Shown: positions 1 through 64,000 of the stretch, piece by piece
How the letters are laid out: every line of letters begins with the position of its first letter
Position numbering within the stretch: position 1 is the first letter of the stretch
Program-made: the position numbers and the translations under genes
The notes under the pieces: generated by a model
Databases searched by the model: none
What the model was told of the DNA's origin: nothing
Seen by the model: the letters and a program-made list of their open reading frames with translations, nothing else
NCBI RefSeq assembly: GCF_004010195.1
Contig: NC_057754.1
Location: 1,880,306 to 1,944,305, forward strand
Origin: Chiloscyllium plagiosum
Lineage: Eukaryota
Direction of reading: 5' to 3'
Length of the DNA: 64,000 nucleotides

Positions 1-550
1 ATCGCTGCCAGAACCACCACCACTGCCGCAAGGTAACTGCCTCCGTGATTGCCACCAGAATCTCTGTGATCGCTGCCAAAATCTCCAGAAACTGCTCTCC
101 CTCCGATCCTCCGCTCCACATACAGCCATACGCCACCATCTACTCTCCCTGCAGTCAGCCTTGCCTCAGCTCAGGGCCACACTCTCTCCCAGACCCACAA
201 AGGACTTCTGCTGTTCTTCATCCTGAGACAAATCCAGACAGCCAGCAAGTGCTTTTTCTCAAGCTTAACTGACATCAAGGAATGTAAGTTCATCAGACTT
301 TCACATACTTACCTCCAAACTTGAGATTCCTTGATCATTCCAGAACTATCTCCCAATCTCCAAAATCGCTCGGATGCCATCACAGCAAACAATGATGTCA
401 CTTCTGCCCCCGCCTCCCCACAGACTGCAACCACCACCGACTATACCGCCTCCGTGATCACCGCCAACACAACTGCCTTCGCGATCGCTACCAGAACCAC
501 TGCTGCTGAAACCACCACGAAGGCTACCTCTTACATTCTCCCTCCACATT
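1..550 (+). mobile_element. Degenerate C/A-rich repeat, possibly a Penelope ORF N-terminal remnant
   Basis: Recurrent gtgatcgc(t/c)(g/a)ccagaa motif; 145-290 reads roughly SLQSALPQLRATLS..KGLLLFFILRQI, which resembles recalled Penelope N-terminal sequence. Unverified. Confidence 0.3.
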
Positions 551-1329
551 AAACTAAGACCCCCATCTATCCAATTGGTCTATTTAAAGAAGAGGGGAGA
601 GTTAGTCCTTATTCAATATAGCTGATCACTACCTGTTTTCTGTGCACAAATTGGATGCCATTTCCAAAATCGCAACGATTCAAATGTTCTGGCAATAAAG
701 TGCTTTGAAAAGTCTTGATGCATAAGAGATTAATCTTCCTTTTATATGAAAGTAACAACCTTTTAGGAGAGGGAAGTGGTCAATTTGTTTCAATAAATCT
801 CACTTTTACTGAGACAATTCTCTCATTACCCATTGAACCCCATTTTGTCCCTGAAAGCTCATCTACAAAAATCCATTTACACTTTGCCTTGAAGACAGAG
901 CCACAAACTCAGCAGTTTGATCCTGAGAGCCAATAGGCATTCTTACCATCTAATATGTGCTAAGGTGGGACCACACCAATACACAGTACTACTTTCAGAG
1001 TGCCATCAATGGAAAAGTTGGGGTAGGGTATGTATTCCTTCATGAACAAATCTAAATCCAGAAGTAAATGCAAGCAAAGGCTATTTCAAAAGGCTGATTG
1101 TGTTTTCATCTCTGCTTTTCGCTCAATGGGAATACATATATATAATAAAAACTGTGAGCTTCCCACGACATTGCATTTGGGGCTTTCCATTTGCAAGATG
1201 AGCCTTCGTGTGTCTAAATCTTTGATTAAAATTTGGGAGTGGATGTAACAGTAGCCTGAGGAATTCTGTGAGAATATTTCACGGTAGTTTGAAGTCAGGT
1301 TTCCTTTCCTTCTCTATCAGAAAGCACCC

Positions 1330-1410
1330 ACTTCAAAAATACTTCATTGATTATTAAGTGCTTCAGCACGTCTGAGATTCTGATAGGCGAGATATAAATG
1401 CAAGTCTTTT
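1330..1410 (+). mobile_element. Deu-domain (SacSINE/AmnSINE-like) SINE 3' tail fragment
   Basis: cacttcaaaaatacttcattg...tataaatgcaagtcttt tail motif; similar pieces at ~640-740 and ~11650-11745. Confidence 0.5.
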
Positions 1411-1636
1411 ATGTGGTGTGCTATGTAATTGAAAGTGCTTTGGACTGCTAGAATTCTATTTACTGCGAGATGGTTTGGCCCAATGAAAATTTATGCATTA
1501 GCATTCAGTGATTAGATCCAATGTGTTTATCATAATTTGAATTTGGGTCTCAGTCTGTATTTACAGATAGTGAGAGTTGAAATATATGCTGAGGCTATGA
1601 TGAGTGTATATTTTAACTCTCTCATTTTTTTTACAG

Positions 1637-1666
1637 CAAATTCTTCACTGATGGGAGGAGGCGGAG
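1637..1666 (+). CDS. macrod2: 30-nt internal micro-exon of a MacroD-type ADP-ribose glycohydrolase (MACROD2, or paralog MACROD1)
   Basis: Branch-like ttttaac (1611-1617), polypyrimidine tract and acceptor ttttttttacag|, donor |gtgagt at 1667. Phase1-phase1 translation (A)NSSLMGGGG(V) matches the macrodomain NAANxSLxGGGGVDG motif; MACROD1/2 have a 30-nt exon at this position. The paralog cannot be resolved from 10 aa. Confidence 0.82.
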
Positions 1667-2418
1667 GTGAGTATTTTGGCTTTGATATTCCTACTGCTTT
1701 GTATAATGTAAACATCGAGTCAGTTAGATGGGTGTTTATATGTGCACGTTGAAACCCCAATCTTTAATCCCCTGGACTGTATTAAAATCTTTTCTGGAGT
1801 AAAATTGATGCAAAGATTCCACTTAGAAGCTACAAGATCCACTCTGGTATGACATGGAGGTAAAATCTCAGCACCACCATGATTCCACACACACCTTCAA
1901 TATTAACTTTCCTCTCTTAGTGTGGAGGAGCTGGTATTGGACTGGGGTGGACAAAGTTAAAAATCACACAACACCAGGTTATAGTGCCAGCAGGTTTATT
2001 TGGAAGCACTAGCTTTCAGAGCACTACTCCTTCAGCAGATAACTAGTGGGGCAGGATCATAAGACACAGAATTTATAGCATAAGATTACAGTGTCATTGC
2101 AATTAAAATGATATACTGAACAAACTTAGATTGCTGTTAAGTCTTTCATCTTTTTAGAATGGATTGGAGGGTGTCAACACGGATACCACCATTTCACGGC
2201 GGTACTCATGTGACTCAGCCAACGTTGCCCATCTCGTACGCTGCAGGCAAGGATGCCCTGTGGTATGGTACATTGGCGAGACCGAACTGATGCTACAACA
2301 ACAGATGAATGGATGCCATGCAACAATCGCCAGACCAGGATGTTCCCTCCCAGTCTGGGAACACTTCAACGGTCAGGGACATTCGGCCTTGGATCTTTGG
2401 GTGACCATCCTTCAAGGA

Positions 2419-3172
2419 TATACCCACCCTCCCATCCTGGCACTTTCCCCTGCCACCGCAGGAACTGTAAAACCTGCACCCACACCTCCTCCCTCACCTC
2501 TATCCAAGGCCCTAAAGGAGCCTTCCACATCCATCAAAGTTTTACTTGCACATCCATTAATATCATTTATTGTATCCGTTGCTCCCGATGCGGTCTCCTC
2601 TACATTGGGGAGACTGGGCACCTCCTAGCAGAGCGCTTTAGGGAACATCTCTGGGACACCGGCACCAATCAACCACACCGCCCCGTGGCCCAACATTTCA
2701 ACTCCCCCTCCCACTCTGCTGAGGACATGGAGGTCCTGGGCCTCCTTCACCGCCGCTCCCTCACCACCAGACGCCTGGAGGAAGAACGCCTTATCTTCCG
2801 CCTCGGAATACTTCAACCCCAGGGCATCAATGTGGACTTCAACAGTTTCCTCATTTCCCCTTCCCCCACCTCACCCTAGTTCCAAACTTTCAGCTCAGCA
2901 CTGTCCCCATGACTTGTCCGGACTTGTCCTACCTGCCTATCTCCTTTTCCACCTATCCACTCCACCCTCTCCTCCCTGACCTATCACCTTCATCCCCTCC
3001 CCCACTCACCCATTGTACTCTATGCTACTTTCTCCCCTCCTCTATCTTAATTCTCCACGCTTCAAGCTCACTGTCTTTATTCCTGATGAAGGGCTTTTGC
3101 CCGAAACGTCGATTGCGAAGCTCCTCAGATGCTGCCTGAATTGCTGTGCTCTTCCAGCACCACTAATCCAGA
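2419..3172 (+). mobile_element. Second Penelope-like element (GIY-YIG C-terminus plus pLTR) nested in the first
   Basis: ORF part PGTFPCHRRNCKTC...NIIYCIRCSRCGLLYIGETG..LAERFREH...LEEERLIFRLG..QPQGINVDF; pyrimidine-rich 3' UTR; hammerhead-like pLTR. Confidence 0.9.
3083..3110 (+). ncRNA. Minimal type-I hammerhead ribozyme motif in a Penelope pLTR (intact core)
   Basis: CTGATGA-A-GGGC-TTTT-GCCC-GAAA-C-GTC; palindromic ACGT in place of helix III. Confidence 0.75.
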
Positions 3173-3956
3173 ACATTGCAGAGTAGCCGAGCTGAGGGTG
3201 ATAGCCAAGTTCTATACCCATGAGGATGGCCTCAACCAGGACCTTGGGTCATGGCACACTATAGGTGACCCCACTACACTGTACACACTCACACAGACCC
3301 TCTCTCATACACCCGCTGTCTCTTAGACACGCACACATACCCCCCCCCCCCACACTCTCACAGGCTTATACATCATCACACTTACGCACACACTCTACCA
3401 AGCACGTAAACACAAACACTCACGTGTACTCACTCTCTCATGCACATACTCACGTGCGCTCTCTCTCTCTCTCCCCCCGCCAATCCCCCTCACATGCTCA
3501 CCCCCCACTCCCCCTCACATGTGCACGCACACACACACACAAGTCTATGGGGTGAATTTGCATTTGCAGAATTGTATTTACAGATACATTCTATTTTTGC
3601 TCAAAAAACACACTACCTGCAGGCAGTTAATGCAGGCAGTCTATCCACGCAATAGAAATAGAACCAGTGTGACTCAAGATTGGAATAAGGACAGACTCTA
3701 ACCTCACACCTTTAATGTATTGTCTGAGCTGAGATGTCAGTTTTTTTTTAATACGACCTTAAGTTATCTCGATAATGTGACTTAAAGGAAGTTCTGGGAG
3801 TTACAAAATGAACCACAACCTACAACCCATTCTAAAAGATGAAAGACTTGTCAGCAATCCAGGTTTGTTCAATATATTGTTCTAACTGCATGACACTGTG
3901 ATCTTTTGCTATAAATTTTGTGTCTTTTGCTGTAAATTTTGTGTCCCACTAGTTAC

Positions 3957-3988
3957 CTGATGAAGGAGCGGTGCTCTGAAAGCCAGTG
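3957..3988 (+). ncRNA. Degenerate minimal hammerhead motif (second Penelope family)
   Basis: CTGATGA-A-GGAGC-GGT-GCTCT-GAAA-GCCAG; its inverted copy at ~2008-2040 reads CTGCTGA...GAAAGCTAG. Confidence 0.55.
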
Positions 3989-6381
3989 TTTCCAAATAAA
4001 CCCGTTGCACTATAACCTGGTGTTGTGGGATTTTTAACTTTCTCCCTTAGAACATTGACAGATGTCCCTTGATAGAAATCATTAGGAATATGGAGGGATT
4101 TGATCAGTAGTTACGGAGAAGACATTTCCACCTGTGTTGAGGAAAACCATTATTGGCTCTTTGAAAAACTGACCAAACTCCATGAAAAGTGCAGAGGACA
4201 AGGACAGGCATACCCCTGTTCTGGAGCCAGGAAGGTTGGGAGCACAGGTTTTAGGTTTAGAATCCAAATCAGCCGACTCTCTTGAAAAGCAGTGATGAAT
4301 ATTGGAAATCATGGATCTTGAATTGTAACCCTACCACCATTTTTACCTCTACAAGGAGTCTCCCTGGCTCCGTTAAAAAACAGCCCAAATTGTTCTTTGC
4401 GAAGAAATTTCTAGATTGGGCAATGTTTTTAAATTCTTTGAGCTAGGCCAGAACAAGCCATATATTTTTGAATGGAATGGATGTGTGCAGCACATTCTAG
4501 ATTCCCAGTTATTTATTTTTGCCATAAATCAGATGATTCATTGCCTTTTAAGGATAGTATTATGTCACTTAATGCACAATGCTTTACTCTGCTATTAAGG
4601 GATAGCTTTGCTCTTGCAATGGCACATATATTAATTGATAAGCAATTAAAGTTCATTCACAATTTTCTTTTTCATTGAGACCTTTGAATAGAAAAGTTTG
4701 GGCATGCAGATCTGAAGCATCCAGCCTTAAAAGATTGGTGTGATTTTTAAAGTCTTCCGTGTTCTAGGCAACCTGATTGTTTTGATAGGAAGATAAACTT
4801 CTGTTCCTTTAAGGCGCTCGGTGTCTGAGTATGAGATAAAGAACATTGTGGGTAGGCAGGATACCTGTGAGTTGCTCTGAGAATGCATTAAAAACACTCT
4901 GGTAATTATTGAATTTATAATTTTCACAAGAATGGGATCAATATTAAAATGCGCTGTTGCAGGCACAACATTTACCCACATGGCATGATAACTTTATATG
5001 AAATATTAGAGAACAAGGCAAAAGACAAGAAATTCTGGAAAAAAGTTTGGGAATGATGGCAAGACTCAGCAGGTTTGACTGCGGCTGTATAGAGAGAAAT
5101 GGTCTTTTTAAGTCTTGTGTGACTGTCCTTCAGGAATTCTGAATATCATATTGCCACCTACTCCAAGCACACGACTCTCAGCTCAGATTGAGATGTTTCT
5201 TTCAATGATATATACTTGATGGATGTAAAGAGCTGTTATCAAGGAGGAAAACATGCCTCCTTTAAAGATGGCGGGCAGAGGGGCTTCAACTTGAGTAAAA
5301 GAAAATGAACCTAAATTTGTATGGACTGCAAAACTAGTGAAGAGGGGGATGAAGTAGGGATAAGGTAAGGAAAAATTGATTATTTACCCCCAAAAAGTCA
5401 TGGCCCTTGGGTTCCTCTCTGTTTGCTTAGGACTCTCATTAACATCAGTAAACATTGCTTTATTAGTGTGAAAGATCTTTATGGTGCAGGAAGAGATGAG
5501 TGAGTAGAGGAGAAGATTTGTGTTGTTCTTCTTCACATACTCCTCATATGCATTAAAGGGTAATAAATATATTTTGTGTTTCGATTATTGCAATACATCA
5601 TAAAGCAGATTGCTTAGCTCTTTCTTGCTGACCAGCAAATTAGTTTGACAGTGGTTTGATTTATCTCTCAAAGTTATAGCACCTGCAAGTGCTTTGCGCT
5701 AGGTTGCACTTACTGAAATGTGTGTGTAAAATGTTCAAAGTGGTGGTAAATTAAATGCGATTTGTGGCTAATGTTGACTTACTGATTTAAAGTTGTCAGA
5801 AAAATATTGAACAGTCAGTTGCAGGTAGAAGGCATCACTGATATATTTCATGGAAGTTGCATTTTGTCGGATTAAGCTGCAGACCTTTTGCTACATTAAG
5901 TAGAAAATCTTTTCACTTTTATTAGTTCCAGAAGGCCTGCATACATGCTAATTAACCATATTTATTAATGACAGAACATTTGTTTGGAGCAGCTCTCTTT
6001 CTTAATTGTAATTTAAGGACTCCTCTTCACCTGTCCCAAATCTCTGCAGCTACCCTGTCCTTAGTTGGGAGATAAGATGGTAATATTAATGCTATCCAGC
6101 TGACTTTTTGTCTCAACCAGCCACGAGACTCATTGCGGTGTCATCTAGAATCTTGTTTCTTGGCCAGTTTTCCTCACTTTCCTTGAGATCAATTACCCAT
6201 GACTAACTCCATTGAACGAAAGGTAAGAGCATTATTGACAGTGAAAACTGGCCTTCAAACTAAGATGCATTTATTGTGATATGGAATAATCGTGTATATA
6301 TACCCACCCTTTAATTTATCATATTATTAGAATTAAACAATTGTTTTGAATCTGGATTCTTTATATATAAGTGTTGTTGAA

Positions 6382-6410
6382 TCTCTGTCTCTGTCTCTGT
6401 CTCTCTCTCT
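6382..6410. repeat. (TCTCTG)n/(TC)n microsatellite
   Basis: tctctgtctctgtctctgtctctctctctg. Confidence 0.9.
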
Positions 6411-8864
6411 GCAAAAGTAGTTCAATGTTTTGATTTATATGTTTCTGTGAAGTTTGGACTTTTGCTCTGCTATATAAATGAGTTTTGTTTTGCTATGACT
6501 TGTATGTGAGTCGGGAGACGTCGCATGTTGCAGCATCTTGTGTTGGGCTGTTCAGTTGAACTTGTAACTACAACATCAGTTAATCAGAAAACCTGCTCTT
6601 TCATGCACAACAGTTAAATTAATTTTTATTTTATCGTGTTTACATCAATAGGATAAAATGTTGCTTATGAGTTCAATTTTCAGAAATGTAATCTGGTGAT
6701 TTAAATGAATCAGAGTTGGTGTAATAATGATCTTTATTCTCTGCATGTCTTTAGCAGGATTGTAAATATGACAAAACTATAGACTTATTCTGTGTGTTAG
6801 TGGCAGAACATCAATACAGCACCAGTACTTACTTTTACACTATTGACAGACTGTTTAAATTGGACCCTTTCTATGGTGTGTATAATTGGATTATCAATGG
6901 TCCTATAGATAGTTAGATCCAATACTGACCGTGTCAGTACTCAGCACTGACTTATTTCATGGTGCTGGCTCCATGAGTGACGTTTATTGATGAGGTTCGG
7001 TTAGGCTGGCCAGTTCTGTTATTTGTACAAGCTGCTCTTGCTCAAAAATATACCACACGATTGCATGTGTGAAATGGAATGCATTTTGTATGTGAGAGTT
7101 ACATGGCCGATAAATGGTGTTCCAGGCTTGATGGTGAAGTTATGAAGGCTGACTGGTATGCATTATATTTGCCCACTATCTGGTACAGTCAAACTCTGAA
7201 AGAAACTTCAGAACCAATACTAAGGAAGGTTTGCACTTGCACAATAAACTGCACCCTGTCTAGTACCTATGACAAGTGATAAGGTCTTGCTGAACATAAA
7301 AATGAAGATTTATTATTATTGTGATTCTACCACATGCACTTTCCATTGGGAATCACTGGGTAAAGATCAGAAGTGGATCAGATTTTTCCCCATCTCCAGC
7401 ACAGGGCAATAGTTGTAATCGTAACAACATTCTAAACAGCAGCAAGGGCAATTTATTGAATTTGAGATCTTCCAGTCTACGCAGCATAGCATTATTACAG
7501 TGGTCAATATGAGCAAACTTAATATAAGTTAAATTGGCTTTCAGCAGCAATACAAGATAAACAGTAATAAATCAGTGACCCACAGAATTTTTTTCTGTTC
7601 CTTTCTTGCTGACAGAATGATTGGGACAAATTATTTTCAATCAGCTATAATATATAGTGTGACAAGTAAAACAATGAATAATACTAAGAAATGCAACTAT
7701 CAAAAGCTTGGATTTGATGCTTTTCTTGTAACCAGAATCTCAATAATCCTAAGTGACCTGTTCGATTATCATGAAACCCCAATGGACCACTCATATTCTT
7801 AAGGGAAGGAAATGTGCCATCCTTAAACAATTAAACATGCAAATGACTCTAGAGGCACAGCCATGTGAAACAAACTCTGAAATAGCCCAGCAAACCACTC
7901 AGTAATATGAAAAATTACTACCTGCAGCAGTTCAAGACGAAGATCCACTCTTAGCAATAAACAGTAAGTGCCAGGGAATGCCAATTTCTCAAGAATGAAT
8001 TTTAAAATAATGTGGCTTGCAAGTTTTTCACCTTTCAGAATACTCTTTAGAGACTGGTCCACAAGAGAAGCAATGGGTGATGTAAACTATATTCTATAGA
8101 GCAGAGGATGATGCAAACTACACAGGAAAGAGTACTGTGAACTATATAGAGGACTATTGCATTCATTCCTATCATTAGTGCTTAGAGTTCTGCTGTGTGG
8201 ATAGCAACTGTCAACTTGGCCTTGGAGAATGTGGAGTCTGGTGAATTGGATTTTATTTTATTTGAAGGTGTTTAACATTAAAATGCCAAGATTCATCAAA
8301 AGGAAGGAGTGTTTTACTCAGTCTACAGATTGGGCAGTTTACTTGATCTGCTTGGCTCTGAAAGTTTAATTTTTGAAAGCATGGTAGGTACTTTAGAGAC
8401 CCATGTTGTCATCAGTAATGAGCAGACTGCATTTTACTTACATAATGATTCTGGAGAACAGGTTGTCTCTTTATTTGTAAAATTGTTGAATATTGTTTTC
8501 CAGGGAAACTAAAAGCATTATTTCCATTGGATTTTTAAAATGTTTTTGACCTTGACCTCTCTGTGTAAATACAGTTATTATGCTATGCTTCACATGGTTA
8601 ACATGAAGAAATTTTAAATTCGGTGATACATAAGGCTAAATATTGGATTTTATCTGCAAAAGTGTACTCTGGCTTCCAGGTCTCTAAGGGTAGATGGAGA
8701 CATATTAAGCCTTTCTCCCTTTTTAGAGAATTGAATTTGAATTGTTTATCATCATCATTCTTATTTGATGTCTTTACTAATAATGAGTTCAATGGTATCA
8801 CATGAAGTGGTCTTGGAGTGTGTTCTGAGTACTTCTGCATAAAATAAGGCTCTCCTCTTCACAG

Positions 8865-8975
8865 TGACTAGGACAAAGTGAGGACTGCAGATTATTAAGG
8901 GCTTATGCCCGAAACGTCAACTCTCCTGCTCCTCGGATGCTGCCTGACCTACTTTTCCAGCACCACAATTTTTGA
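8865..8975. mobile_element. Short Penelope pLTR-derived element
   Basis: aaagtgaggactgcaga followed by gggcttatgcccgaaacgtc...; flanks ctcctcttcacag (8852-8864) and ctccttttcacag (8976-8988). Confidence 0.7.
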
Positions 8976-8988
8976 CTCCTTTTCACAG

Positions 8989-9188
8989 GCTCACTAATGT
9001 CCTTCAGGGAAGGAAATCTGCCATTCTCACCAGGTCCAGCCTACATGTGACTCCAGGCCCTCGGCAATATAATTGAATCTCAACTGCCCTTTAAGTGGCA
9101 TAGCAAGCCACTCATTCAGAGACAGCTTAGAGACATGCAGTAAATGCTGGCCAGCCAGTGATGCCCATGTCTCAGAAATAAATAAAAG
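8989..9188 (+). mobile_element. SINE fragment (Meta-domain-like core, LINE-derived tail)
   Basis: gctcactaatgtccttcagggaaggaaatctgcc...ctacatgtgactccag...aaatgctggccagccagtgatgccca...aataaataaaa. Confidence 0.6.
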
Positions 9189-12100
9189 GAATAAGTATGA
9201 TGTTGCTTTGTTGATAGATTCACTGGGGATTTAGGGTGATGTTATTGAATTGTAGACCAATGGAACAGAGCAATGAATGCCCTGCAGTGTTACATTATAC
9301 CTTTTTCCATGATTTGAGACTGAAATGCTGACCAAAAGCAATAAGCGCCACCTTTCCCTATTGCTTTCTTCATACCAACACAGTATAGGAGAGTAGCATT
9401 GATGGGGAAGGGATGGTTGGCCACAACCTTTCAGGTCTGTACTGAAAAGGTCAAAATGCTTTCTTCAATAACAGTACATTCCCAATAAACATTACTTTGT
9501 GGCATATAAGATGTGTGTAAATACCATGATTCACTATTGCCAGACGAGGAGCAGAAACACTCTCAGTGGCCTGCTTATTTACAGTATTATGCCATTCACC
9601 TATGTTACATGTAGAGCTACTGTAGCGACTATGTTTGACTGATACAAAAGTCAATAGTAAGTTGCATCAACAGCCTTATATTAGTATTTTAGCAATTTGT
9701 AACCAAAATAAACTATTTTTGGTTTCAGAGTAAGAATTATAGGACAAATCCTGGTAAATCATAAGAAATAAAGTGATGGAAAAAATGAATTTCCTCAGGG
9801 AGATTATCCCTAGTATTAAAGGAAATAAATTTTGTGTCTTTGATACTCAGTAATGATTAAATCTACTGTTGCAAAAATCACAGTTCTGTGTATTTGATTT
9901 ATTTCTGCATTATAAGTGATGGAATATTGTCATGAGCTCCTGCTTTATACAATCTTATTGCAGTTGCAGTATAATCACTAGTTTCACGTGTCATAGACAG
10001 AGCTACGTTGAGTTTGGTGTTCACAAGAAGATGGACTGAGTTGTGAAATGTGATTTCTGAACTTTGTCACCTGAAAGACTATCTGTCCTCATAGTCTCAG
10101 ATTCAGGGCCTTTTGGAGTTGTCAGTCATTGATAGAGTTGTCAGGTTTTACGAGCTTCCAGCTTGATGTTTATAGCTGTGCCCCAGGTGGAGCTAAGAAA
10201 AGCAGCTGTGGTAAAAGTACACTGATTTCAGGTGGAAAATGTTTTGAATGCTGCCGGTGTTCAGTTGTGTGTCGTGATGTAATGCTTGTTGCGTTGAAAA
10301 GGGGCATATCTTTCTGCTGCTGATTACTAGGTAATGACTCCTAATAATAGGAGTAGGTGCATGTGCATAGTTTAGTTTAGTTGCCCTGATTGCCAAGATT
10401 GAATCCATGCCGAAACACACTCTGCCCAGACTTGCATCTGAGGAACAATAATATCACCAAAGTATTAGAGGACCAGCTGCACGTAAGGAGTCCTGAATAG
10501 CATGGAGCAGAATAGAAAGAAGCAAGAGGAAAAATATCTGGCAATAACACACTGTGTTTCATATACCATTGATTTCCAGAGAATTGTGGAGAATACCAAT
10601 AAATTCAATGGGGAATTCAGGAGAAACCTCTCTCCACAGAGAGCTGTGAAAGAACGTGGAGCTCACTCTGACATGGCACAGATGCATTTAAGAAAAAGCT
10701 TGAATAAACACAGAAGAGAGAAAGGAACAAACGGTTGCAGAGTAAGGGTCCAATGAAGGAGAGTGGGCACAGTCTCCTATGGAGCAGAAACACTCTCTGG
10801 GGGTCAATAGCCTGACTCTAAGCTGTAAATTTGACGTATGAACTTCCAACATGCCATTTTCAGATGAGAATGCAAATATAGTCTTCTGCTAGTTTGTAAA
10901 ATTAATTGCACAGCAAATTTACCCAAATTTTGCTGCATATATAGTGGTCCCTCAAAAGGAGGATGGCACTTGCTCGTAACAAGAGCCTGTGCGAGGAGCC
11001 TTGTATATAGGGTGGTTGTTGCACCAATGCTATGATGTGATTCTGACTGGCCCGGAAATTTTCTCCTGCTCTCATTGCCTTTTGCAGGTCCTGTTTCAAG
11101 GATTTACAGGTTGGTGCTGTGCCATGGTGCACCTTCTGTGGTTGTCAGGTCCTGAGGTCCACTGAAATGTGGAGTGTCTGACTGAATGGTAGGTTTACTA
11201 TCACTGTACCCAGAATCTCCACACTGTGATATTTAGATGGAAGTATAAAGCATTTGTAATTTATAGTGTTCACTGGGCCTCTGAGCTGGAATGCTGCCTT
11301 TTTTATTCATGGAGGAGTGTACAATATCTTCTGTAGTTCAGGATCAAGTTCTCAACAGAATGAACTATTAATCTTGTGTCTAAGAGTTAAAGAAGAGACA
11401 AAGCTTATTGATTGCTTTTAATGATTCAGTTCTTTTAACGTAAAAATTAAAGCCAAATTAGAAAGCATTACTATTTGCAAATCAATGACTACACTTCAGC
11501 TTCCATCTAGAGAGTCCCATCTTTCATCCAGAAGATGTCTATTACCAGAGTCCTAGCAGTCTTTTGTACAAATTCCTGTAACTGAATATTACAAGTTCAA
11601 GATCTAGCCAATATAATTTTGTTATTTCAATGTTCAAACCTGTGTTTGTTGTATTTTCCCTACACTACAACATTGGCTTAAAATGCATTTCATTGGTGGG
11701 GATGCTATGGGATCATGAAAGGGTCTGTATCAAACCAAGTTTTTTGTCCTCTTTCTGTTTCCATAAGTGAACTACTTCATTGTGATATAATATCTCAGAA
11801 TCAACTTCAATTTTCCAACCCATTATTAGTTTTCGGATGGATTTTATAAACTGGTTTTACTCAGAAATCTAGTGGGATTAGTTGAATAGGAAATGCAACT
11901 CATTTATTTCCACACTGATAACTTGAGGTCTCATTTCTCCTAATCCATATAAAAATGCTGAACTGTTGCACCATATACTGAATGATATTATCAGCATAAT
12001 TTATAGAGTGCTTTTCGAGGTGACTGAAGTAAGGTCATTGAGTGACATTGTAAGTTTAAATGTGGAGATCTGTTAGCTGTATCTATTGCAATGCCAACCA

Positions 12101-12934
12101 ATTTGCTGCAACCAAATTACATTTATGTAGTACTTCTAACATGGAAAAACATTCTGAAGTACCTCAGAGGAGCATGAAACATGGTAAGGCTGCACCTTTG
12201 TAGCAACGTGATAATTTGAGAGATAAAATCAGAAGCTTATAATTCATTCAGTCTTTGCTGGCTTTTTGAAAGATCTGTATAATTAGTTCTGCTTCTTTGT
12301 TCTTTCCCTATAGCTCTGCAAATCTTTTCCTTTCCAAGTTTTTATCCAGTCCCCCTTACAAATGGATCTGCTTCCATTGTCCTTTCAGATTATAACAATT
12401 GAAGTTCCTTGTAAACCAAATTGGATGTGGTGTTGATATGCTTGTCATACCACTATTGATAAGCCAAAATGAAGAGTGATGGCCTATACTATAAGATTCC
12501 AACAATATAGAGAACAGTGAATGAGAAAACAATGCAAATTAGAAGGCAATTAGATAACATAGGGAATGATTTTGTAACTTTAAAGGATGGATTGCTATGT
12601 GTTCTGAACTGGGATTAGACTATACCATTTAAAACACAAATGCACCTAGGATGGATATTCCAAATCAAGTCGCTGGTTAGTAATTTAAAATTGCATTGTT
12701 TGGTTACAGAGTCATACTGACAAAGGAGACCATTTGGTCCACTGAACTGAAACCAGCTCTCTGTCAAGCGATCTAATCACGTGGTCTTGCTCTGTCCCCG
12801 TAATCCTGCAAGTTTATTTTCTTCAAGTTCTTATCTAGTTTCTTTTTGAAATTATTGCTCATGTCTGCTTCCACCATCTTCTCAGACTGTGGATACCAGG
12901 TCATTATCCCTTTTTAAAAAAATTTAAATTCTCA

Positions 12935-13745
12935 GCTCAACCATCTTCAGCTGTTTCATCAATGATCTTCCCTCTATCATAAGGTCACAAGTAGGTATGT
13001 TTGCCTATGATTGCACAATGCTCAGCACTATTCACAACTTCTCAGATACTGAAACAGTCCATGTTCAAATGCAGTGAGATCTGAAAATATCCAGGCTTGG
13101 GCTGACAAGCGACAAGTAACATTTGTGCCATACAAATGCCAGGCTATAACCTATAATAGACAATTTAACCACTGACAATTTAATCACCATTGACACTATC
13201 AACTTCCTGGTGGTTACCATTAACCAGAATCTCAACTTGACTTGCCATATAAACACAGCAGCTACAAGTGCCGGTCAAAAGCTGGGAATACCGTGGCAAG
13301 TAACTCACCTCCTGACTTCCCAGAGCCTGTATATCATCTGCAAGGCACAAGTCAGCAGTGTGATGGAAAAGCTCCCCACTTGTCTGGATGAGTACAGCTC
13401 CAACAACAACCAAGAAGCTTAACACCATCCAGGACAAAGCAGCCAACTTGATTGGCAGTACATCCACTCCCTCCACCGCCAATACTCAGTGGCAGCAGTG
13501 AGTACCATCTACAAGATACACTGCAGAAATTCACCTAAGATCCTCAGTAAGCTCCTCCATGACCCCTTCCATGTAGAAGCATAACGGCAGCAGATACATG
13601 GGAACACCACCCCTGCAAGTTCCCCTCCAAGCCACTCACCATCCTGACTTGGAAATATATCACTGTTCTTTCAATATCTCTGGGTCAAGATCCTGCACTT
13701 CCCTCTCTAGTGGCATTGTGGGTCTACCCACAGCAGCCACCTACT
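12935..13745 (+). mobile_element. Decayed L2/CR1-group LINE: RT C-terminus and 3' region
   Basis: Reads TIFSCFINDLPSIIRSQVGMFAYDCT (FADD-type motif), then IQAWADK..VTF; related 3' ends at ~34203-34350 (+) and ~38920-39050 (-). Confidence 0.75.
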
Positions 13746-15511
13746 CATTAGAACTGTGTATTAAATATATACTTCGTCTCCAAACACCTTCTACCAAAAT
13801 GCATCATCTTAACCGTTTTGCACTTAATTTCCTCTGCCCACTTGTTTGTCCATTCTCCTACCCTAACAATGTCCTGTTGTAGTTGATTGGTCTCCTTCTC
13901 ACTTTTTGCTTCATTTCCAAGTTTGATATCATCAACATATTTTAGAATTCTGTTCCAGTATCCATCTCATCTATAAATCAAAAAAGCAGTGGTACTAGTA
14001 CTGACCTTTAGAGGAATACCACTTTCTATAATGCTTTAGGCTTGAAAGCAACTAATTACCAGAACTTATTGTATTTGGCCTGGTACTCACTTGAAAAAGT
14101 CACCTGACATGTATCATACTCCTCTTTTATATTGTATCGTCAAATACTGTGGACTTGGAGTGCATGCAGCTGCTGCTCAGGATCATGCTGTGAGACACTG
14201 TATCTTGGCCACCGTGCGCCAGGAGGGGAGGAGCAAGCAGTGAGCAGGAATTGACAGATATCCTCTTTTGATTTCCATGTTAGAAATTCTCAGTATTTGG
14301 TTTCTATCCAAGTTGTAGGAACTTCTGTATTAATGAGGAAAAATTAAGTAGTAATGAGGATGATTATGAGCGATGATCCCTGTTAATAGACCTATCACCA
14401 CTCTCTAAGGAGAATCTCATCTCGATATCTGGATCCTTGTTGGAAAATGTGACTTGATGCTTCTGAAGCTGAGAAAGGTCTCACTGGATTTCTCCTGCAT
14501 TTCTTCAAAGTTTCTCCTCATGGTTCACATTGTTTAGCGCTTGGGAAGATATTTTTCTCTGGCCCTCCTAGGTTTGCCTGCAACTTGTACTGAAGAATCT
14601 TTAATTACTGGAGATTTGAGGACAGTCTTGGAAGGTCAATAATGGGATAGTGATTTACTAATACAATTGTTATTGTACATATGTTAGTGTGCCTAATATT
14701 AATTTTGACATATTTATGCCCAAAGCACAGAGTGCCATCATACAGTAATTTACCATGTTCTTCTACAGACACAGCACCTTGTGCAGCAGACAGCCATTTA
14801 ATTGGGTACAGACATCTTATGTGGAAATAACAATTTACACCATACTAGTTTCATTATCACATAGATGGTAGATTCCTATTGTATGTACCAAAGATGGATA
14901 ATCACTCTCGTATTAAGCATATCCAAGGAAACATAGTGACAAAACTACAATCAAAACTTATGGAACCAAGTGTTTGTCTGAAGCTGACTTGCATATATTT
15001 GAAATTTTCATTAACAAGACAATTTTTAAATGTTAAATTATTGTGATAGGCAGTGCATTTAGCATATGAAAATCCTTGTACTTAACATAATCTTCTAACG
15101 TGTGACATTTGACTGCATTAAATGTGGTAACTTGTATGCACACCCTGTAAGCTCTGTATTTTAGATACTTTGGTTTTCAGTATGAGATAATGTCCTTCCC
15201 ATCCATTTGAAACACATCTTCCCTATTTTCTCTTTGTTTTGCCATTCTATTAAGAGGCTGCACCACTGGGATGCTGATAAACTATCCTTTAAGGTAGATC
15301 ATGTGAACTCCCTGATGGTTTATGCCAGTGTAATTGAGCCTCAGGAAAACAACAGATTGCAACGTCTGTGATAAAGCTGTTCACTGCTGAGGTTGACGTA
15401 AAAGGACTGCAATTGAATATGGGGTGGGAGGCACTGGGAAATCCAGCCAGGCTGCTGCTCCTTATCCAGTTTGAAAGTTGGTCTGTACAAACATTGCTGA
15501 TATCCAACCTG

Positions 15512-15601
15512 CAAGTCTTGAATCAAGAACAGAAAGTACAGCAGGTCTGGCAGCCCAGCACTTTCTGTTTTAGTTTCAGATTTCCAGCATCTGCAGTTCT
15601 T
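15512..15601. mobile_element. Tiny Penelope pLTR hairpin remnant
   Basis: aacagaaagt...actttctgtt inverted ends; ends in gatttccagcatctgcagttct as in other pLTR copies. Confidence 0.55.
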
Positions 15602-16329
15602 GATCAGAGCGACAAGGTGTGTTTGTGTTTTGGAGTTGTGTGAGCATTAATTGGAATATGGATTGAAATATGTCCTCTAAAGTTCTAAGGTCTGAGTCCA
15701 TAACTGATTCACAAATTCCAGAAGTTAAGAAGGTGAGCTGAGACTGGCTGTAAGAATCCTTCAGCCAACTAGCTAACTGACATTCCTTGTCCAGATTAAT
15801 CCATAGAATGGGTTTAAAACTGTGGACTGACACCCCAACAAGAATAGGCACCTTAAGTGAAACACAGAATGACATTGAATCAGTTTGATATAAGTAATTT
15901 ACTATTTTCATTTTGAAACTGGTGTCACATTACTAGTATATTCGACTTATACTCTATTTTACTCAATTTATTTTCCTTGTTATTCCAAGTAGAATGAAAA
16001 AAATGTAATCAAGCAAGAGCTAAATTGCCCTTTTCAAAACACATGGTGTTGCTGATTATCACTTAAACTGTCACTGTGATTTTATACTTGTTACATGAAA
16101 TCCTGTCAAAATATGTTAAATTAATGAATTAAGTTGTTAACATTCAACTAAATCTCCAGAGCTGACAATTGATGAGCTGCTAATTAAAGCCTTGTCAAAC
16201 AGAAATTTTGCAGTACTGGCTATGTGTTTCTTTTGTGTAACTTCTATCTCCCCTTTTTAACCAACTTGTTGTTTGACTTTTGACATTTCATTAAAGTTAA
16301 AGAAAGCACCTTAGCTGATTTTTGACTTC

Positions 16330-17000
16330 AATTCCACCAAATTCTATTATCCCCATGCTCCTTAATTCCCTCCATATCCTGTCAACAATCGATCATTATC
16401 GTGAATCAACTTAATAACTGAACATCCACAGTCTTCTGGGGCCGAGGATTCCAAAGATTCATAATTCTTTGAGTGAAGGAATTTCTCCTCATCTCAACTC
16501 TAAATGTTCAATCTCTTATTTTAAGATTGTGGACTCTTATTTTGGGATTCACAGTCACCTTCAACCCTATTCAGCTTCTCAATAGTTTTGAGTTTCATAG
16601 GAACAGGTGTAGGCCATTCAGCCCTTGAGCCTGTTCCACCATGCAATGTGATTATGGCTGATCTGCAGCCTAATTCCATTTCCTGATTTAGGCTCATATC
16701 CGCTTAACAAAAATGTATCTTTCTCAGATTTGAAATTAACAACTGAAACAGCAATCACTGCCTTTTGTGGAAGAGAGATCCGATATCTACCCACTTTGTG
16801 TGTAGAAGTGCTTCCTGAAGAATCTGGCTCTAATCCTACAGACTATGCCCCTAGTTCTAGTATACCTAACCAGTGAAAATAGTTTATCTTCGTCTACTCT
16901 GTATTTTTCTGTTAATAGCTTGAAGGCTTCAATTAGATCACCCCCTAACTTTCTAAATTCTTTTTAAAACCAGCCTAATTTGTGTAATCTCTTCTCATGT
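16330..17000 (-). mobile_element. CR1 LINE 3' fragments (two overlapping pieces)
   Basis: ggaacaggtgtaggccattcagccc...; gagtgaaggaatttctcctcatctc (reverse of the CR1 3' end). Confidence 0.7.
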
Positions 17001-17112
17001 CTGGACTTCAGGGGTTATCAGTGGGTTTACTACTCCTTCTTCTAAACAGTAGGGAGCATTGACCTAATTTACACAATCTCCCTGCCTAGAACAATCTACT
17101 TATCTCAAAATG

Positions 17113-18845
17113 TGATGAAGCGAGTCCCACACGGCTCAGTGCTGAGACTTCAACTTTTTACAAATTTATATCAATGACTTAGATGAAGGGAGTGAATGAA
17201 TGGCAGTTAAATTCACAGATGTTACCAAGATAGAAAAATATGTTGTGAAGAAGAGATAATAAGATTACAGACAGATTTAGATAGGTTGTGAGTGGACAAA
17301 AATATCTGGCAGATGGTGGGGAAACATGAAATTGGTCACTTTGGCAGGAAGAATAAATAGAGTATTACTTAAATGGAAAACAACAGTAGAATTGCAAAGT
17401 GAAAAAGGTGTCCGGTGCATAAGGCATAAAAAGTTAGTATGCAAGTGTAAAGCGTACACAAAAAATGCTAATGGAATGCTATCCTTTATTATGAGTGGAA
17501 TTAAACATACGTAAGAATGTGATGTGAAATAACCCCACACAGGCTGGTACCCCATCACAAAGTCACACTTTAATGACACGTGGAAAGTGTCGCAGTGTCA
17601 CCTTGACACTGGTCATGCTCCCTCAGAGTGAACAGAATCTCTGACACTCCTGTTTATTTCTGTCAGCCAGGGCTCCCTGGTTGGGGCGGTTAATCTGATC
17701 CAATCACATGCATCTGCCAATCATCTTAACTGAGTCAAAAATCCCAATATTGATTCTCCTGGTCCTTGAAGTACTAAGTAAAAATAACAGTGTATCAAAA
17801 TTAGAAGAGGCTTGGACTCGTAATATTATTCCTTCACCAAATTCATCAGCTCTTGAAAGGTTTTAGCATCTGGTGCCTCTGGAAAATTAGGCTGCTAATA
17901 ATCGGAAACACTGTGGGTCCACATGCTGTCAGGAGAATTACTTGTTGCTTTTCATCTGCCCCAATGTCATTAGCTCAGAAAAAATAACACTTATTGGGTC
18001 CAGTCTTCGAGGGCAGGATTTAACAAGTTAAACTTCCCAAAAATGGCAAGATGCCAGAAATGCTTACCCCACCTCAAAAACGACTGTTGAGAGCAAATTT
18101 CTTCCCATGCTTTACTCTCGTCACCACTGAACTAACTCCACAAAGGTCAGTATCCCATCCTCAAGTCACCCTTTATTTACATGATCCAGTTCCCTCACAG
18201 CCAGCTCTCTGTGTCAGAATGTCTCAGTCAGAGAACTCCTATCCTTTGAGGTCCACCTTCCTGACCTTGTCATAATCACTACATTATGTTTATGTGTACA
18301 AGGCACTCGTGAAACCTCATCTCGAATACATGTGTGAAGTTTTGATGTCCTTACATAAGGAAGGGCATAAATACATTGGAGGTGGCTTTGAGGAGGCACA
18401 CTAGATTGATGCCTGGATTGAATTGGCTGTTTTTTGAGAACATGTTCAATATCCTGGCCTTATTTCCACTGGAATTTAGAAGAGTCAGAGCTATCTTGAT
18501 TGAAGTATATAATCCTGAACAAGGAGGATGTGGACAAGGATGGTTCCTCTAGAGGTCGGTCCAGATCTAAGGGACCCTGTTTTAGAATTAGGGGTCACCA
18601 TTTTAGTACAGAGATGAGAATTTTTTTCTCAGACCATTGTGCAACTTTGGCTCTGTCTGCCTTAGAAGGTGTTGCAAGTGGGATTATTAAATATTTTCAA
18701 GGCCGAGGTAGATAGATTATTATTAGGCAGAGGTATAAAAAATTACCACGTGTAGACTGGAATTGGAATTCAAAACTCAAACAGATCAGCTGTGATCTTA
18801 TTGAAAGGTGGAGCAGGCTTAATGGGCTGAATGGTCTACTGTCAG
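17113..18845 (+). mobile_element. Decayed CR1 LINE interrupted by a Gypsy remnant at 17525-18283
   Basis: VPHGSVL..QLFTxYINDLDEG..KFTD RT motif; resumes at 18284 (YKALVKPHLEY) and runs to 3' UTR gggctgaatggtctact. Confidence 0.8.
17525..18283 (-). mobile_element. Internally deleted Ty3/Gypsy LTR retrotransposon (LTR-PBS-gag 5'-LTR)
   Basis: Related LTR-like segments at 18128-18283 and 17525-~17708. PBS TGGTGACGAG at 18117-18126 (-). Decayed gag N-terminus at ~17710-18049 (GKF..LNPALEDWTQ..ANDIGADEKQQVILLTACGP..PEAPDAKTFQEL..PGESI). Flanks tgatg/ttatg. Confidence 0.75.
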
Positions 18846-19162
18846 ATCATATATTTGTGTGAAGTGACAGCCAGTGCAACAAAGATGTTGAAAGTCAAAG
18901 AATGCATGTCTTATTAACATTGTGCACTTCAGTTTTTGCATTTATGAGTAACATTTTATGTTTCACTGGTGAAGATCTTTAAAATAACTGTAGCCTTTTA
19001 TAGGAGACACAGGTTATTTCAGCAGCTGAGTTTAATCAGTTGGAACATCTGCAGAAGTTCTGAAGAAAATACACATTTTGTCAAAGCATTGTGTCCTGCA
19101 TTCTTCATGACATTTGCAAGAATACCAATGTAAAGGGGAACAATATTTTTACACTGTATAAG

Positions 19163-19778
19163 TGTGACCATACTCTGGCTTTAAAAGGTGAATTTTGTTC
19201 TGGTTTTGTTTTTGAAGAGAAGTTTTGAGCCATAGGTGCTGAGCTGTTTCTTCCCAGCCAATAAAATAAACAGCTTGTAAGGCCTTGGGCTTTTTAAAAT
19301 TGGAACAGTAGGAGCAGCCTGAATGGATAGGGTCAGGCTCCCACAGAGCCAGGGTTTTAGTTTAGCTTTCGGCAGTTGTTGGAGTATTGAAGTTGGCTGT
19401 GGATGCTGTCTTCCTCTCCCTGCTACAGCTTAAAAGCTTAGGTTCTCTCTCTTTGCTGGAATTGCACATGAGACAGTCTATTTTATTGAATTTGTCTTTG
19501 CCAAGAGCATATTAGCGGATGTAACTATATTGGAACAATTGCTGTTTTGTAGTTAAGTAATCTGTTATTGTGTTAGGTTTTCCAATAGTTAAAGCAAATC
19601 AATTCTTTCCTTTTTATTTTAATTCGGGCTAAGAATAAAGTGTGTCTTGCTTAAATCTGAGTAGTGTGACCAGTCAAATTACATCTGGAACACAGTATCT
19701 TACATTCACCTTTAAATAAGCTAAAAATTAGGCTATCTCCTTAATGTATTTGCAGGGAGTTTGGTCTGATCCATAACA
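19163..19778. mobile_element. Solo LTR (Gypsy-like)
   Basis: TGT...ACA ends, aataaa signal; 3' end tttggtctgatccataaca resembles the reverse of the 30081 LTR start. Confidence 0.6.
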
Positions 19779-20462
19779 TAAAGTCTGGATTGGTATCGTT
19801 GTTATCTATTACAAACTCATTGACTCCCAGTTACCTCGATTATGCACCCCCAAACCCTGCTTTCTGTAAAGACTCCATTCCATTCTCCAAGTTTCTCTAT
19901 CTCCATTGCATCTATTCCGATGATGCTAACTTCTACAAGAGGGCTCTGAAGTGTTCACCTTCTTCCTCAACCAATAATTCCTCACTGTCGTGGTTGACAG
20001 GGCCCTCTTCTGTGCCTGATTCATCTCCTGCACTTCTGACCTCACCCTATTGTCTTCTCTCCCATAACACTGATAGGCTCGCTCTGGGCCTTACTTTTCA
20101 CCACACCAGCATCCTCATCAAAAGGATCATGAGCCGCCCTATCCACCACTTCCACACATTTCAGAGCCCTCTTGTAGAAGTTAGCATCATCGGAATAGAT
20201 GCAATGGAGACAGAGAAACTTGGAGAATGGAATGGAGTCTTTACAGAAAGCAGGGTTTGGGGATGCATAATCGAGGTAACTGGGAGTCAATGAGTTTGTA
20301 ATAGATAACAACGATACCAATCCAGACTTTATGTTATGGATCAGACCAAACTCCCTGCAAATACATTAAGGAGATAGCCTAATTTTTAGCTTATTTAAAG
20401 GTGAATGTAAGATACTGTGTTCCAGATGTAATTTGACTGGTCACACTACTCAGATTTAAGCA
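19648..20462. repeat. 307-bp near-perfect inverted repeat (arms 19648-19954 and 20156-20462, 201-bp spacer)
   Basis: Arms align without indels; about 3 transitions counted by eye. Confidence 0.95.
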
Positions 20463-21385
20463 GTGGTGCCACTCATTCCCCTCCTCTCACTTGTCAACTT
20501 TCCCAGGAACCGTTCTGTTCAGGACACCCTGATACACTTCTCCTCCATTCACACCTCCCCTAACACCCACACAGCACCTTCCCATGCAATCGCAGAAGGT
20601 GTAATACATGCCCATTTACTTCCTCCCTCCTCTGTATCCAAGGCCCCAGACACATTGTCTAGGTGAAGCAGTGATTTACCTGCACTTCGTTCAATGTGGC
20701 TTACTGTATTCTCTGCTCACAATGTGGTCTTCTCTACACTAGGGAGACAAAATGCAGACTGGATGACAGTTTTGCAGAATATCCATATTCTGTCTGTCAA
20801 AATGACCCTGACCTTTTGGTTTCCTCCCACTTGAGTGCACCACTGTGTTCCTTGGCCAGCGTCTCTTTCTTGGGATTGCTGCAGTGCTCTGGTGAAGCTC
20901 GGGGCAAGCTGGAAGAACAGTATCTCATTTTCCATTTGGATACCCTGCAGCCTACAGGACTCAATTTCAAGTTCAATAATTTTAGAGCCAGACCACTGCC
21001 TTCCATGTACTTTCCAAACCCCCGCATACAAGGCCTTATCATCACATGGGCTGCTTCCATAACCAACCCATTGTCGGTGACTAATGGCCCCCATAGCAGC
21101 TATTGATTCTCCCAGGCTGCCCATTACCCATTTCTTTGTCTTCACAACTGCTGCTGTCTCTCTCTGGGCTCCGTCTCCACCTATCATTTATTCCTGCCTC
21201 CTTCACCCAGCCCATCCAAAGAATACATACCAATCTTTTCCTAGCTACAAGCCGTTTGAAAGAAGGGTCACTGGACCCGAAACTTTAACTCTACTTTGTC
21301 TCCACAGATGCTGCAAGATCTGCTAAGTTTCTCTAGCAATTGTTTTTTTTTTCTGATTTTCAGCATCTGCACTTCTTTAGTGTTT
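19800..21385 (+). mobile_element. Decayed Penelope-like element (RT thumb, GIY-YIG, pLTR)
   Basis: SYLDYA..PAFCKDSIPFSKFL; YCILCSQCGLLYTRETKCRLDDSFAE...EEQYLIFHLDTLQPTGLN; pLTR with gggtc-actg-gaccc-gaaa at 21265-21282. Confidence 0.85.
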
Positions 21386-22045
21386 TTGTTTTGTGTTGGT
21401 TTGTTCGTAGGTGGACTGTTTGATTGGTAGAGAAAGAATAAAAAATGCACCGGCTAGGTGATGACAGACAGTGAACTATCAAGCTTTTTAAAATTTTCAC
21501 CAGGCAAGTTGACTTGGATTAGTCAAGGTACTGCCCTGAGGAATGAACAAATGAATAGCTGTCGTCTATTTTGTTAAGTTGAAACAGGTACAATGTGTGT
21601 ACGTGCTGTTTCTGTCTACGAAGAGCAGGACCCTATATATTAATACTTGTAGATTTCCAAATATACAAAAGCACTACATTGCTAGCCTGACTGATAATCT
21701 TAAATTCTTTGTCAGTGTAACTTATGATACATTCAGGATTACTTAGTAAATGTTGTCTGATCATGGAATCGTTATTATTTTAAACATGCATATATACCTG
21801 TTGTTATGCGTGCACGAAAACGTATATGCCGCATTACTGATTTATCTATATATCTTGGTAGCTGCATCCTTTTAGTGGCAAATATCATCCATGTTGCTGC
21901 TCTTAATAGCAGTTGCAAAACATAGCTTTACCTGTTGCTCAGTTCTTTTATATATACTTTACCATTCTGAGGTAGACTAGGCACTTCTCAGGAGTAAAGG
22001 ATGATAGTCTTTAGCCCATTCATGAGTTTGTATAATATATGGTGA

Positions 22046-22718
22046 TGTTACGACACAGGGTAAACCCTCCTGCTTAATTTAAATCAGCAACACAGAAAAG
22101 ATTATCTCGTGCAGTAATCTCTGAAAATTTGAGAGGCCAAGAACTATTTAAAGTAAAAATTAACAACTTTATTCCTTAAAGTATAACAGAGAATAATTAA
22201 CTAACAACTATTTACAACTCCTTTCTCTAGCCTATCTTTTACCTTCCCTTCTATAATACTAGTCTGATAAAACCCCTCTAGTTAAGATTTACCAAACAAT
22301 CAAATTTCAAAACCAGGCAACAGTCGAATCTTCGCTTTGTATCTTCCTCTGTAGATTTTCTTCTTCTTTGGTATTTCTATTTCACAGGGCACTGATAGAT
22401 AAAGGTACCTTTTTAAAAGAGCTGTGTTTCTGGCAGTCTCTCCACGCTGGTGGCTTGGCAGTTCTCTCCTCACTGTTCAATTTTTCCTGGTTTTATGCCC
22501 CAAAGCATTGGATTGTTTCATTGGTTTTTAATGTTGTCAATATACTTGATTCAAACTTGATTGGAGGTTGGTACTTTTATGTATAATTTGAACTGATTGG
22601 CTGAATTTGAATTTGTTTTTGTTTCCTAGCAACTCAGCCAGTGTTGCATGTAAATTCTCCAGCACTTTATGTCCTTCACTCTCTGAAAGGTACATTACAC
22701 TTCTACACCTTCATTACA
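22046..22718. mobile_element. Solo LTR (Gypsy-like)
   Basis: TGTTA...TTACA termini; 4-bp flanks gtga/gcga (one CpG-type change). Confidence 0.7.
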
Positions 22719-24269
22719 GCGAGAACTGATGAGATCAGGGTAGTCAATATCTGCAGGATGGCTTTGATGTGCCTAATTTTCAGCCTCTCGTATGCATGGT
22801 GAAAAATGGTGAAGGCCCTGTTTATAAGCTTGCCAATGAGGCCAAAGATGGAGTATGGAACTGCAGAAACTCCAATATGTATGTTGACCAGTGAAGTTAA
22901 GTAGTTGCAAACGCCTTGGCAGATATCTTGACTAGCACATCAAGGTGTAGGAACTCATTTGACTGTTTCATTTGAAAGGTAAATAGAGCTCATTAAGTTA
23001 TGTAAAATCTGAACTTCTACCACCCAAAGACTCCTTCCCCACCTTCCCAACTCCAGTTCTCCAATTTATTGACAACAGTACTGGCTCAAATTTTCAGGCT
23101 TCAATTCAACAAGCTGTGTTGAGATTTCAGTTTTTTGACTTGACATACAGCTTGCTTGTTGAATTTAAATGAGCCTTGAACCAAATGGCTGCCTCCTGTG
23201 CCTCGTTAGTTCAAATACATCTCTGAGACTAGCTTAGCTTTCCTGTTCGTCATCTGAATAGTGCCATGGAATCTTTTGCGTTCACCTGAGACTGCAGAAA
23301 ACACAGCAACTCTGACCATCCAGGGCTATCTCAGATTTACACTTGCTTTACAGAAATGCAAAAATAATTCTCAAAAATCTTTTCAGTGACCAAAGCAAAA
23401 AAGTCACATTTTGCAACAATGCCCCAGCAAAACAACATATATGGGAAATAAGCCTGGTAATTTTTCTTTACTTCCAATTCTGCAAGCCAATTCCAATGAT
23501 CATTCTTTCAAGAACTGATATCCTGATGTTTATTTTAAATTGACTTTCTACTAATTTCAGATTTTGTCCTCAGGCTGTACATTAATGCTTATTTTGAAAC
23601 AAGTTGGCTTTGCTTTATCTAAACCATTTACTATTTCATAGACTTTCATCAAATTCTCCCCTTAACTGACTTCCTTCTAGATGTTCTGTTTGCGTTTCCA
23701 TTTTCTTTCTCCAGGGCCCATTTTATACTTTGGATCAGCCTAATTGAACTTCTTCTTTATAGCCTTTAGTGCATGTTCATTTTTTTTTGCTCTGTGGTCT
23801 TTCTATCTGAACAGACCAGTGATTTGTACAGAAATTTGACCATTGTGTTGATAGACTTCAATGGAGCCTCCATTTTTGAATTATTTCACACTATGGAAAT
23901 TGAAAGCAACATGTCTGCTTTTAGTGTCTAAGGGTTAATTTAGTTAAAGGCTGATAACTGGCACCAAGTGAATGCTCTGACAACAAGACACACTCGTTTG
24001 AAAGTCTGGTTTCAGCACATAACCTTTATCCTAATTGCAGACCTTGTCTGGAGCTAGAATGCAGACACCTTTTACATTTAACTCTCAAGCACTGACTTGA
24101 TAACATTTTTGTGGATAGTGCGTGTGGGCTCCATTCACTCAGTCTTGAGTGAAATTGTAGAGAGTACTGGATAATTCACAGCATATTTCAGGATGGCTTC
24201 GGGACAAGGTGAGAAGTTATATGGGTTCCTGGAAATGACACAAGAGACCTTGGTGGAGACACTCTCCCA

Positions 24270-24340
24270 AAGTGCTAGCTACCTGATGAAGTTATTTGTA
24301 CTTACCAAATAAACCTGTTGGATGATAACCTGGTGTTGTC
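24270..24340 (+). mobile_element. Penelope pLTR fragment (family of 3950-4040)
   Basis: acctgatgaag...ccaaataaacctgttgga..ataacctggtgttgt. Confidence 0.6.
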
Positions 24341-25084
24341 TGCTTTCCGGTTCTCTTCCCATACCTCCTACAGACCAAGGGGACCTGGAGCAAGATACAG
24401 TGACTATGCACTCTGTTTCTCCTGGTGACAATCTAGAGGAGTACAATAGTTAATCTTTGTAAAGAATGCCTGAAACAGATATGGATTAGAGTATTGGTGA
24501 AGTCTTGACAGATTATCGAAGGAAGTTTCCTGACATGTTTCAAAAGCCCTTTTCAAGTTTCCAGTTCCTGCAGCTTTAAGTAGCTCAAAATTTTCTGCAC
24601 TAAGTTGTTTCCTCCAAATCAGCTGGTCAGTGTGAAGAGTTAGCAATTGGTCAAGATGTGCAGCCACCTTAATGAAGGCTAGCGAACAACTTAAAATGCA
24701 TTCAACCCCTTTTGAGTCCTTTGAGTGGCTTTTCTCACTGTAAGCTTCAACTCCTTTAAGGTAATGTCTGCAATAGATGTCGTCTAAATTGAGTTTTATC
24801 TTCAGACTCCACCTTGGTTGGTTTTTTATTGTCTTAACTTATTTGGGAAATAAATCATCCCTTTGAGCCTTCCCTAAGTATCCCTGTCTGTCATTTCCAT
24901 ACATTCTGCATTAAAATTGCACATTTTTTCAACCTCTGTACAGTTCTTCTCATCATTTATTTGTGAGTTATTTTAAATTCTTTCACAGTTCTTTAGGTGT
25001 TTTTCTTTCTATACTTTCCCCTTATTTTAGCGCTGCCACAATTTACTAGCTCACAATATTGTATTTGTAAATTAAAACGATACA

Positions 25085-25290
25085 GTGAAAGAGACCTCGG
25101 GACGAAATTCTTTTTTAATGCTGTGAGCTGTTTAGAATTTATTGTCTCAAAGGGGCACGGGGAGAAGCTTTCTAACTAACTTTCAAAAGAAATCAAATAA
25201 ATACGTGAAGGGAAAAGAGTTGCCAAGACTACAAGGAAAGCCTAAGACGCGGCACAAGCACGATGGGCTGAATGGACTCCTGTGCAATTT
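25085..25290 (+). mobile_element. CR1 3' end fragment
   Basis: ...ggcacaagcacgatgggctgaatggactcctgtg. Confidence 0.55.
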
Positions 25291-26693
25291 TTGTTTCACA
25301 TCAATGCTAAATACAGGCTGCTGTTACACACCACTTGGCATCACAATTCCATTTTGACTTTGCAATATTTTCTATTGTTAATCCACCTTCTTCTTACGGA
25401 TGATTGCAATGAGGGCTGGTTAGACAAAGAATTGATCTCGGACACTGCTAGGGATGCAACCCTTACTGCTGGGGGGATAGAAATACCTAATTCTCTTTCA
25501 AAGTCTTGTTTTTTCAAAATCTCCATTTCTTTCTCTCACTCTTGCTCTTTTAATCTCTCTGAATATTGAAATCAGGTATACCAAGCAAGATTAATTAAAG
25601 AAGTCCAAAAGAACAGACACAACAGTAGCTTCAATACATTCTTGGTCTCGTGTGGTTTGCATCACTCCTGGCCCTGGCTTTTCTTCTGGAAAGCACATCT
25701 TTTACCCATTCTTGAAAAATGGCTGGGCTGTTAGAAAATACAGCAAAGTACATTTTGAATTGTATTAACCTCCTTATTCGTCACATTAAAAGGCTTTTTT
25801 TTGCTGTTGGAGGTGACCACCACAGGCTCCTGCAATGCTGCTGACTTGTAGTGAGTGAAATGGTCACCAAAATTCTTGGCTGTGGAACATCCTGTCTGAG
25901 GTGAGGGCATCCTGCTCACTGACCACATGTGCTCCTTTGAGTCACCCATGCAAATCTTGCTTGCACAGGAAAGGAGGTGAGAAGCAGGTTGGCATATGAG
26001 ACAACATAACATGGGCATTGCTGGATCTGACACCATGTAAAGTATTGACCACCATACTTTAACTTCAAACTGGAAAATCTCAATCAGAGTTGTTAAATCT
26101 GAAATGTTTAACTTGGAAGGGATGTGTAATCTGATTCTGTCAGAGCTTTCAATAAGCATAAACTTAGATCCCACCTATTTTGCTGAACACCAGGCTCTGT
26201 GATAAATTAGACTTTCAATTAAAGAGCCGGCATAGATTTGGCAGACTGAATAGTCTTTATCTGTGTTGTAAAATTCTGTGTTATTCTAAATCAATGAACC
26301 TGCATTCAGTCACATATAAAGCACCTCTCACAGTTTGCACATTATAAAAACAAGCAGCCAGGATAAGCTGCAGCATAAGTTAATGTTGCCTGGAGCAGTT
26401 TGTTTAAGGCTAAATATACGTTTGTGCTGGAGAGCAACTAAAGGAAATAACCTTCAAATCTAATGTGGTAAAACAAAGCTTTGTCTGAATACTTGCAGGT
26501 CAGCATGAATCCTGATGGCATGCTTAGCTGCCAAGAAATGTTGCTTCTGTAGTATTTCTGCAGGACCAGGATTTCCCCCTGTGCTGAGTGAACATAAACA
26601 GTGGCCATTCCACCAAGACAGCAGCATCCTGTCAATCCACATGGAAGGCTACTCATCTCATTAACCATGGTTTAGCAAGCAGACACAAAGGAA

Positions 26694-27992
26694 GGAATAG
26701 TCAACATGGCTTTGTGCATGAGAAATCATGTCTCACAAACTTGATGGAGTTTTTTGAAGAAGTAACAAAGAGGATTCATGAGGGCACAGCGGTAGATGTG
26801 ATCTATATGGACTTCAGTAAGGCGTTCAACAAGGTTCCCCATGGGAGATTGATTAGCAAGGTTAGATCTCACGGCATACAAGGAGAACTAGCATTTGGAT
26901 ACAGAACTGGCTCAAAGGTAGAAGACAGAAGGTGGTCGTGGAGGGTTGTTTTTCAGACTGGAGGCCTGTGACCAGTGGAGTGCCACAAGAATCGGTGCTG
27001 GGCCCTCTACTTTTCGTCATTTATATAAAGGATTTGGATGCGAGCATAAGAGGTACAGTTAGTAAGTTTGCAGATGACACCAAAATTGGAGGTGTAGTGG
27101 ACAGCGGAGAGGGTTACCTCAGATTACCACAGGATCTTGACCAGATGGGCCAATGGGCTGAGGAGTGGCAGATGGAGTTTAATTCAGATAAATGTGAGGT
27201 GCTGCATTTTGGGAAAGCAAATCTTAGCAGGACTTATACACTTAATGGTAAGGTCCTAGGGAGTGTTGCTGAACAAAGAGACCTTGGAGTGCAGGTTCAT
27301 AGCTCCTTGAAAGTAGAGCCGCAGATAGGATAGTGAAGAAGGTGTTTGGTATGCTTTCCTATATTGGTCAGAGTATTGAGTACAGGAGTTGGGAGGTCAT
27401 GTTGCGGCTGTACAGGACATTGATGAGGCCACTGTTGGAATATTGTGTGCAATTCTGGTCTCCTTCCTATCGGAAAGATGTTGTGAAACTTGAAAAGGTT
27501 CAGAAAAGATTTACAAGGATGTTATCAGGGTTGGAGGATTTGAGCTATAGGGAGAAGCTGAACAGGCTGGGGCTGTTTTCCCTGGAGAGTCGGAGGCTGA
27601 AGGGTGACCATAGAGAGGTTTACAAAATTATGAGGGGCAAGAATAGGGTAAATAGACAAAGTCTTTTCTCTGGAGTGGGGGAGTCCAGAACTAAAGGGAC
27701 ATAGGTTTAGGGTGAGAGGGGAAAGATATAAAAGAGACCTAAGGGACAACGTTTTCACACAGAAGGTGATACGGGTATGGAATGAGTTGCCAGAGGAAGT
27801 GGTGGAGGCTGGTACAGTTGCAACATTTAAGAGGCATTTGGATGGGTATATGAATAGGAAGGGTTTGGAGGGATTTGGGCCGGTTGTTGGCAGGTGGGAC
27901 TAGATTGGGTTGGGATATCTGGTCGGCATGGACAGGTTGGACCGAAGGGTCTGTTTCCATACTGTACATCTCTATGACTTTATGACTCTATG
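26694..27992 (+). mobile_element. 5'-truncated CR1 LINE, ORF2 RT C-terminal half (frameshifted) and 3' UTR
   Basis: QHGFVHEKSCLTNLMEFF, YMDFSKAFNKVPH, SGVPQESVLGPLLFVIYI, SKFADDTKIG, LEYCVQFWSP, VWNELP; (atgactct)n-type tail. Confidence 0.95.
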
Positions 27993-28224
27993 TCAAATCA
28001 ATTATTGAAAGATTTAATAATGATGTGAATAAGGGACACGGAACATAGTTAATGTGAATGATCCTACTGGAGCCAAACGTAATGATAGATTTACAAAGAA
28101 TATATAGCATTGAACCAGGCCATTGGATCATGCTCAGTGATTATCCTGAAAGTAAGCCATTTCCAAACTCATTTTATCTTGCCTCCATCACTATATCTTT
28201 CCACCCTAATCTCCCTTGTCTTTC

Positions 28225-28549
28225 ACAGAATCCCTACAATGTGAAAACTGGCCATTCGGCACAACAAGTCCATGCTGACTCTCTGAAGGGCATCCCACCC
28301 AGACCCTTCCCCTACTTTTCCCTGCAATCCTACATTTCCCATAGCTAATGCATCTACACTTCCCTGAATACTATGGTCAATTTAGCATGGCCAGTCCATC
28401 TAACCTGTACATCTTTGGACGGTGGGAGGATACCGGAGCACCCTGCAGAAACCCACACAGGCACAGGGAGAACGTGCAAACTCCACACCGACCTGAGGTT
28501 CCTGGCACTCGGTGGCAGCAGTGCTAACCACTGAGCCACCGTGCCACCC
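28225..28549 (-). mobile_element. HE1-type V-SINE
   Basis: Minus strand: tRNA-like head ggcacggtggctcagtggttagcactgctgcc; V-domain gtgtggagtttgcacgttctccc...ccatgctaaattg; CR1-like tail. Confidence 0.9.
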
Positions 28550-30080
28550 TGTTTATGCAGTTTCCCTTTAAAAGCCTCAAAATTTTTATCTCATCCACTC
28601 CCTGTAGGAGTGAGTTCAATATTTTCCCCAGTCTCTGGATAAAGAAGTCTCTCCTGAATTCCTGTTTGGATTTACAAATGACTAAATAGCATTGATATTC
28701 CCCTCCACCTAGATTTTGGCTTGGAGTAAGAATTCTGAATGAGGTGACAGTTCTCAAGCTCTTGCCACCATTTTTTCAAAAATAAAATCTATTGGGTGTT
28801 GGGATGATTTCAATACTGTGGCGACTGACAAATGCATTTTGCATATGGGAACTTGCCTGTACCACCTTATCATGATGAAACTTGCATCTGTATTCTGAAA
28901 TGTGTGCGACCTGACATTTGTATTTCAATCAGGATCCATTACTCCACTAAAACTTTCAGGTATCAATGAATGGATCATGTCTTTATACTCTCTACTTTTC
29001 GAACAGCATCGTCAGTGGTTTTTAGCTTATAGGTATGTTAGAGCAGTTTAACGATTAACTAAGTTTGACTAAGGAAGTAAATTTTCAAAATCTTCTCAAA
29101 ACTCACTAAGTATATTTTCAGTCTTGTGGTGAACTCAAAGAAATGTACCCTTTTCAGCTTCCTGCCTGCTAAACTTTCCACTTCAGCACAAAGAGTCATG
29201 TGCTTTGAATCAAATGTCTTGATGGAAATGGTGTGTTGTGCATCAATCTAATTTTGCAGCAGCAAAATCAGTAAGCACCATTCTATAAATGGCGACGTTG
29301 CACATGAATGTAGACTGTCAGCAATATTTGGGAGATGGACTGTGATTGGTTTGAGTAGTTTTCATTTAGAACTCCATGAGTTCTAAATCCTTGGATCAGT
29401 CCTGTGTTTAGATACTGTTGTGGTAGGAGATATCATGGCTGAATGTTAAGAGCATTTATCAAATAAGCAGTTTTATATTTGTATTTGTCCAATCTGATCC
29501 AATTACTTCTTCCTTTAACCCTTTAAGATCTTCATATTAAGTTGTATACTTTCTTCAATATGGGATCAACAAACAAGTTCACTGATGGCACATAAAGTCA
29601 TTGATCTGTACAACATCAGTCTGTACACATTGCAAAATGCCAAACAATATGTGCTGAAGTCAGCCTTAACAGTCGTTCTACTCATGAAGTTTTCTTTATG
29701 GACTGGAGAAAGATTACTGAAGGTCCCTGCTTCAAATTGCTGTCCCACAACTTAGCAGTGGATATTTATGAGAAGCTGATCAGGCTTGGCTGAAATTTCA
29801 TTTGGATGAAATGTAGGAAGATAGCTGACATGGAAGAAATGTTGCTCCTTTGCAGAATGAGTAGAAAATTGGACAGGAAAGTGGGATCTGCTGCACATGG
29901 TTGGACCAAGGGCAAATATTCCATGCAGAATATACCTGAACATAACTATAATCAGAAAGAGATGAAGGTGTGATCAGGGTGGGTATTTCCTGTTTTAAGT
30001 GACAGGAGGAATCATATTACCTATGAAAACAAAAAAAACATGCAAACTAAATAAAGCAGAATATTCCAAGTAATTTGCAT

Positions 30081-30672
30081 TGTTATTCGCCAGACCAGAA
30101 CCTCTTTCAAAATATTTTTAAAAGCCTAGACCCTAACTTTTTCTTATTTTTTAAGGCAGATGTGAAGTGGATATTCCAATTGTGATGCAGCTGGTCAAAC
30201 CTTACAGCATTAAGCAAAACAGAATTTACTTAAACACTACAGTTGGAGCACGAACAAAAGAAAACAGAATTTAGAATAACTTAACTATTGGAAAACTTAA
30301 CTGACCCGAAGCAGCAACTTAGTTTAGAAGTGTTCCAATCCAGTAACATCCCATAAACGCACTCCTTGGCACAAAAGTAAATTCAAACACAGGTTCTTAC
30401 AGGCAGGAGGGAACAACTTCCAAAGAGGTTTCAGAGAGAAGAGCAATCAAGAATCATCTGCTGATGCTTGGAATCTTTCCTGGATTTCAGCATTTTGTGA
30501 CTGCTACAGCTAAACCAAACTAGAAAAAACTTGAGCTGGGAGAACTGGCCACTCCCCTGCCATTGTTAAACTAAGCTCTTTCTAGACCCCTGGGCAATTC
30601 TGATTTTATGACCTGTCTTTAAAAAAAGCCCCAAGGACAAAGCAACCTTTTTAAAGTGACAGCATCATCACA
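30081..30672. mobile_element. Solo LTR (Gypsy-like) with exact 4-bp TSD
   Basis: gcat|TGTTA...TCACA|gcat. Confidence 0.8.
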
Positions 30673-30915
30673 GCATACAAAATAAAATGTGTTAAATATT
30701 GCCTTGCTCAGCATTTGTGATTGAACTTGCTTCTTATTAAAGTTCTAATCACTTAGATTAACGTTCTGAGGACCATCCTAGTTTTATTGATAGAAGCATT
30801 TCACTGACATGAGTGTGTAACTAGCCAATGTCAAAATGAATCTGATGATCCAAATGGTAATTGTTCCGAAACCCCTGCTGTGTTTGCATCCCATTTGCCT
30901 GGCGGACTGTTATAC

Positions 30916-31482
30916 TAGGAGAAAGTGAGGACTGCAGGTCAAATGTGTGGTGCTGGAAAAGCACGGCAGGTCAGACAGCATCCGAGGAGCAGGAGAGTCG
31001 ACGTTTTGAGCATAAGCTCTTCATCAGGAATGTTGGGGAGGCCCAAGGGGCCTGAGAGATAAATGGGAGGGGGTTGGGGCTGGGGGAAGGTAGCTAGGAA
31101 TGCAATAGCTAAATGAAGGTGGGGGTGGTTATGATAGGTCAGAGTGGAGGGTGGAGCGGATAGGTAGAAAGGAAGATGGACATGTAGGGCAGTTCAAGAA
31201 GGGGTGCTGAGTTGGAGGGTTGGTTCTGGGATAAAGTGAGGGGGAGGGGAGATAAAGAAACTGGTGAAATCCCCATTGATCCCATGTGGTTGGAGGATCC
31301 CAAGCTGGAAGATGAAGCGTTCTTCCTCCAGTCGTTGGGTGGCTAGAGTCTGGCGGTGGAGGAGGCCCAGGTCTTGCATGTACTTGGTGGAGTGGGAGGG
31401 GGAGTTGAAGAGGTTGACCACAGAGCGGTGGGGTTGTTCAGTGCATGTGTCCCGGAGATGTTCTCTGAAACATTCCGCAAGT
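30916..31482 (-). mobile_element. Penelope-like element 3' fragment with hammerhead-like motif
   Basis: LFNSPSHS..DLGLLHRQTLATQRLEEERFIFQLG..QPHGIN; minus-strand CTGATGA-A-GAGC-TTAT-GCTC-AAAA-CGTC at 31000-31027. Confidence 0.88.
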
Positions 31483-32094
31483 TGGACTCTTTAAACTTCC
31501 TTGATTTCAGTAATCTTGTACTACAGGGTAACCTACAAAAGTCTCATCTTTCACATACTAGTTTACATTGGCTTCAGGGTCTCCCAAAGTATTCTGTTTT
31601 GGGTTCTTATTTCATTTCAATTCTGTTGTGACATTGTTCCTCTACTTCTTTGTTAGCTTCCTCAGGCTACATTTTGTTGCCCCTTTAAGAGAGTGGGTCA
31701 GGCGACCCAGAGACTGGAGCTCAGGGAGGCAGTGTAAAACTGATTGTGGAGCTGATAGGATGCACAGTAAAGTGTTCGCTGGGACTACCTTGTGTTCTAT
31801 CTAAGTTCTAGTGAACCACAAACATAATACCTTTGCTCTCCATGGATCCCTCCTATGTCAATCCTTTCATCTTGCCTCAGAAACCCAGGATTTCTCTTGC
31901 CCCTTTGCCTCTCACCCAAGCTCTCCCTCTTTTAGCTCCAGTTAGACGATTGAAATACCTGAAATGTTACCTCTGTCCACAGACTGAACTGCTGCGCATT
32001 TCTCTCCATTTCTGTCCTGATTTCCATTTTTGAATCATTCCTTAAAGCCCATCTCTTTGACCATGTTTTCCTCACCTTTCCTATTATCCCATTG

Positions 32095-32560
32095 TCATAA
32101 AATCATAGGAAATGGGGGCAAGTCTAAGCCATCTGGCCTTCAAAACTTACCATAATTCAATAAAATCTTATGTGACCACCTTCTTGGATACACTCAGCAA
32201 CTGAACATCACAGCCTCCTGGGGTACAAACCCTTGAATGAAGGAATGTCTCCTCACCTCAGTCCTAAATAATTGAATCCTTATTTGCAAACTGTGATTAT
32301 TAGTTTGGACTTTGAAACCAGGGAAAAACTGCCTCCCAGTATCGACCCTGTTAAGCTCTATAAATGTTTTCATGAGACAAATTTTCATTCTTCAAGGAAA
32401 TGTAGACCAGATGTACTTCATCTTTCCTATTAGGACAATACCTCATCGCATCAAATGTTCTGACAAAACATTTGTTTTATTCTTGTTAAAGTAAGTTTAT
32501 GTTTCCTTGTAGATAAGGAGACCAAAACTTAAACCAAATCTCCAACTGTGTTAGAGCATA
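32095..32560 (-). mobile_element. Decayed CR1 3' fragment
   Basis: Minus ORF 32194-32388 ...NHSLQIRIQLFRTEVRRHSFIQ. Confidence 0.65.
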
Positions 32561-33254
32561 ACTTTTTTGATTATGCCTCGGTGCCTTTGGCTGTCTATCT
32601 CAGTTAAAGGGACTTAGTTGACACAAAAGGTTGTTATGGCTGCTGTTTAATGTGTTAAGTATCTTCATGCTCATCTTTAAACAGACAGTCCTGAAAGTCA
32701 GTCTTTGCTCTTTTTCTTTCTTTCTTCGAGAATACCATTTCTTTTGTAATCCAGCAAATATTTTTCCCTTGTAAAACAATACCAACTCATATGAAGATTG
32801 TTATGACAGTTTCTGAGATTTTCTTCGGGGTGTGATACAAATAGCAGTTGTTTACCAGGCTCTGTTCATTTTGTGGCCATGCATGAAGGCCATGAGTTGC
32901 ACTATCAGCAACAGTTTATTGCATCATTTCATCAGTGGGACGTTACTGTTGAATAGTTGGAAGTAGTACGGATCTCACTCAAGGGAATAAACTTTTGCAA
33001 AGGATAAAATCACGAAATGCTACTTTTCTAGTTTGCAACAAGATTGTGCATTAGCAACTTTTGTAAAAGCCAGCATGAAGAAGAGTCACTTTAAACAATG
33101 AATTCAACCCAAAAACTAAGTGCCACCACCATCATAATTCCCTCCAATCTTTTGAAGATGAAAACAAATGTCAAAAAAGTCCATTAAAACGATCTTCTTC
33201 AGTTGAAAGTGTCCTGTATTATAAATATTGACACATTGCTGACACCCACATGTT

Positions 33255-33273
33255 TGTGTGTGTGTGTGTGTGT
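33255..33273. repeat. (TG)n microsatellite
   Basis: tgtgtgtgtgtgtgtgtg. Confidence 0.9.
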
Positions 33274-34639
33274 GAAGTGTGATCACGTCACCTTGCCATG
33301 GTTTGCCTGCCAGTAAATTATCCACTTCAGATCAACTTGTGGACGTATTTAGGTAGCAAAGTTGCCAATGCTGTCCCTCTGGCCTCTTTAAAAGTGCTTA
33401 CAGCTGCAGCGGGGGGAGCCTAGGCACTATTCTATTTTGTTACCTTGATCACCCAAGGCTCCTTACACTAATTAAGTTGAGAAAGCCACAGAATCCTGAG
33501 ACCAGAATACTTTGGAGAAATGTGTGACACCTACGCAAATTACATCATCAGATTTTGTTATTGTTGATCTCAGTGGAACTCCACACCTCTTTTTAAAAAA
33601 GGTGCATTGTGCTGTCAAAAAACAGTCACTGCTGGTGAGCTCTGTGCAAAACAATTTTTGACAAGTTGTGTTAGATAAAAATATAACAGTTATTTGTGGG
33701 ACATGTTATTGTGCAATATGTATATAAATCTCAGCCTTCAATGCTTTCAATATAGTCATTAATCAGTTTTTTTATAACTTCATTAAAATAGCACAGAAAG
33801 AAATATTGATAAAATGATAATGTGTTTTAAATTCCTCACAATAAATTTGTTTCCGAAAATCAGCCATTCAGAACTTTGTAAACTGTGAAGGTCAGGGAAT
33901 TGTTTGGCAAGGTCAGTACTGGTTCAGAAATCATCATGTGCTTCCTATTCTTCTTGGTAATCCTTAATTCTTTGCAAAGGCTAAGTCTAGCCATGCATGG
34001 CATACTGCTCCTGTATCTGAGGAAGTTCTTCAAATGTTATTGGCATATGCATGATTCATGATTCAATTCTTGCCTCGAGCGTCCAGTCTCCCACTCTTGT
34101 CGCAAGTGTTTGAGCCTTATCTTTTGTATTACTATTTAGGGCACCCTTATTATTAAGGATGGGATATTTGTGAAGCTGTCTCCTATGTTGTTTAATTGTT
34201 CCTGGAACTCACTCCCTAATGGCAGTGTGGGTATACCTACATCAAATGGACTGCAAAAGGCGACTCACTATCTCACCTTCTCAAAGGCAATTAGGGAAGG
34301 GCATTAAATGCCCCAGCTAGCGAGTCACCCATGAGTGAACAAAAGAAAACTGTAGAGCTTACATCTGAGATGTTAGCTTTATCTGCCATTTGCTCCTTGT
34401 GCTGTTAGCCATGCAACCATGTACTAACACATCTATTTTAGGTATTCCTGGTGTGTTTCCTGGCATGCCCTCCTTCACTCTTTGCAGAACCAGGTTTGAT
34501 CCCCTGGCTTGATGGTAATGGTAGATTGGAGATATACCAGGCTATGAAGTTAGGTTGTATTTGAGTGCAATTCTGCAGCTCTTGATAGCCCACAATGCCT
34601 CATTGATGCTCAGTTTTGAGTTGCTAGATCTGTTTGAAA

Positions 34640-35050
34640 TCTCTCACACAACAACCTGTGACCTTTGGTTCTTGATCTTTCCACTAATTGAAATCATTTC
34701 TCCCTATTTATTCTGTCATGACCACTTACGATTTTGAACATTTTGATCAGATTTTTTCTCTGAGAACAGTTTCATCTTCTCCTGTATATCTGCATAACTG
34801 AAGTTTCTAATCTTTGAAACCATTCTCATGAATCTTTTCTGCACACTTTCTAATGCTTGCACATCTTTCCTAAAGTGTATTTCCCAGAACTTGGCAAGAT
34901 ATTTCCGTTGTGACCAGTGTTTTGAACACTTTTAACCTAATTTCTTTGTTTGTATGCTGTGCTCCCATTTATAAAGCCCAGGATCTTCTATGTTTTATTG
35001 ACTGTTTTCTCAATCTGCTATCCCATGTGCAGATTCCTCTGTTGCTGCAC
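34640..35050 (-). mobile_element. Decayed CR1 fragment
   Basis: ccattctcatgaatcttttctgcacactttc...atctttcctaaagtg (reverse CR1 ORF2 C-terminus). Confidence 0.55.
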
Positions 35051-35312
35051 TACTTATAGATTTTGGACAACTTCCTTCCTCTTCCTTGGCTAAAGAATGC
35101 GGAAGCAAATCTGGTTGCATTAATCTGTGTCGTTTTGACTGTCATTAAATGCTGTTTTATAGTCTTTCCTCAATGTCTCTTCTGATTCGGCTTTTTGATC
35201 AGAGTTAGTTGAGCTTCACTGGTCACAAGTTGACAGGTTTAACCTGTGCCAAACAATGATCAAAGTCTAATTTATTTTCATTTAAGGGCATTGCTGGCTA
35301 AGCCAGCACTTA

Positions 35313-35682
35313 CGGAAGAACACAGGACTCCACATTGAGTTCTCCAATTTCAAATAACCTCCCTCTCCAACACCCGACTCTCTTCCCAGCTCCATCCCCT
35401 TCCATTCCTCCCATCAACCCTTCCTACTAGCCACCAACTGGATTCTTTCCTCCCATCGACCAACCAGGTTGTAACCTCTACCTGTGTGCACCTATCCCCA
35501 CCTCACCAGTCTGCCCCCCACCCCCTTTATCTGCAGCTTCCTTTCCACCCAGCCCCAGTCCTGACGAAGGTTTACACCCGAAATGTTGACTTCTCCACCT
35601 CCTGATGCTGCCTGGCTTGCTGTGTTCTTCCAGCCTCCTGTTTGCCTACCTTGGATTCTAGCATCTGCAGTTTTTTTTGTCT
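35313..35682 (+). mobile_element. Penelope 3' end/pLTR insertion with hammerhead motif and TSD
   Basis: agtc-CTGACGA-A-GGTT-TAC-ACCC-GAAA-TGTT-gact at 35557-35591; flanks ctaagccagcactta (35298-35312) and ctaaggcagcactta (35683-35697). Confidence 0.8.
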
Positions 35683-35794
35683 CTAAGGCAGCACTTATTG
35701 CCCATCACTAATTATTCTTGAAGGTGGGAATGTTCTGTTCTTTTGGTGTCGTTACATCCTCTGTGCAGTTGGGAAGGGAGTTCCAGGATTTTGA

Positions 35795-35992
35795 ATATAA
35801 ACTGAAAGGACTGCAGATGCTGTAAATCAGAAACAAAAACAGAAGTTGCTGGAAAAGCTCAACAGGTCTGGCAGCATCTGTGAAGAGAAATCGGAGTTAA
35901 TCTCAAAGTCACCGGACCCGAAATATTAACTTTGATTTCTTTTCACAGATGCTGCCAGACCTGCTGAACTTTTCCAGCAACTTCTGTTTTGG
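35795..35992. mobile_element. ORF-less hairpin element made of two inverted pLTR halves
   Basis: aaaacagaagttgctggaaaag...cttttccagcaacttctgtttt; exact 13-bp TSD tccaggattttga (35782-35794, 35993-36005). Confidence 0.85.
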
Positions 35993-36034
35993 TCCAGGAT
36001 TTTGACACAGGGATATTTAAGGAATGGCAGCACA

Positions 36035-36310
36035 TGGTGAATTGGTAAGGGACAGGGGATTGACGAGAGATTTAAGGACGAATACGTTTACCCAGAGGAT
36101 GATGAATATCTGGAACTCTCTTCCTGAAAGAGTGTTAGAGATGGTGACCATCACAATATTTACGAAGTATTTAGATGAAGACATGATGAAATATAGCATA
36201 CAAGTCTACACCAAGTGCTGGAAAACTGGATGAGAGTCGCTAGAGGTTTGATGATCTCTGCAGACTGGTGTTCTAAAGGGTCTCTTTCTGGGTTGTAAAA
36301 CTGAATGAAA
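36035..36310 (+). mobile_element. CR1 3' end fragment
   Basis: RDLRTNTFTQRMMNIWNSLPERV. Confidence 0.75.
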
Positions 36311-39300
36311 CTATAGTTCAAAGTGAGGATCGTGTATGGTTTGGAGGGGAGCTTGTATCTTGTACTCTTGTTGTTCTAAATGATAGAAGACACGGATTGG
36401 AAGATGCTGTCAGAGGAACTTGCAAGAAAGTTGCTGTTCTGGGTCTCATAGTTTGTGAAGTAGTGCTCAACTCTTGGCCCATAACCTGATGTTATCTTTC
36501 CTCAGGTGATGCAGTGTTACTGCTGAGATATACAGTGCATTTAGTGAAGCTGAATTTGCTTCACTGCTTGCTTTTTTCTCTCTGATGAAATAACTCCTAT
36601 CTTTTCAAATTTCTACAACTTGGTCCATGTGTTCTTGGTTTTCCAACTTCAACTTCCCAATCTAATGGGATTACTGATCAAGAAGCCATCATTAGTTGCA
36701 GGCATTTACAATCTCCCCACTCCACATGCCCACTGGTCAAGTCTGATCAACTTTCTGTTATGCTCTTGTTAGAGCTGAAACATTATTCAATGAGAACTTG
36801 ACTCTATTTACATACTGGTGGCCTGAAATCCCATGTGTACCACCAGCCTGGAGAAATCCCTGAGTTAGGAGTCACTGTTACAGCATAATGAGAAATTGGA
36901 ACAGGAATACACCATTTGGCCCCTCAAACCTGCTTCCCCTATTCAGTACCATCATGCTGATCCTCTACCTCAACACCACTTTACTGATTCTTCCATATAC
37001 CCTGAAAAGCTATATCAGCCTTACATATATTAATTGATGGAGCATCCACAACTCTCTGGGGTAGAGAATTTCAAGGACTTACAGCCTTCCAAATGTCGAA
37101 ATTTTATCTCAGTCCAAAATGATTGCCCACTTTTCTGAGACTATGTTTCGTAGCAGTTTGGTATCATTAGCAAACTGGGATATGTCATCCTTTTCATTCA
37201 AGTTGTTATTATAAATAAGTGATAAATTGAATACAATTAGTTGATTCCCCACGACTGATCTCAATGTGGCACTGCATTAATGATAACCCATCAATTTGAA
37301 AATACCCTGTTTATCCCTCCTGTGTGCTGAGAGAGTCAGCTCAATTTTTAAATTCTGCAATCTTCATTCATTTTTATTTGTCACTTGACCTGTCCCACTG
37401 TGGTGGAAATATAAGGCTGTTGTTCCGCAACCTCTTTGGGTTAGAAAGGGCCCAAAAATATCAGGTAAAATGGTAACTGTGAGACTGACTTTCATGAAGC
37501 AGAATGAAGAATAGTCTGTGTATGATCTGGTCTTGTCTAAGAATCACACTTCCAAAGGCACTGACTGCACTATCTTAACTTACCCAAGTAGCTTTTGATT
37601 TCAGATGTGAGCTTGACAAAGACAATAGAGGGGATTGCAGCTGAGCCAGATGTGTTTCCACCCATATGCACGTTTCCATTTGCGTTATTGATTTGCAATC
37701 ACCAGTGGAAACTTTATTTTTCTCTCTGCTTGTTTGAGGTCATTGAGTTCCCAACTACTCTCTGTTTGAGGTTATCTAACTCAGCAATGAGACTGTCTGG
37801 TCTGAATAGCACATTTGATTGGTAGGCATTTATTTTATTTACTTGACCATTACATCACATCTCAGTCATTTCATGGATTGTACACTTGGCTAAATATTTT
37901 ACACAAAACCTCTGTCTTTTTTAACCAATAAGTAAAAAATGGACAGTATAAATTATTCACAGTAGAAATTTTGGTGCAGTTTTTCAATGTGTGGTGTAAA
38001 CAGCTTTATCGTTTTCCGTGGTATTTCTTTATCAACCTTGGTATGTTACCAGTTTATTCTGGGCACCAAATACAGGCATTCACAGCTGGTGCGCAAAAGC
38101 TATTAGCTTACTGTAATGGAAATCAGATACTTCTCAAACTACAACAGCATGTTGTCAAGAATATTGTTTCGGCACACAATGAAAAGCAAATTTTCAAGCA
38201 TTTACTGTATCATTGAGTTTTTCTCCTTCTAAATTCAGTAGAAATTGACTTTATCTAGTATTTTATATTCACAAACTGACATAACACAAGGATAAGGCAC
38301 AAAATCACTGTTGCCAACTCAAGCAGCAGTGCTCAGTAATCAGGAACTCCATACCCTGCCTCAGTCTTCTTTATCTTCTGCAATCTAGAGCCTTTTAAAC
38401 TCCAGCTTGGCTACACATAACTGCTTCCTGATTTACCTCATTCCTTTTACTCTTTCCAACCTTTCAGTGTCCTAAATACTGAGCCATGACTCTTCAGTAA
38501 AAGCAAATGACTTCACCACCCTTCCTGTTGGCCTTGACCCGCAGTCAAGAAAGCTTGAATTTAGCTATCAAAACAAATGTACAGAATAGAAGGAAATGAA
38601 CCAGGACAAGAATATTCAGTAAATTAAATCAATTGCTGTCAGTAGGCCACGTGGGACTGGTGCTTATGAATAATTTCCTCAGTCTATTTAATCTTGTGCG
38701 ATAAGTCTTTGTTTTGCAAATCTTCCAATTGTTTGCAAAACATCCTAAAAAGAAAGATCTTAAAAGATTTCTCCTGGACCTTCAGGTATAATTAGATAGA
38801 ACCTCAAATATAATCAGTGCAACACTTCAATTCATCATCTATGTCATTTCGCAGACTCCGCATGTTTAGTTCATTAATGAATATATTTATTAATGTTATT
38901 TACACAAGGGATATGTAAATAGCATTAACTGGCTGGGCCAACATTTGCTGCCCATCCCTACTTGCCTTTGAGTTGCCTTCTTGAACTGTTGCAGCCCATG
39001 TACTGTGGGTAGATCCACAGTGCTGTTAGGAAAGCAATTCCAGGTATGGGATATGCAGTGGATTTAATTGGTTACACAATCATATCTTGGTCCATTGGTC
39101 AGAGGAATTTAGATGACAGAAATAAAGATAATCAATAGAGACAAAAGTAGATACTAGAAAAAGTAAATCCATTAAGCAAGGATAGATTGGTCTCATTCTA
39201 TAAAAACTACCTTGTTTATCTATAATTATGTAGCCAGTGTATGTTTTTTGAGAAATTTGGCCAGTTGAAATCTGAAGTAGCTCCATTGTCCTTAATATAG

Positions 39301-40199
39301 GTTGGGGAGAAATGGAATCGAGGGTAAAGAATTTCTTAAATGTGTACAGGCGAACAGCCTTAATCTTTCAGATTCTGGCCCAACAAAGAAGAAACAGTTT
39401 AGATCTAGTTCTGGTGAGTGAACTAGGTTAAATGGAGGATGCTGCCATGGGAGAACATCTAGCAATAATGATCATGATGTAATTCAATTGAAGAAATTAT
39501 GGGAAGGGAAAGAAATATCGAAGTAAAGAGAACCTGTTTTAGTGATTTAAGATGGGATTGAACACATGAACTGGAGACAAAGATTGATCAGAAAAGCATC
39601 AAATGAGCAAATGATAGACCTTCAAGATTTGAGAATTAGAATGCAAACTAAACATGGGAGACTGAATATTAATAAGCTGAGTTGTGCTATTGACAAGGCA
39701 TTTAATAATCATTAATCCCTGTCGGTTGGCATCCTGCTGCTACCTAGTGTGAATCTGGCCTTATCGTTGAAAAATTTAAAAGATGGCAAAGGTTGCTTGA
39801 AAAGTTGAGAAAGGGTCTTGCTGGACTTCTCATCTGATTCTGTTGTATCTCAACAAGGATGATGTCGCTCACTCCCCAGAGGACGTAGGTTGAAAATAAT
39901 TGGGAAATGCACTAGAGGAGAAATGAAGAGAAATTTCTTCACACACAGATTTGTTATGATTTGGGATACATTATCTGAAAGGGTTGTGGGATTCCATAGC
40001 ATAAAACTTCTAAAGCAATTGATGCATGCATTTGAAGCATAGTAGTTTGCAAATCAACAGAGTGTGACTAAATTGGACTACTGTTTCAAAGAGCTGGCAT
40101 ACGCCAGATGTTATGTTCTGTAATATTAAATAGATCTATACATAGTTTACTGAGGAGAGCAGTGATGATAGGCGATTTGGATAATGAAAATATTAGATT

Positions 40200-40690
40200 A
40201 TAGACAATTCATAATTGGGTCTGCAAAGAATTATGCTGACAACCAATTTAGGATTGTCAGTTGGTTTTGCAGCGTGACACACCTTGTGTACTGAAAGTTA
40301 TATCTATGAATACACAGGGCCTTGTTTGTTGTAGACTGGAAGAACCTGGGCATATATGCCAGATTCAACTCAAACAAAGAGGGGCCAACTGTTTCATGAT
40401 TTGATTCCTTGGGGTTCTGACCAATCAGAGTCAACCTACCTGGTTTAAAATTTCAACATTCCCCAGCAGTCAACTATCAGTCATCATTAAGTGGTGCATT
40501 CTCCATGATAATACTTTTTACCAGTCAGGGTCCACTGGCCAAACAGTCAACAGTCTTCTCTCATGTAATGTAAATGTTGGTTTTTCTCCTTAACTTAGTA
40601 TTTTAGTGAATGATCCTGATGAGTGCTAGTGGAAAGGCTTTGGTAAAATATATATTTTTACAGCAATACTCATTTTTTGAACTACTAAAT
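40200..40690 (+). mobile_element. Old interspersed repeat ending in a degenerate hammerhead-like motif
   Basis: Homologous to 19090-19162 and 21400-21760; cctgatgagtgctagtggaaaggcttt at 40615-40641. Confidence 0.5.
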
Positions 40691-42156
40691 GATTATAAAT
40701 CTAAAGTCTTATTTTTCAAAGTCTGGTCCTCTGTTCCACTATCCTCAGCCTTCCACGTGCATATGTGTGATGCATAATAGACTACACTAAGCTCCTGACA
40801 TTCAGAGTGCATACAATTTGGAAATAATTTTTCAGTAGTCTTTTAACACATTGCACACATTGCAGCTTTCTGACAAACACAGAGACTGTAAGCCTGTTGC
40901 CTTGAAGGCCTACTTAATGAGGAGATTTCACAGTGCCGGAAAGAGAAAAAATGTTGTGGTTGAATAGCCATTCAAATTTTGCTGAACAGAATAAAATTGA
41001 ACTGCTAATCTTACTGTTTTCAGTAGGTAAGGTTTTCTGTCGCCAAAGCAGCCAATGGAATCTTAAATGAACATGCTGATATATTCATTTCCACTTTTAT
41101 ATCCTGATTTTCAGTGCATTTACCTAGACTGTAATAGGTACTGAAGGGTAAATGACATTCATGGAACAACCCTGCAACTAAAACCAGTGCTTGAACAAGA
41201 TGAGAAGACAAAAGGGAGACTTAATTTTTTCTGAATAAATTTGATGAAAAAAAATGTTTGATGGGTAGAGTTTTGTGAGTTCTGAATGCCCAAAGTTGTT
41301 AAAAGGTTGGAGATTCTCCTCAAGCAAGTGTCTGGGTGCTGCATTTTTCTGGAGTTGTTTTTCAGTAGTTTTTCCTCGCGAGTGACAGTCACACGCCACC
41401 TCCCTGTCTTGGGATTGCTCCTTCTGTTTACAGCTACGTAGTCGCAGGTGTGCTGTAGTGCTCTGTGCCTGTGATAAATGAGTGAGAGCAGAAACCAGAG
41501 CATAACTCTAATTGGACCGTGAAATTACCTCTTGAACAAAATTCTGTTGCGTTAATTAGCGTTTATGTGACTTACTGTTTTGGATTGGGTCTTGCCAAGA
41601 GAAGCAGTTGTTGACATACCTTTTAACTAACCTGTCTAATTAACCCAAGTTCAAGGCAGCGTAATGAAAGAATACCCAACAAACATTGGCTGGAGCAATG
41701 TATTTATTGCCGTTTGTGTGGTATACTTTTCTGAAAGTGGACTGCTAGGTTTTGACAGGGTCAAGGGATTGACTTGATTATAGTTGATTGTGAAAGTGTG
41801 CTTTGCTGACTTAAATGTTCATCACAAAATCTAAGGCATTTGGTAATTAGTGCTTCCACATCCTGAGCAACAGATGTAAGTGGAAAATGTAAATTTAGAA
41901 CCCACCTTATGGAATCCAGTTCACATCTTTGAAATGTTGGGACTGTCCTTTTAGAAACCATCCTTCTCATTCTAAAATGCATTAGATAACCACACCATTT
42001 ATCTTATCAGTGTATTGGCTCTTATGTGTGATTTCTTTTTCCGAAATGGGTTCAACATTTTGTATATTGGTGGAGCGAGTGTGGAAATGGGATGTGAACT
42101 ACACTTCCAGTGAAATTTCAATGACAATGCCAGCAAACCTCCAAGGAAATTCATCC

Positions 42157-42807
42157 ATGAAGAAGGCTAATAGCATGCTGGCCTTCATAACAAGAGGGAT
42201 TGAGTATGGAAGCAAAGAGGTTCTTCTGCAGCTGTACAGGGCCCTGGTGAGACCACACCTGGCGTATTCTGGTCTCCAAATTTGAGGAAAGACATTCTGG
42301 CTATTGAGGGAGTGCAGCGTAGGTTCATGAGGTCAATTCCTGGAATGGCGGGACTACCTTACACTGAAAGACTGGAGCGACTGGGCTTGTATACCTTTGA
42401 GTTTAGAAGACTGAGAGGGGATCTGATTGAGACATATAAGATTATTAAAGGATTGGACACTCTGGCGGCAGGAAACATGTTTCCACTGATGGGTGAGTGC
42501 CGAACCAGAGGACACAGCTTAAAAATACGGAGTAGACCATTTAGGACAGAGATGAGGAGAAACATCTTCACCCAGAGAGTGGTGGCTGTGTGGAATGCTC
42601 TGCCCCAGAGGGCAGTGGAGGCCCAGTCTCTGGATTCATTTAAGAAAGAGTTGGATAGAGCTCTCAAGGATAGTGGAATCAAGGGTTATGGAGATAAGGC
42701 AGGAACAGGATACTGATTAAGGATGATCAGCCATGATCATATTGAATGGTGGTGCAGGCTCGAAGGGCGGAATGGCCTACTCCTGCACCTATTGTCTATT
42801 GTCTATT
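42157..42807 (+). mobile_element. 5'-truncated CR1 LINE 3' end
   Basis: KKANSMLAFITRGIEY..LYRALVRPHL; RRLRGDLIETYKII; VWNALPQ; (attgtct)n tail. Confidence 0.95.
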
Positions 42808-43223
42808 ATTGTCCGTGGGCATTCATGTAGGAATCTGCCAGTGTCCTAGATATTTACTTGGTGGGAACCTACTGACTGATTGGAGTTTCTTTCTGCTGAC
42901 TCCAAGATATCTTTGGCTTTATTATTTATGTGTGTCAAGTCTGTAATGAAGCGAGTATTCTGTTTCAAAAGGTATCAGAATGTCTGGTTCTCCTTTTGTT
43001 TGGATGCACAGTGAGACATGAGCTCGAAGAGGCACATTTCGCCTTGAGCTACCCTACTGGAACTACAGATTTTCCCACAACATCATGTATGTTTAATGTA
43101 GTGTCTGTTAAAACAAAGTGGAAGTAAAATATGTATGCTGCAAACGTATGTGTGCTCCTATTTAGTGCTACTTTCCCTTCTTGTGTAATCCACTATTTTG
43201 TGTCTCCACTTTCTGGTAGGCTT

Positions 43224-44285
43224 CAAGGTGGCGATGCTGGCAAGGTAGGCAACATTTGGATTTCTGAGTTAGTCTGCTCCAGGCAGCTGATTCCTCCCTT
43301 CTTTTCTCCCGTTGTCGCAGCAGAGGGGAGCAGCCGGAGCAGGCCTCCTGGCAAGGCCTGGCCTGGTGATGGAGCCAGGGACTCCTGATTGTGGTATTCC
43401 CGGAGCAGGGAATGCATGCATCAGCAAGGCAGAGGCTGAAGCGGTGGTGGTGTGGTATTCCCGGAGCAGGGAGTGCAGACATCAGCAAGGCAGTGGCTGA
43501 AGCGGTGGTGGTGTGGTATTCCCAGAGCAGAGAGTGCAGGCATCAGCAAGGCAGCGGCTGAAGCTGTGGTGGTGTGGTATTCCCAGAGCAGGGAGTGCAG
43601 GCATCAGCAAGGCAGAGGCTGAAGCTGTGGTGGTGTGGTATTCCCAGAGCAGGGAGTGCAGGCATCGGCAAGGCAGTGGCTGAAGCGGTGGTGGTGTGGT
43701 ATTCCCAGAGCAGAGAGTGCAGGCATCAGCAAGGCAGCGGCTGAAGCTGTGGTGGTGTGGTATTCCCGGAGCAGGGAGTGCAGGCATCAGCAAGGCAGAG
43801 GCTTCAGCAAAGCCAAGGACGCCTGGTTGTGGAAGAGTCCAGAGCGGGACTGCTGCTTATCAGCATTGTGGTGCGGTGGTTCCTGGTTGTGGTAGGTCAA
43901 GAGCAAGGGTCTCCTGGTTGTTGGTACGGTTGTGACAGTAGTGGAGCTGGGGGCTCCTGGCAGCAGGGTGAGTGTGGGTCCTTCGTGTGACCTGGCATTG
44001 GCAGCCTGTCAGCAGGGTGGGCCCAATGCTGAAGAGATGGCACCTGAAGGGTGGCGACTCTGAAATTGGTGGGTCTGGTGCAGGTGTCACTGTGGGTGTG
44101 GCCATCTCAGGGCTCGCGCCTCACGGTGGCGACAACGGATTGAAGATTGACTGATTGTTTTTCAGCTGTGCCTTTTTATTCTTGAAGTGTTCAAGTGGTG
44201 CCAGATTGTGGCGACAGTTGAAGTTTTTCACTATATTTTACCATGTTGCTCATTGTAGAGTACAAATGACAATAAATTATTATTC
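43224..44285 (+). mobile_element. GC-rich non-coding element with LINE-like tail, containing a minisatellite
   Basis: Starts caaggtggcg; ends aagtttttcact...gtacaaatgacaataaattattattc (resembles Rex1/L2-type 3' ends); GC content jumps relative to flanks. Confidence 0.45.
43391..43803. repeat. 61-bp minisatellite, ~6.8 copies
   Basis: gtggtattccc recurs at 43391, 43452, 43513, 43574, 43635, 43696, 43757. Confidence 0.97.
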
Positions 44286-44484
44286 AGAAACTCAATTGCA
44301 AAAGGGCAGAATTTGTTGGCAAAATAAAGGCGTGTTTAATGTACCTGCAGATATTGGCATATGAATTGTTTGAAAATTTATCACAGTTTATCACAGATTG
44401 TTGGTAGATTTAATCTGTCCCACTGTTAGCCACCCAAAAAATAGCAACACACCCTTGCTATCCCTGTGAGATTTAAGAAGGGTC

Positions 44485-44677
44485 AAGGAGAAAGTAAGGA
44501 CTGCAGATGCTGGAGATTAGAGTCGAGAATGTGTTGCTGGAAAAGCACAGCAGGCCAGGCAGCATCCAAGGAGCAGGAGAATCGACATTTTGGAAAGGCT
44601 TATGCCCAAAACATCGATTCTCCTGCTTCTTGGATGCTGCCTGGCCTGCTGTGCTTTTCCAGCACCATATTCTCAAC
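44485..44677. mobile_element. ORF-less hairpin element of inverted Penelope pLTR halves
   Basis: gctggaaaagcacagcaggccaggcagcatcc...ggatgctgcctggcctgctgtgcttttccagc; flanks ttaagaagggtc (44473-44484) and ttaagaagagtc (44678-44689). Confidence 0.85.
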
Positions 44678-45739
44678 TTAAGAAGAGTCTGCCAATTAAA
44701 TTCGCCATAGAAAGTTGAGGTTAATGCCTAATGCCATAAAGCAACTTTAAGTCATGAGATTTCTGTTTCTGCAATGCCACTCAAACCCTCTGGACCAGAA
44801 AGGAAACAATTTCTACCTTCAGTCTTAATCCTACAGGCAATTGTTCATAAACTTAGCTTTTCTTCCTTTCTTTTTTCTCTCCTTCAATACATTTTTTCTT
44901 ACCATGTCTGTATTTCCCTTTTTTTGTACATGATTTCATTCTAATTCACTCCATTTTATTCTCAATTGTTCCTCTTCTTTTCTCGATCCTTCAATATCAT
45001 TGATTGGAGTGATAGACAGTTGATCCTATACCTTTACCTTGTCACAGTATTAGCAACTTGGATTTCCAGCAATTGCAAAGATTTTTAGGGTGGAAGGTTA
45101 AAGGGGAAACATCTGAGTCTCATCTCCTTTCCAGCAAATTCTGGCCTACTGTGTTTGAGGCATTAGGACACAATAATTCATCACAGCAAAATTTGTCTGG
45201 ATGGCATCATTGAGGTGGCTTTAGCCTTATTTATGTAAACAGCAATTCATAGACCTAACATATGACCTGTAAATTCTGTCAATGAAACATATTTCTCCTT
45301 TATATACCTTTGTATATCTGTTATGTGAATTTGGGGGAAAAATAATGGAGGGGAGGGATCAAAGTAACATCAACTTGGGTTTATTTAGCACCTTCAAAAT
45401 GTAAAACTTCCAAATTGCTTTGCAGAGACAAAACTATAAAATTTGGATGGCAAACCATTTTGACAGATGACCATACATAGGTTTTAAAGAAATGCCAGGG
45501 AGGCAATGAGATGAACTGGTTTAGTGAGGAGAATTCCAAAGTGTATTAGAGTACTCTGGGCAAAAGAGATCAAAAGGGAGAAAACAGGAATAGGGTACTG
45601 AGCTGAATGATCAGCCATGATCGTACTGAGTGGTATATTAGACTTGAAAGGGCAAAATGGCCTACTCCTGCTCCTGTTGTCTGTGTATCAATGGGTCTGG
45701 CTTGCTGAAAGAATTATCACTGGTAATATAATTTTTTAA

Positions 45740-46070
45740 AGAATCTATTCATCTCGCACTCTTCAAGACCTCTGGCATTTCAAAGGGCTTCAAGGCCAAT
45801 TAATACTTTTCAACAACAGTCACTGTTGTAATGTCGGATATGCAACAGCTAATTTACATTCAAGGTCCCACAAGCAATATGATAATGACTCAGTTCATCT
45901 ATTTTTGTGATGTTGGTGTCTGGATAAATGTTGTTCAGGTCACCGGGGACAATACCAACTTCAGAATAATGCCAGATGATCTTTTACCTTCTCTTGCCCT
46001 CTCAGGCAAATGTATTATTGGTTCAATATCTCATCTGAAAGATGACACCGGAAATGCAGCAATCTGACTC
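45740..46070 (-). mobile_element. Deu-domain (SacSINE-like) SINE, decayed
   Basis: gtcactgttgtaatgt...ataatgac...ttttgtgatgttgg...atctcatctgaaagatgacac; related pieces at ~23260-23345, ~50785-50920, ~61180-61390. Confidence 0.6.
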
Positions 46071-46879
46071 AGGGTTGATTTCTACCAGCTGAGCTGCAGA
46101 TGACAATGTGGAGTAATTTACTGTTATACCAAGATGGGAGGAGTGCATTGACTTTCTCTAGCTCCATGGTCACAACATAATATAAGCTTTAATGCACTCC
46201 CATGTATGTTTATTTCTCTGTTCAACTTTAAAAAATCCATTAACCAAGTTTCTTTAATAAGCTCAAAGTTATTGAATTGTTATTACAAAATTTATTCAAT
46301 GAAGATGAAAAACTGGTTAATACACTTAGCTTGTAATATGAAAATATAGACTTTTGGCCAATAAGTCTTAGTTCTTGAAAGCAATGTAAAAAGATGTGAA
46401 ATGTTCATATGTCTGTCAGTGTACTGTTTTGACATACAAATATGGATGTCTGTAAACACAAGCAGGCATCTCTGGAATCCTTGTCTTCGTAATTTATTCA
46501 GGAAACTCAGTATTGAGGATTCTTCAATCAGGGTTCAGACTGGGCCTGGCCTCCAAGTACCACACTGGACTAGCTTTTCATGAATGTAAGATTTGAGCTG
46601 GGAAACCCCTCTTCCCCAGGTTGGCCAGCAGCTGCTAAGAATCAAAACCATCCCCAAAGCAGAAGCTGCAGTCTGATAATTTAAACTTAAGTAGGAAGTC
46701 TGCAATAAACAGTCATTACAAGCCATGTGACTTTCCAGAAATGCTATATAAAACATTCTATGGTCTTTTCATTAAGCTCTCAAAACAGAAATTAGATATT
46801 CACACCCTCCAAACTCAAATCCACAAAAATGATTATACGTGAAGTCACCACAAGACTACATGGTTTGGAAATGCACAAC

Positions 46880-47845
46880 TTGCCAGATTCAAGAAGCAGA
46901 GAAATCTGACAAGTGTCTGAAGGAGTTTATAGCTATATGGACAAAATTATCAAACAACTTCAATTCAAGAGTGAATATGAAGTTCAATGCAGAAGTATGA
47001 GGTGATACATTTTGATAGAAAGAACATGGAGAGAGAGAGTGCAAAATAAAGGATACAATTCAAAACGGTATGCAGGAGCAGAGAGACCTGGGTATATGTG
47101 TGCATAAGTGATTAAGGTTTGGCAGGATAGATGAAGTGAGTGGTAAATTAAGTACAAGAATCCTTATTAATAGTGGCATAGACTACAAGAAAAGGGCAGT
47201 TTTCCTGAACTTGCATAAGACTCTTGTTAGATGTCAGCTGGAGTACTGTGTATAATCCTGGCTGCCAAATTTTATGAAGAACGTGAATGCATTGGAGAGT
47301 TTGAAAGTGGCTTCGGAGAATAGTTCCAGGGATGAAAAACTTCAGTTTGGAAGATAGGTTGATGAAGTTGCGACTTTTCCCTTGAAGAGGGGATTTGGTT
47401 GAAGTTTTCAAAATCATGAGGTCTGAACAGAGTAGACAGGGACAAATTTTTCTCACTCATAAACAGGTAAAAAATGACAGGGCAGAGATTTAAAGTAGTT
47501 TGCAAAATAAGTAAGTGTCATGTGAGAATTTTATTTTCATGTCGTGGGTAATTCAGATCTATAATGCAGTGCTTATATGTGTGGTGGAAGTGGGTTAAAT
47601 CAAGTATTTCAAAGGAACATTTAATAATTGTTTGATTGGAATCAATATGGCACAGTCATAGTGACCCTATCTCTGAGCCAAGAGCCTAGATTCAAGTCCT
47701 ATCTGCTCCAGAGGTGTTCCATAATCAGTCTGAACAGGCTGATTTGAAAGCATACATAAACAATATGCTGGGGTACGGGAAAAGCATGAGAGGACCAGTG
47801 CAGGCACAGTGGGCCAAATGGCCACCTTTTTCACAATTCTGTGAA
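46880..47845 (+). mobile_element. Highly decayed CR1 3' region with a short tRNA-derived SINE inserted at ~47648-47745
   Basis: tgaagttcaatgcagaagtatgaggtgatacattttg; gagtactgtgta; gggccaaatggccacct. The SINE also occurs reversed at ~51035-51150. Confidence 0.65.
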
Positions 47846-49244
47846 CATCATTGTGTGTATGCATGTGCGTGTGTATCTATGAGTGTCTGTGTATACCATG
47901 TTTGCAGAATCTAGTACAGTGGCTTGCTTAGGAATTGTGTAGTAATCTAACCCTGTTTTAAAACATTCTGATATTGAAAGACTGAGGTTGCAAGAATTCC
48001 CTGATGTCAGTTGTGGAAGTGGTCAGGAGTGTTGCAGATAGCCTCAGCATCCATTTGTTGAAATAGTAAAATAACCAACTGGAATTACCACTTCTGGTCA
48101 ACTCCTATCTTCAGATATGGAGAATGAGAAGAGCACCGGGCAGGTAGTGTGTTGCGATAGTGTTTGTCCACTCCTTGTCCACTTGAAGATGATAATGAAG
48201 GACTGCCTGTGAAATTGTACTTAGCTTGAATCACTGACCTTCTGAGAGGAAGGAAAATTGGTGTGCATCAGGAATTTTAACTTCATACTGCTGTTAGGCC
48301 AGAATTATTGACCTGCAATCTACTATCCAAGTGATGTGTGCAGACTCTCAATTTACTGAACAGGCAGTGATCTAGATTCAGACTCCAAAAACAGGTGATG
48401 GGGACAATGAAACATAACCTACTGTACAGGTGATATGGACAAATTCACAATCTACTGTATGGACCATGACAGAGATTTGATAAATAGTAGGCTTTTAAGT
48501 CCTTTCCAGTTCTGCAGAAGTACTTTCCTTTTATTCATTCCAAAGCTGCTTTGAATGAACAAAGCATCAGTCAAGCTGTGTCTAAGCACTGAATAAAAGG
48601 AAGCTTTTTACTAAGCAAGGAATATTAATGCTGACAATCTTGTTATTTGTTTCGAATGACAAATGAATACAGAATCCACTGAGCGAATGAACAGGGAGAA
48701 ACTTTATTAGAGTTTTTTAATAAACATTTCCAAAATGCCTTTCAGCAAAGATGAGCTCCCTCATTTTAAAACTTGATGAGCTGCCAAAGAGCAGGTCAAG
48801 TTACATTGTGATCCCTGTAACATTCAACTATAAAACAGACTATGCTGAATCCCAATCTGACAGAAGCCAATATATTTTTGTCTCTTTCTTTGGTCAGTTT
48901 TTAGACCCTATCCAATCACAAACTTCATGGCACAAAGTTGCAAGTTGATCAGGGATAAGAACAGTCATTCAGCTCATTCAGAATTATTCTGAATTCTGAC
49001 CTAACAGATCCATTTGATGAATCCAAGATTTGAATTCCTTTGCTTCGAACGAATCCTCTTGTTCTGTTGAGGATCTACCTGTATGCTCGGTAGCTCACGA
49101 CATTGATGTGTAGCAGGTATCCTTGGTTATCAACTCTGATCCACTTCAAACTGTGAGAACATTATTCCCCAAACTGATCATGAAGTCTGCTTTAAGGTGT
49201 TTCCATAAACCCCACATTGTCTACCTGGTCTGTTTAATATATTA

Positions 49245-50050
49245 CCAAAAGAGAAAATGCTGGAAAATCTCAGCAGGTCTGGCAGCATCTGTAAGGAGAG
49301 AAAAGAGCTGACGTTTTGAGTCTAACTGACCCTTTGTCAAAGCTAAAAAAAGGGGAGAAATGAGGGAGGTATTTATACGTGGCTGAGAGAAGGTGAGTCA
49401 TGGCTCCAGAAGCAAAGAGATGATAATGACAGTGCATAGAGAGATTATAGGGAGATTAGGAGCTGTGAATGACCAAGGCTGAAGCCAGTGCTGTGTAACA
49501 AAATATGTGGGGGATGGGGGGGAGGGATGAAGCAGAGGCAAAATGGAAAACAGGGGAGAAGGGTAGCAAAGGGGGAAGAGGAGAGAAAAAGGTGATGAGA
49601 GTGTGGGGAGCGAGAGAAAGAGAGACAATCAAGAAATAAGAGGTACAGAACAGTGAAAAAGAAATTTAAAGAAAATAAATGAAATAAAATTATCTGAAGT
49701 TGTTGAATTCAATGTTGAGACCAGCAGGCTGTAACGTGCCTAGTTGGAAGATGAGATGCTGTCCCTCCAGTTTGCATTGAGCTTCACTGGAACATTGCAG
49801 CAGGCGAAGGACAGACATGTGGGCATGGGAGCCTGATTGTGTGTTGAAGTGGCAAGCCACGGGAAGGTCCGGGATCTGATTGCATACAGACCGAAGGTGC
49901 TCAGCAAAGCGATCACCCAGTCGGCGTTTTGTCTCTCCGATATAGAGGAGACCACATTGGGAGCAACGAATGCAATAGACCAGATTGAAAGAGGTACAAT
50001 GAAACACTGCTTAATCTGAAATGAGTGTTTGGGGCCTTGGATGGTGAGCC
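49245..50050 (-). mobile_element. Penelope-like element 3' part with open GIY-YIG domain
   Basis: ORF 49690-50007 NLVYCIRCSQCGLLYIGETKRRLGDRFAEHLRSV...LGTLQPAGLNIEFNNFR; pLTR with gggtc-agtta-gactc stem at ~49309-49341. Confidence 0.92.
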
Positions 50051-51694
50051 TAATTATTTTCCCCATAATTCAGGCCTTAAACAATGGGGATCAGTGGCTC
50101 TTCTCTTTAGTTCTTTTATTGGCTTTGAATGCCTCTTTTATCTCTCAAGGAATAGAACTAATATTTGAAGTGTGCTCTGACTAGGATGCTGTGATTTCTT
50201 TATGCTTACAGTTTTTGCCAATTAAATCAATATACTAATTTATTTATTGGTCATTTGTCCCAGTACCTCTTACACGGTTTGGAGTCGAATTTTGTTTAAT
50301 AATGCTACTGTCGAGCACTCTGGTATGCTTTACCTAACTGCTTTCAACAAATAGCAGTTGTTGCTGACAACTTCAATAGCATTGCTAAAAGCTTCAGAAA
50401 TTTTCATGAGATTATTAACTATGTCTTCAAAATTATGCGCATCACATAACTTTGAAAAAGTCACTAAAGCTTTTTATCTGGGTTTCTATAAATTTTATCC
50501 ATTGATACGAAGACAATAAATCAATAATCTAGACAATGTGAACCAAACAATTTGCTAATCAGTTAGCTACACATTTATACTGTGGCCTCTATGCATTGAT
50601 GATAGCCAAGAGACAAAACTTATATCATTAATTAAGGGCATCTTTACAAAATATGCCTAGAGCAGTGAAGACTGACCGGCATTGAAAGGACTGGGAGGGA
50701 CAGTCTGGAACAACATTCTTCTGCTGTCTACAACCTATGTTCTTCTGCAGTGTTAGAATGGAAAAACTGACTATGTGCTCTAAAGAAAGAAAGACTTGCA
50801 TCTCTAAAGCACTTTGCTGTGATCAATAAAAGATTTTTCAAATGTGGGCACTTTGCAGGAAATACATTTGGACACAGCAAGCTCTCACAAACAGAAATCT
50901 CATAATGACCAGATAATTGTCAGCCAAGTCAGTCAATGAGATAGAAACTAAGGCAACTCTGTTAATGGAGTTGATTAATTACTCAGTTTTACAGCTCCTT
51001 CCCCACACCTAGTTCCTCCTTTGTATACATTTTCAAACCAACCTGCTTGGTGATGTTATTACATACCTCTGGAGCAGGTGCAACTTGAATTTGAATATTG
51101 GCCTCCTGCTGCAGAGATAGGAACACTATCACCATGCCACAAGAGCCCTAGATCCCTCTTTGTTTTTTTCTTCTTCACACACCGCATGTTCCATCAACAG
51201 TGAGATATTTTCAACCGGTTCAAGGATGTCATTATATAGCTCTGGAGCTGTTGTGTCTTGAACCTGGGCAATTTCCCTTGTTTTTAACATATCCAGAAGC
51301 TCTCTTATGCACATTGAACAAACCAAACATTTTTTTTCAGTACCAGATCACCCATGGTATTTGTTTTAATCTATTGACACCACAATTACTCCTTTACATA
51401 TACCCAGTCAATTAATTAAACAAGTAACCCAATTCAGCTGCTTAAGTATGTCATATTAACAGATTTCCTTTTATCTTTTTCATATGAAGACTTGAGAAGC
51501 TACACTGCCACTTCTTAAACAAAACGAACTTACCGTATAATGCAACTAGTAATAAAATGTTTTTTTGTCATTCACTGTTATACTGTCAATCTCCCATATT
51601 CCCCTTTCTTTGAACAAAAAAAACACATTTAACCACAGTGACCCAAACAAAAATTAAATTATTTCATTTTATTGTAGAATTCCTCATACCACCA

Positions 51695-52340
51695 AGCCTC
51701 CATAATTATAAAATGCTTCAAGAGGTTATTCACGGCTCACATCAACTCCAGCCTACCAAATTGCCCTGATTCTTTGCAATTCGCCAACTGGTGCAATGGG
51801 TCCATGGCAGATGTCATCTCCCTGGCCCTACATTCATTCATCCCTGGAACATCTGGATAATAAGGTTAGCTATGTCAGGCTTCTAGGCGAAAAGTGAGGA
51901 CTGCAGATGCTGGAGATTAGAGTTGATAGTGTGGTGCTGGAAAACCACAGCAGGTCAGGCAGCATCCGAGGAGCAGGAGAATCGATGATTCGGGCAAAAG
52001 TCCTTTGTCAGGCTTCTCCTTATTGATTACAACACTATAATTCCAAACAGACTTATCTTCAAACTCTGAGACCTAGGTCTCAGCTCCCCCCTCTGTAACT
52101 AGATCCTTGACTACCAGACCAATAGACCGCAATTAGTAAAAATAATCGACAACACCTCCACACCGGTGACGCATGAGGTTGTGTACTCAGGCCCCTTCTG
52201 TACTCCTTGTACACTCACGACTACATGGCCAAATTCTGCCCCAACTCCATTTACAAGTTTGCTGATGACACCAACATCCTTGGTGGGATCTCAAACAATA
52301 ACGAGACAGAATACAGGAAAGAGATAGAGTGCTTAGTGAC
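51695..52340 (+). mobile_element. Rex1/Babar-type LINE RT fragment
   Basis: KCFKRLFTAHINSSLP..LQFA..ADVISLAL..LEHLDNKVSYVRLLLIDY..NTIIP..GCVLRPLLYSLYTHDY..YKFADDT. Confidence 0.8.
51885..52005 (-). mobile_element. Solo Penelope pLTR (~120 bp) inserted in the Rex1-like LINE
   Basis: Exact 12-bp TSD tgtcaggcttct (51873-51884, 52006-52017); same family as 44485 and 60296. Confidence 0.85.
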
Positions 52341-52342
52341 AT

Positions 52343-52598
52343 TGGAACAGGCCCTTTGGCCCAACAAGTCCACACTGACCCTCTGAAGAGTAACCCACCC
52401 AGACCCATTTCCCTCTGACTAATGCATTTTGGGCAGTTTAGCTTGGCCAGTTCACCTGACCTGCACATCTTTGGATTGTGGGAGGAAAATGAAGGAGCCA
52501 GAGGAAACCCACGCAGACAGCCATCCAAGGCTGGAATTGAACCTGTGTTCTTGGCACTGTCAGGCAGCAGTGCTAACCACTGAGCCACTGTGCCATAC
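52343..52598 (-). mobile_element. HE1-type V-SINE
   Basis: Same head, V-domain and tail as 28225-28549. Confidence 0.85.
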
Positions 52599-55259
52599 CT
52601 GGGGAATGAAATTGCTATTGTACTAGAATCCTGATGTGTGTTAGAAGATCTAACACATTGTTAAGGCAACACAGGAGAAGATTTACTTTGCATACAATTA
52701 ATGCTCTCATGCTATTATAATCATTAAGCTTGTTTAAACTATCATCACCTATACAATACTAGAGGTGATGGAGGGGACGGTGGGGGAGTGGGATTACACT
52801 TATTGTCATGTTGTGCATCGTTTTAACACACAACTGGTGACAAATATTATTGTTTCTGTTCCAACAAACATTCAATAGATTAGAAACACTGACTCCTAAA
52901 CACAACTCTATTGAATTTGTAACAAGACTGCTGAGTGTTTTACAAAGGTGGAGAAAATGTACATTGCACCATTATGCTTAATTGAAATCTAACTGATAAA
53001 ATTGCTGATCTGAATGTGGAAATGATTGACACTTAAGGGCAAGCATTTGGTGAGTGCTGGAGTGTTCTCATTTGGCCGCTGTTTGTGGAAGGTGGAATTA
53101 GTTCTTGGCCTTAAAATCATTGGCATTTCTGTCTGTGGTTCTTTTCTGTACTTCCTTCTGCTAACAGGTGTTCCCAAAAAATTGTGTCCCTTCATATAAG
53201 AGCTTCCTCCCAACTGGTTTCTTCTGAACGAGGGCCTCCCATACATTCCCTGAATTTGTTTAAGAAATCTTTTAAAATGTTTCCTTTGTCCTACTGTCAT
53301 TCAAATGCCTTCCTTGAGCTGGGAGAAGATGATCTGCTTTGGCAGATGTAACTCAGGCATCCTAAGCAGGTGTTTAGGTGTAGTGAATGCACGAACGAGA
53401 GCAATCATTCTGAATGGGCTTTCTCTTCAAAAGGACCAGTGCAAATGCTATGGCCCATTTGGCCTATATCTGTGTTGCATGTGGTGTGATTCTATGATCA
53501 GACATGCTAATAGTTGTAAAGAAACTGGAGCATACCTTAGCAAATGGAGACTACACTGCTTATGAATAAACAAATGAAATAACAATTGAATATGTTAATT
53601 CATTTGTTAAAATATTTTAGGTTACATAGATGGACATCTGAATATGCTGAATATTCCTCGTGCAGAATGGCATGAAGATGAGCTGAAAATAATAATTGAA
53701 AATTGAGAGTAATTTTCCTGCAGAATTTAGAATCTTTAAGCAAATATACTGTTCCAAGATTTTTAATATAAAAAAACTCTATGACAATATAAATACATTT
53801 TACTTGCTGATAACAACAACTCTTTCCCACCATAGATTAAGAGCTGTATATTCCTAACCTGTTCGTTGGTGATCGTTTTTTTATTTTTGGACACAGTGAA
53901 AGCCTTATAAAATATTAAAACTGCATTTATCTTGTTTTTCTTTACTCATTTTTTTTGCTTTGTTATTTAGTATTGTCCTTGGTAAGTTCACGACACTGAT
54001 GTATGACAGCTAACCCAATTAGTGAGCTCCTGAAAGTACATAGAGCTCACTTACTACCTACTGTGTGCTAGGCATCTTCTTAGTAGTGATGGTTATGGGT
54101 TTATGGCTTTCAATGCTACAAGGTAGTTTAGAATTGCTATTGACATGAGTGTAAGGTGATTGCTTCCACTACACAATCCTGTAAGGAGGGTGCCTTACTA
54201 AATCTACTGACTTATATAAGCTTTGTATGCATGAAGTCTTTCTCTCCGATTTTCTGTTATACTTTGCAATCAGTTTGATGCCTCTACACCTGCAGTGGGA
54301 ATGGCTTCTGTCTGTGTTGACCCTGCCAGGGTGACCAACATTGGGGGAATAAAAAAACAAAGGATTATCAAAGGAGTTGAGGAGTGCTTTTCTGGAACAA
54401 AAATTGCATCTTTACTGCCAAATATATCGTTATTATCAAAACAGTATATTGTTGTGAATTATATGTTACAGGACAATTGCAATGTGCTCAGCCTTTCATT
54501 CATAATTTAAAAGAAATAAGGGAGATTGGGCTGTCTGCTGTTGGTTTCCCTTATTCACATTTCCAAGATTTGTGCTGTGGGATGGGATGCTGATGGGAAT
54601 CTTTGGTATGTGCTGGAAGGCAATAGGGTTGGAAATTGACTTTACCCAGTGTAATTTTAGAAATTGATTACCAGCAATGAAACTGAATTGCTATGAAATT
54701 CAGTTTTATTGCAGCCAAATTAATATTACTGTTCGAAGTGATTTGATTTATGCATAGATTGCCATCAAAAAGCTTAAAAAGATATGAAGTGTTCAGAAAG
54801 GAGGACATCCATTTACACTGTGTCTTTCAGAATGTTCCAATGTGTGTTCCAGCCGATCTGATCAATGGTGAAATGTAGGAGGAACATATATAACTCCTGC
54901 CACAAAAATAAAGCTGAAGAATGTTTTGAACATGGAGTATTGTAAAAGAAAGTTGCATTTGTTGAAGCTTTTCGTCTTATACTTATCAGGACATTCACGC
55001 GAATACTAGTGAACAAGATTTTTATTCTGCATGAGAACAGGGTGCTGATTGGTAGAGGGATTGCCATGGAAAATGTACCCAGTCGATGATGACTGACATT
55101 TAGCTCCCAAGTTGTGTTTAAGTTTGAAAGAGGTAGGTTGGCTTTGATTCTGTTGCAGTTGTAACATGTGAGAACCGTGCAGTCCGCAGTGACAGTGTTT
55201 AATGTATAATTGGTGGTGTAGACTTAATGAGCCAAAAAGGCATCTTCACTACTGTGTAG

Positions 55260-55560
55260 GCTGTTCAGAGTTGATGAGCTGGAGTCTGAGCTGCAGACAC
55301 TGCAACACATCAAGGAGAGGGAAGAATTACCTGAATACTGTATTTCAGGAGGTAGTCAGACTCCTTAGATTCACAATACAAAATGTGGTCCATGATCAAG
55401 GACAGAAGGGTGTGACAGCAAGTGCATTAGGTATTGGGATCCTGAATATAGCTTCCTAGGAGCCTCAGCTAGTGCCCTTATTCATTAAGTATGAGGTTCT
55501 TGCTCCTGGTATGGACAGACAGTGCAGGTAAGATGAGCAAACAGCTTAAAGATATTTGCT
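55260..55560 (+). mobile_element. CR1 ORF1 N-terminal fragment
   Basis: FRVDELESELQTLQHIKE..YLNTVFQEVV coiled-coil region recalled from CR1 ORF1. Confidence 0.55.
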
Positions 55561-58325
55561 CGCCATATCACATGAATAAAGAGGGAAAGTTGAAGCAAAA
55601 TGATCCTGATGTCAAGGTGACCATCTCGCCTGATTCTGCCACTTATCTTGCCATTGCTAGTGTTGGTTAGATCTTGGTAAGATTCCATCCAAATATTTTT
55701 TATCACATATTGTAACATGGATTTCAGTGACTTTAGAGCAAGTCATTGAAGTGATCCTGTTCAATGCACCACACATCATCCATGATGATGAAATTCAGAC
55801 TGTATCTACAATGATCCATAGCATTAGTATTACATCTGGCTATCAAGGAGAAAAGCTGTCTGATTAAACAATATCAAAACAATATCAAAGCTGTCTGATC
55901 AAAGAAAAACATGAAAACGCAAAAACAAAACGGCATCTGAATCTGTATGCATGGCAACAGAATTGGAAAATCACAAGACGTGCATTAGATCTACTGTGTT
56001 TTATTGAGATTGACAGTTAATCTCAAATCCTTTATATTCACTCTTCAGCGATTTCAATTATGCAGACTAATTTGTGGCAGAAATTATTTTTGAGGTAAGA
56101 ATATGAATTTGAGATGTTTGAGAAAAACATTAGTTTGAAACAAATGGAAAAGATGTTGCTAGCCCTTGGACAAACGGTGGGATTGAACTGTGCAAGGATC
56201 ACTCCTCACATTCTGTCTGTGCTGGGGATTTAAAAGCAATCTATTGCTCTCTGTGATTCAGTGAAAATAATAAAAACAATATTGTTGCAATTTTTAAAAA
56301 AATCTGAGCAACACTTATTGTCCTGGCTGTTTCTGGACTCTGGCATCTCATCAGGAGGATAGGATAATAGCAGTAATCTTTAGAGTGAGAATATGACGGA
56401 GCCCTGACTCTGAAGCACTGATTAGATGTGAGAGCTGGTGATAGTGAAACAAATGTTTAACCTCCATCAGGTTTATATTCTGCTGCAGTTTGGTTTCGTG
56501 TCTCTTGCAGTTGTTCATTTCTGAATCGCGATTACTTAGAGTTATAGAGTCATATAGCACGGAAACAGACCCCTTGGTCCTACTCATCCATGCAACCAGA
56601 CATCCAATCTGACCTAGTCTCATTTGCCAGCAGTTGACTCATATTACTAAATCCTTCCTATTCATATGCACATCCAGATGCCTTTTAAATGTTGTACCTG
56701 TCTCCACCGGTTCGTCTGGCAACTTGTTCCATACACACACCACCATCTGCATTGACAAAGTTACCCCTTGGATCCTTTGCAAGTCTTTTCCCTCTCACCT
56801 TAAATATATGCCCTCTAGTTCTGGACTCCACCATCCTCGGAAAAAGACCTTGGCTATTCACCCTATCCATGTCCCTCATGATTTTATAAACCTCTATAAG
56901 GTCACCCCTCATCCTCTGATGCTCCAGGGAAAAAAGCCCCAGCCTATTCAGCCTCTCTGTCTATAGTTTAAATCCTCCAGTCCCAGCAACATTCTTGAGA
57001 ATCTCTCAAGTTTAACAACATCTTTTCTAAAGAAGGATGACTCGAATTGTATGCAGTATTTCAAAAGTGGCCTCATCAATATCCTTACAGCTACACCATG
57101 GTGTCCCAACTCCTATACTCCATGTTCTGACTGACAAAGGCAAGTGTACCAAATGCCTTCTTCGCCACCCTGTCTATCTGCAATTTCACCTTCACGGAAC
57201 TCTGCACCTGCACCCCTAGGTCTGTTAGTTCGGCAACACTCCCCAGGGCCCTACCATTAGTTGTATTAGTCCTGCCCTGGTTTGCCTTACCAAAACACAA
57301 CACTTCACATTTATCTAGGTTAAGCTTCATCTGCCACTCCTCAGCCCACTGGACCATCTGATCAAGGTCCTGTTGTACTCTGAAATAATCTTCTTCACTG
57401 TGCACTAAGCCACCTACTTTGATGTCATCTGCAAACCTACTAACCATACCTCCTGTATTCACATCCAAATCATTTATATAAATGCCGAAAAGCAACACAC
57501 CTAGCATCGATTCTTGTGGTACATTGCTGGTCACAGGCCTCCATTCCGAAAACAATCTTTTGCCACCATTCTCTGTCTCCTACCTTCAAGCCAATTTTGT
57601 ATCCAATTGGATCCAATGTGGTCTAACTTCCTAACGAGTCTACCATGTGGAACCTTGTTGAACACTTTTCTGAAGTCCAAATAGACAATGTCTACAACTC
57701 TGCCTTCATCAATCTTCTTTGTCACCTCTACAAAAAACTCAATCAAGTTAGTGAGACACAATTTCCCATGCTCAAAACCATATTGAATATCCCAAATCAG
57801 TCCTTGCCTTTCCAAATGCATGTAAGTCCTACCCTTCATTATCCCCTCAAACAACTTACCACTACTGACATAAGGCCCACTGGTTTATAGTTCCCTGACT
57901 TTTCCTTAGCACCTTTCATAAATAATGACATCTCACTAGCCAATCTCCAGTCTTCTGGTACCTCATCTGTGGCTGTTGATGATACAAGTATCTCACCAAG
58001 AGGTCCAGTAATCTCTTCCCCAGCATCCCACAAAGTTCTGGGAATCACCTCATCAGGTCCCAGGGATTTATCAACCCTTATGTATTTTAAGACCTCCAGG
58101 ACTTCCTCTTCGGTAATGTGTACTATTTTCGAGACATCATTATTTCCCCAAGTTCCCTAGCTAGCATATACTTTTCCACAGTAAATACTGATGTGAAATA
58201 TTCATTTAGTATCTCACCCACCTCCTGTGGTTCATCACATAAACAATCACATTCATCTTTAAGGAGCCCTATTCTCTCCCTAATTATTCATTTTGGTCCT
58301 TAATGTATTTATCTCTTCAGATTCT

Positions 58326-58538
58326 TAGAACATAGAACATTGAACATTACAATGCAGTACAGGCCCTTCAGCCCTCGATGTGCTGACCTGTGGAACCAAT
58401 CTGAAGTCCATCTAACCGACACTATTCCATTCTCATCCATATGCCTACCCAATGACCATTTAAATGTCCTTAAAGTTGGCGAGTCTATTACTGTTGCAGG
58501 CAGTGTGTTCCACGCCCCTATTACACTCTGAGTAAAGA
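58326..58538 (-). mobile_element. Short CR1 3' end nested in CR1
   Basis: FTQSVIGAWNTLPATV; tail tagaacatagaacattgaaca. Confidence 0.8.
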
Positions 58539-58659
58539 GTAGGTCAAGTTTTGGACCTTCTCTAGTAGGTACATCCACATACTGAATAAAAAAATTATCT
58601 TGTACAGACTTAACAAATTTCTCTCCATCCAAATCCTTAACACCCTGGCACATGTTATT

Positions 58660-58962
58660 TATTAGATTCTCTACAGTGTGGAAACAGGCTATTTGGCCTA
58701 ACAAGTCCACACCGATCCTCTGAAGAGTAACTCACCCCCCCTACATTTGCCCCTGACTAATGCACTTAACACTATGGGCAATTTAGCATGGCTAATTCAC
58801 CCGACCTGTTCATCTTTGGACTGTGGGAGGAAACGGTAGCAAACCAATGCAGACATGAGGAGAATGTGCAAGTTCCACACAGACAGTCACCAGAGGCAGG
58901 AATCGAACCCAGGTCCCTGGCGCTGTGAGATAATAGTGCTAACCACTGAGCCACTGTGCCAC
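58660..58962 (-). mobile_element. HE1-type V-SINE nested in CR1
   Basis: Head ggcacagtggctcagtggttagcact...ggttcgattcc (B-box); V-domain. Confidence 0.9.
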
Positions 58963-59774
58963 TCCAGCGCACATATCCCAGTCTACGTTTGGGAAGTTAA
59001 AATCCTGTACCATAACCACCCTGTCATCCTTACAGATATCTGAGATCTCCTTACAAATTTGCTTCTCAATTTCCTGCTGACTATAGAGGGGTCTATAGTC
59101 CAATCACAATAAGGTGATCATTCCTTTCTTATTTCTCAGTTCCACCCAATTGAACTCACTGGGCATACTGCCAGGAAAATCCTCCCTAAGTACAGCTGTA
59201 ATGTTATCCATAAACAAAACGACACTCCCCTTCCTCTCATATCCCCTTTTCTATCCTTCCTATCGCATCTATATCCTGGAACATTAAGTTGCCAGTCCTG
59301 TCCATCCCTGAGCCATGTTTCTGTAATATCTATGATATCCCACTCCCATGTTCCCTACCATGCTCTAGGTTAATTTGCCTTACCTATCAGGCCTCCCGCA
59401 TTGAAGTGAATGCGGTTTAATTTACTAGTTTTATCTTGTTCTCTACCAAGCTCTTGCCTGCCTTGACTATTATCCTGCTCCCTTTATCCACTGTGCCAGA
59501 CTCAGCCTTTTTCACTCACTATAGATGTGGTGACTACTCCCCCCTCACCTCCCCATGCCACTTACTAGTTTAAAGCCTTCAGAGTAGCACTAGCAAATCT
59601 CCCCACAAGGATATTTGGCCCCTTCCAATTCAGGTGGAACCTGAACCTCTTATACAGGTCATTTCTACCCCGAAGAGATTCCAGTGGTCCAAAAATGTGA
59701 ATCTTTGCCCCCTGCACCAGCCCCTCAGTCATGCATTATCCGTCAGTTCTTTGGCATGCTTTGTATTACTTCCA

Positions 59775-60140
59775 GGTTTATAAAATCATGAGGGGTTTGG
59801 TAGGGTGAATAACCCAGGTCTTTTTCCCAGGATCGGGGAGTCCAGAATTAGAAGGCATAGGTTTAAATTGAGAGGGGAAAGATATAAAAGGGACCTAATG
59901 GGCAACTTTTTCATCCAGAAGGTGGCGCATATATGGAATGAGCTACCAAAGGAAGTGGTGGTGGCTGGTACAATTACAACATTTAAAAGGCATCTGGATG
60001 GGTATATGAATAGGAAGGGTTTCGAGGGATACAAGGCCAAATGCTGGAAAATGGGACTAGGTCAGATTGAGTTGTCTGGTTGGTGTGGACGAGTTGGACC
60101 GAAGGATTTGTTTCCTTGCTGTATGAGTCTATGACCCTAT
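59775..60140 (+). mobile_element. CR1 3' end
   Basis: GLFPRIGESRIRRHRFKLRGERYKRDLMGNFFIQKVAHIWNELP. Confidence 0.9.
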
Positions 60141-60296
60141 ATTGGAGCAAGAGTAGGGTAAATAGCCCTTCAAATCACCATTCAATAAGGCTATGGCTGA
60201 TCTTGTACCTCAGCTATTCCTCCACACAATGTCCCCATATGTCTTAACTACCATTGGAATAAAGTCTTCAGATTTGAATGCCTAATGCCTAAGCAT

Positions 60297-60510
60297 GAAA
60301 ATGTGTTGCTGGAAAAGCGCCGCAGGTCAGGCAGCATCAAGGAGCAGGAGAATCGACATTTCGGGATGAGCCCTTCTTCAGGAATTCCTGAAGAAGGGCT
60401 CATGCCCAAAACATCGATTCTCCTGCTCCTTGGATGCTGCCTGACCTGCTGCTCTTTTCCAGCAACACATTTTCAGCTCTGATCGCCACCATCTGCAGTC
60501 CTCAGTTTCT
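60297..60510. mobile_element. Palindromic pLTR dimer carrying back-to-back hammerhead motifs
   Basis: Arms 60296-60384 and 60385-60475 centred on ggaa|ttcc; 16-bp direct flank cctaatgcctaagcat (60281-60296, 60511-60526); inserted in a minus CR1 fragment (~60140-60700). Confidence 0.9.
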
Positions 60511-63500
60511 CCTAATGCCTAAGCATCCACAGCTCTCAGAAGTAGAGGATTTCAAAAATTCGCACCATTTTAGAATGAAGAAATTTTCCTTCCTCTCAGT
60601 CCCTAATAACAATCTATTTTCTCAGAATCTGTGGCCCTTGATTCTAAACTGTCCAGAAAGGAGAAACAACATCTCCCCTTTGGGATTAGTGCTTTCTTTG
60701 AAAAGCCCACACACATTTTGAGATGACTAAATTGCTGGCTGACTTAAGCAATTTATTTTTAAAGGAAGCCTTTTCACTCATGTACTTCATCAATGCAACA
60801 ACCAGTCAATAGTACTGCAGCAGTCATTGAAGAGGTGATTGTATTAATTTATTCTGGATTATGTTTGCAATTCATTAATCTTTTTAAAAACCAAAGGTTC
60901 ACGTTGGTCAGTGTTTTTGTGATTTAGAGATTAAGCACTTAAGGTGATCGATCTGCGAAACCTTACTGGGTTTTTCCTGGCTGCTCATTTTTTCAATGTA
61001 TCACCCTCCAATTTTTACCTCATTGGAGGTACAGTTCCTCAGATGCCAGGAGTTGGGCAGCATCTTACCCAAATATCTATTCTTAGTGTTTAAGTGTAGA
61101 ACATGCATGGTGATGTGTTTAGGTTGTTGCAGCATGGCCATGTTTCTACATTGTTCCCTGCTGCTTTACACTCCGGGAAGACGGGCCTTACATTCTGCTC
61201 TTCAGGTTGTCCTAAATGTTCCTTCCAGTCAACAAAGCACTTTTTGAAATGTAGTCACTTCTGTACTCCAGGAAACGGAGTGGCTGATATTCACAGTTAC
61301 CTTTAGAAAAAAAACCAAAGAAATAAATGGGCAGACAATTTGTTTTAGTGGTAATGTTTGACTAGGAGTTATTGGCCCCACTGTAATGAGGAATCAGAAG
61401 CAAGTCACCCAGCAGATTTTTCTTTTTCCTTTCCAATATCTGCTCTGTAGTATTCTATGTTCAGTACCAGTACCCAAGTCAAAGAAACACACACATACAG
61501 AATGCTCTCTACAAACAATGAACTGTAGGTGGGAGCTGGTAAACATGAATTTACCTAATATTAAATTGAAAACCCAAAGTGCTTGCCCTGCAAGTTATTG
61601 TGCTTTGAGCTTTCAGAGTCATGACTACAGACACAAGACTTGGTGATTAATCAACCTAGGTGCCTAACTTGTTTTTCGCTTGAACTGTTGGACATGGAGT
61701 CGAAAGAAACATTTGCTACTGTAAATTTACTCGTGTGAGTGCATTTGTTTCTGCTGGTCAAGCAGCATCATTCATGTTAATCTGAGAAGTTTGTAACCAG
61801 ACTGTCTTGAGGAGGAAGCCTTTGGATATATATGGGAACTTAATAACATGGGGGGAATGTAAAGTTTTGTACTAAATGCTATTCCCATCTGGCATCATGG
61901 AGTCTGTATTTTAGATATTGCTGCTGTTGTTTGCATATAATATATGTATGTATTATCTAGACCAGAAGTTTCCTTAGCCAGTCTTTGGGAATTTATTTCA
62001 CCATCAGTGATGTCCCAAGTCCCAAATCTAACATATGCTATAGGAGCAGAATTAGGCCAATTGGCCCACTGAGTCTGCTCTGCTATTCAGTCATGGCTGA
62101 TATGTTTCTCAGCCCCATTCTTCTACCTTCTCCCCGTCTGTCTTAAATACACTGAACGACTTGGCCTCCCCAACCCTCTGTGACAGATGTGCTGATTTGT
62201 GATTTGGACACATTTGGCTTTCCTTACAGCCTGAAGAGCAAATGAAGAAAATTTCTCAAGCTGCCTGAGCTCCTTGCAATAATACTTCTGATGCAACTCC
62301 CAAGATCTGTACAAAAACAAACTGGGGTGACTCTAATAGAATTCAGTTAACAGTATTGTACAATTATCTCATATTGTGCAAATTACAAATATTATTGCGG
62401 CAGAGTACTAATAACTGGCTTATTTTATCATATTCCCTTGAAGTTTAGTGTTGGTTTGAGTAAGCCAGTGTTTTTACTTTGAGTCTTTTAATTTAAATAA
62501 GATTTGAATTTTACATGTAAGTGAACAAACTGCATATTTACTGCAAGGCTGCACAGACCTCATTACAATTTGCTTTCTGCTGATTGTTTTTCCACTCTCT
62601 ATATTATAAAGAAACTCTCTTTTTAATCCTTGTCTACTGATCGTATTCAGCTTTAAATTGAATACCCTGTGGTATCGATCCTTTGTGCTGTGCTGAGATC
62701 CACCTTAAGAAATCGAGTTGACCCTTTAGGCTTTGAACCTTCACACTGAACAGCAAGTGATTGAATTAAATGCACAGTCCTGATATTTTAAAAAAAAGAT
62801 AGTGTGTACCTAATGAGCAGCATTCGCCTCTATTTGATCCCGAACTGCTATAGATACTGCCCTGTTAGTTTAAAGACTGAAAAGAGGATTATTATATGTG
62901 AGAGAAGACTGGATTGGTGATTATGATAAGACTTCGGAGTATCCTAGGCTGTTATCAGTAGCAAAGAAGTATCAAGGGTAGCAAACACAGAATCCCAGCA
63001 CAGTCTTTTTAGGAGGAGATTTTGGAAGTTTTTTTTAATCTTTTGAGTGCTGTACTTAAAAATTTGTTTCAAACTGTTTCTGTTTCTGAAGGTGCCCTCT
63101 AAATGTCATCAAATTCAACTTCTCATGGAATGTTCAGTAAGTGCACCAATTTTATTTGGCCAGTTTCTAATTATATCCATTTTCTCTGGCTACAAGGTGA
63201 AGTAGGCTCAATGCTGGTCTTCAAAAACCACAAAAAAAGCAGTAGCTTGTACATGTATCATTGCAAACATCTCCAGGTGTTTATACAAAGCAAGATGAAT
63301 GTCTCCTCTGCTGCACGTAAGAGTCTAAATGAAATTACATGTTAACCAGTTCATCGTGGACATGGACTTACAGCATTAAACCCACCTTAATTTAACACAA
63401 AGTTAGCACATTCACTGAGAACGTGAGAGAAAAATGTGTAGTACATTGGTCTTTGTTATGCTTAATGGACATCAAAACTAAGATATGTTATTGAAACAAT

Positions 63501-63517
63501 ATCAGTAAAGATTCAAT

Positions 63518-63700
63518 CTGTATCTAACTCTGTGCTGTACCTGTCATGGAAGTGTTTGATAGGAACAGTGTAGAGGAAGCTTCACTCTGTATCTAACCTT
63601 GTGTGGTACCTGTCCTGCGAGTATTCAATGGGGACTGTGTAGAGGAAGCTTTACTGTATATCTACCTCTGCGATGTGCCCACTCTGGGATATGTTGATAC
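63518..63700. repeat. 69-bp tandem repeat, ~2.7 diverged copies
   Basis: ctgtatctaac...gtacctgtc...gtgtagaggaagctt period (63518, 63587, 63656). Confidence 0.85.
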
Positions 63701-64000
63701 TGACTTAAATAGAATATTCATCAATCCAACAGTACCATCCTTGATGAGCATACAAAACAAATGTTATAATGATACTTCTTTTGTAATTTTGGCAGTACAA
63801 TGGTTAAACAAAATAACCAAGCTAGCAGGGTAAAGAAAAATGTAGGTTACTGCTGTCTAGAGAGTAGTTTATTGTAACCTAAATATAGGTTTGTGCTTGT
63901 GAGAGGTTGAAATTGGAATTCCTTTTTCTTTTTTCATATTTCATTCATTATCCGGCATTATAATTTATTTCTCTTCCTTCTGTGGGTCTCTCTGGGGCCC

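What the first reader, a model, noticed from the sequence alone, without database searches (positions are those of the whole stretch)
2008..60415. Hammerhead-ribozyme motif with covarying stems in more than 10 Penelope-type terminal repeats from several families
Seen: CTGANGA-A-[stem II]-GAAA-[palindrome] recurs at 2008-2040(-), 3083(+), 3957(+), 8899(+, 5' lost), 21257(+), 31000(-), 35561(+), 35906(+, partial), 44594(+, partial), 49309(-), 51983(-) and 60356-60415 (both strands). Stem II differs but stays paired: GGGC/GCCC, GAGC/GCTC, GGGTC/GACCC, GGAGC/GCTCT, GGGTC/GACTC. The helix-III position is a 4-nt palindrome in both main families (ACGT or AGCT). Known: Penelope pLTRs carry minimal hammerheads thought to cleave as dimers. 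Inference: several independent ribozyme-bearing lineages were active in this genome, and most copies were inactivated by CpG decay (cgaaacg to caaaaca).
Basis: partly seen in the sequence, partly recalled or inferred. Interest (0 to 1): 0.75.

Follow-up and report, generated by a model that had tools for sequence, protein, structure and literature searches.

The report
Penelope ribozymes sit at transcript starts
These are minimal hammerhead (self-cutting RNA) motifs of a known kind at the ends of Penelope-type jumping genes, present in over 60,000 exact copies in this genome, and short copies begin just before the motif, about 31 bases after a TATA-like box, which likely marks where the element's RNA starts.

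Summary
Real, and of a known kind. All 13 sites exist; only 3083 is fully intact. They are minimal type I hammerheads in the terminal repeats (pLTRs) of Neptune-type Penelope-like retroelements, as described by Cervera and De la Pena 2014. One 30-base intact pattern occurs 61,112 times genome-wide (control 0); a 1.16 Mb sample extrapolates to about 2 x 10^5 intact cores. Compensatory changes hold in helices I and II and at the core 3-8 pair (a U3-A8 family). 'Most copies inactivated by CpG decay' fits this window but not the genome sample (35 of 167; truncation, 53, is the largest class). Likely mechanism: reverse transcription starts inside uncut RNA and runs off its 5' end. Cleavage and start site are untested. 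This scan's earlier unreviewed notes reached the same reading on other DNA, including this genome.

The parts
1921..2170 (-). Family F2 pLTR, inverted arm with tail; hammerhead C3 at 2038 (A6>C damage)
2158..2420 (+). F2 GIY-YIG endonuclease fragment, 5' part of the F2 copy whose pLTR ends at 4045 (end approximate)
   Evidence: ORF 2158-2628 matches F2 protein read
2420..3173 (+). 5'-truncated F1-B copy: CX4CX2C linker, GIY-YIG domain, pLTR (start approximate)
3079..3114 (+). Intact minimal hammerhead: helix I 5' strand from 3079, C3 at 3083, G12 at 3103, predicted cut after 3110
3819..4045 (+). F2 pLTR without tail; C3 at 3957, U16.1>C removes the cleavage triplet
8897..8971 (+). Short F1 copy starting inside the ribozyme (about +6 from C3)
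19745..21370 (+). F3 copy: RT-thumb and endonuclease remnants, pLTR with damaged hammerhead at 21257 (limits approximate)
30941..31213 (-). F1-D pLTR; C3 at 31027, compensatory helix II variant GAGC/GCTC, G12>A
35514..35634 (+). pLTR of a further subfamily; C3 at 35561, fully paired 4-bp helix I, one-base loss in helix II, C15.2>T
35806..35981 (.). Head-to-head pair of short F3-type copies, both lacking the first core box
44486..44678 (.). Head-to-head pair of short F1 copies (arms start at +18 and +5; tail on the minus arm only)
49258..50010 (-). F3c copy: GIY-YIG remnant, TATA box 37 bases before the core, U3-A8 variant hammerhead at 49340, G12>A
51893..52012 (-). Short F1 copy starting at -1; C3 at 52011, damaged core
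60296..60515 (.). Head-to-head pair of short F1-A copies, both arms starting at -4 (C3 at 60381 minus, 60388 plus); tail on the plus arm only

Best explanation
These are minimal type I hammerhead motifs in the terminal repeats of several Neptune-type Penelope-like retrotransposon families, and they likely form the first 30-40 bases of the element's RNA. Shown: motif, covariation, link to the RT/GIY-YIG ORF, 5' ends of short copies 4-8 bases before C3 and 31-33 bases after a TATA-like box, two 3' end points (about +90 and +126). Inferred: RNA polymerase II starts there; the element's RT starts inside the RNA at +90 or +126, as shown in vitro for the anole element, copies back through the uncut ribozyme and usually runs off the 5' end, giving 95-130 bp inserts; two such cDNAs joined at their run-off ends give the head-to-head pairs. 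Inferred from the literature: two motifs pair through the ACGU/AGCU palindrome and cut slowly, probably with protein help; a cut in the downstream pLTR would set the RNA 3' end with about 32 bases of terminal redundancy (or a circle), letting RT continue into long copies.
For: Density and controls. Element link: GIY-YIG at 2214 and 49693; one locus with N-terminus, RT, thumb, GIY-YIG then hammerhead, unit about 3.2 kb. Selection on structure: unconstrained tables for helix I pair 3 in F4 (GC 11, TA 6, CG 3, GA 1 of 21) and F2 (CG 17, TA 4, TG 3 of 24); A on the 5' side of helix II pair 2 goes with T in 61 of 100 listed copies against 1 of 82 when G; U3-A8 in 93 of 100 listed, 1,096 in all; F1 subfamilies are 83-94% alike over the ribozyme but 22-85% over the 40 bases before it. 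5' ends: 40 of 151 at -5..-2 against 4 over -59..-15; solo copies 19 of 93 against 2; genome-wide 11,050 breaks at -5|-4 against 1,063 at -8|-7; 50 of 50 inspected such loci lack upstream pLTR. TATA spacing: F2 box at -39, commonest edge -9/-8 (9 of 29); F3c box at -35 to -37, edge -4 (4 of 9); F1 degenerate box at -35 to -37, edge -4. F4 has a hammerhead but no pile-up in 31 copies. Tail on one arm in 29 of 29 pairs.
Against: No RNA evidence for a start or a cut: polyA single-cell reads showed no place where many molecules begin or end, though that library is a poor test. An extra G expected from a cap is mixed: G in 57 of 100 family A junctions, but 4 of 14 solo family C junctions and 6 of 17 non-templated family B rows. 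The F1 box is a weak TATA. F2 ends spread from -9 to 0. Helix I of the commonest F1 subfamilies has a U-U mismatch (51 of 62), so cutting may be poor. No full-length copy with two hammerheads was seen in the 3 regions fetched for it.
Confidence: 0.62

Rival explanations
1. The motif is a known PLE hammerhead, but the pile-up of 5' ends is made at the DNA level: the element's GIY-YIG nuclease cuts the new copy or an older pLTR at the ATT just before the core.
For: The anole PLE nuclease prefers 5'-ATT-3' in its own pLTR region (PMC11167929, main text); the F1 edge is ATTC.
Against: Edges in F2 (ACAA) and F3c (AGCT) are not ATT yet keep the same distance from the TATA box; long copies keep the site uncut (30 of 151).
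Confidence: 0.12
2. RT stalls or drops off at the folded or protein-bound ribozyme, or a 5'-3' exonuclease trims the RNA back to it; the edge reflects structure, not a promoter.
For: The F1 and F3c edges coincide with the first base of helix I; many ends lie inside the ribozyme (-1..+27: 43 of 151).
Against: A stall should fall 3' of the helices, not after them; the F2 edge is about 5 bases outside helix I and follows the TATA box; F4 hammerheads show no pile-up in 31 copies.
Confidence: 0.13
3. Head-to-head pairs arise by self-priming on an antisense transcript, as proposed for rotifer Penelope elements, and the shared edge is a by-product of that route.
For: PMC3846280 (passages) argues this from palindromic junctions; perfect AT-overlap junctions are common here (window 60381/60388).
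Against: Solo copies show the same edge (19 of 93); many junctions carry extra non-palindromic bases; sense-RNA internal initiation was shown in vitro (PMC11167929).
Confidence: 0.06
4. The motif is kept for a non-catalytic role (RNA dimerisation, protein binding or promoter sequence) and rarely or never cuts in vivo.
For: Copies starting at the cut site are rare: at most about half of 1,142 matches (15 of 30 inspected were point mutants, 10 lay at inverted junctions, 5 solo); catalytic mutants did not affect insertion in vitro for the anole element.
Against: Catalytic-core letters and the NUH triplet are kept across 13 lineages while N7, loop II and H17 vary freely, and the 3-8 pair covaries, which points to selection for catalysis.
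Confidence: 0.2

Closest known systems
[quoted passage not shown]
   Same: Type I topology, no loop III, palindromic 15.2-16.2, extra base before helix II, G10.1-C11.1, short helix I, many families per genome, mostly single motifs, opposite-strand pairs, U3-A8 variant (reported in Schistosoma).
   Different: Number: about 2 x 10^5 intact cores estimated here against about 4,000 (coelacanth) and 9,000 (Xenopus) there, by a different descriptor. The parts read do not mention cartilaginous fish or a pile-up of copy ends at the motif.
Poseidon element of the green anole, PAc (Frangieh et al. 2024, PMC11167929; parts 1-2 of 4 read)
   Same: Hammerhead just upstream of two internal RT start sites whose gap is the optional tail; uncut RNA is the main template; no RNA-seq ends at the cut site.
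   Different: The window's families carry the Cys-rich linker of Neptune-type elements; tail end points here are inferred from DNA (+90, +126); the 5' run-off edge is not described in the parts read.
PLE insertion anatomy (Craig et al. 2021, PMC8557442; Arkhipova et al. 2013, PMC3846280; passages)
   Same: 5'-truncated copies, adjacent inverted copy, 30-40 bp tail at one end, putative TATA and initiator in the pLTR.
   Different: Here most insertions are only 95-130 bp or hairpins of two such pieces, with a fixed 5' edge.
Non-LTR retrozymes (Li et al., bioRxiv 10.64898/2026.07.22.740005; parts 1-2 of 5 and passages)
   Same: Non-coding pLTR-derived units with type I hammerheads; reported in one chondrichthyan (mean 363 bp); a 325-bp direct repeat of two motifs was seen here (L327).
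   Different: Window copies are dispersed or head-to-head, not tandem arrays.
Drosophila virilis Penelope promoter (Schostak et al. 2008, PMC2377424; passages)
   Same: Transcription starts inside the pLTR.
   Different: TATA-less, start 46 bp before a 75-bp intron whose end meets helix I; here no AG precedes the F1 edge and a TATA-like box sits 31-33 bases upstream.

Membership tests
Minimal type I hammerhead (min-HHR) | CUGANGA and GAAA-NN-UH boxes around a paired helix II | tested here: met
Minimal type I hammerhead (min-HHR) | Palindromic 15.1-16.1 with no loop III | tested here: met
   8 of 8 representatives; CG and GC types
Minimal type I hammerhead (min-HHR) | Short helix I closing the motif, with compensatory changes | tested here: met
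   weak in F1-A/B (U-U at pair 3 in 51 of 62)
Minimal type I hammerhead (min-HHR) | Extra base between A9 and G10.1; G10.1-C11.1 pair | tested here: met
   bulge in 13 of 13 lineages, G-C in 10 of 13, G-U in 2
Minimal type I hammerhead (min-HHR) | Active fold forms as a dimer | tested here: inconclusive
   RNAcofold optima pair by other helices and do not model the core
Minimal type I hammerhead (min-HHR) | Self-cleavage after NUH | not testable with these tools
   no read-end pile-up in polyA single-cell reads, a poor test
Rfam hammerhead families | Match to a curated covariance model | tested here: not met
   no hammerhead family at E<=1 in the window
Endonuclease-positive Penelope-like element | Single ORF with RT followed by GIY-YIG, upstream of the pLTR | tested here: met
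   Pfam GIY-YIG; domain motifs in order in L344 and L188
Endonuclease-positive Penelope-like element | pLTR in direct or inverted arrangement with optional 30-40 bp tail | tested here: met
   3' ends 81 near +90 and 82 near +126 of 167; 29 of 29 pairs with one tail
Neptune clade | CX2-5CxxC linker between RT and endonuclease | tested here: met
   F1 and F3 in the window, F2 in L153/L154/L174; shared with Nematis per PMC8557442
Neptune clade | RT phylogeny groups with Neptune | not tested
   no tree built; no named PLE references at hand
Non-LTR retrozyme | Tandem array with a hammerhead in each unit | tested here: not met
   no such array in the window; one two-unit case elsewhere (L327)

The most novel reading that the evidence does not exclude
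In these Neptune-type elements the promoter starts the RNA at the front edge of the hammerhead, so internally primed reverse transcription makes a 95-130 base 'strong-stop-like' cDNA; hundreds of thousands of failed jumps are frozen in the genome as solo stubs and one-tailed hairpins, while cleavage of the downstream hammerhead supplies a 32-base redundant end (or a circle) that lets RT jump and copy the whole element. The ribozyme would play the part of the R region of LTR elements.
Probability: 0.35. Interest if true: 0.65.

Novelty: new member of a known kind. Interest (0 to 1): 0.37.

Why it matters
The ribozyme-pLTR link is published, so the finding as written is ordinary. What has value is the scale (at least 61,112 exact intact copies of one pattern, about 2 x 10^5 cores by extrapolation) and the sharp geometry of copy ends. 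How Penelope-like elements make more-than-unit copies, and what their hammerhead is for, is open in the papers read. The end positions give exact predictions (RNA start at -4 or -8, RT starts at +90 and +126, cut after +27) that one 5'-end library and one in vitro assay could test. Natural variants (U-U versus U-A in helix I, U3-A8 core) give ready controls.

Tried and rejected
Rfam scan: no hammerhead hit, only hairpin-like microRNA matches below gathering score over the inverted pairs. MAFFT alignment of 13 lineage copies shifted F2 by one column, so pair counts were made by structure anchoring in a script (89% of cells paired, shuffle mean 60%, maximum 73% of 5,000); those representatives were picked with patterns that partly required pairing, so that figure is circular and the unconstrained tables carry the claim. 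No Infernal model or R-scape test was run. Cleavage-site starts as a record of in vivo cutting: rejected as weak (8 of 151 at +28..+30; 3 of the 4 at +28 explained by short homology at inverted junctions). Spliced template as cause of the edge: rejected, no AG before the F1 edge and no shared upstream exon. Unknown subfamilies as cause of the edge: rejected, 50 of 50 inspected junctions had unrelated or inverted flanks. Cap-derived extra G: inconclusive; mostly hit a family with a templated T and was a poor test. The conserved ATG in the downstream box as ORF start: not adopted, it is out of frame with the main ORF in family B. RNA runs: no RNA holder listed; run X20 gave 0 reads, X19 gave 1,377 and 682 reads on both strands, nearly all partial, as expected for copies inside host transcripts. 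RNAcofold dimer test: uninformative. Lunse et al. on dimer cleavage was not available; only its title was seen in a reference list.
Full report
Check of the observation. All 13 sites were found. The topology is type I: helix I 5' strand, CUGANGA, one extra base, helix II, GAAA, two bases, UH, helix I 3' strand, so helix III is only the four-base palindrome A15.1-N-N-U16.1. Only 3083 is intact under a strict descriptor. Exact core plus helix II occurs 4 times in the window against 0-1 in 20 shuffles. Rfam has no matching hammerhead model.

What carries them. The window lies in a 3.56 Gb assembly; that it is a shark rests on earlier scan notes and on recall, not on a test here. Long copies at 3083 and 49340 follow GIY-YIG domains, and F1, F2 and F3 have a CX4CX2C linker before the nuclease, the mark of Neptune and Nematis elements in PMC8557442 and PMC3846280 (passages). 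Locus L344 shows N-terminus, RT, thumb, GIY-YIG and hammerhead in order; the unit is about 3.2 kb. No full-length copy with both hammerheads was seen in the 3 regions fetched for that purpose, one of which was mostly N.

Abundance. I took 120 stretches of 10 kb at round-number positions on the 38 largest contigs (1,162,327 non-N bases). The strict descriptor gave 74 hits against 1 in reversed sequence and 2, 0, 1, 2, 1 in shuffles, or 1.7-2.8 x 10^5 per genome if the sample is representative. One exact 30-base F1 pattern occurs 61,112 times, control 0.

Covariation. Tables in which the paired letters were left free: F4 helix I pair 3 GC 11, TA 6, CG 3, GA 1 of 21; F2 helix I pair 3 CG 17, TA 4, TG 3 of 24; F3 helix I pair 2 TA 8, CG 3, other 3 of 14; F1 helix I pair 3 TT 51, TA 6, other 5 of 62. 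The family of 49340 has U3-A8 in 93 of 100 listed matches, C3-A8 in 7, C3-G8 in none (1,096 in all), the same core covariation that PMC4209133 reports in Schistosoma. Across 13 lineage representatives N7, H17 and loop II vary while 89% of predicted pairs hold, but these copies were chosen partly for pairing.

Fate of copies. Copies were collected with a profile of the downstream box only (254 hits, 235 correctly oriented, 167 F1-like). Of the 167, 45 are complete and intact, 53 truncated inside or past the ribozyme, 21 damaged only by CpG transitions, 14 by CpG plus other changes, 15 by other changes, 15 unparsed, 4 at edges. The six commonest substitutions are all CpG transitions, but CpG decay does not account for most losses.

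Ends of copies. Numbering C3 as 0, 5' ends of 151 scorable F1 copies were: 30 beyond -60, 4 in -59..-15, 18 in -14..-6, 40 in -5..-2, 28 in -1..+6, 15 in +7..+27, 8 in +28..+30, 8 in +31..+36 (16 at edges or N left out). A few arm ends in inverted pairs are alignment artefacts, but solo copies show the same peak (19 of 93 against 2). Genome-wide, family A has 11,050 matches with a non-templated base at -5 and 1,063 at -8, the latter including point mutants; all 30 family C and 20 family A loci inspected lacked upstream pLTR (the 20 were the first G rows only). The cut site gives 1,142 matches, half of 30 inspected being point mutants. Head-to-head arrangements with both cores within 30 bases number 10,873, 39 of the 50 listed with gaps up to 14. 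3' ends fall near +90 (81) or +126 (82) of 167, and each of 29 head-to-head pairs has the tail on exactly one arm.

Why the edge. Earlier scan notes suggested a TATA box and a cap-derived G, which I then tested. F2 has TATAAA at -39 and 27 of 29 short copies end in -9..0, 9 of them at -9/-8; F3c has a TATA box at -35 to -37 and 4 of 9 short copies end at -4; F1 has a degenerate box at -35 to -37 and ends at -4. The edge thus follows the box by 31-33 bases, and in F2 it lies outside helix I. A fourth type outside the window (F4, beside a different RT) has a good hammerhead and no pile-up in 31 copies (by eye), so the fold alone does not make the edge. The extra G is mixed (57 of 100 in family A, 4 of 14 solo family C, 6 of 17 family B). 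RNA reads gave no start or end pile-up, but they were polyA single-cell reads, about 2% of one run, dominated by copies inside host transcripts.

Mechanism. I commit to: transcription starts at the front of the hammerhead (inferred); RT starts internally at +90 or +126 (inferred from 3' ends and from the anole element, PMC11167929); it mostly copies uncut RNA and runs off (inferred); paired run-off products give one-tailed hairpins (inferred); slow dimeric, protein-assisted cleavage (published for relatives: low dimer activity in PMC4209133, protein-assisted in PMC11167929) likely shapes the RNA 3' end or a circle for long copies (untested; DNA cannot tell a jump from a circle).

Literature seen. 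PMC4209133 parts 1-2 of 4; PMC11167929 parts 1-2 of 4; bioRxiv 10.64898/2026.07.22.740005 parts 1-2 of 5 and passages; passages of PMC8557442, PMC2377424, PMC6765202 and PMC3846280. No supplements were read, and those of PMC4209133 and the preprint may list cartilaginous-fish motifs. Searches listed no paper on shark PLE hammerheads or on copy ends at the ribozyme edge; one search listed one review (PMC6155905) that was not opened, and subscription journals are mostly absent.

Verdict. A new member of a known kind. The end geometry is the interesting part, and this scan's unreviewed notes have reported it on other windows and genomes (702 notes held the search words; none near this window).

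Noticed in passing
window 1921-4045: Nested insertion: an F1-B copy (about 2420-3173) sits inside the endonuclease region of an F2 copy whose inverted and direct pLTRs are the 2038(-) and 3957(+) sites.
   Followed up: partly
L048:2783-2826, L077:9724-9767, L096:9536-9579 and others: A fourth hammerhead type (F4; U bulge, 6-bp helix II, three helix I variants) beside a different PLE RT, absent from the window; its copies do not end at the motif's edge.
   Followed up: partly
L321-L323, L326, L327, L334, L336: Seven of 30 loci join ORF 5' sequence (+247 to +310) to the pLTR at about -75, giving units of roughly 320-385 bp; L327 has two direct hammerheads 325 bp apart. Possibly a non-autonomous, retrozyme-like family.
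   Followed up: partly
L338, L341; joints: ORF 5' sequence joined directly to the -5/-4 edge, as expected if RT jumped to another RNA position after running off.
   Followed up: no
window, 45-75 bases after C3 in F1, F3 and 35561 copies: A downstream box shared by these families is as conserved as the ribozyme and begins with an ATG reading MLP(D/E)LL; in family B this frame closes before the main ORF. It may be a protein-binding or promoter element.
   Followed up: partly
window 26588-27704, 42204-42716, 57091-58156, 59784-60134: Decayed LINE reverse transcriptase fragments (Pfam RVT_1 for three tested); CR1-like by recalled sequence features.
   Followed up: no
window 43390-43803: 61-bp tandem repeat, 6.8 copies, 94% matches.
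   Followed up: no
   Followed up: no

What the first reader, a model, noticed from the sequence alone, without database searches (positions are those of the whole stretch)
60281..60526. Palindromic 214-bp element with a hammerhead on each strand: candidate retrozyme-like mini-element
Seen: ~90-bp arms join with no spacer at ggaa|ttcc, just 5' of CTGAAGA on both strands (+: CTGAAGA-A-GGGC-TCAT-GCCC-AAAACATC; -: CTGAAGA-A-GGGC-TCAT-CCC-GAAATGTC), with a 14-16 bp TSD and no ORF. A decayed element at ~5020-5143 ends in a similar centre (ttcaggaattctgaa). Inference: a non-coding unit that reads the same from either strand and may be copied by Penelope RT in trans, or may yield long dsRNA that silences the family. 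Whether it moves as a unit is untested, and both cores here carry decay mutations.
Basis: partly seen in the sequence, partly recalled or inferred. Interest (0 to 1): 0.72.

Follow-up and report, generated by a model that had tools for sequence, protein, structure and literature searches.

The report
Twin-primed Penelope palindrome, not a retrozyme
This 214-base mirror-image insert is real but is one of thousands of short head-to-head stubs of a Penelope-like jumping gene in a shark genome, likely built anew at each landing when both cut DNA strands copy the start of the gene's RNA, which would explain how this class of element gets its long-puzzling inverted ends.

Summary
The palindrome, both hammerhead motifs and a 16-bp target duplication are real. 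It is not a retrozyme-like unit. It is a head-to-head pair of the terminal repeat (pLTR) of a very abundant Penelope-like element: 48,752 exact core copies. This joint has 721 copies, 12% of 6,004 close joints, and 50 listed joints fall into 30 kinds. Copies with this joint span several subfamilies and are not a clade. Both arms of a copy share their subfamily, and left and right arms have no distinguishing sites. In 122 of 145 pairs one arm ends near +92 and the other near +128, matching the two reverse-transcription start sites that define the Penelope tail. In 25 of 53 unselected pairs each arm holds sequence the other lacks, so neither was simply copied from the other. Most likely mechanism: twin priming from both nicked target strands, run-off at a probably capped RNA start, then end joining. 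Each strand carries one decayed, hairpin-buried ribozyme, so no circle can be cut out. The architecture is published; I found no paper with this mechanism. The scan reported the same reading on other shark DNA (8 notes listed).

The parts
60281..60296 (+). Target-site duplication, left copy (16 bp exact; last letter also fits the element)
60297..60385 (-). Short inverted pLTR arm, about +1 to +90 (+1 = first base of the run-off end); ends at the inner RT start site, no tail
60355..60385 (-). Minimal type I hammerhead motif: core letters kept, one base of stem II lost, CpG decay at the helix III position
   Evidence: motif class from PMC4209133
60384..60385 (.). Head-to-head joint: a 2-nt microhomology shared by both arms at pLTR +1/+2
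   Evidence: 721 exact genomic copies of the 28-nt joint
60384..60513 (+). Long pLTR arm, +1 to about +130; ends at the outer RT start site
60384..60415 (+). Minimal type I hammerhead motif: the conserved G of the GAAA element is changed to A at 60408 (CpG decay), so predicted inactive
   Evidence: against intact copies
60476..60513 (+). One-sided 35-38-nt Penelope tail (the stretch between the two 3' end clusters)
   Evidence: PMC11167929, PMC3846280
60511..60526 (+). Target-site duplication, right copy (first 3 letters also fit the element end)
44486..44678 (.). Second head-to-head pair of a related subfamily with a different, asymmetric joint (long arm from +23, short arm from +10) and a 12-bp duplication with one mismatch
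2214..3163 (+). 3' part of a related parent element: GIY-YIG-like reading frame, then 3' region and pLTR with hammerhead
   Evidence: (PF01541, E 2.7e-4, just under the curated cut-off)

Best explanation
The palindrome is a truncated insertion of a Penelope-like retrotransposon, likely made in one step by twin priming rather than copied from an earlier palindrome. Shown: both arms are the element's pLTR, one ending near +90 and one near +130, joined at +1 and flanked by a target duplication. Inferred: the RT/GIY-YIG protein nicks both target strands about 13-15 nt apart. One 3' end primes at the outer RT start site (about +128) and the other at the inner one (about +92), probably on the same RNA. 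Because these sites lie only 90-130 nt from the RNA's 5' end, both cDNAs run off at +1, which is probably a capped polymerase II start in an initiator-like sequence. The two cDNA 3' ends are then joined by microhomology, here 2 nt, and filled in. If only one end primes, a solo pLTR results; if the template is a read-through RNA, the arms are longer. The product is predicted to be a dead end.
For: (1) Parent: the same pLTR follows a GIY-YIG frame in L122 and in window 2214-3163 and precedes an ORF start at about +167. A body fragment of the related subfamily is 90% identical to Chiloscyllium proteins with RT and PF26215 domains. (2) Series: among 99 unselected cores, 41 were in head-to-head pairs starting near +1, 31 were solos, 26 carried body sequence and 1 sat at a gap. 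The 3' ends of 158 young arms are bimodal: 67 at +90-104 and 76 at +125-139. (3) 122 of 145 pairs are one long plus one short arm, 4 long-long, 1 short-short and 18 have a cut arm; duplications were found in 116 of 145, 13-17 nt in 102. (4) In 25 of 53 unselected long/short pairs the short arm reaches at least 8 nt further 5' than the long arm (reverse: 6). In 3 the long arm is only the tail, and L196 has a short arm from -122 with a long arm from +79. (5) Arm concordance at subfamily sites is near complete, while a CpG-decay control site is at chance (67 of 83 versus 66.8). 21 of 58 rare alleles are shared with the own partner (8 of them one deletion), against a mean of 0.6 and a maximum of 5 in 2000 shuffles. 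(6) The parent has C at -1, yet truncated copies have G 3,955, A 1,854 and T 747 times. (7) 53 of 68 long ends share at least 1 nt with the target duplication. (8) In vitro, the anole PLE cleaves and extends both strands, starts RT at two internal sites that bound the tail, is predicted to be a dimer, and needs no ribozyme cleavage (PMC11167929, parts 1-2 read).
Against: The mechanism is read from end products only; no biochemical test was run. Support for one shared RNA is weak beyond subfamily level: within-copy distance is 1.40 versus 1.68 between copies of one subfamily, and a short arm's own partner is its unique best match in only 6 of 56 (tied 31, beaten 19). Subfamilies active at different times would also give few mixed pairs. 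Several joints hold short inserts that copy the neighbouring stem II sequence, so cDNA ends can prime on cDNA. In 7 of 10 solo copies with G at -1 the G lies within the target duplication, so the cap reading is indirect. RNA reads showed no sharp start at +1 (a polyA single-cell run dominated by read-through, so a weak test). No gap-free full-length parent was recovered: all 10 long frames fetched were assembly gaps.
Confidence: 0.7

Rival explanations
1. Two-ended priming as above, but each protein subunit copies its own RNA molecule.
For: It explains one long plus one short arm and arms that each hold unique sequence. The within-subfamily excess of arm similarity is small.
Against: Private variants are shared by both arms of single copies, such as an 8-nt deletion in L005. 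The long arm is the cut one 25 times against 6, as expected if it trails another RT on the same RNA.
Confidence: 0.12
2. Self-priming or fold-back: one cDNA, or an antisense template as proposed in PMC3846280, snaps back and is copied, and later deletions at the unstable centre diversify the joints.
For: It gives identical arms at once. 15 of 53 unselected pairs have both arms complete and 9 have only the long arm complete. Some joints hold inserts templated by the adjacent arm. It is the published interpretation of head-to-head PLE junctions (PMC3846280, passages).
Against: In 25 of 53 pairs the short arm has 5' sequence that the long arm lacks while the long arm has the tail that the short arm lacks, and 3 have a tail-only long arm. 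The short arm ends at the same +90-100 cluster as solo copies that have no partner, which fold-back does not predict.
Confidence: 0.12
3. One reading: a retrozyme-like palindromic unit that is transcribed, self-cleaves and is copied in trans as a family.
For: 721 exact copies of the joint, distinct duplications at 28 of 34 sampled copies, and RNA reads that cross head-to-head joints.
Against: The joint occurs in at least 5 subfamily types, as other joints do, and is not a clade (15 changes on the tree versus 18 shuffled; AU p 4e-99). Long and short arms do not separate (AU p 3.5e-4). The short arm ends at variable places with the duplication abutting. Each strand has one ribozyme, and forming stem II with an open core costs about 37 kcal/mol against the hairpin. 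95% of RNA reads on the pLTR run on into unrelated sequence.
Confidence: 0.04

Closest known systems
Endonuclease-bearing Penelope-like element insertions with inverted pLTR, one-sided 30-40-bp tail and TSD (Pen2a_Av in PMC3846280; PMC8557442 Fig. 2 legend)
   Same: Head-to-head inverted pLTR that is shorter by about the tail length, tail on one side only, target duplication, initiator-like sequence in the pLTR, GIY-YIG parent.
   Different: No body between the repeats, so this is the minimal member of the series. There are thousands of copies with a sharp 5' run-off point, and the duplications are longer (13-17 nt versus 8-10 in the rotifer passages).
Anolis Poseidon element PAc (PMC11167929)
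   Same: Hammerhead in the pLTR and two internal RT start sites bounding the tail. PAc starts RT 111-118 nt after the start of stem II, which corresponds to about +124-131 here. Both strands are cleaved and extended.
   Different: That paper does not describe head-to-head products. Here the main ORF starts at about +167, not at stem II, and 1-4 nt of target homology is common at the long end.
Dual minimal hammerheads on opposite strands, 100-700 bp apart, in Schistosoma PLE remnants (PMC4209133)
   Same: Minimal type I hammerheads on opposite strands, read there as truncated PLEs.
   Different: Here the cores are only 6 nt apart and the ends are mapped.
Non-LTR retrozymes (PMC7229834; bioRxiv 10.64898/2026.07.22.740005)
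   Same: Short, non-coding, PLE-derived, with type I hammerheads.
   Different: Retrozymes are same-strand tandem repeats with a ribozyme in each unit that release monomers and circles. This element is inverted, with one ribozyme per strand.
L1 twin priming
   Same: Both target ends prime on the RNA, giving a 5' inversion joined by microhomology.
   Different: In L1 the two cDNAs cover different parts of the RNA. Here they overlap almost fully and start at two fixed internal sites.

Membership tests
Non-LTR retrozyme | At least two consecutive same-strand tandem units, each with a hammerhead | tested here: not met
   The arms are inverted, with one motif per strand; definition from bioRxiv 10.64898/2026.07.22.740005, part 1 read.
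Non-LTR retrozyme | Ribozymes able to fold and cleave | tested here: not met
   By prediction only: the + core has lost its conserved G, the - core has lost a stem II base, and forming stem II costs about 37 kcal/mol on each strand. No cleavage assay was run.
Non-LTR retrozyme | Propagates as its own family | tested here: not met
   Not a clade, and no left/right diagnostic sites.
Non-LTR retrozyme | Abundant discrete linear and circular RNA of 170-400 nt | tested here: inconclusive
   One polyA single-cell run: 95% of 2,059 reads run on into unlike sequence, with no sharp starts or ends. No circular or small RNA library was available.
Endonuclease-bearing Penelope-like element insertion | pLTR belongs to an element with an RT plus C-terminal GIY-YIG frame | tested here: met
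   GIY-YIG frame directly before the pLTR; body homologues with RT and PF26215, some also with GIY-YIG. The RT link was made through the related subfamily, because full-length copies are assembly gaps.
Endonuclease-bearing Penelope-like element insertion | Inverted 5'-truncated pLTR copy, head to head | tested here: met
Endonuclease-bearing Penelope-like element insertion | One-sided 30-40-bp tail | tested here: met
   122 of 145 pairs are long plus short; bimodal ends.
Endonuclease-bearing Penelope-like element insertion | Target-site duplication of variable sequence | tested here: met
   116 of 145 pairs; single copy in host-repeat paralogues.
Endonuclease-bearing Penelope-like element insertion | Minimal type I hammerhead in the pLTR | tested here: met
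   Motif in 48,752 exact copies; matches the description in PMC4209133 by inspection; no Rfam hit.
MITE (non-autonomous DNA transposon) | Fixed terminal inverted repeats at both ends and a fixed short duplication | tested here: not met
   The ends are unequal (tail on one side) and vary by several bases; duplications are 13-17 nt. MITE features recalled.

The most novel reading that the evidence does not exclude
Shark genomes hold a fossil record of tens of thousands of single Penelope insertion events. It shows that the class normally integrates by a dimeric enzyme priming from both target nicks at two fixed sites on one capped RNA. Inverted pLTRs, the one-sided tail, solo pLTRs and the 13-17-bp duplication would then be products of one reaction that does not use ribozyme cleavage, and the thousands of resulting hairpins may feed silencing of the family.
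Probability: 0.5. Interest if true: 0.62.

Novelty: new member of a known kind. Interest (0 to 1): 0.4.

Why it matters
The object itself is ordinary: a decayed stub among thousands, with an architecture already drawn for Penelope-like elements. The value lies in the series. PMC8557442 names the formation of tandem/inverted repeats and tails as an undefined step of PLE transposition, and PMC3846280 explains head-to-head junctions by self-priming on an antisense template. The end statistics here favour twin priming on a sense, probably capped RNA, and tie directly to the two RT start sites of the one existing in vitro system, where the idea can be tested now. It also warns annotators that these palindromes are not a separate retrozyme, MITE or miRNA family.

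Tried and rejected
Rfam gave no hammerhead family hit, only sub-threshold miRNA hairpins.

Search for a full-length parent: all 10 long open frames fetched were runs of N, and none of 20 ORF-start loci held a long continuation.

Sequencing runs: no indexed holder is on record as RNA. Run X20 gave 0 reads (no test).

Ribozyme cleavage as the source of the 5' end: rejected. The predicted site is after +32, while 5' starts pile up at 0 to +5 (78 of 158) with only single copies at +28 to +35. That sample is mostly selected for an intact core, so it under-counts cut ends.

Splicing as the source of +1: rejected, because the parent has no AG at -2/-1.

Empty-site test against loci already held: found nothing. 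It worked with new paralogues.

Short-end microhomology counts are unreliable because only 4 templates were available. Five longer window ORFs gave no Pfam family, so no host gene was placed.

Literature: Penelope + twin priming gave 3 papers, none about PLE mechanism by title and abstract start. Penelope + shark + palindrom + non-autonomous gave 1 unrelated review. One search listed 6 papers and one search listed 2, none describing this. Most subscription journals, Repbase reports and supplements (such as Fig. S2 of PMC11167929) were not seen and could hold the same observation.

Full report
Observation. The window shows a 16-bp direct repeat (60281-60296, 60511-60526) around 214 bp whose arms meet without a spacer at 60384/60385. 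The arms are 92% complementary, and the RNA folds far better than 200 shuffles (z -19.9). Both hammerhead-like strings are present as written. The + core has lost the conserved G of its GAAA element, and the - core has lost one stem II base. The right arm is about 38 nt longer than the left. The insert sits in an old repeat: 11 paralogues show the target once, and 2 align through both flanks in exact register. The element at 5020-5143 is one old arm of another subfamily ending in a 15-nt near-palindrome, without a second arm.

What the arms are. The same sequence follows a GIY-YIG reading frame at window 2214-3163 and in L122, and precedes an ORF that starts at about +167, where +1 is the first base of the arm. 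A body fragment of the related subfamily is 90% identical to Chiloscyllium punctatum proteins with RT and PF26215 domains, and more distant hits also carry GIY-YIG (33 hits among 101 candidates). So the arms are the pLTR of a Penelope-like element in a bamboo-shark-like genome. No gap-free full-length copy was found: 10 of 10 long frames were assembly gaps. The 35-nt hammerhead core has 48,752 exact copies.

Is the palindrome a unit? The exact 28-nt joint has 721 copies, its ATG-core variant 121 and the mixed form 7; random pairing of arms would give about 213. Allowing 0-12 nt between the cores gives 6,004 joints, so this one is 12%. The 50 listed (my count) fall into 30 kinds: 11 of one 5-nt kind, 6 of a 9-nt kind, 4 of this kind, two kinds twice, and 25 seen once. 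In 98 pairs of at least 88% identity (47 of 145 left out as older or not long plus short), the arms agree at subfamily sites in 78 of 78, 79 of 79 and 84 of 84 pairs, and in 78 of 85 to 90 of 92 at others. A CpG-decay site agrees only at chance (67 of 83 versus 66.8), which argues against later homogenisation. Allele counts are the same in long and short arms. On a tree of 66 long arms, the 31 with this joint need 15 changes (shuffles 18), and one clade is rejected. On a tree of 56 pairs, long and short arms do not separate.

How it forms. Of 99 unselected cores, 41 lie in head-to-head pairs beginning near +1, 31 are solos (19 short, 12 long), 26 carry body sequence and 1 abuts a gap. The 3' ends of 158 young arms cluster at +90-104 (67) and +125-139 (76). 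Of 145 pairs, 122 have one long and one short arm, and 116 have a duplication, 13-17 nt in 102. PMC11167929 (parts 1-2 of 4 read) shows that an anole PLE cleaves and extends both strands, starts RT at two internal sites that bound the tail, and does not need ribozyme cleavage. Its start region, 111-118 nt after stem II begins, maps to the long-end cluster here. Among 53 unselected long/short pairs, the short arm reaches at least 8 nt further 5' in 25 and the long arm in 6, and 3 long arms are only the tail (a further old case at window 8871-8980). In those pairs each arm holds sequence the other lacks, so both were likely copied from RNA. The bias towards cut long arms fits one RT trailing another on the same molecule, and 21 of 58 rare alleles are shared within a copy (8 from one deletion; shuffles 0.6). 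Against this, the within-subfamily excess is small (1.40 versus 1.68), and the own partner is the unique best match in only 6 of 56. At the long end, 53 of 68 copies share at least one base with the target duplication.

The 5' run-off point. 78 of 158 arms start at 0 to +5, not at the predicted cleavage site after +32. The parent reads TC before +1, which resembles a polymerase II initiator (recalled consensus; PMC3846280 notes an Inr-like sequence in rotifer pLTRs). Where the base before +1 is not the parent's C, it is G 3,955 times, A 1,854 and T 747, in a window of roughly 40% GC. Of 30 such G loci, 2 were a joint that itself supplies the G, 15 other inverted joints, 10 solos and 3 other; in 7 of the 10 solos the G lies inside the duplication. 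A reverse-transcribed cap is the simplest reading but is indirect.

Ribozyme and RNA. Each strand has one motif, so no monomer can be cut out, and forming stem II with an open core costs about 37 kcal/mol against the hairpin on either strand. In one polyA single-cell run, 2,059 reads lay on a pLTR copy on both strands, 95% ran on into unrelated sequence, some crossed head-to-head joints, and no sharp start or end appeared; a second run gave none. This shows passive transcription of the family, so hairpin RNA can exist, but silencing is untested.

Comparison. PMC3846280 (passages) describes the inverted, shorter pLTR, the one-sided tail and the duplication, and explains head-to-head palindromes by self-priming on an antisense template. 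PMC8557442 (passages) calls the origin of these structures undefined. PMC4209133 (part 1 and passages) reports minimal hammerheads in pLTRs and pairs on opposite strands. Non-LTR retrozymes are same-strand tandems expressed as circles (PMC7229834, abstract; bioRxiv 10.64898/2026.07.22.740005, part 1 and passages), and the element fails that definition. Searches listed no paper that proposes twin priming for PLEs; subscription journals, Repbase and supplements were not seen. My reading was written down before the look-up of earlier findings. Eight notes give the same reading on other DNA; they are not independent evidence, and one led me to PMC3846280.

Verdict. A real but ordinary truncated Penelope insertion, not a new mobile ribozyme element. 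Its interest lies in the testable insertion mechanism that the series of copies suggests. Interest 0.4.

Noticed in passing
window 8871-8980: Head-to-head insertion whose long arm is only about 25 nt of the tail, joined to a short arm from +11, with an imperfect duplication: the clearest twin-priming type inside the window.
   Followed up: partly
window 35799-35993: Head-to-head long/short pair of an older, different pLTR family with a 12-bp duplication, so the pattern is not limited to one family.
   Followed up: partly
L170 1414-1976; L162, L169, L172, L186, L190, L191: Short same-strand tandems of pLTR plus 20-150 nt of ORF start, with units of about 150-280 bp and a hammerhead in most units. 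These, not the palindromes, fit the non-LTR retrozyme layout.
   Followed up: no
L302 1369-4932: Inverted short pLTR and long pLTR about 3.4 kb apart around a gapped body: probably a long member of the same series.
   Followed up: partly
L177 1540, 1578, 1620 (run X19): T>C differences (A>G on the element's sense strand) far commoner on one read strand, e.g. 133 of 604 versus 3 of 212 at 1540. This could be A-to-I editing of hairpin RNA or one highly expressed variant locus; it needs DNA of the same animal.
   Followed up: no
L312, L095, L248, L251 joints: Joint fillers that repeat the neighbouring arm sequence two or three times, like templated insertions of polymerase-theta end joining (recalled).
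   Followed up: partly
window 61258-62041: One contig of run X15 joins 61257 to 62042 with 16 other letters: a possible deletion allele or a paralogue.
   Followed up: no
window 19648-19954 and 20156-20462: 307-bp inverted repeat, 99% identical, inside a Penelope-like fragment.
   Followed up: no
window 43390-43803: Tandem array of a 61-bp unit.
   Followed up: no
window 26588-27982 and 56537-57793: Two LINE fragments with RT remnants (RVT_1 on 26866-27330) in opposite orientation, 75% alike.
   Followed up: no
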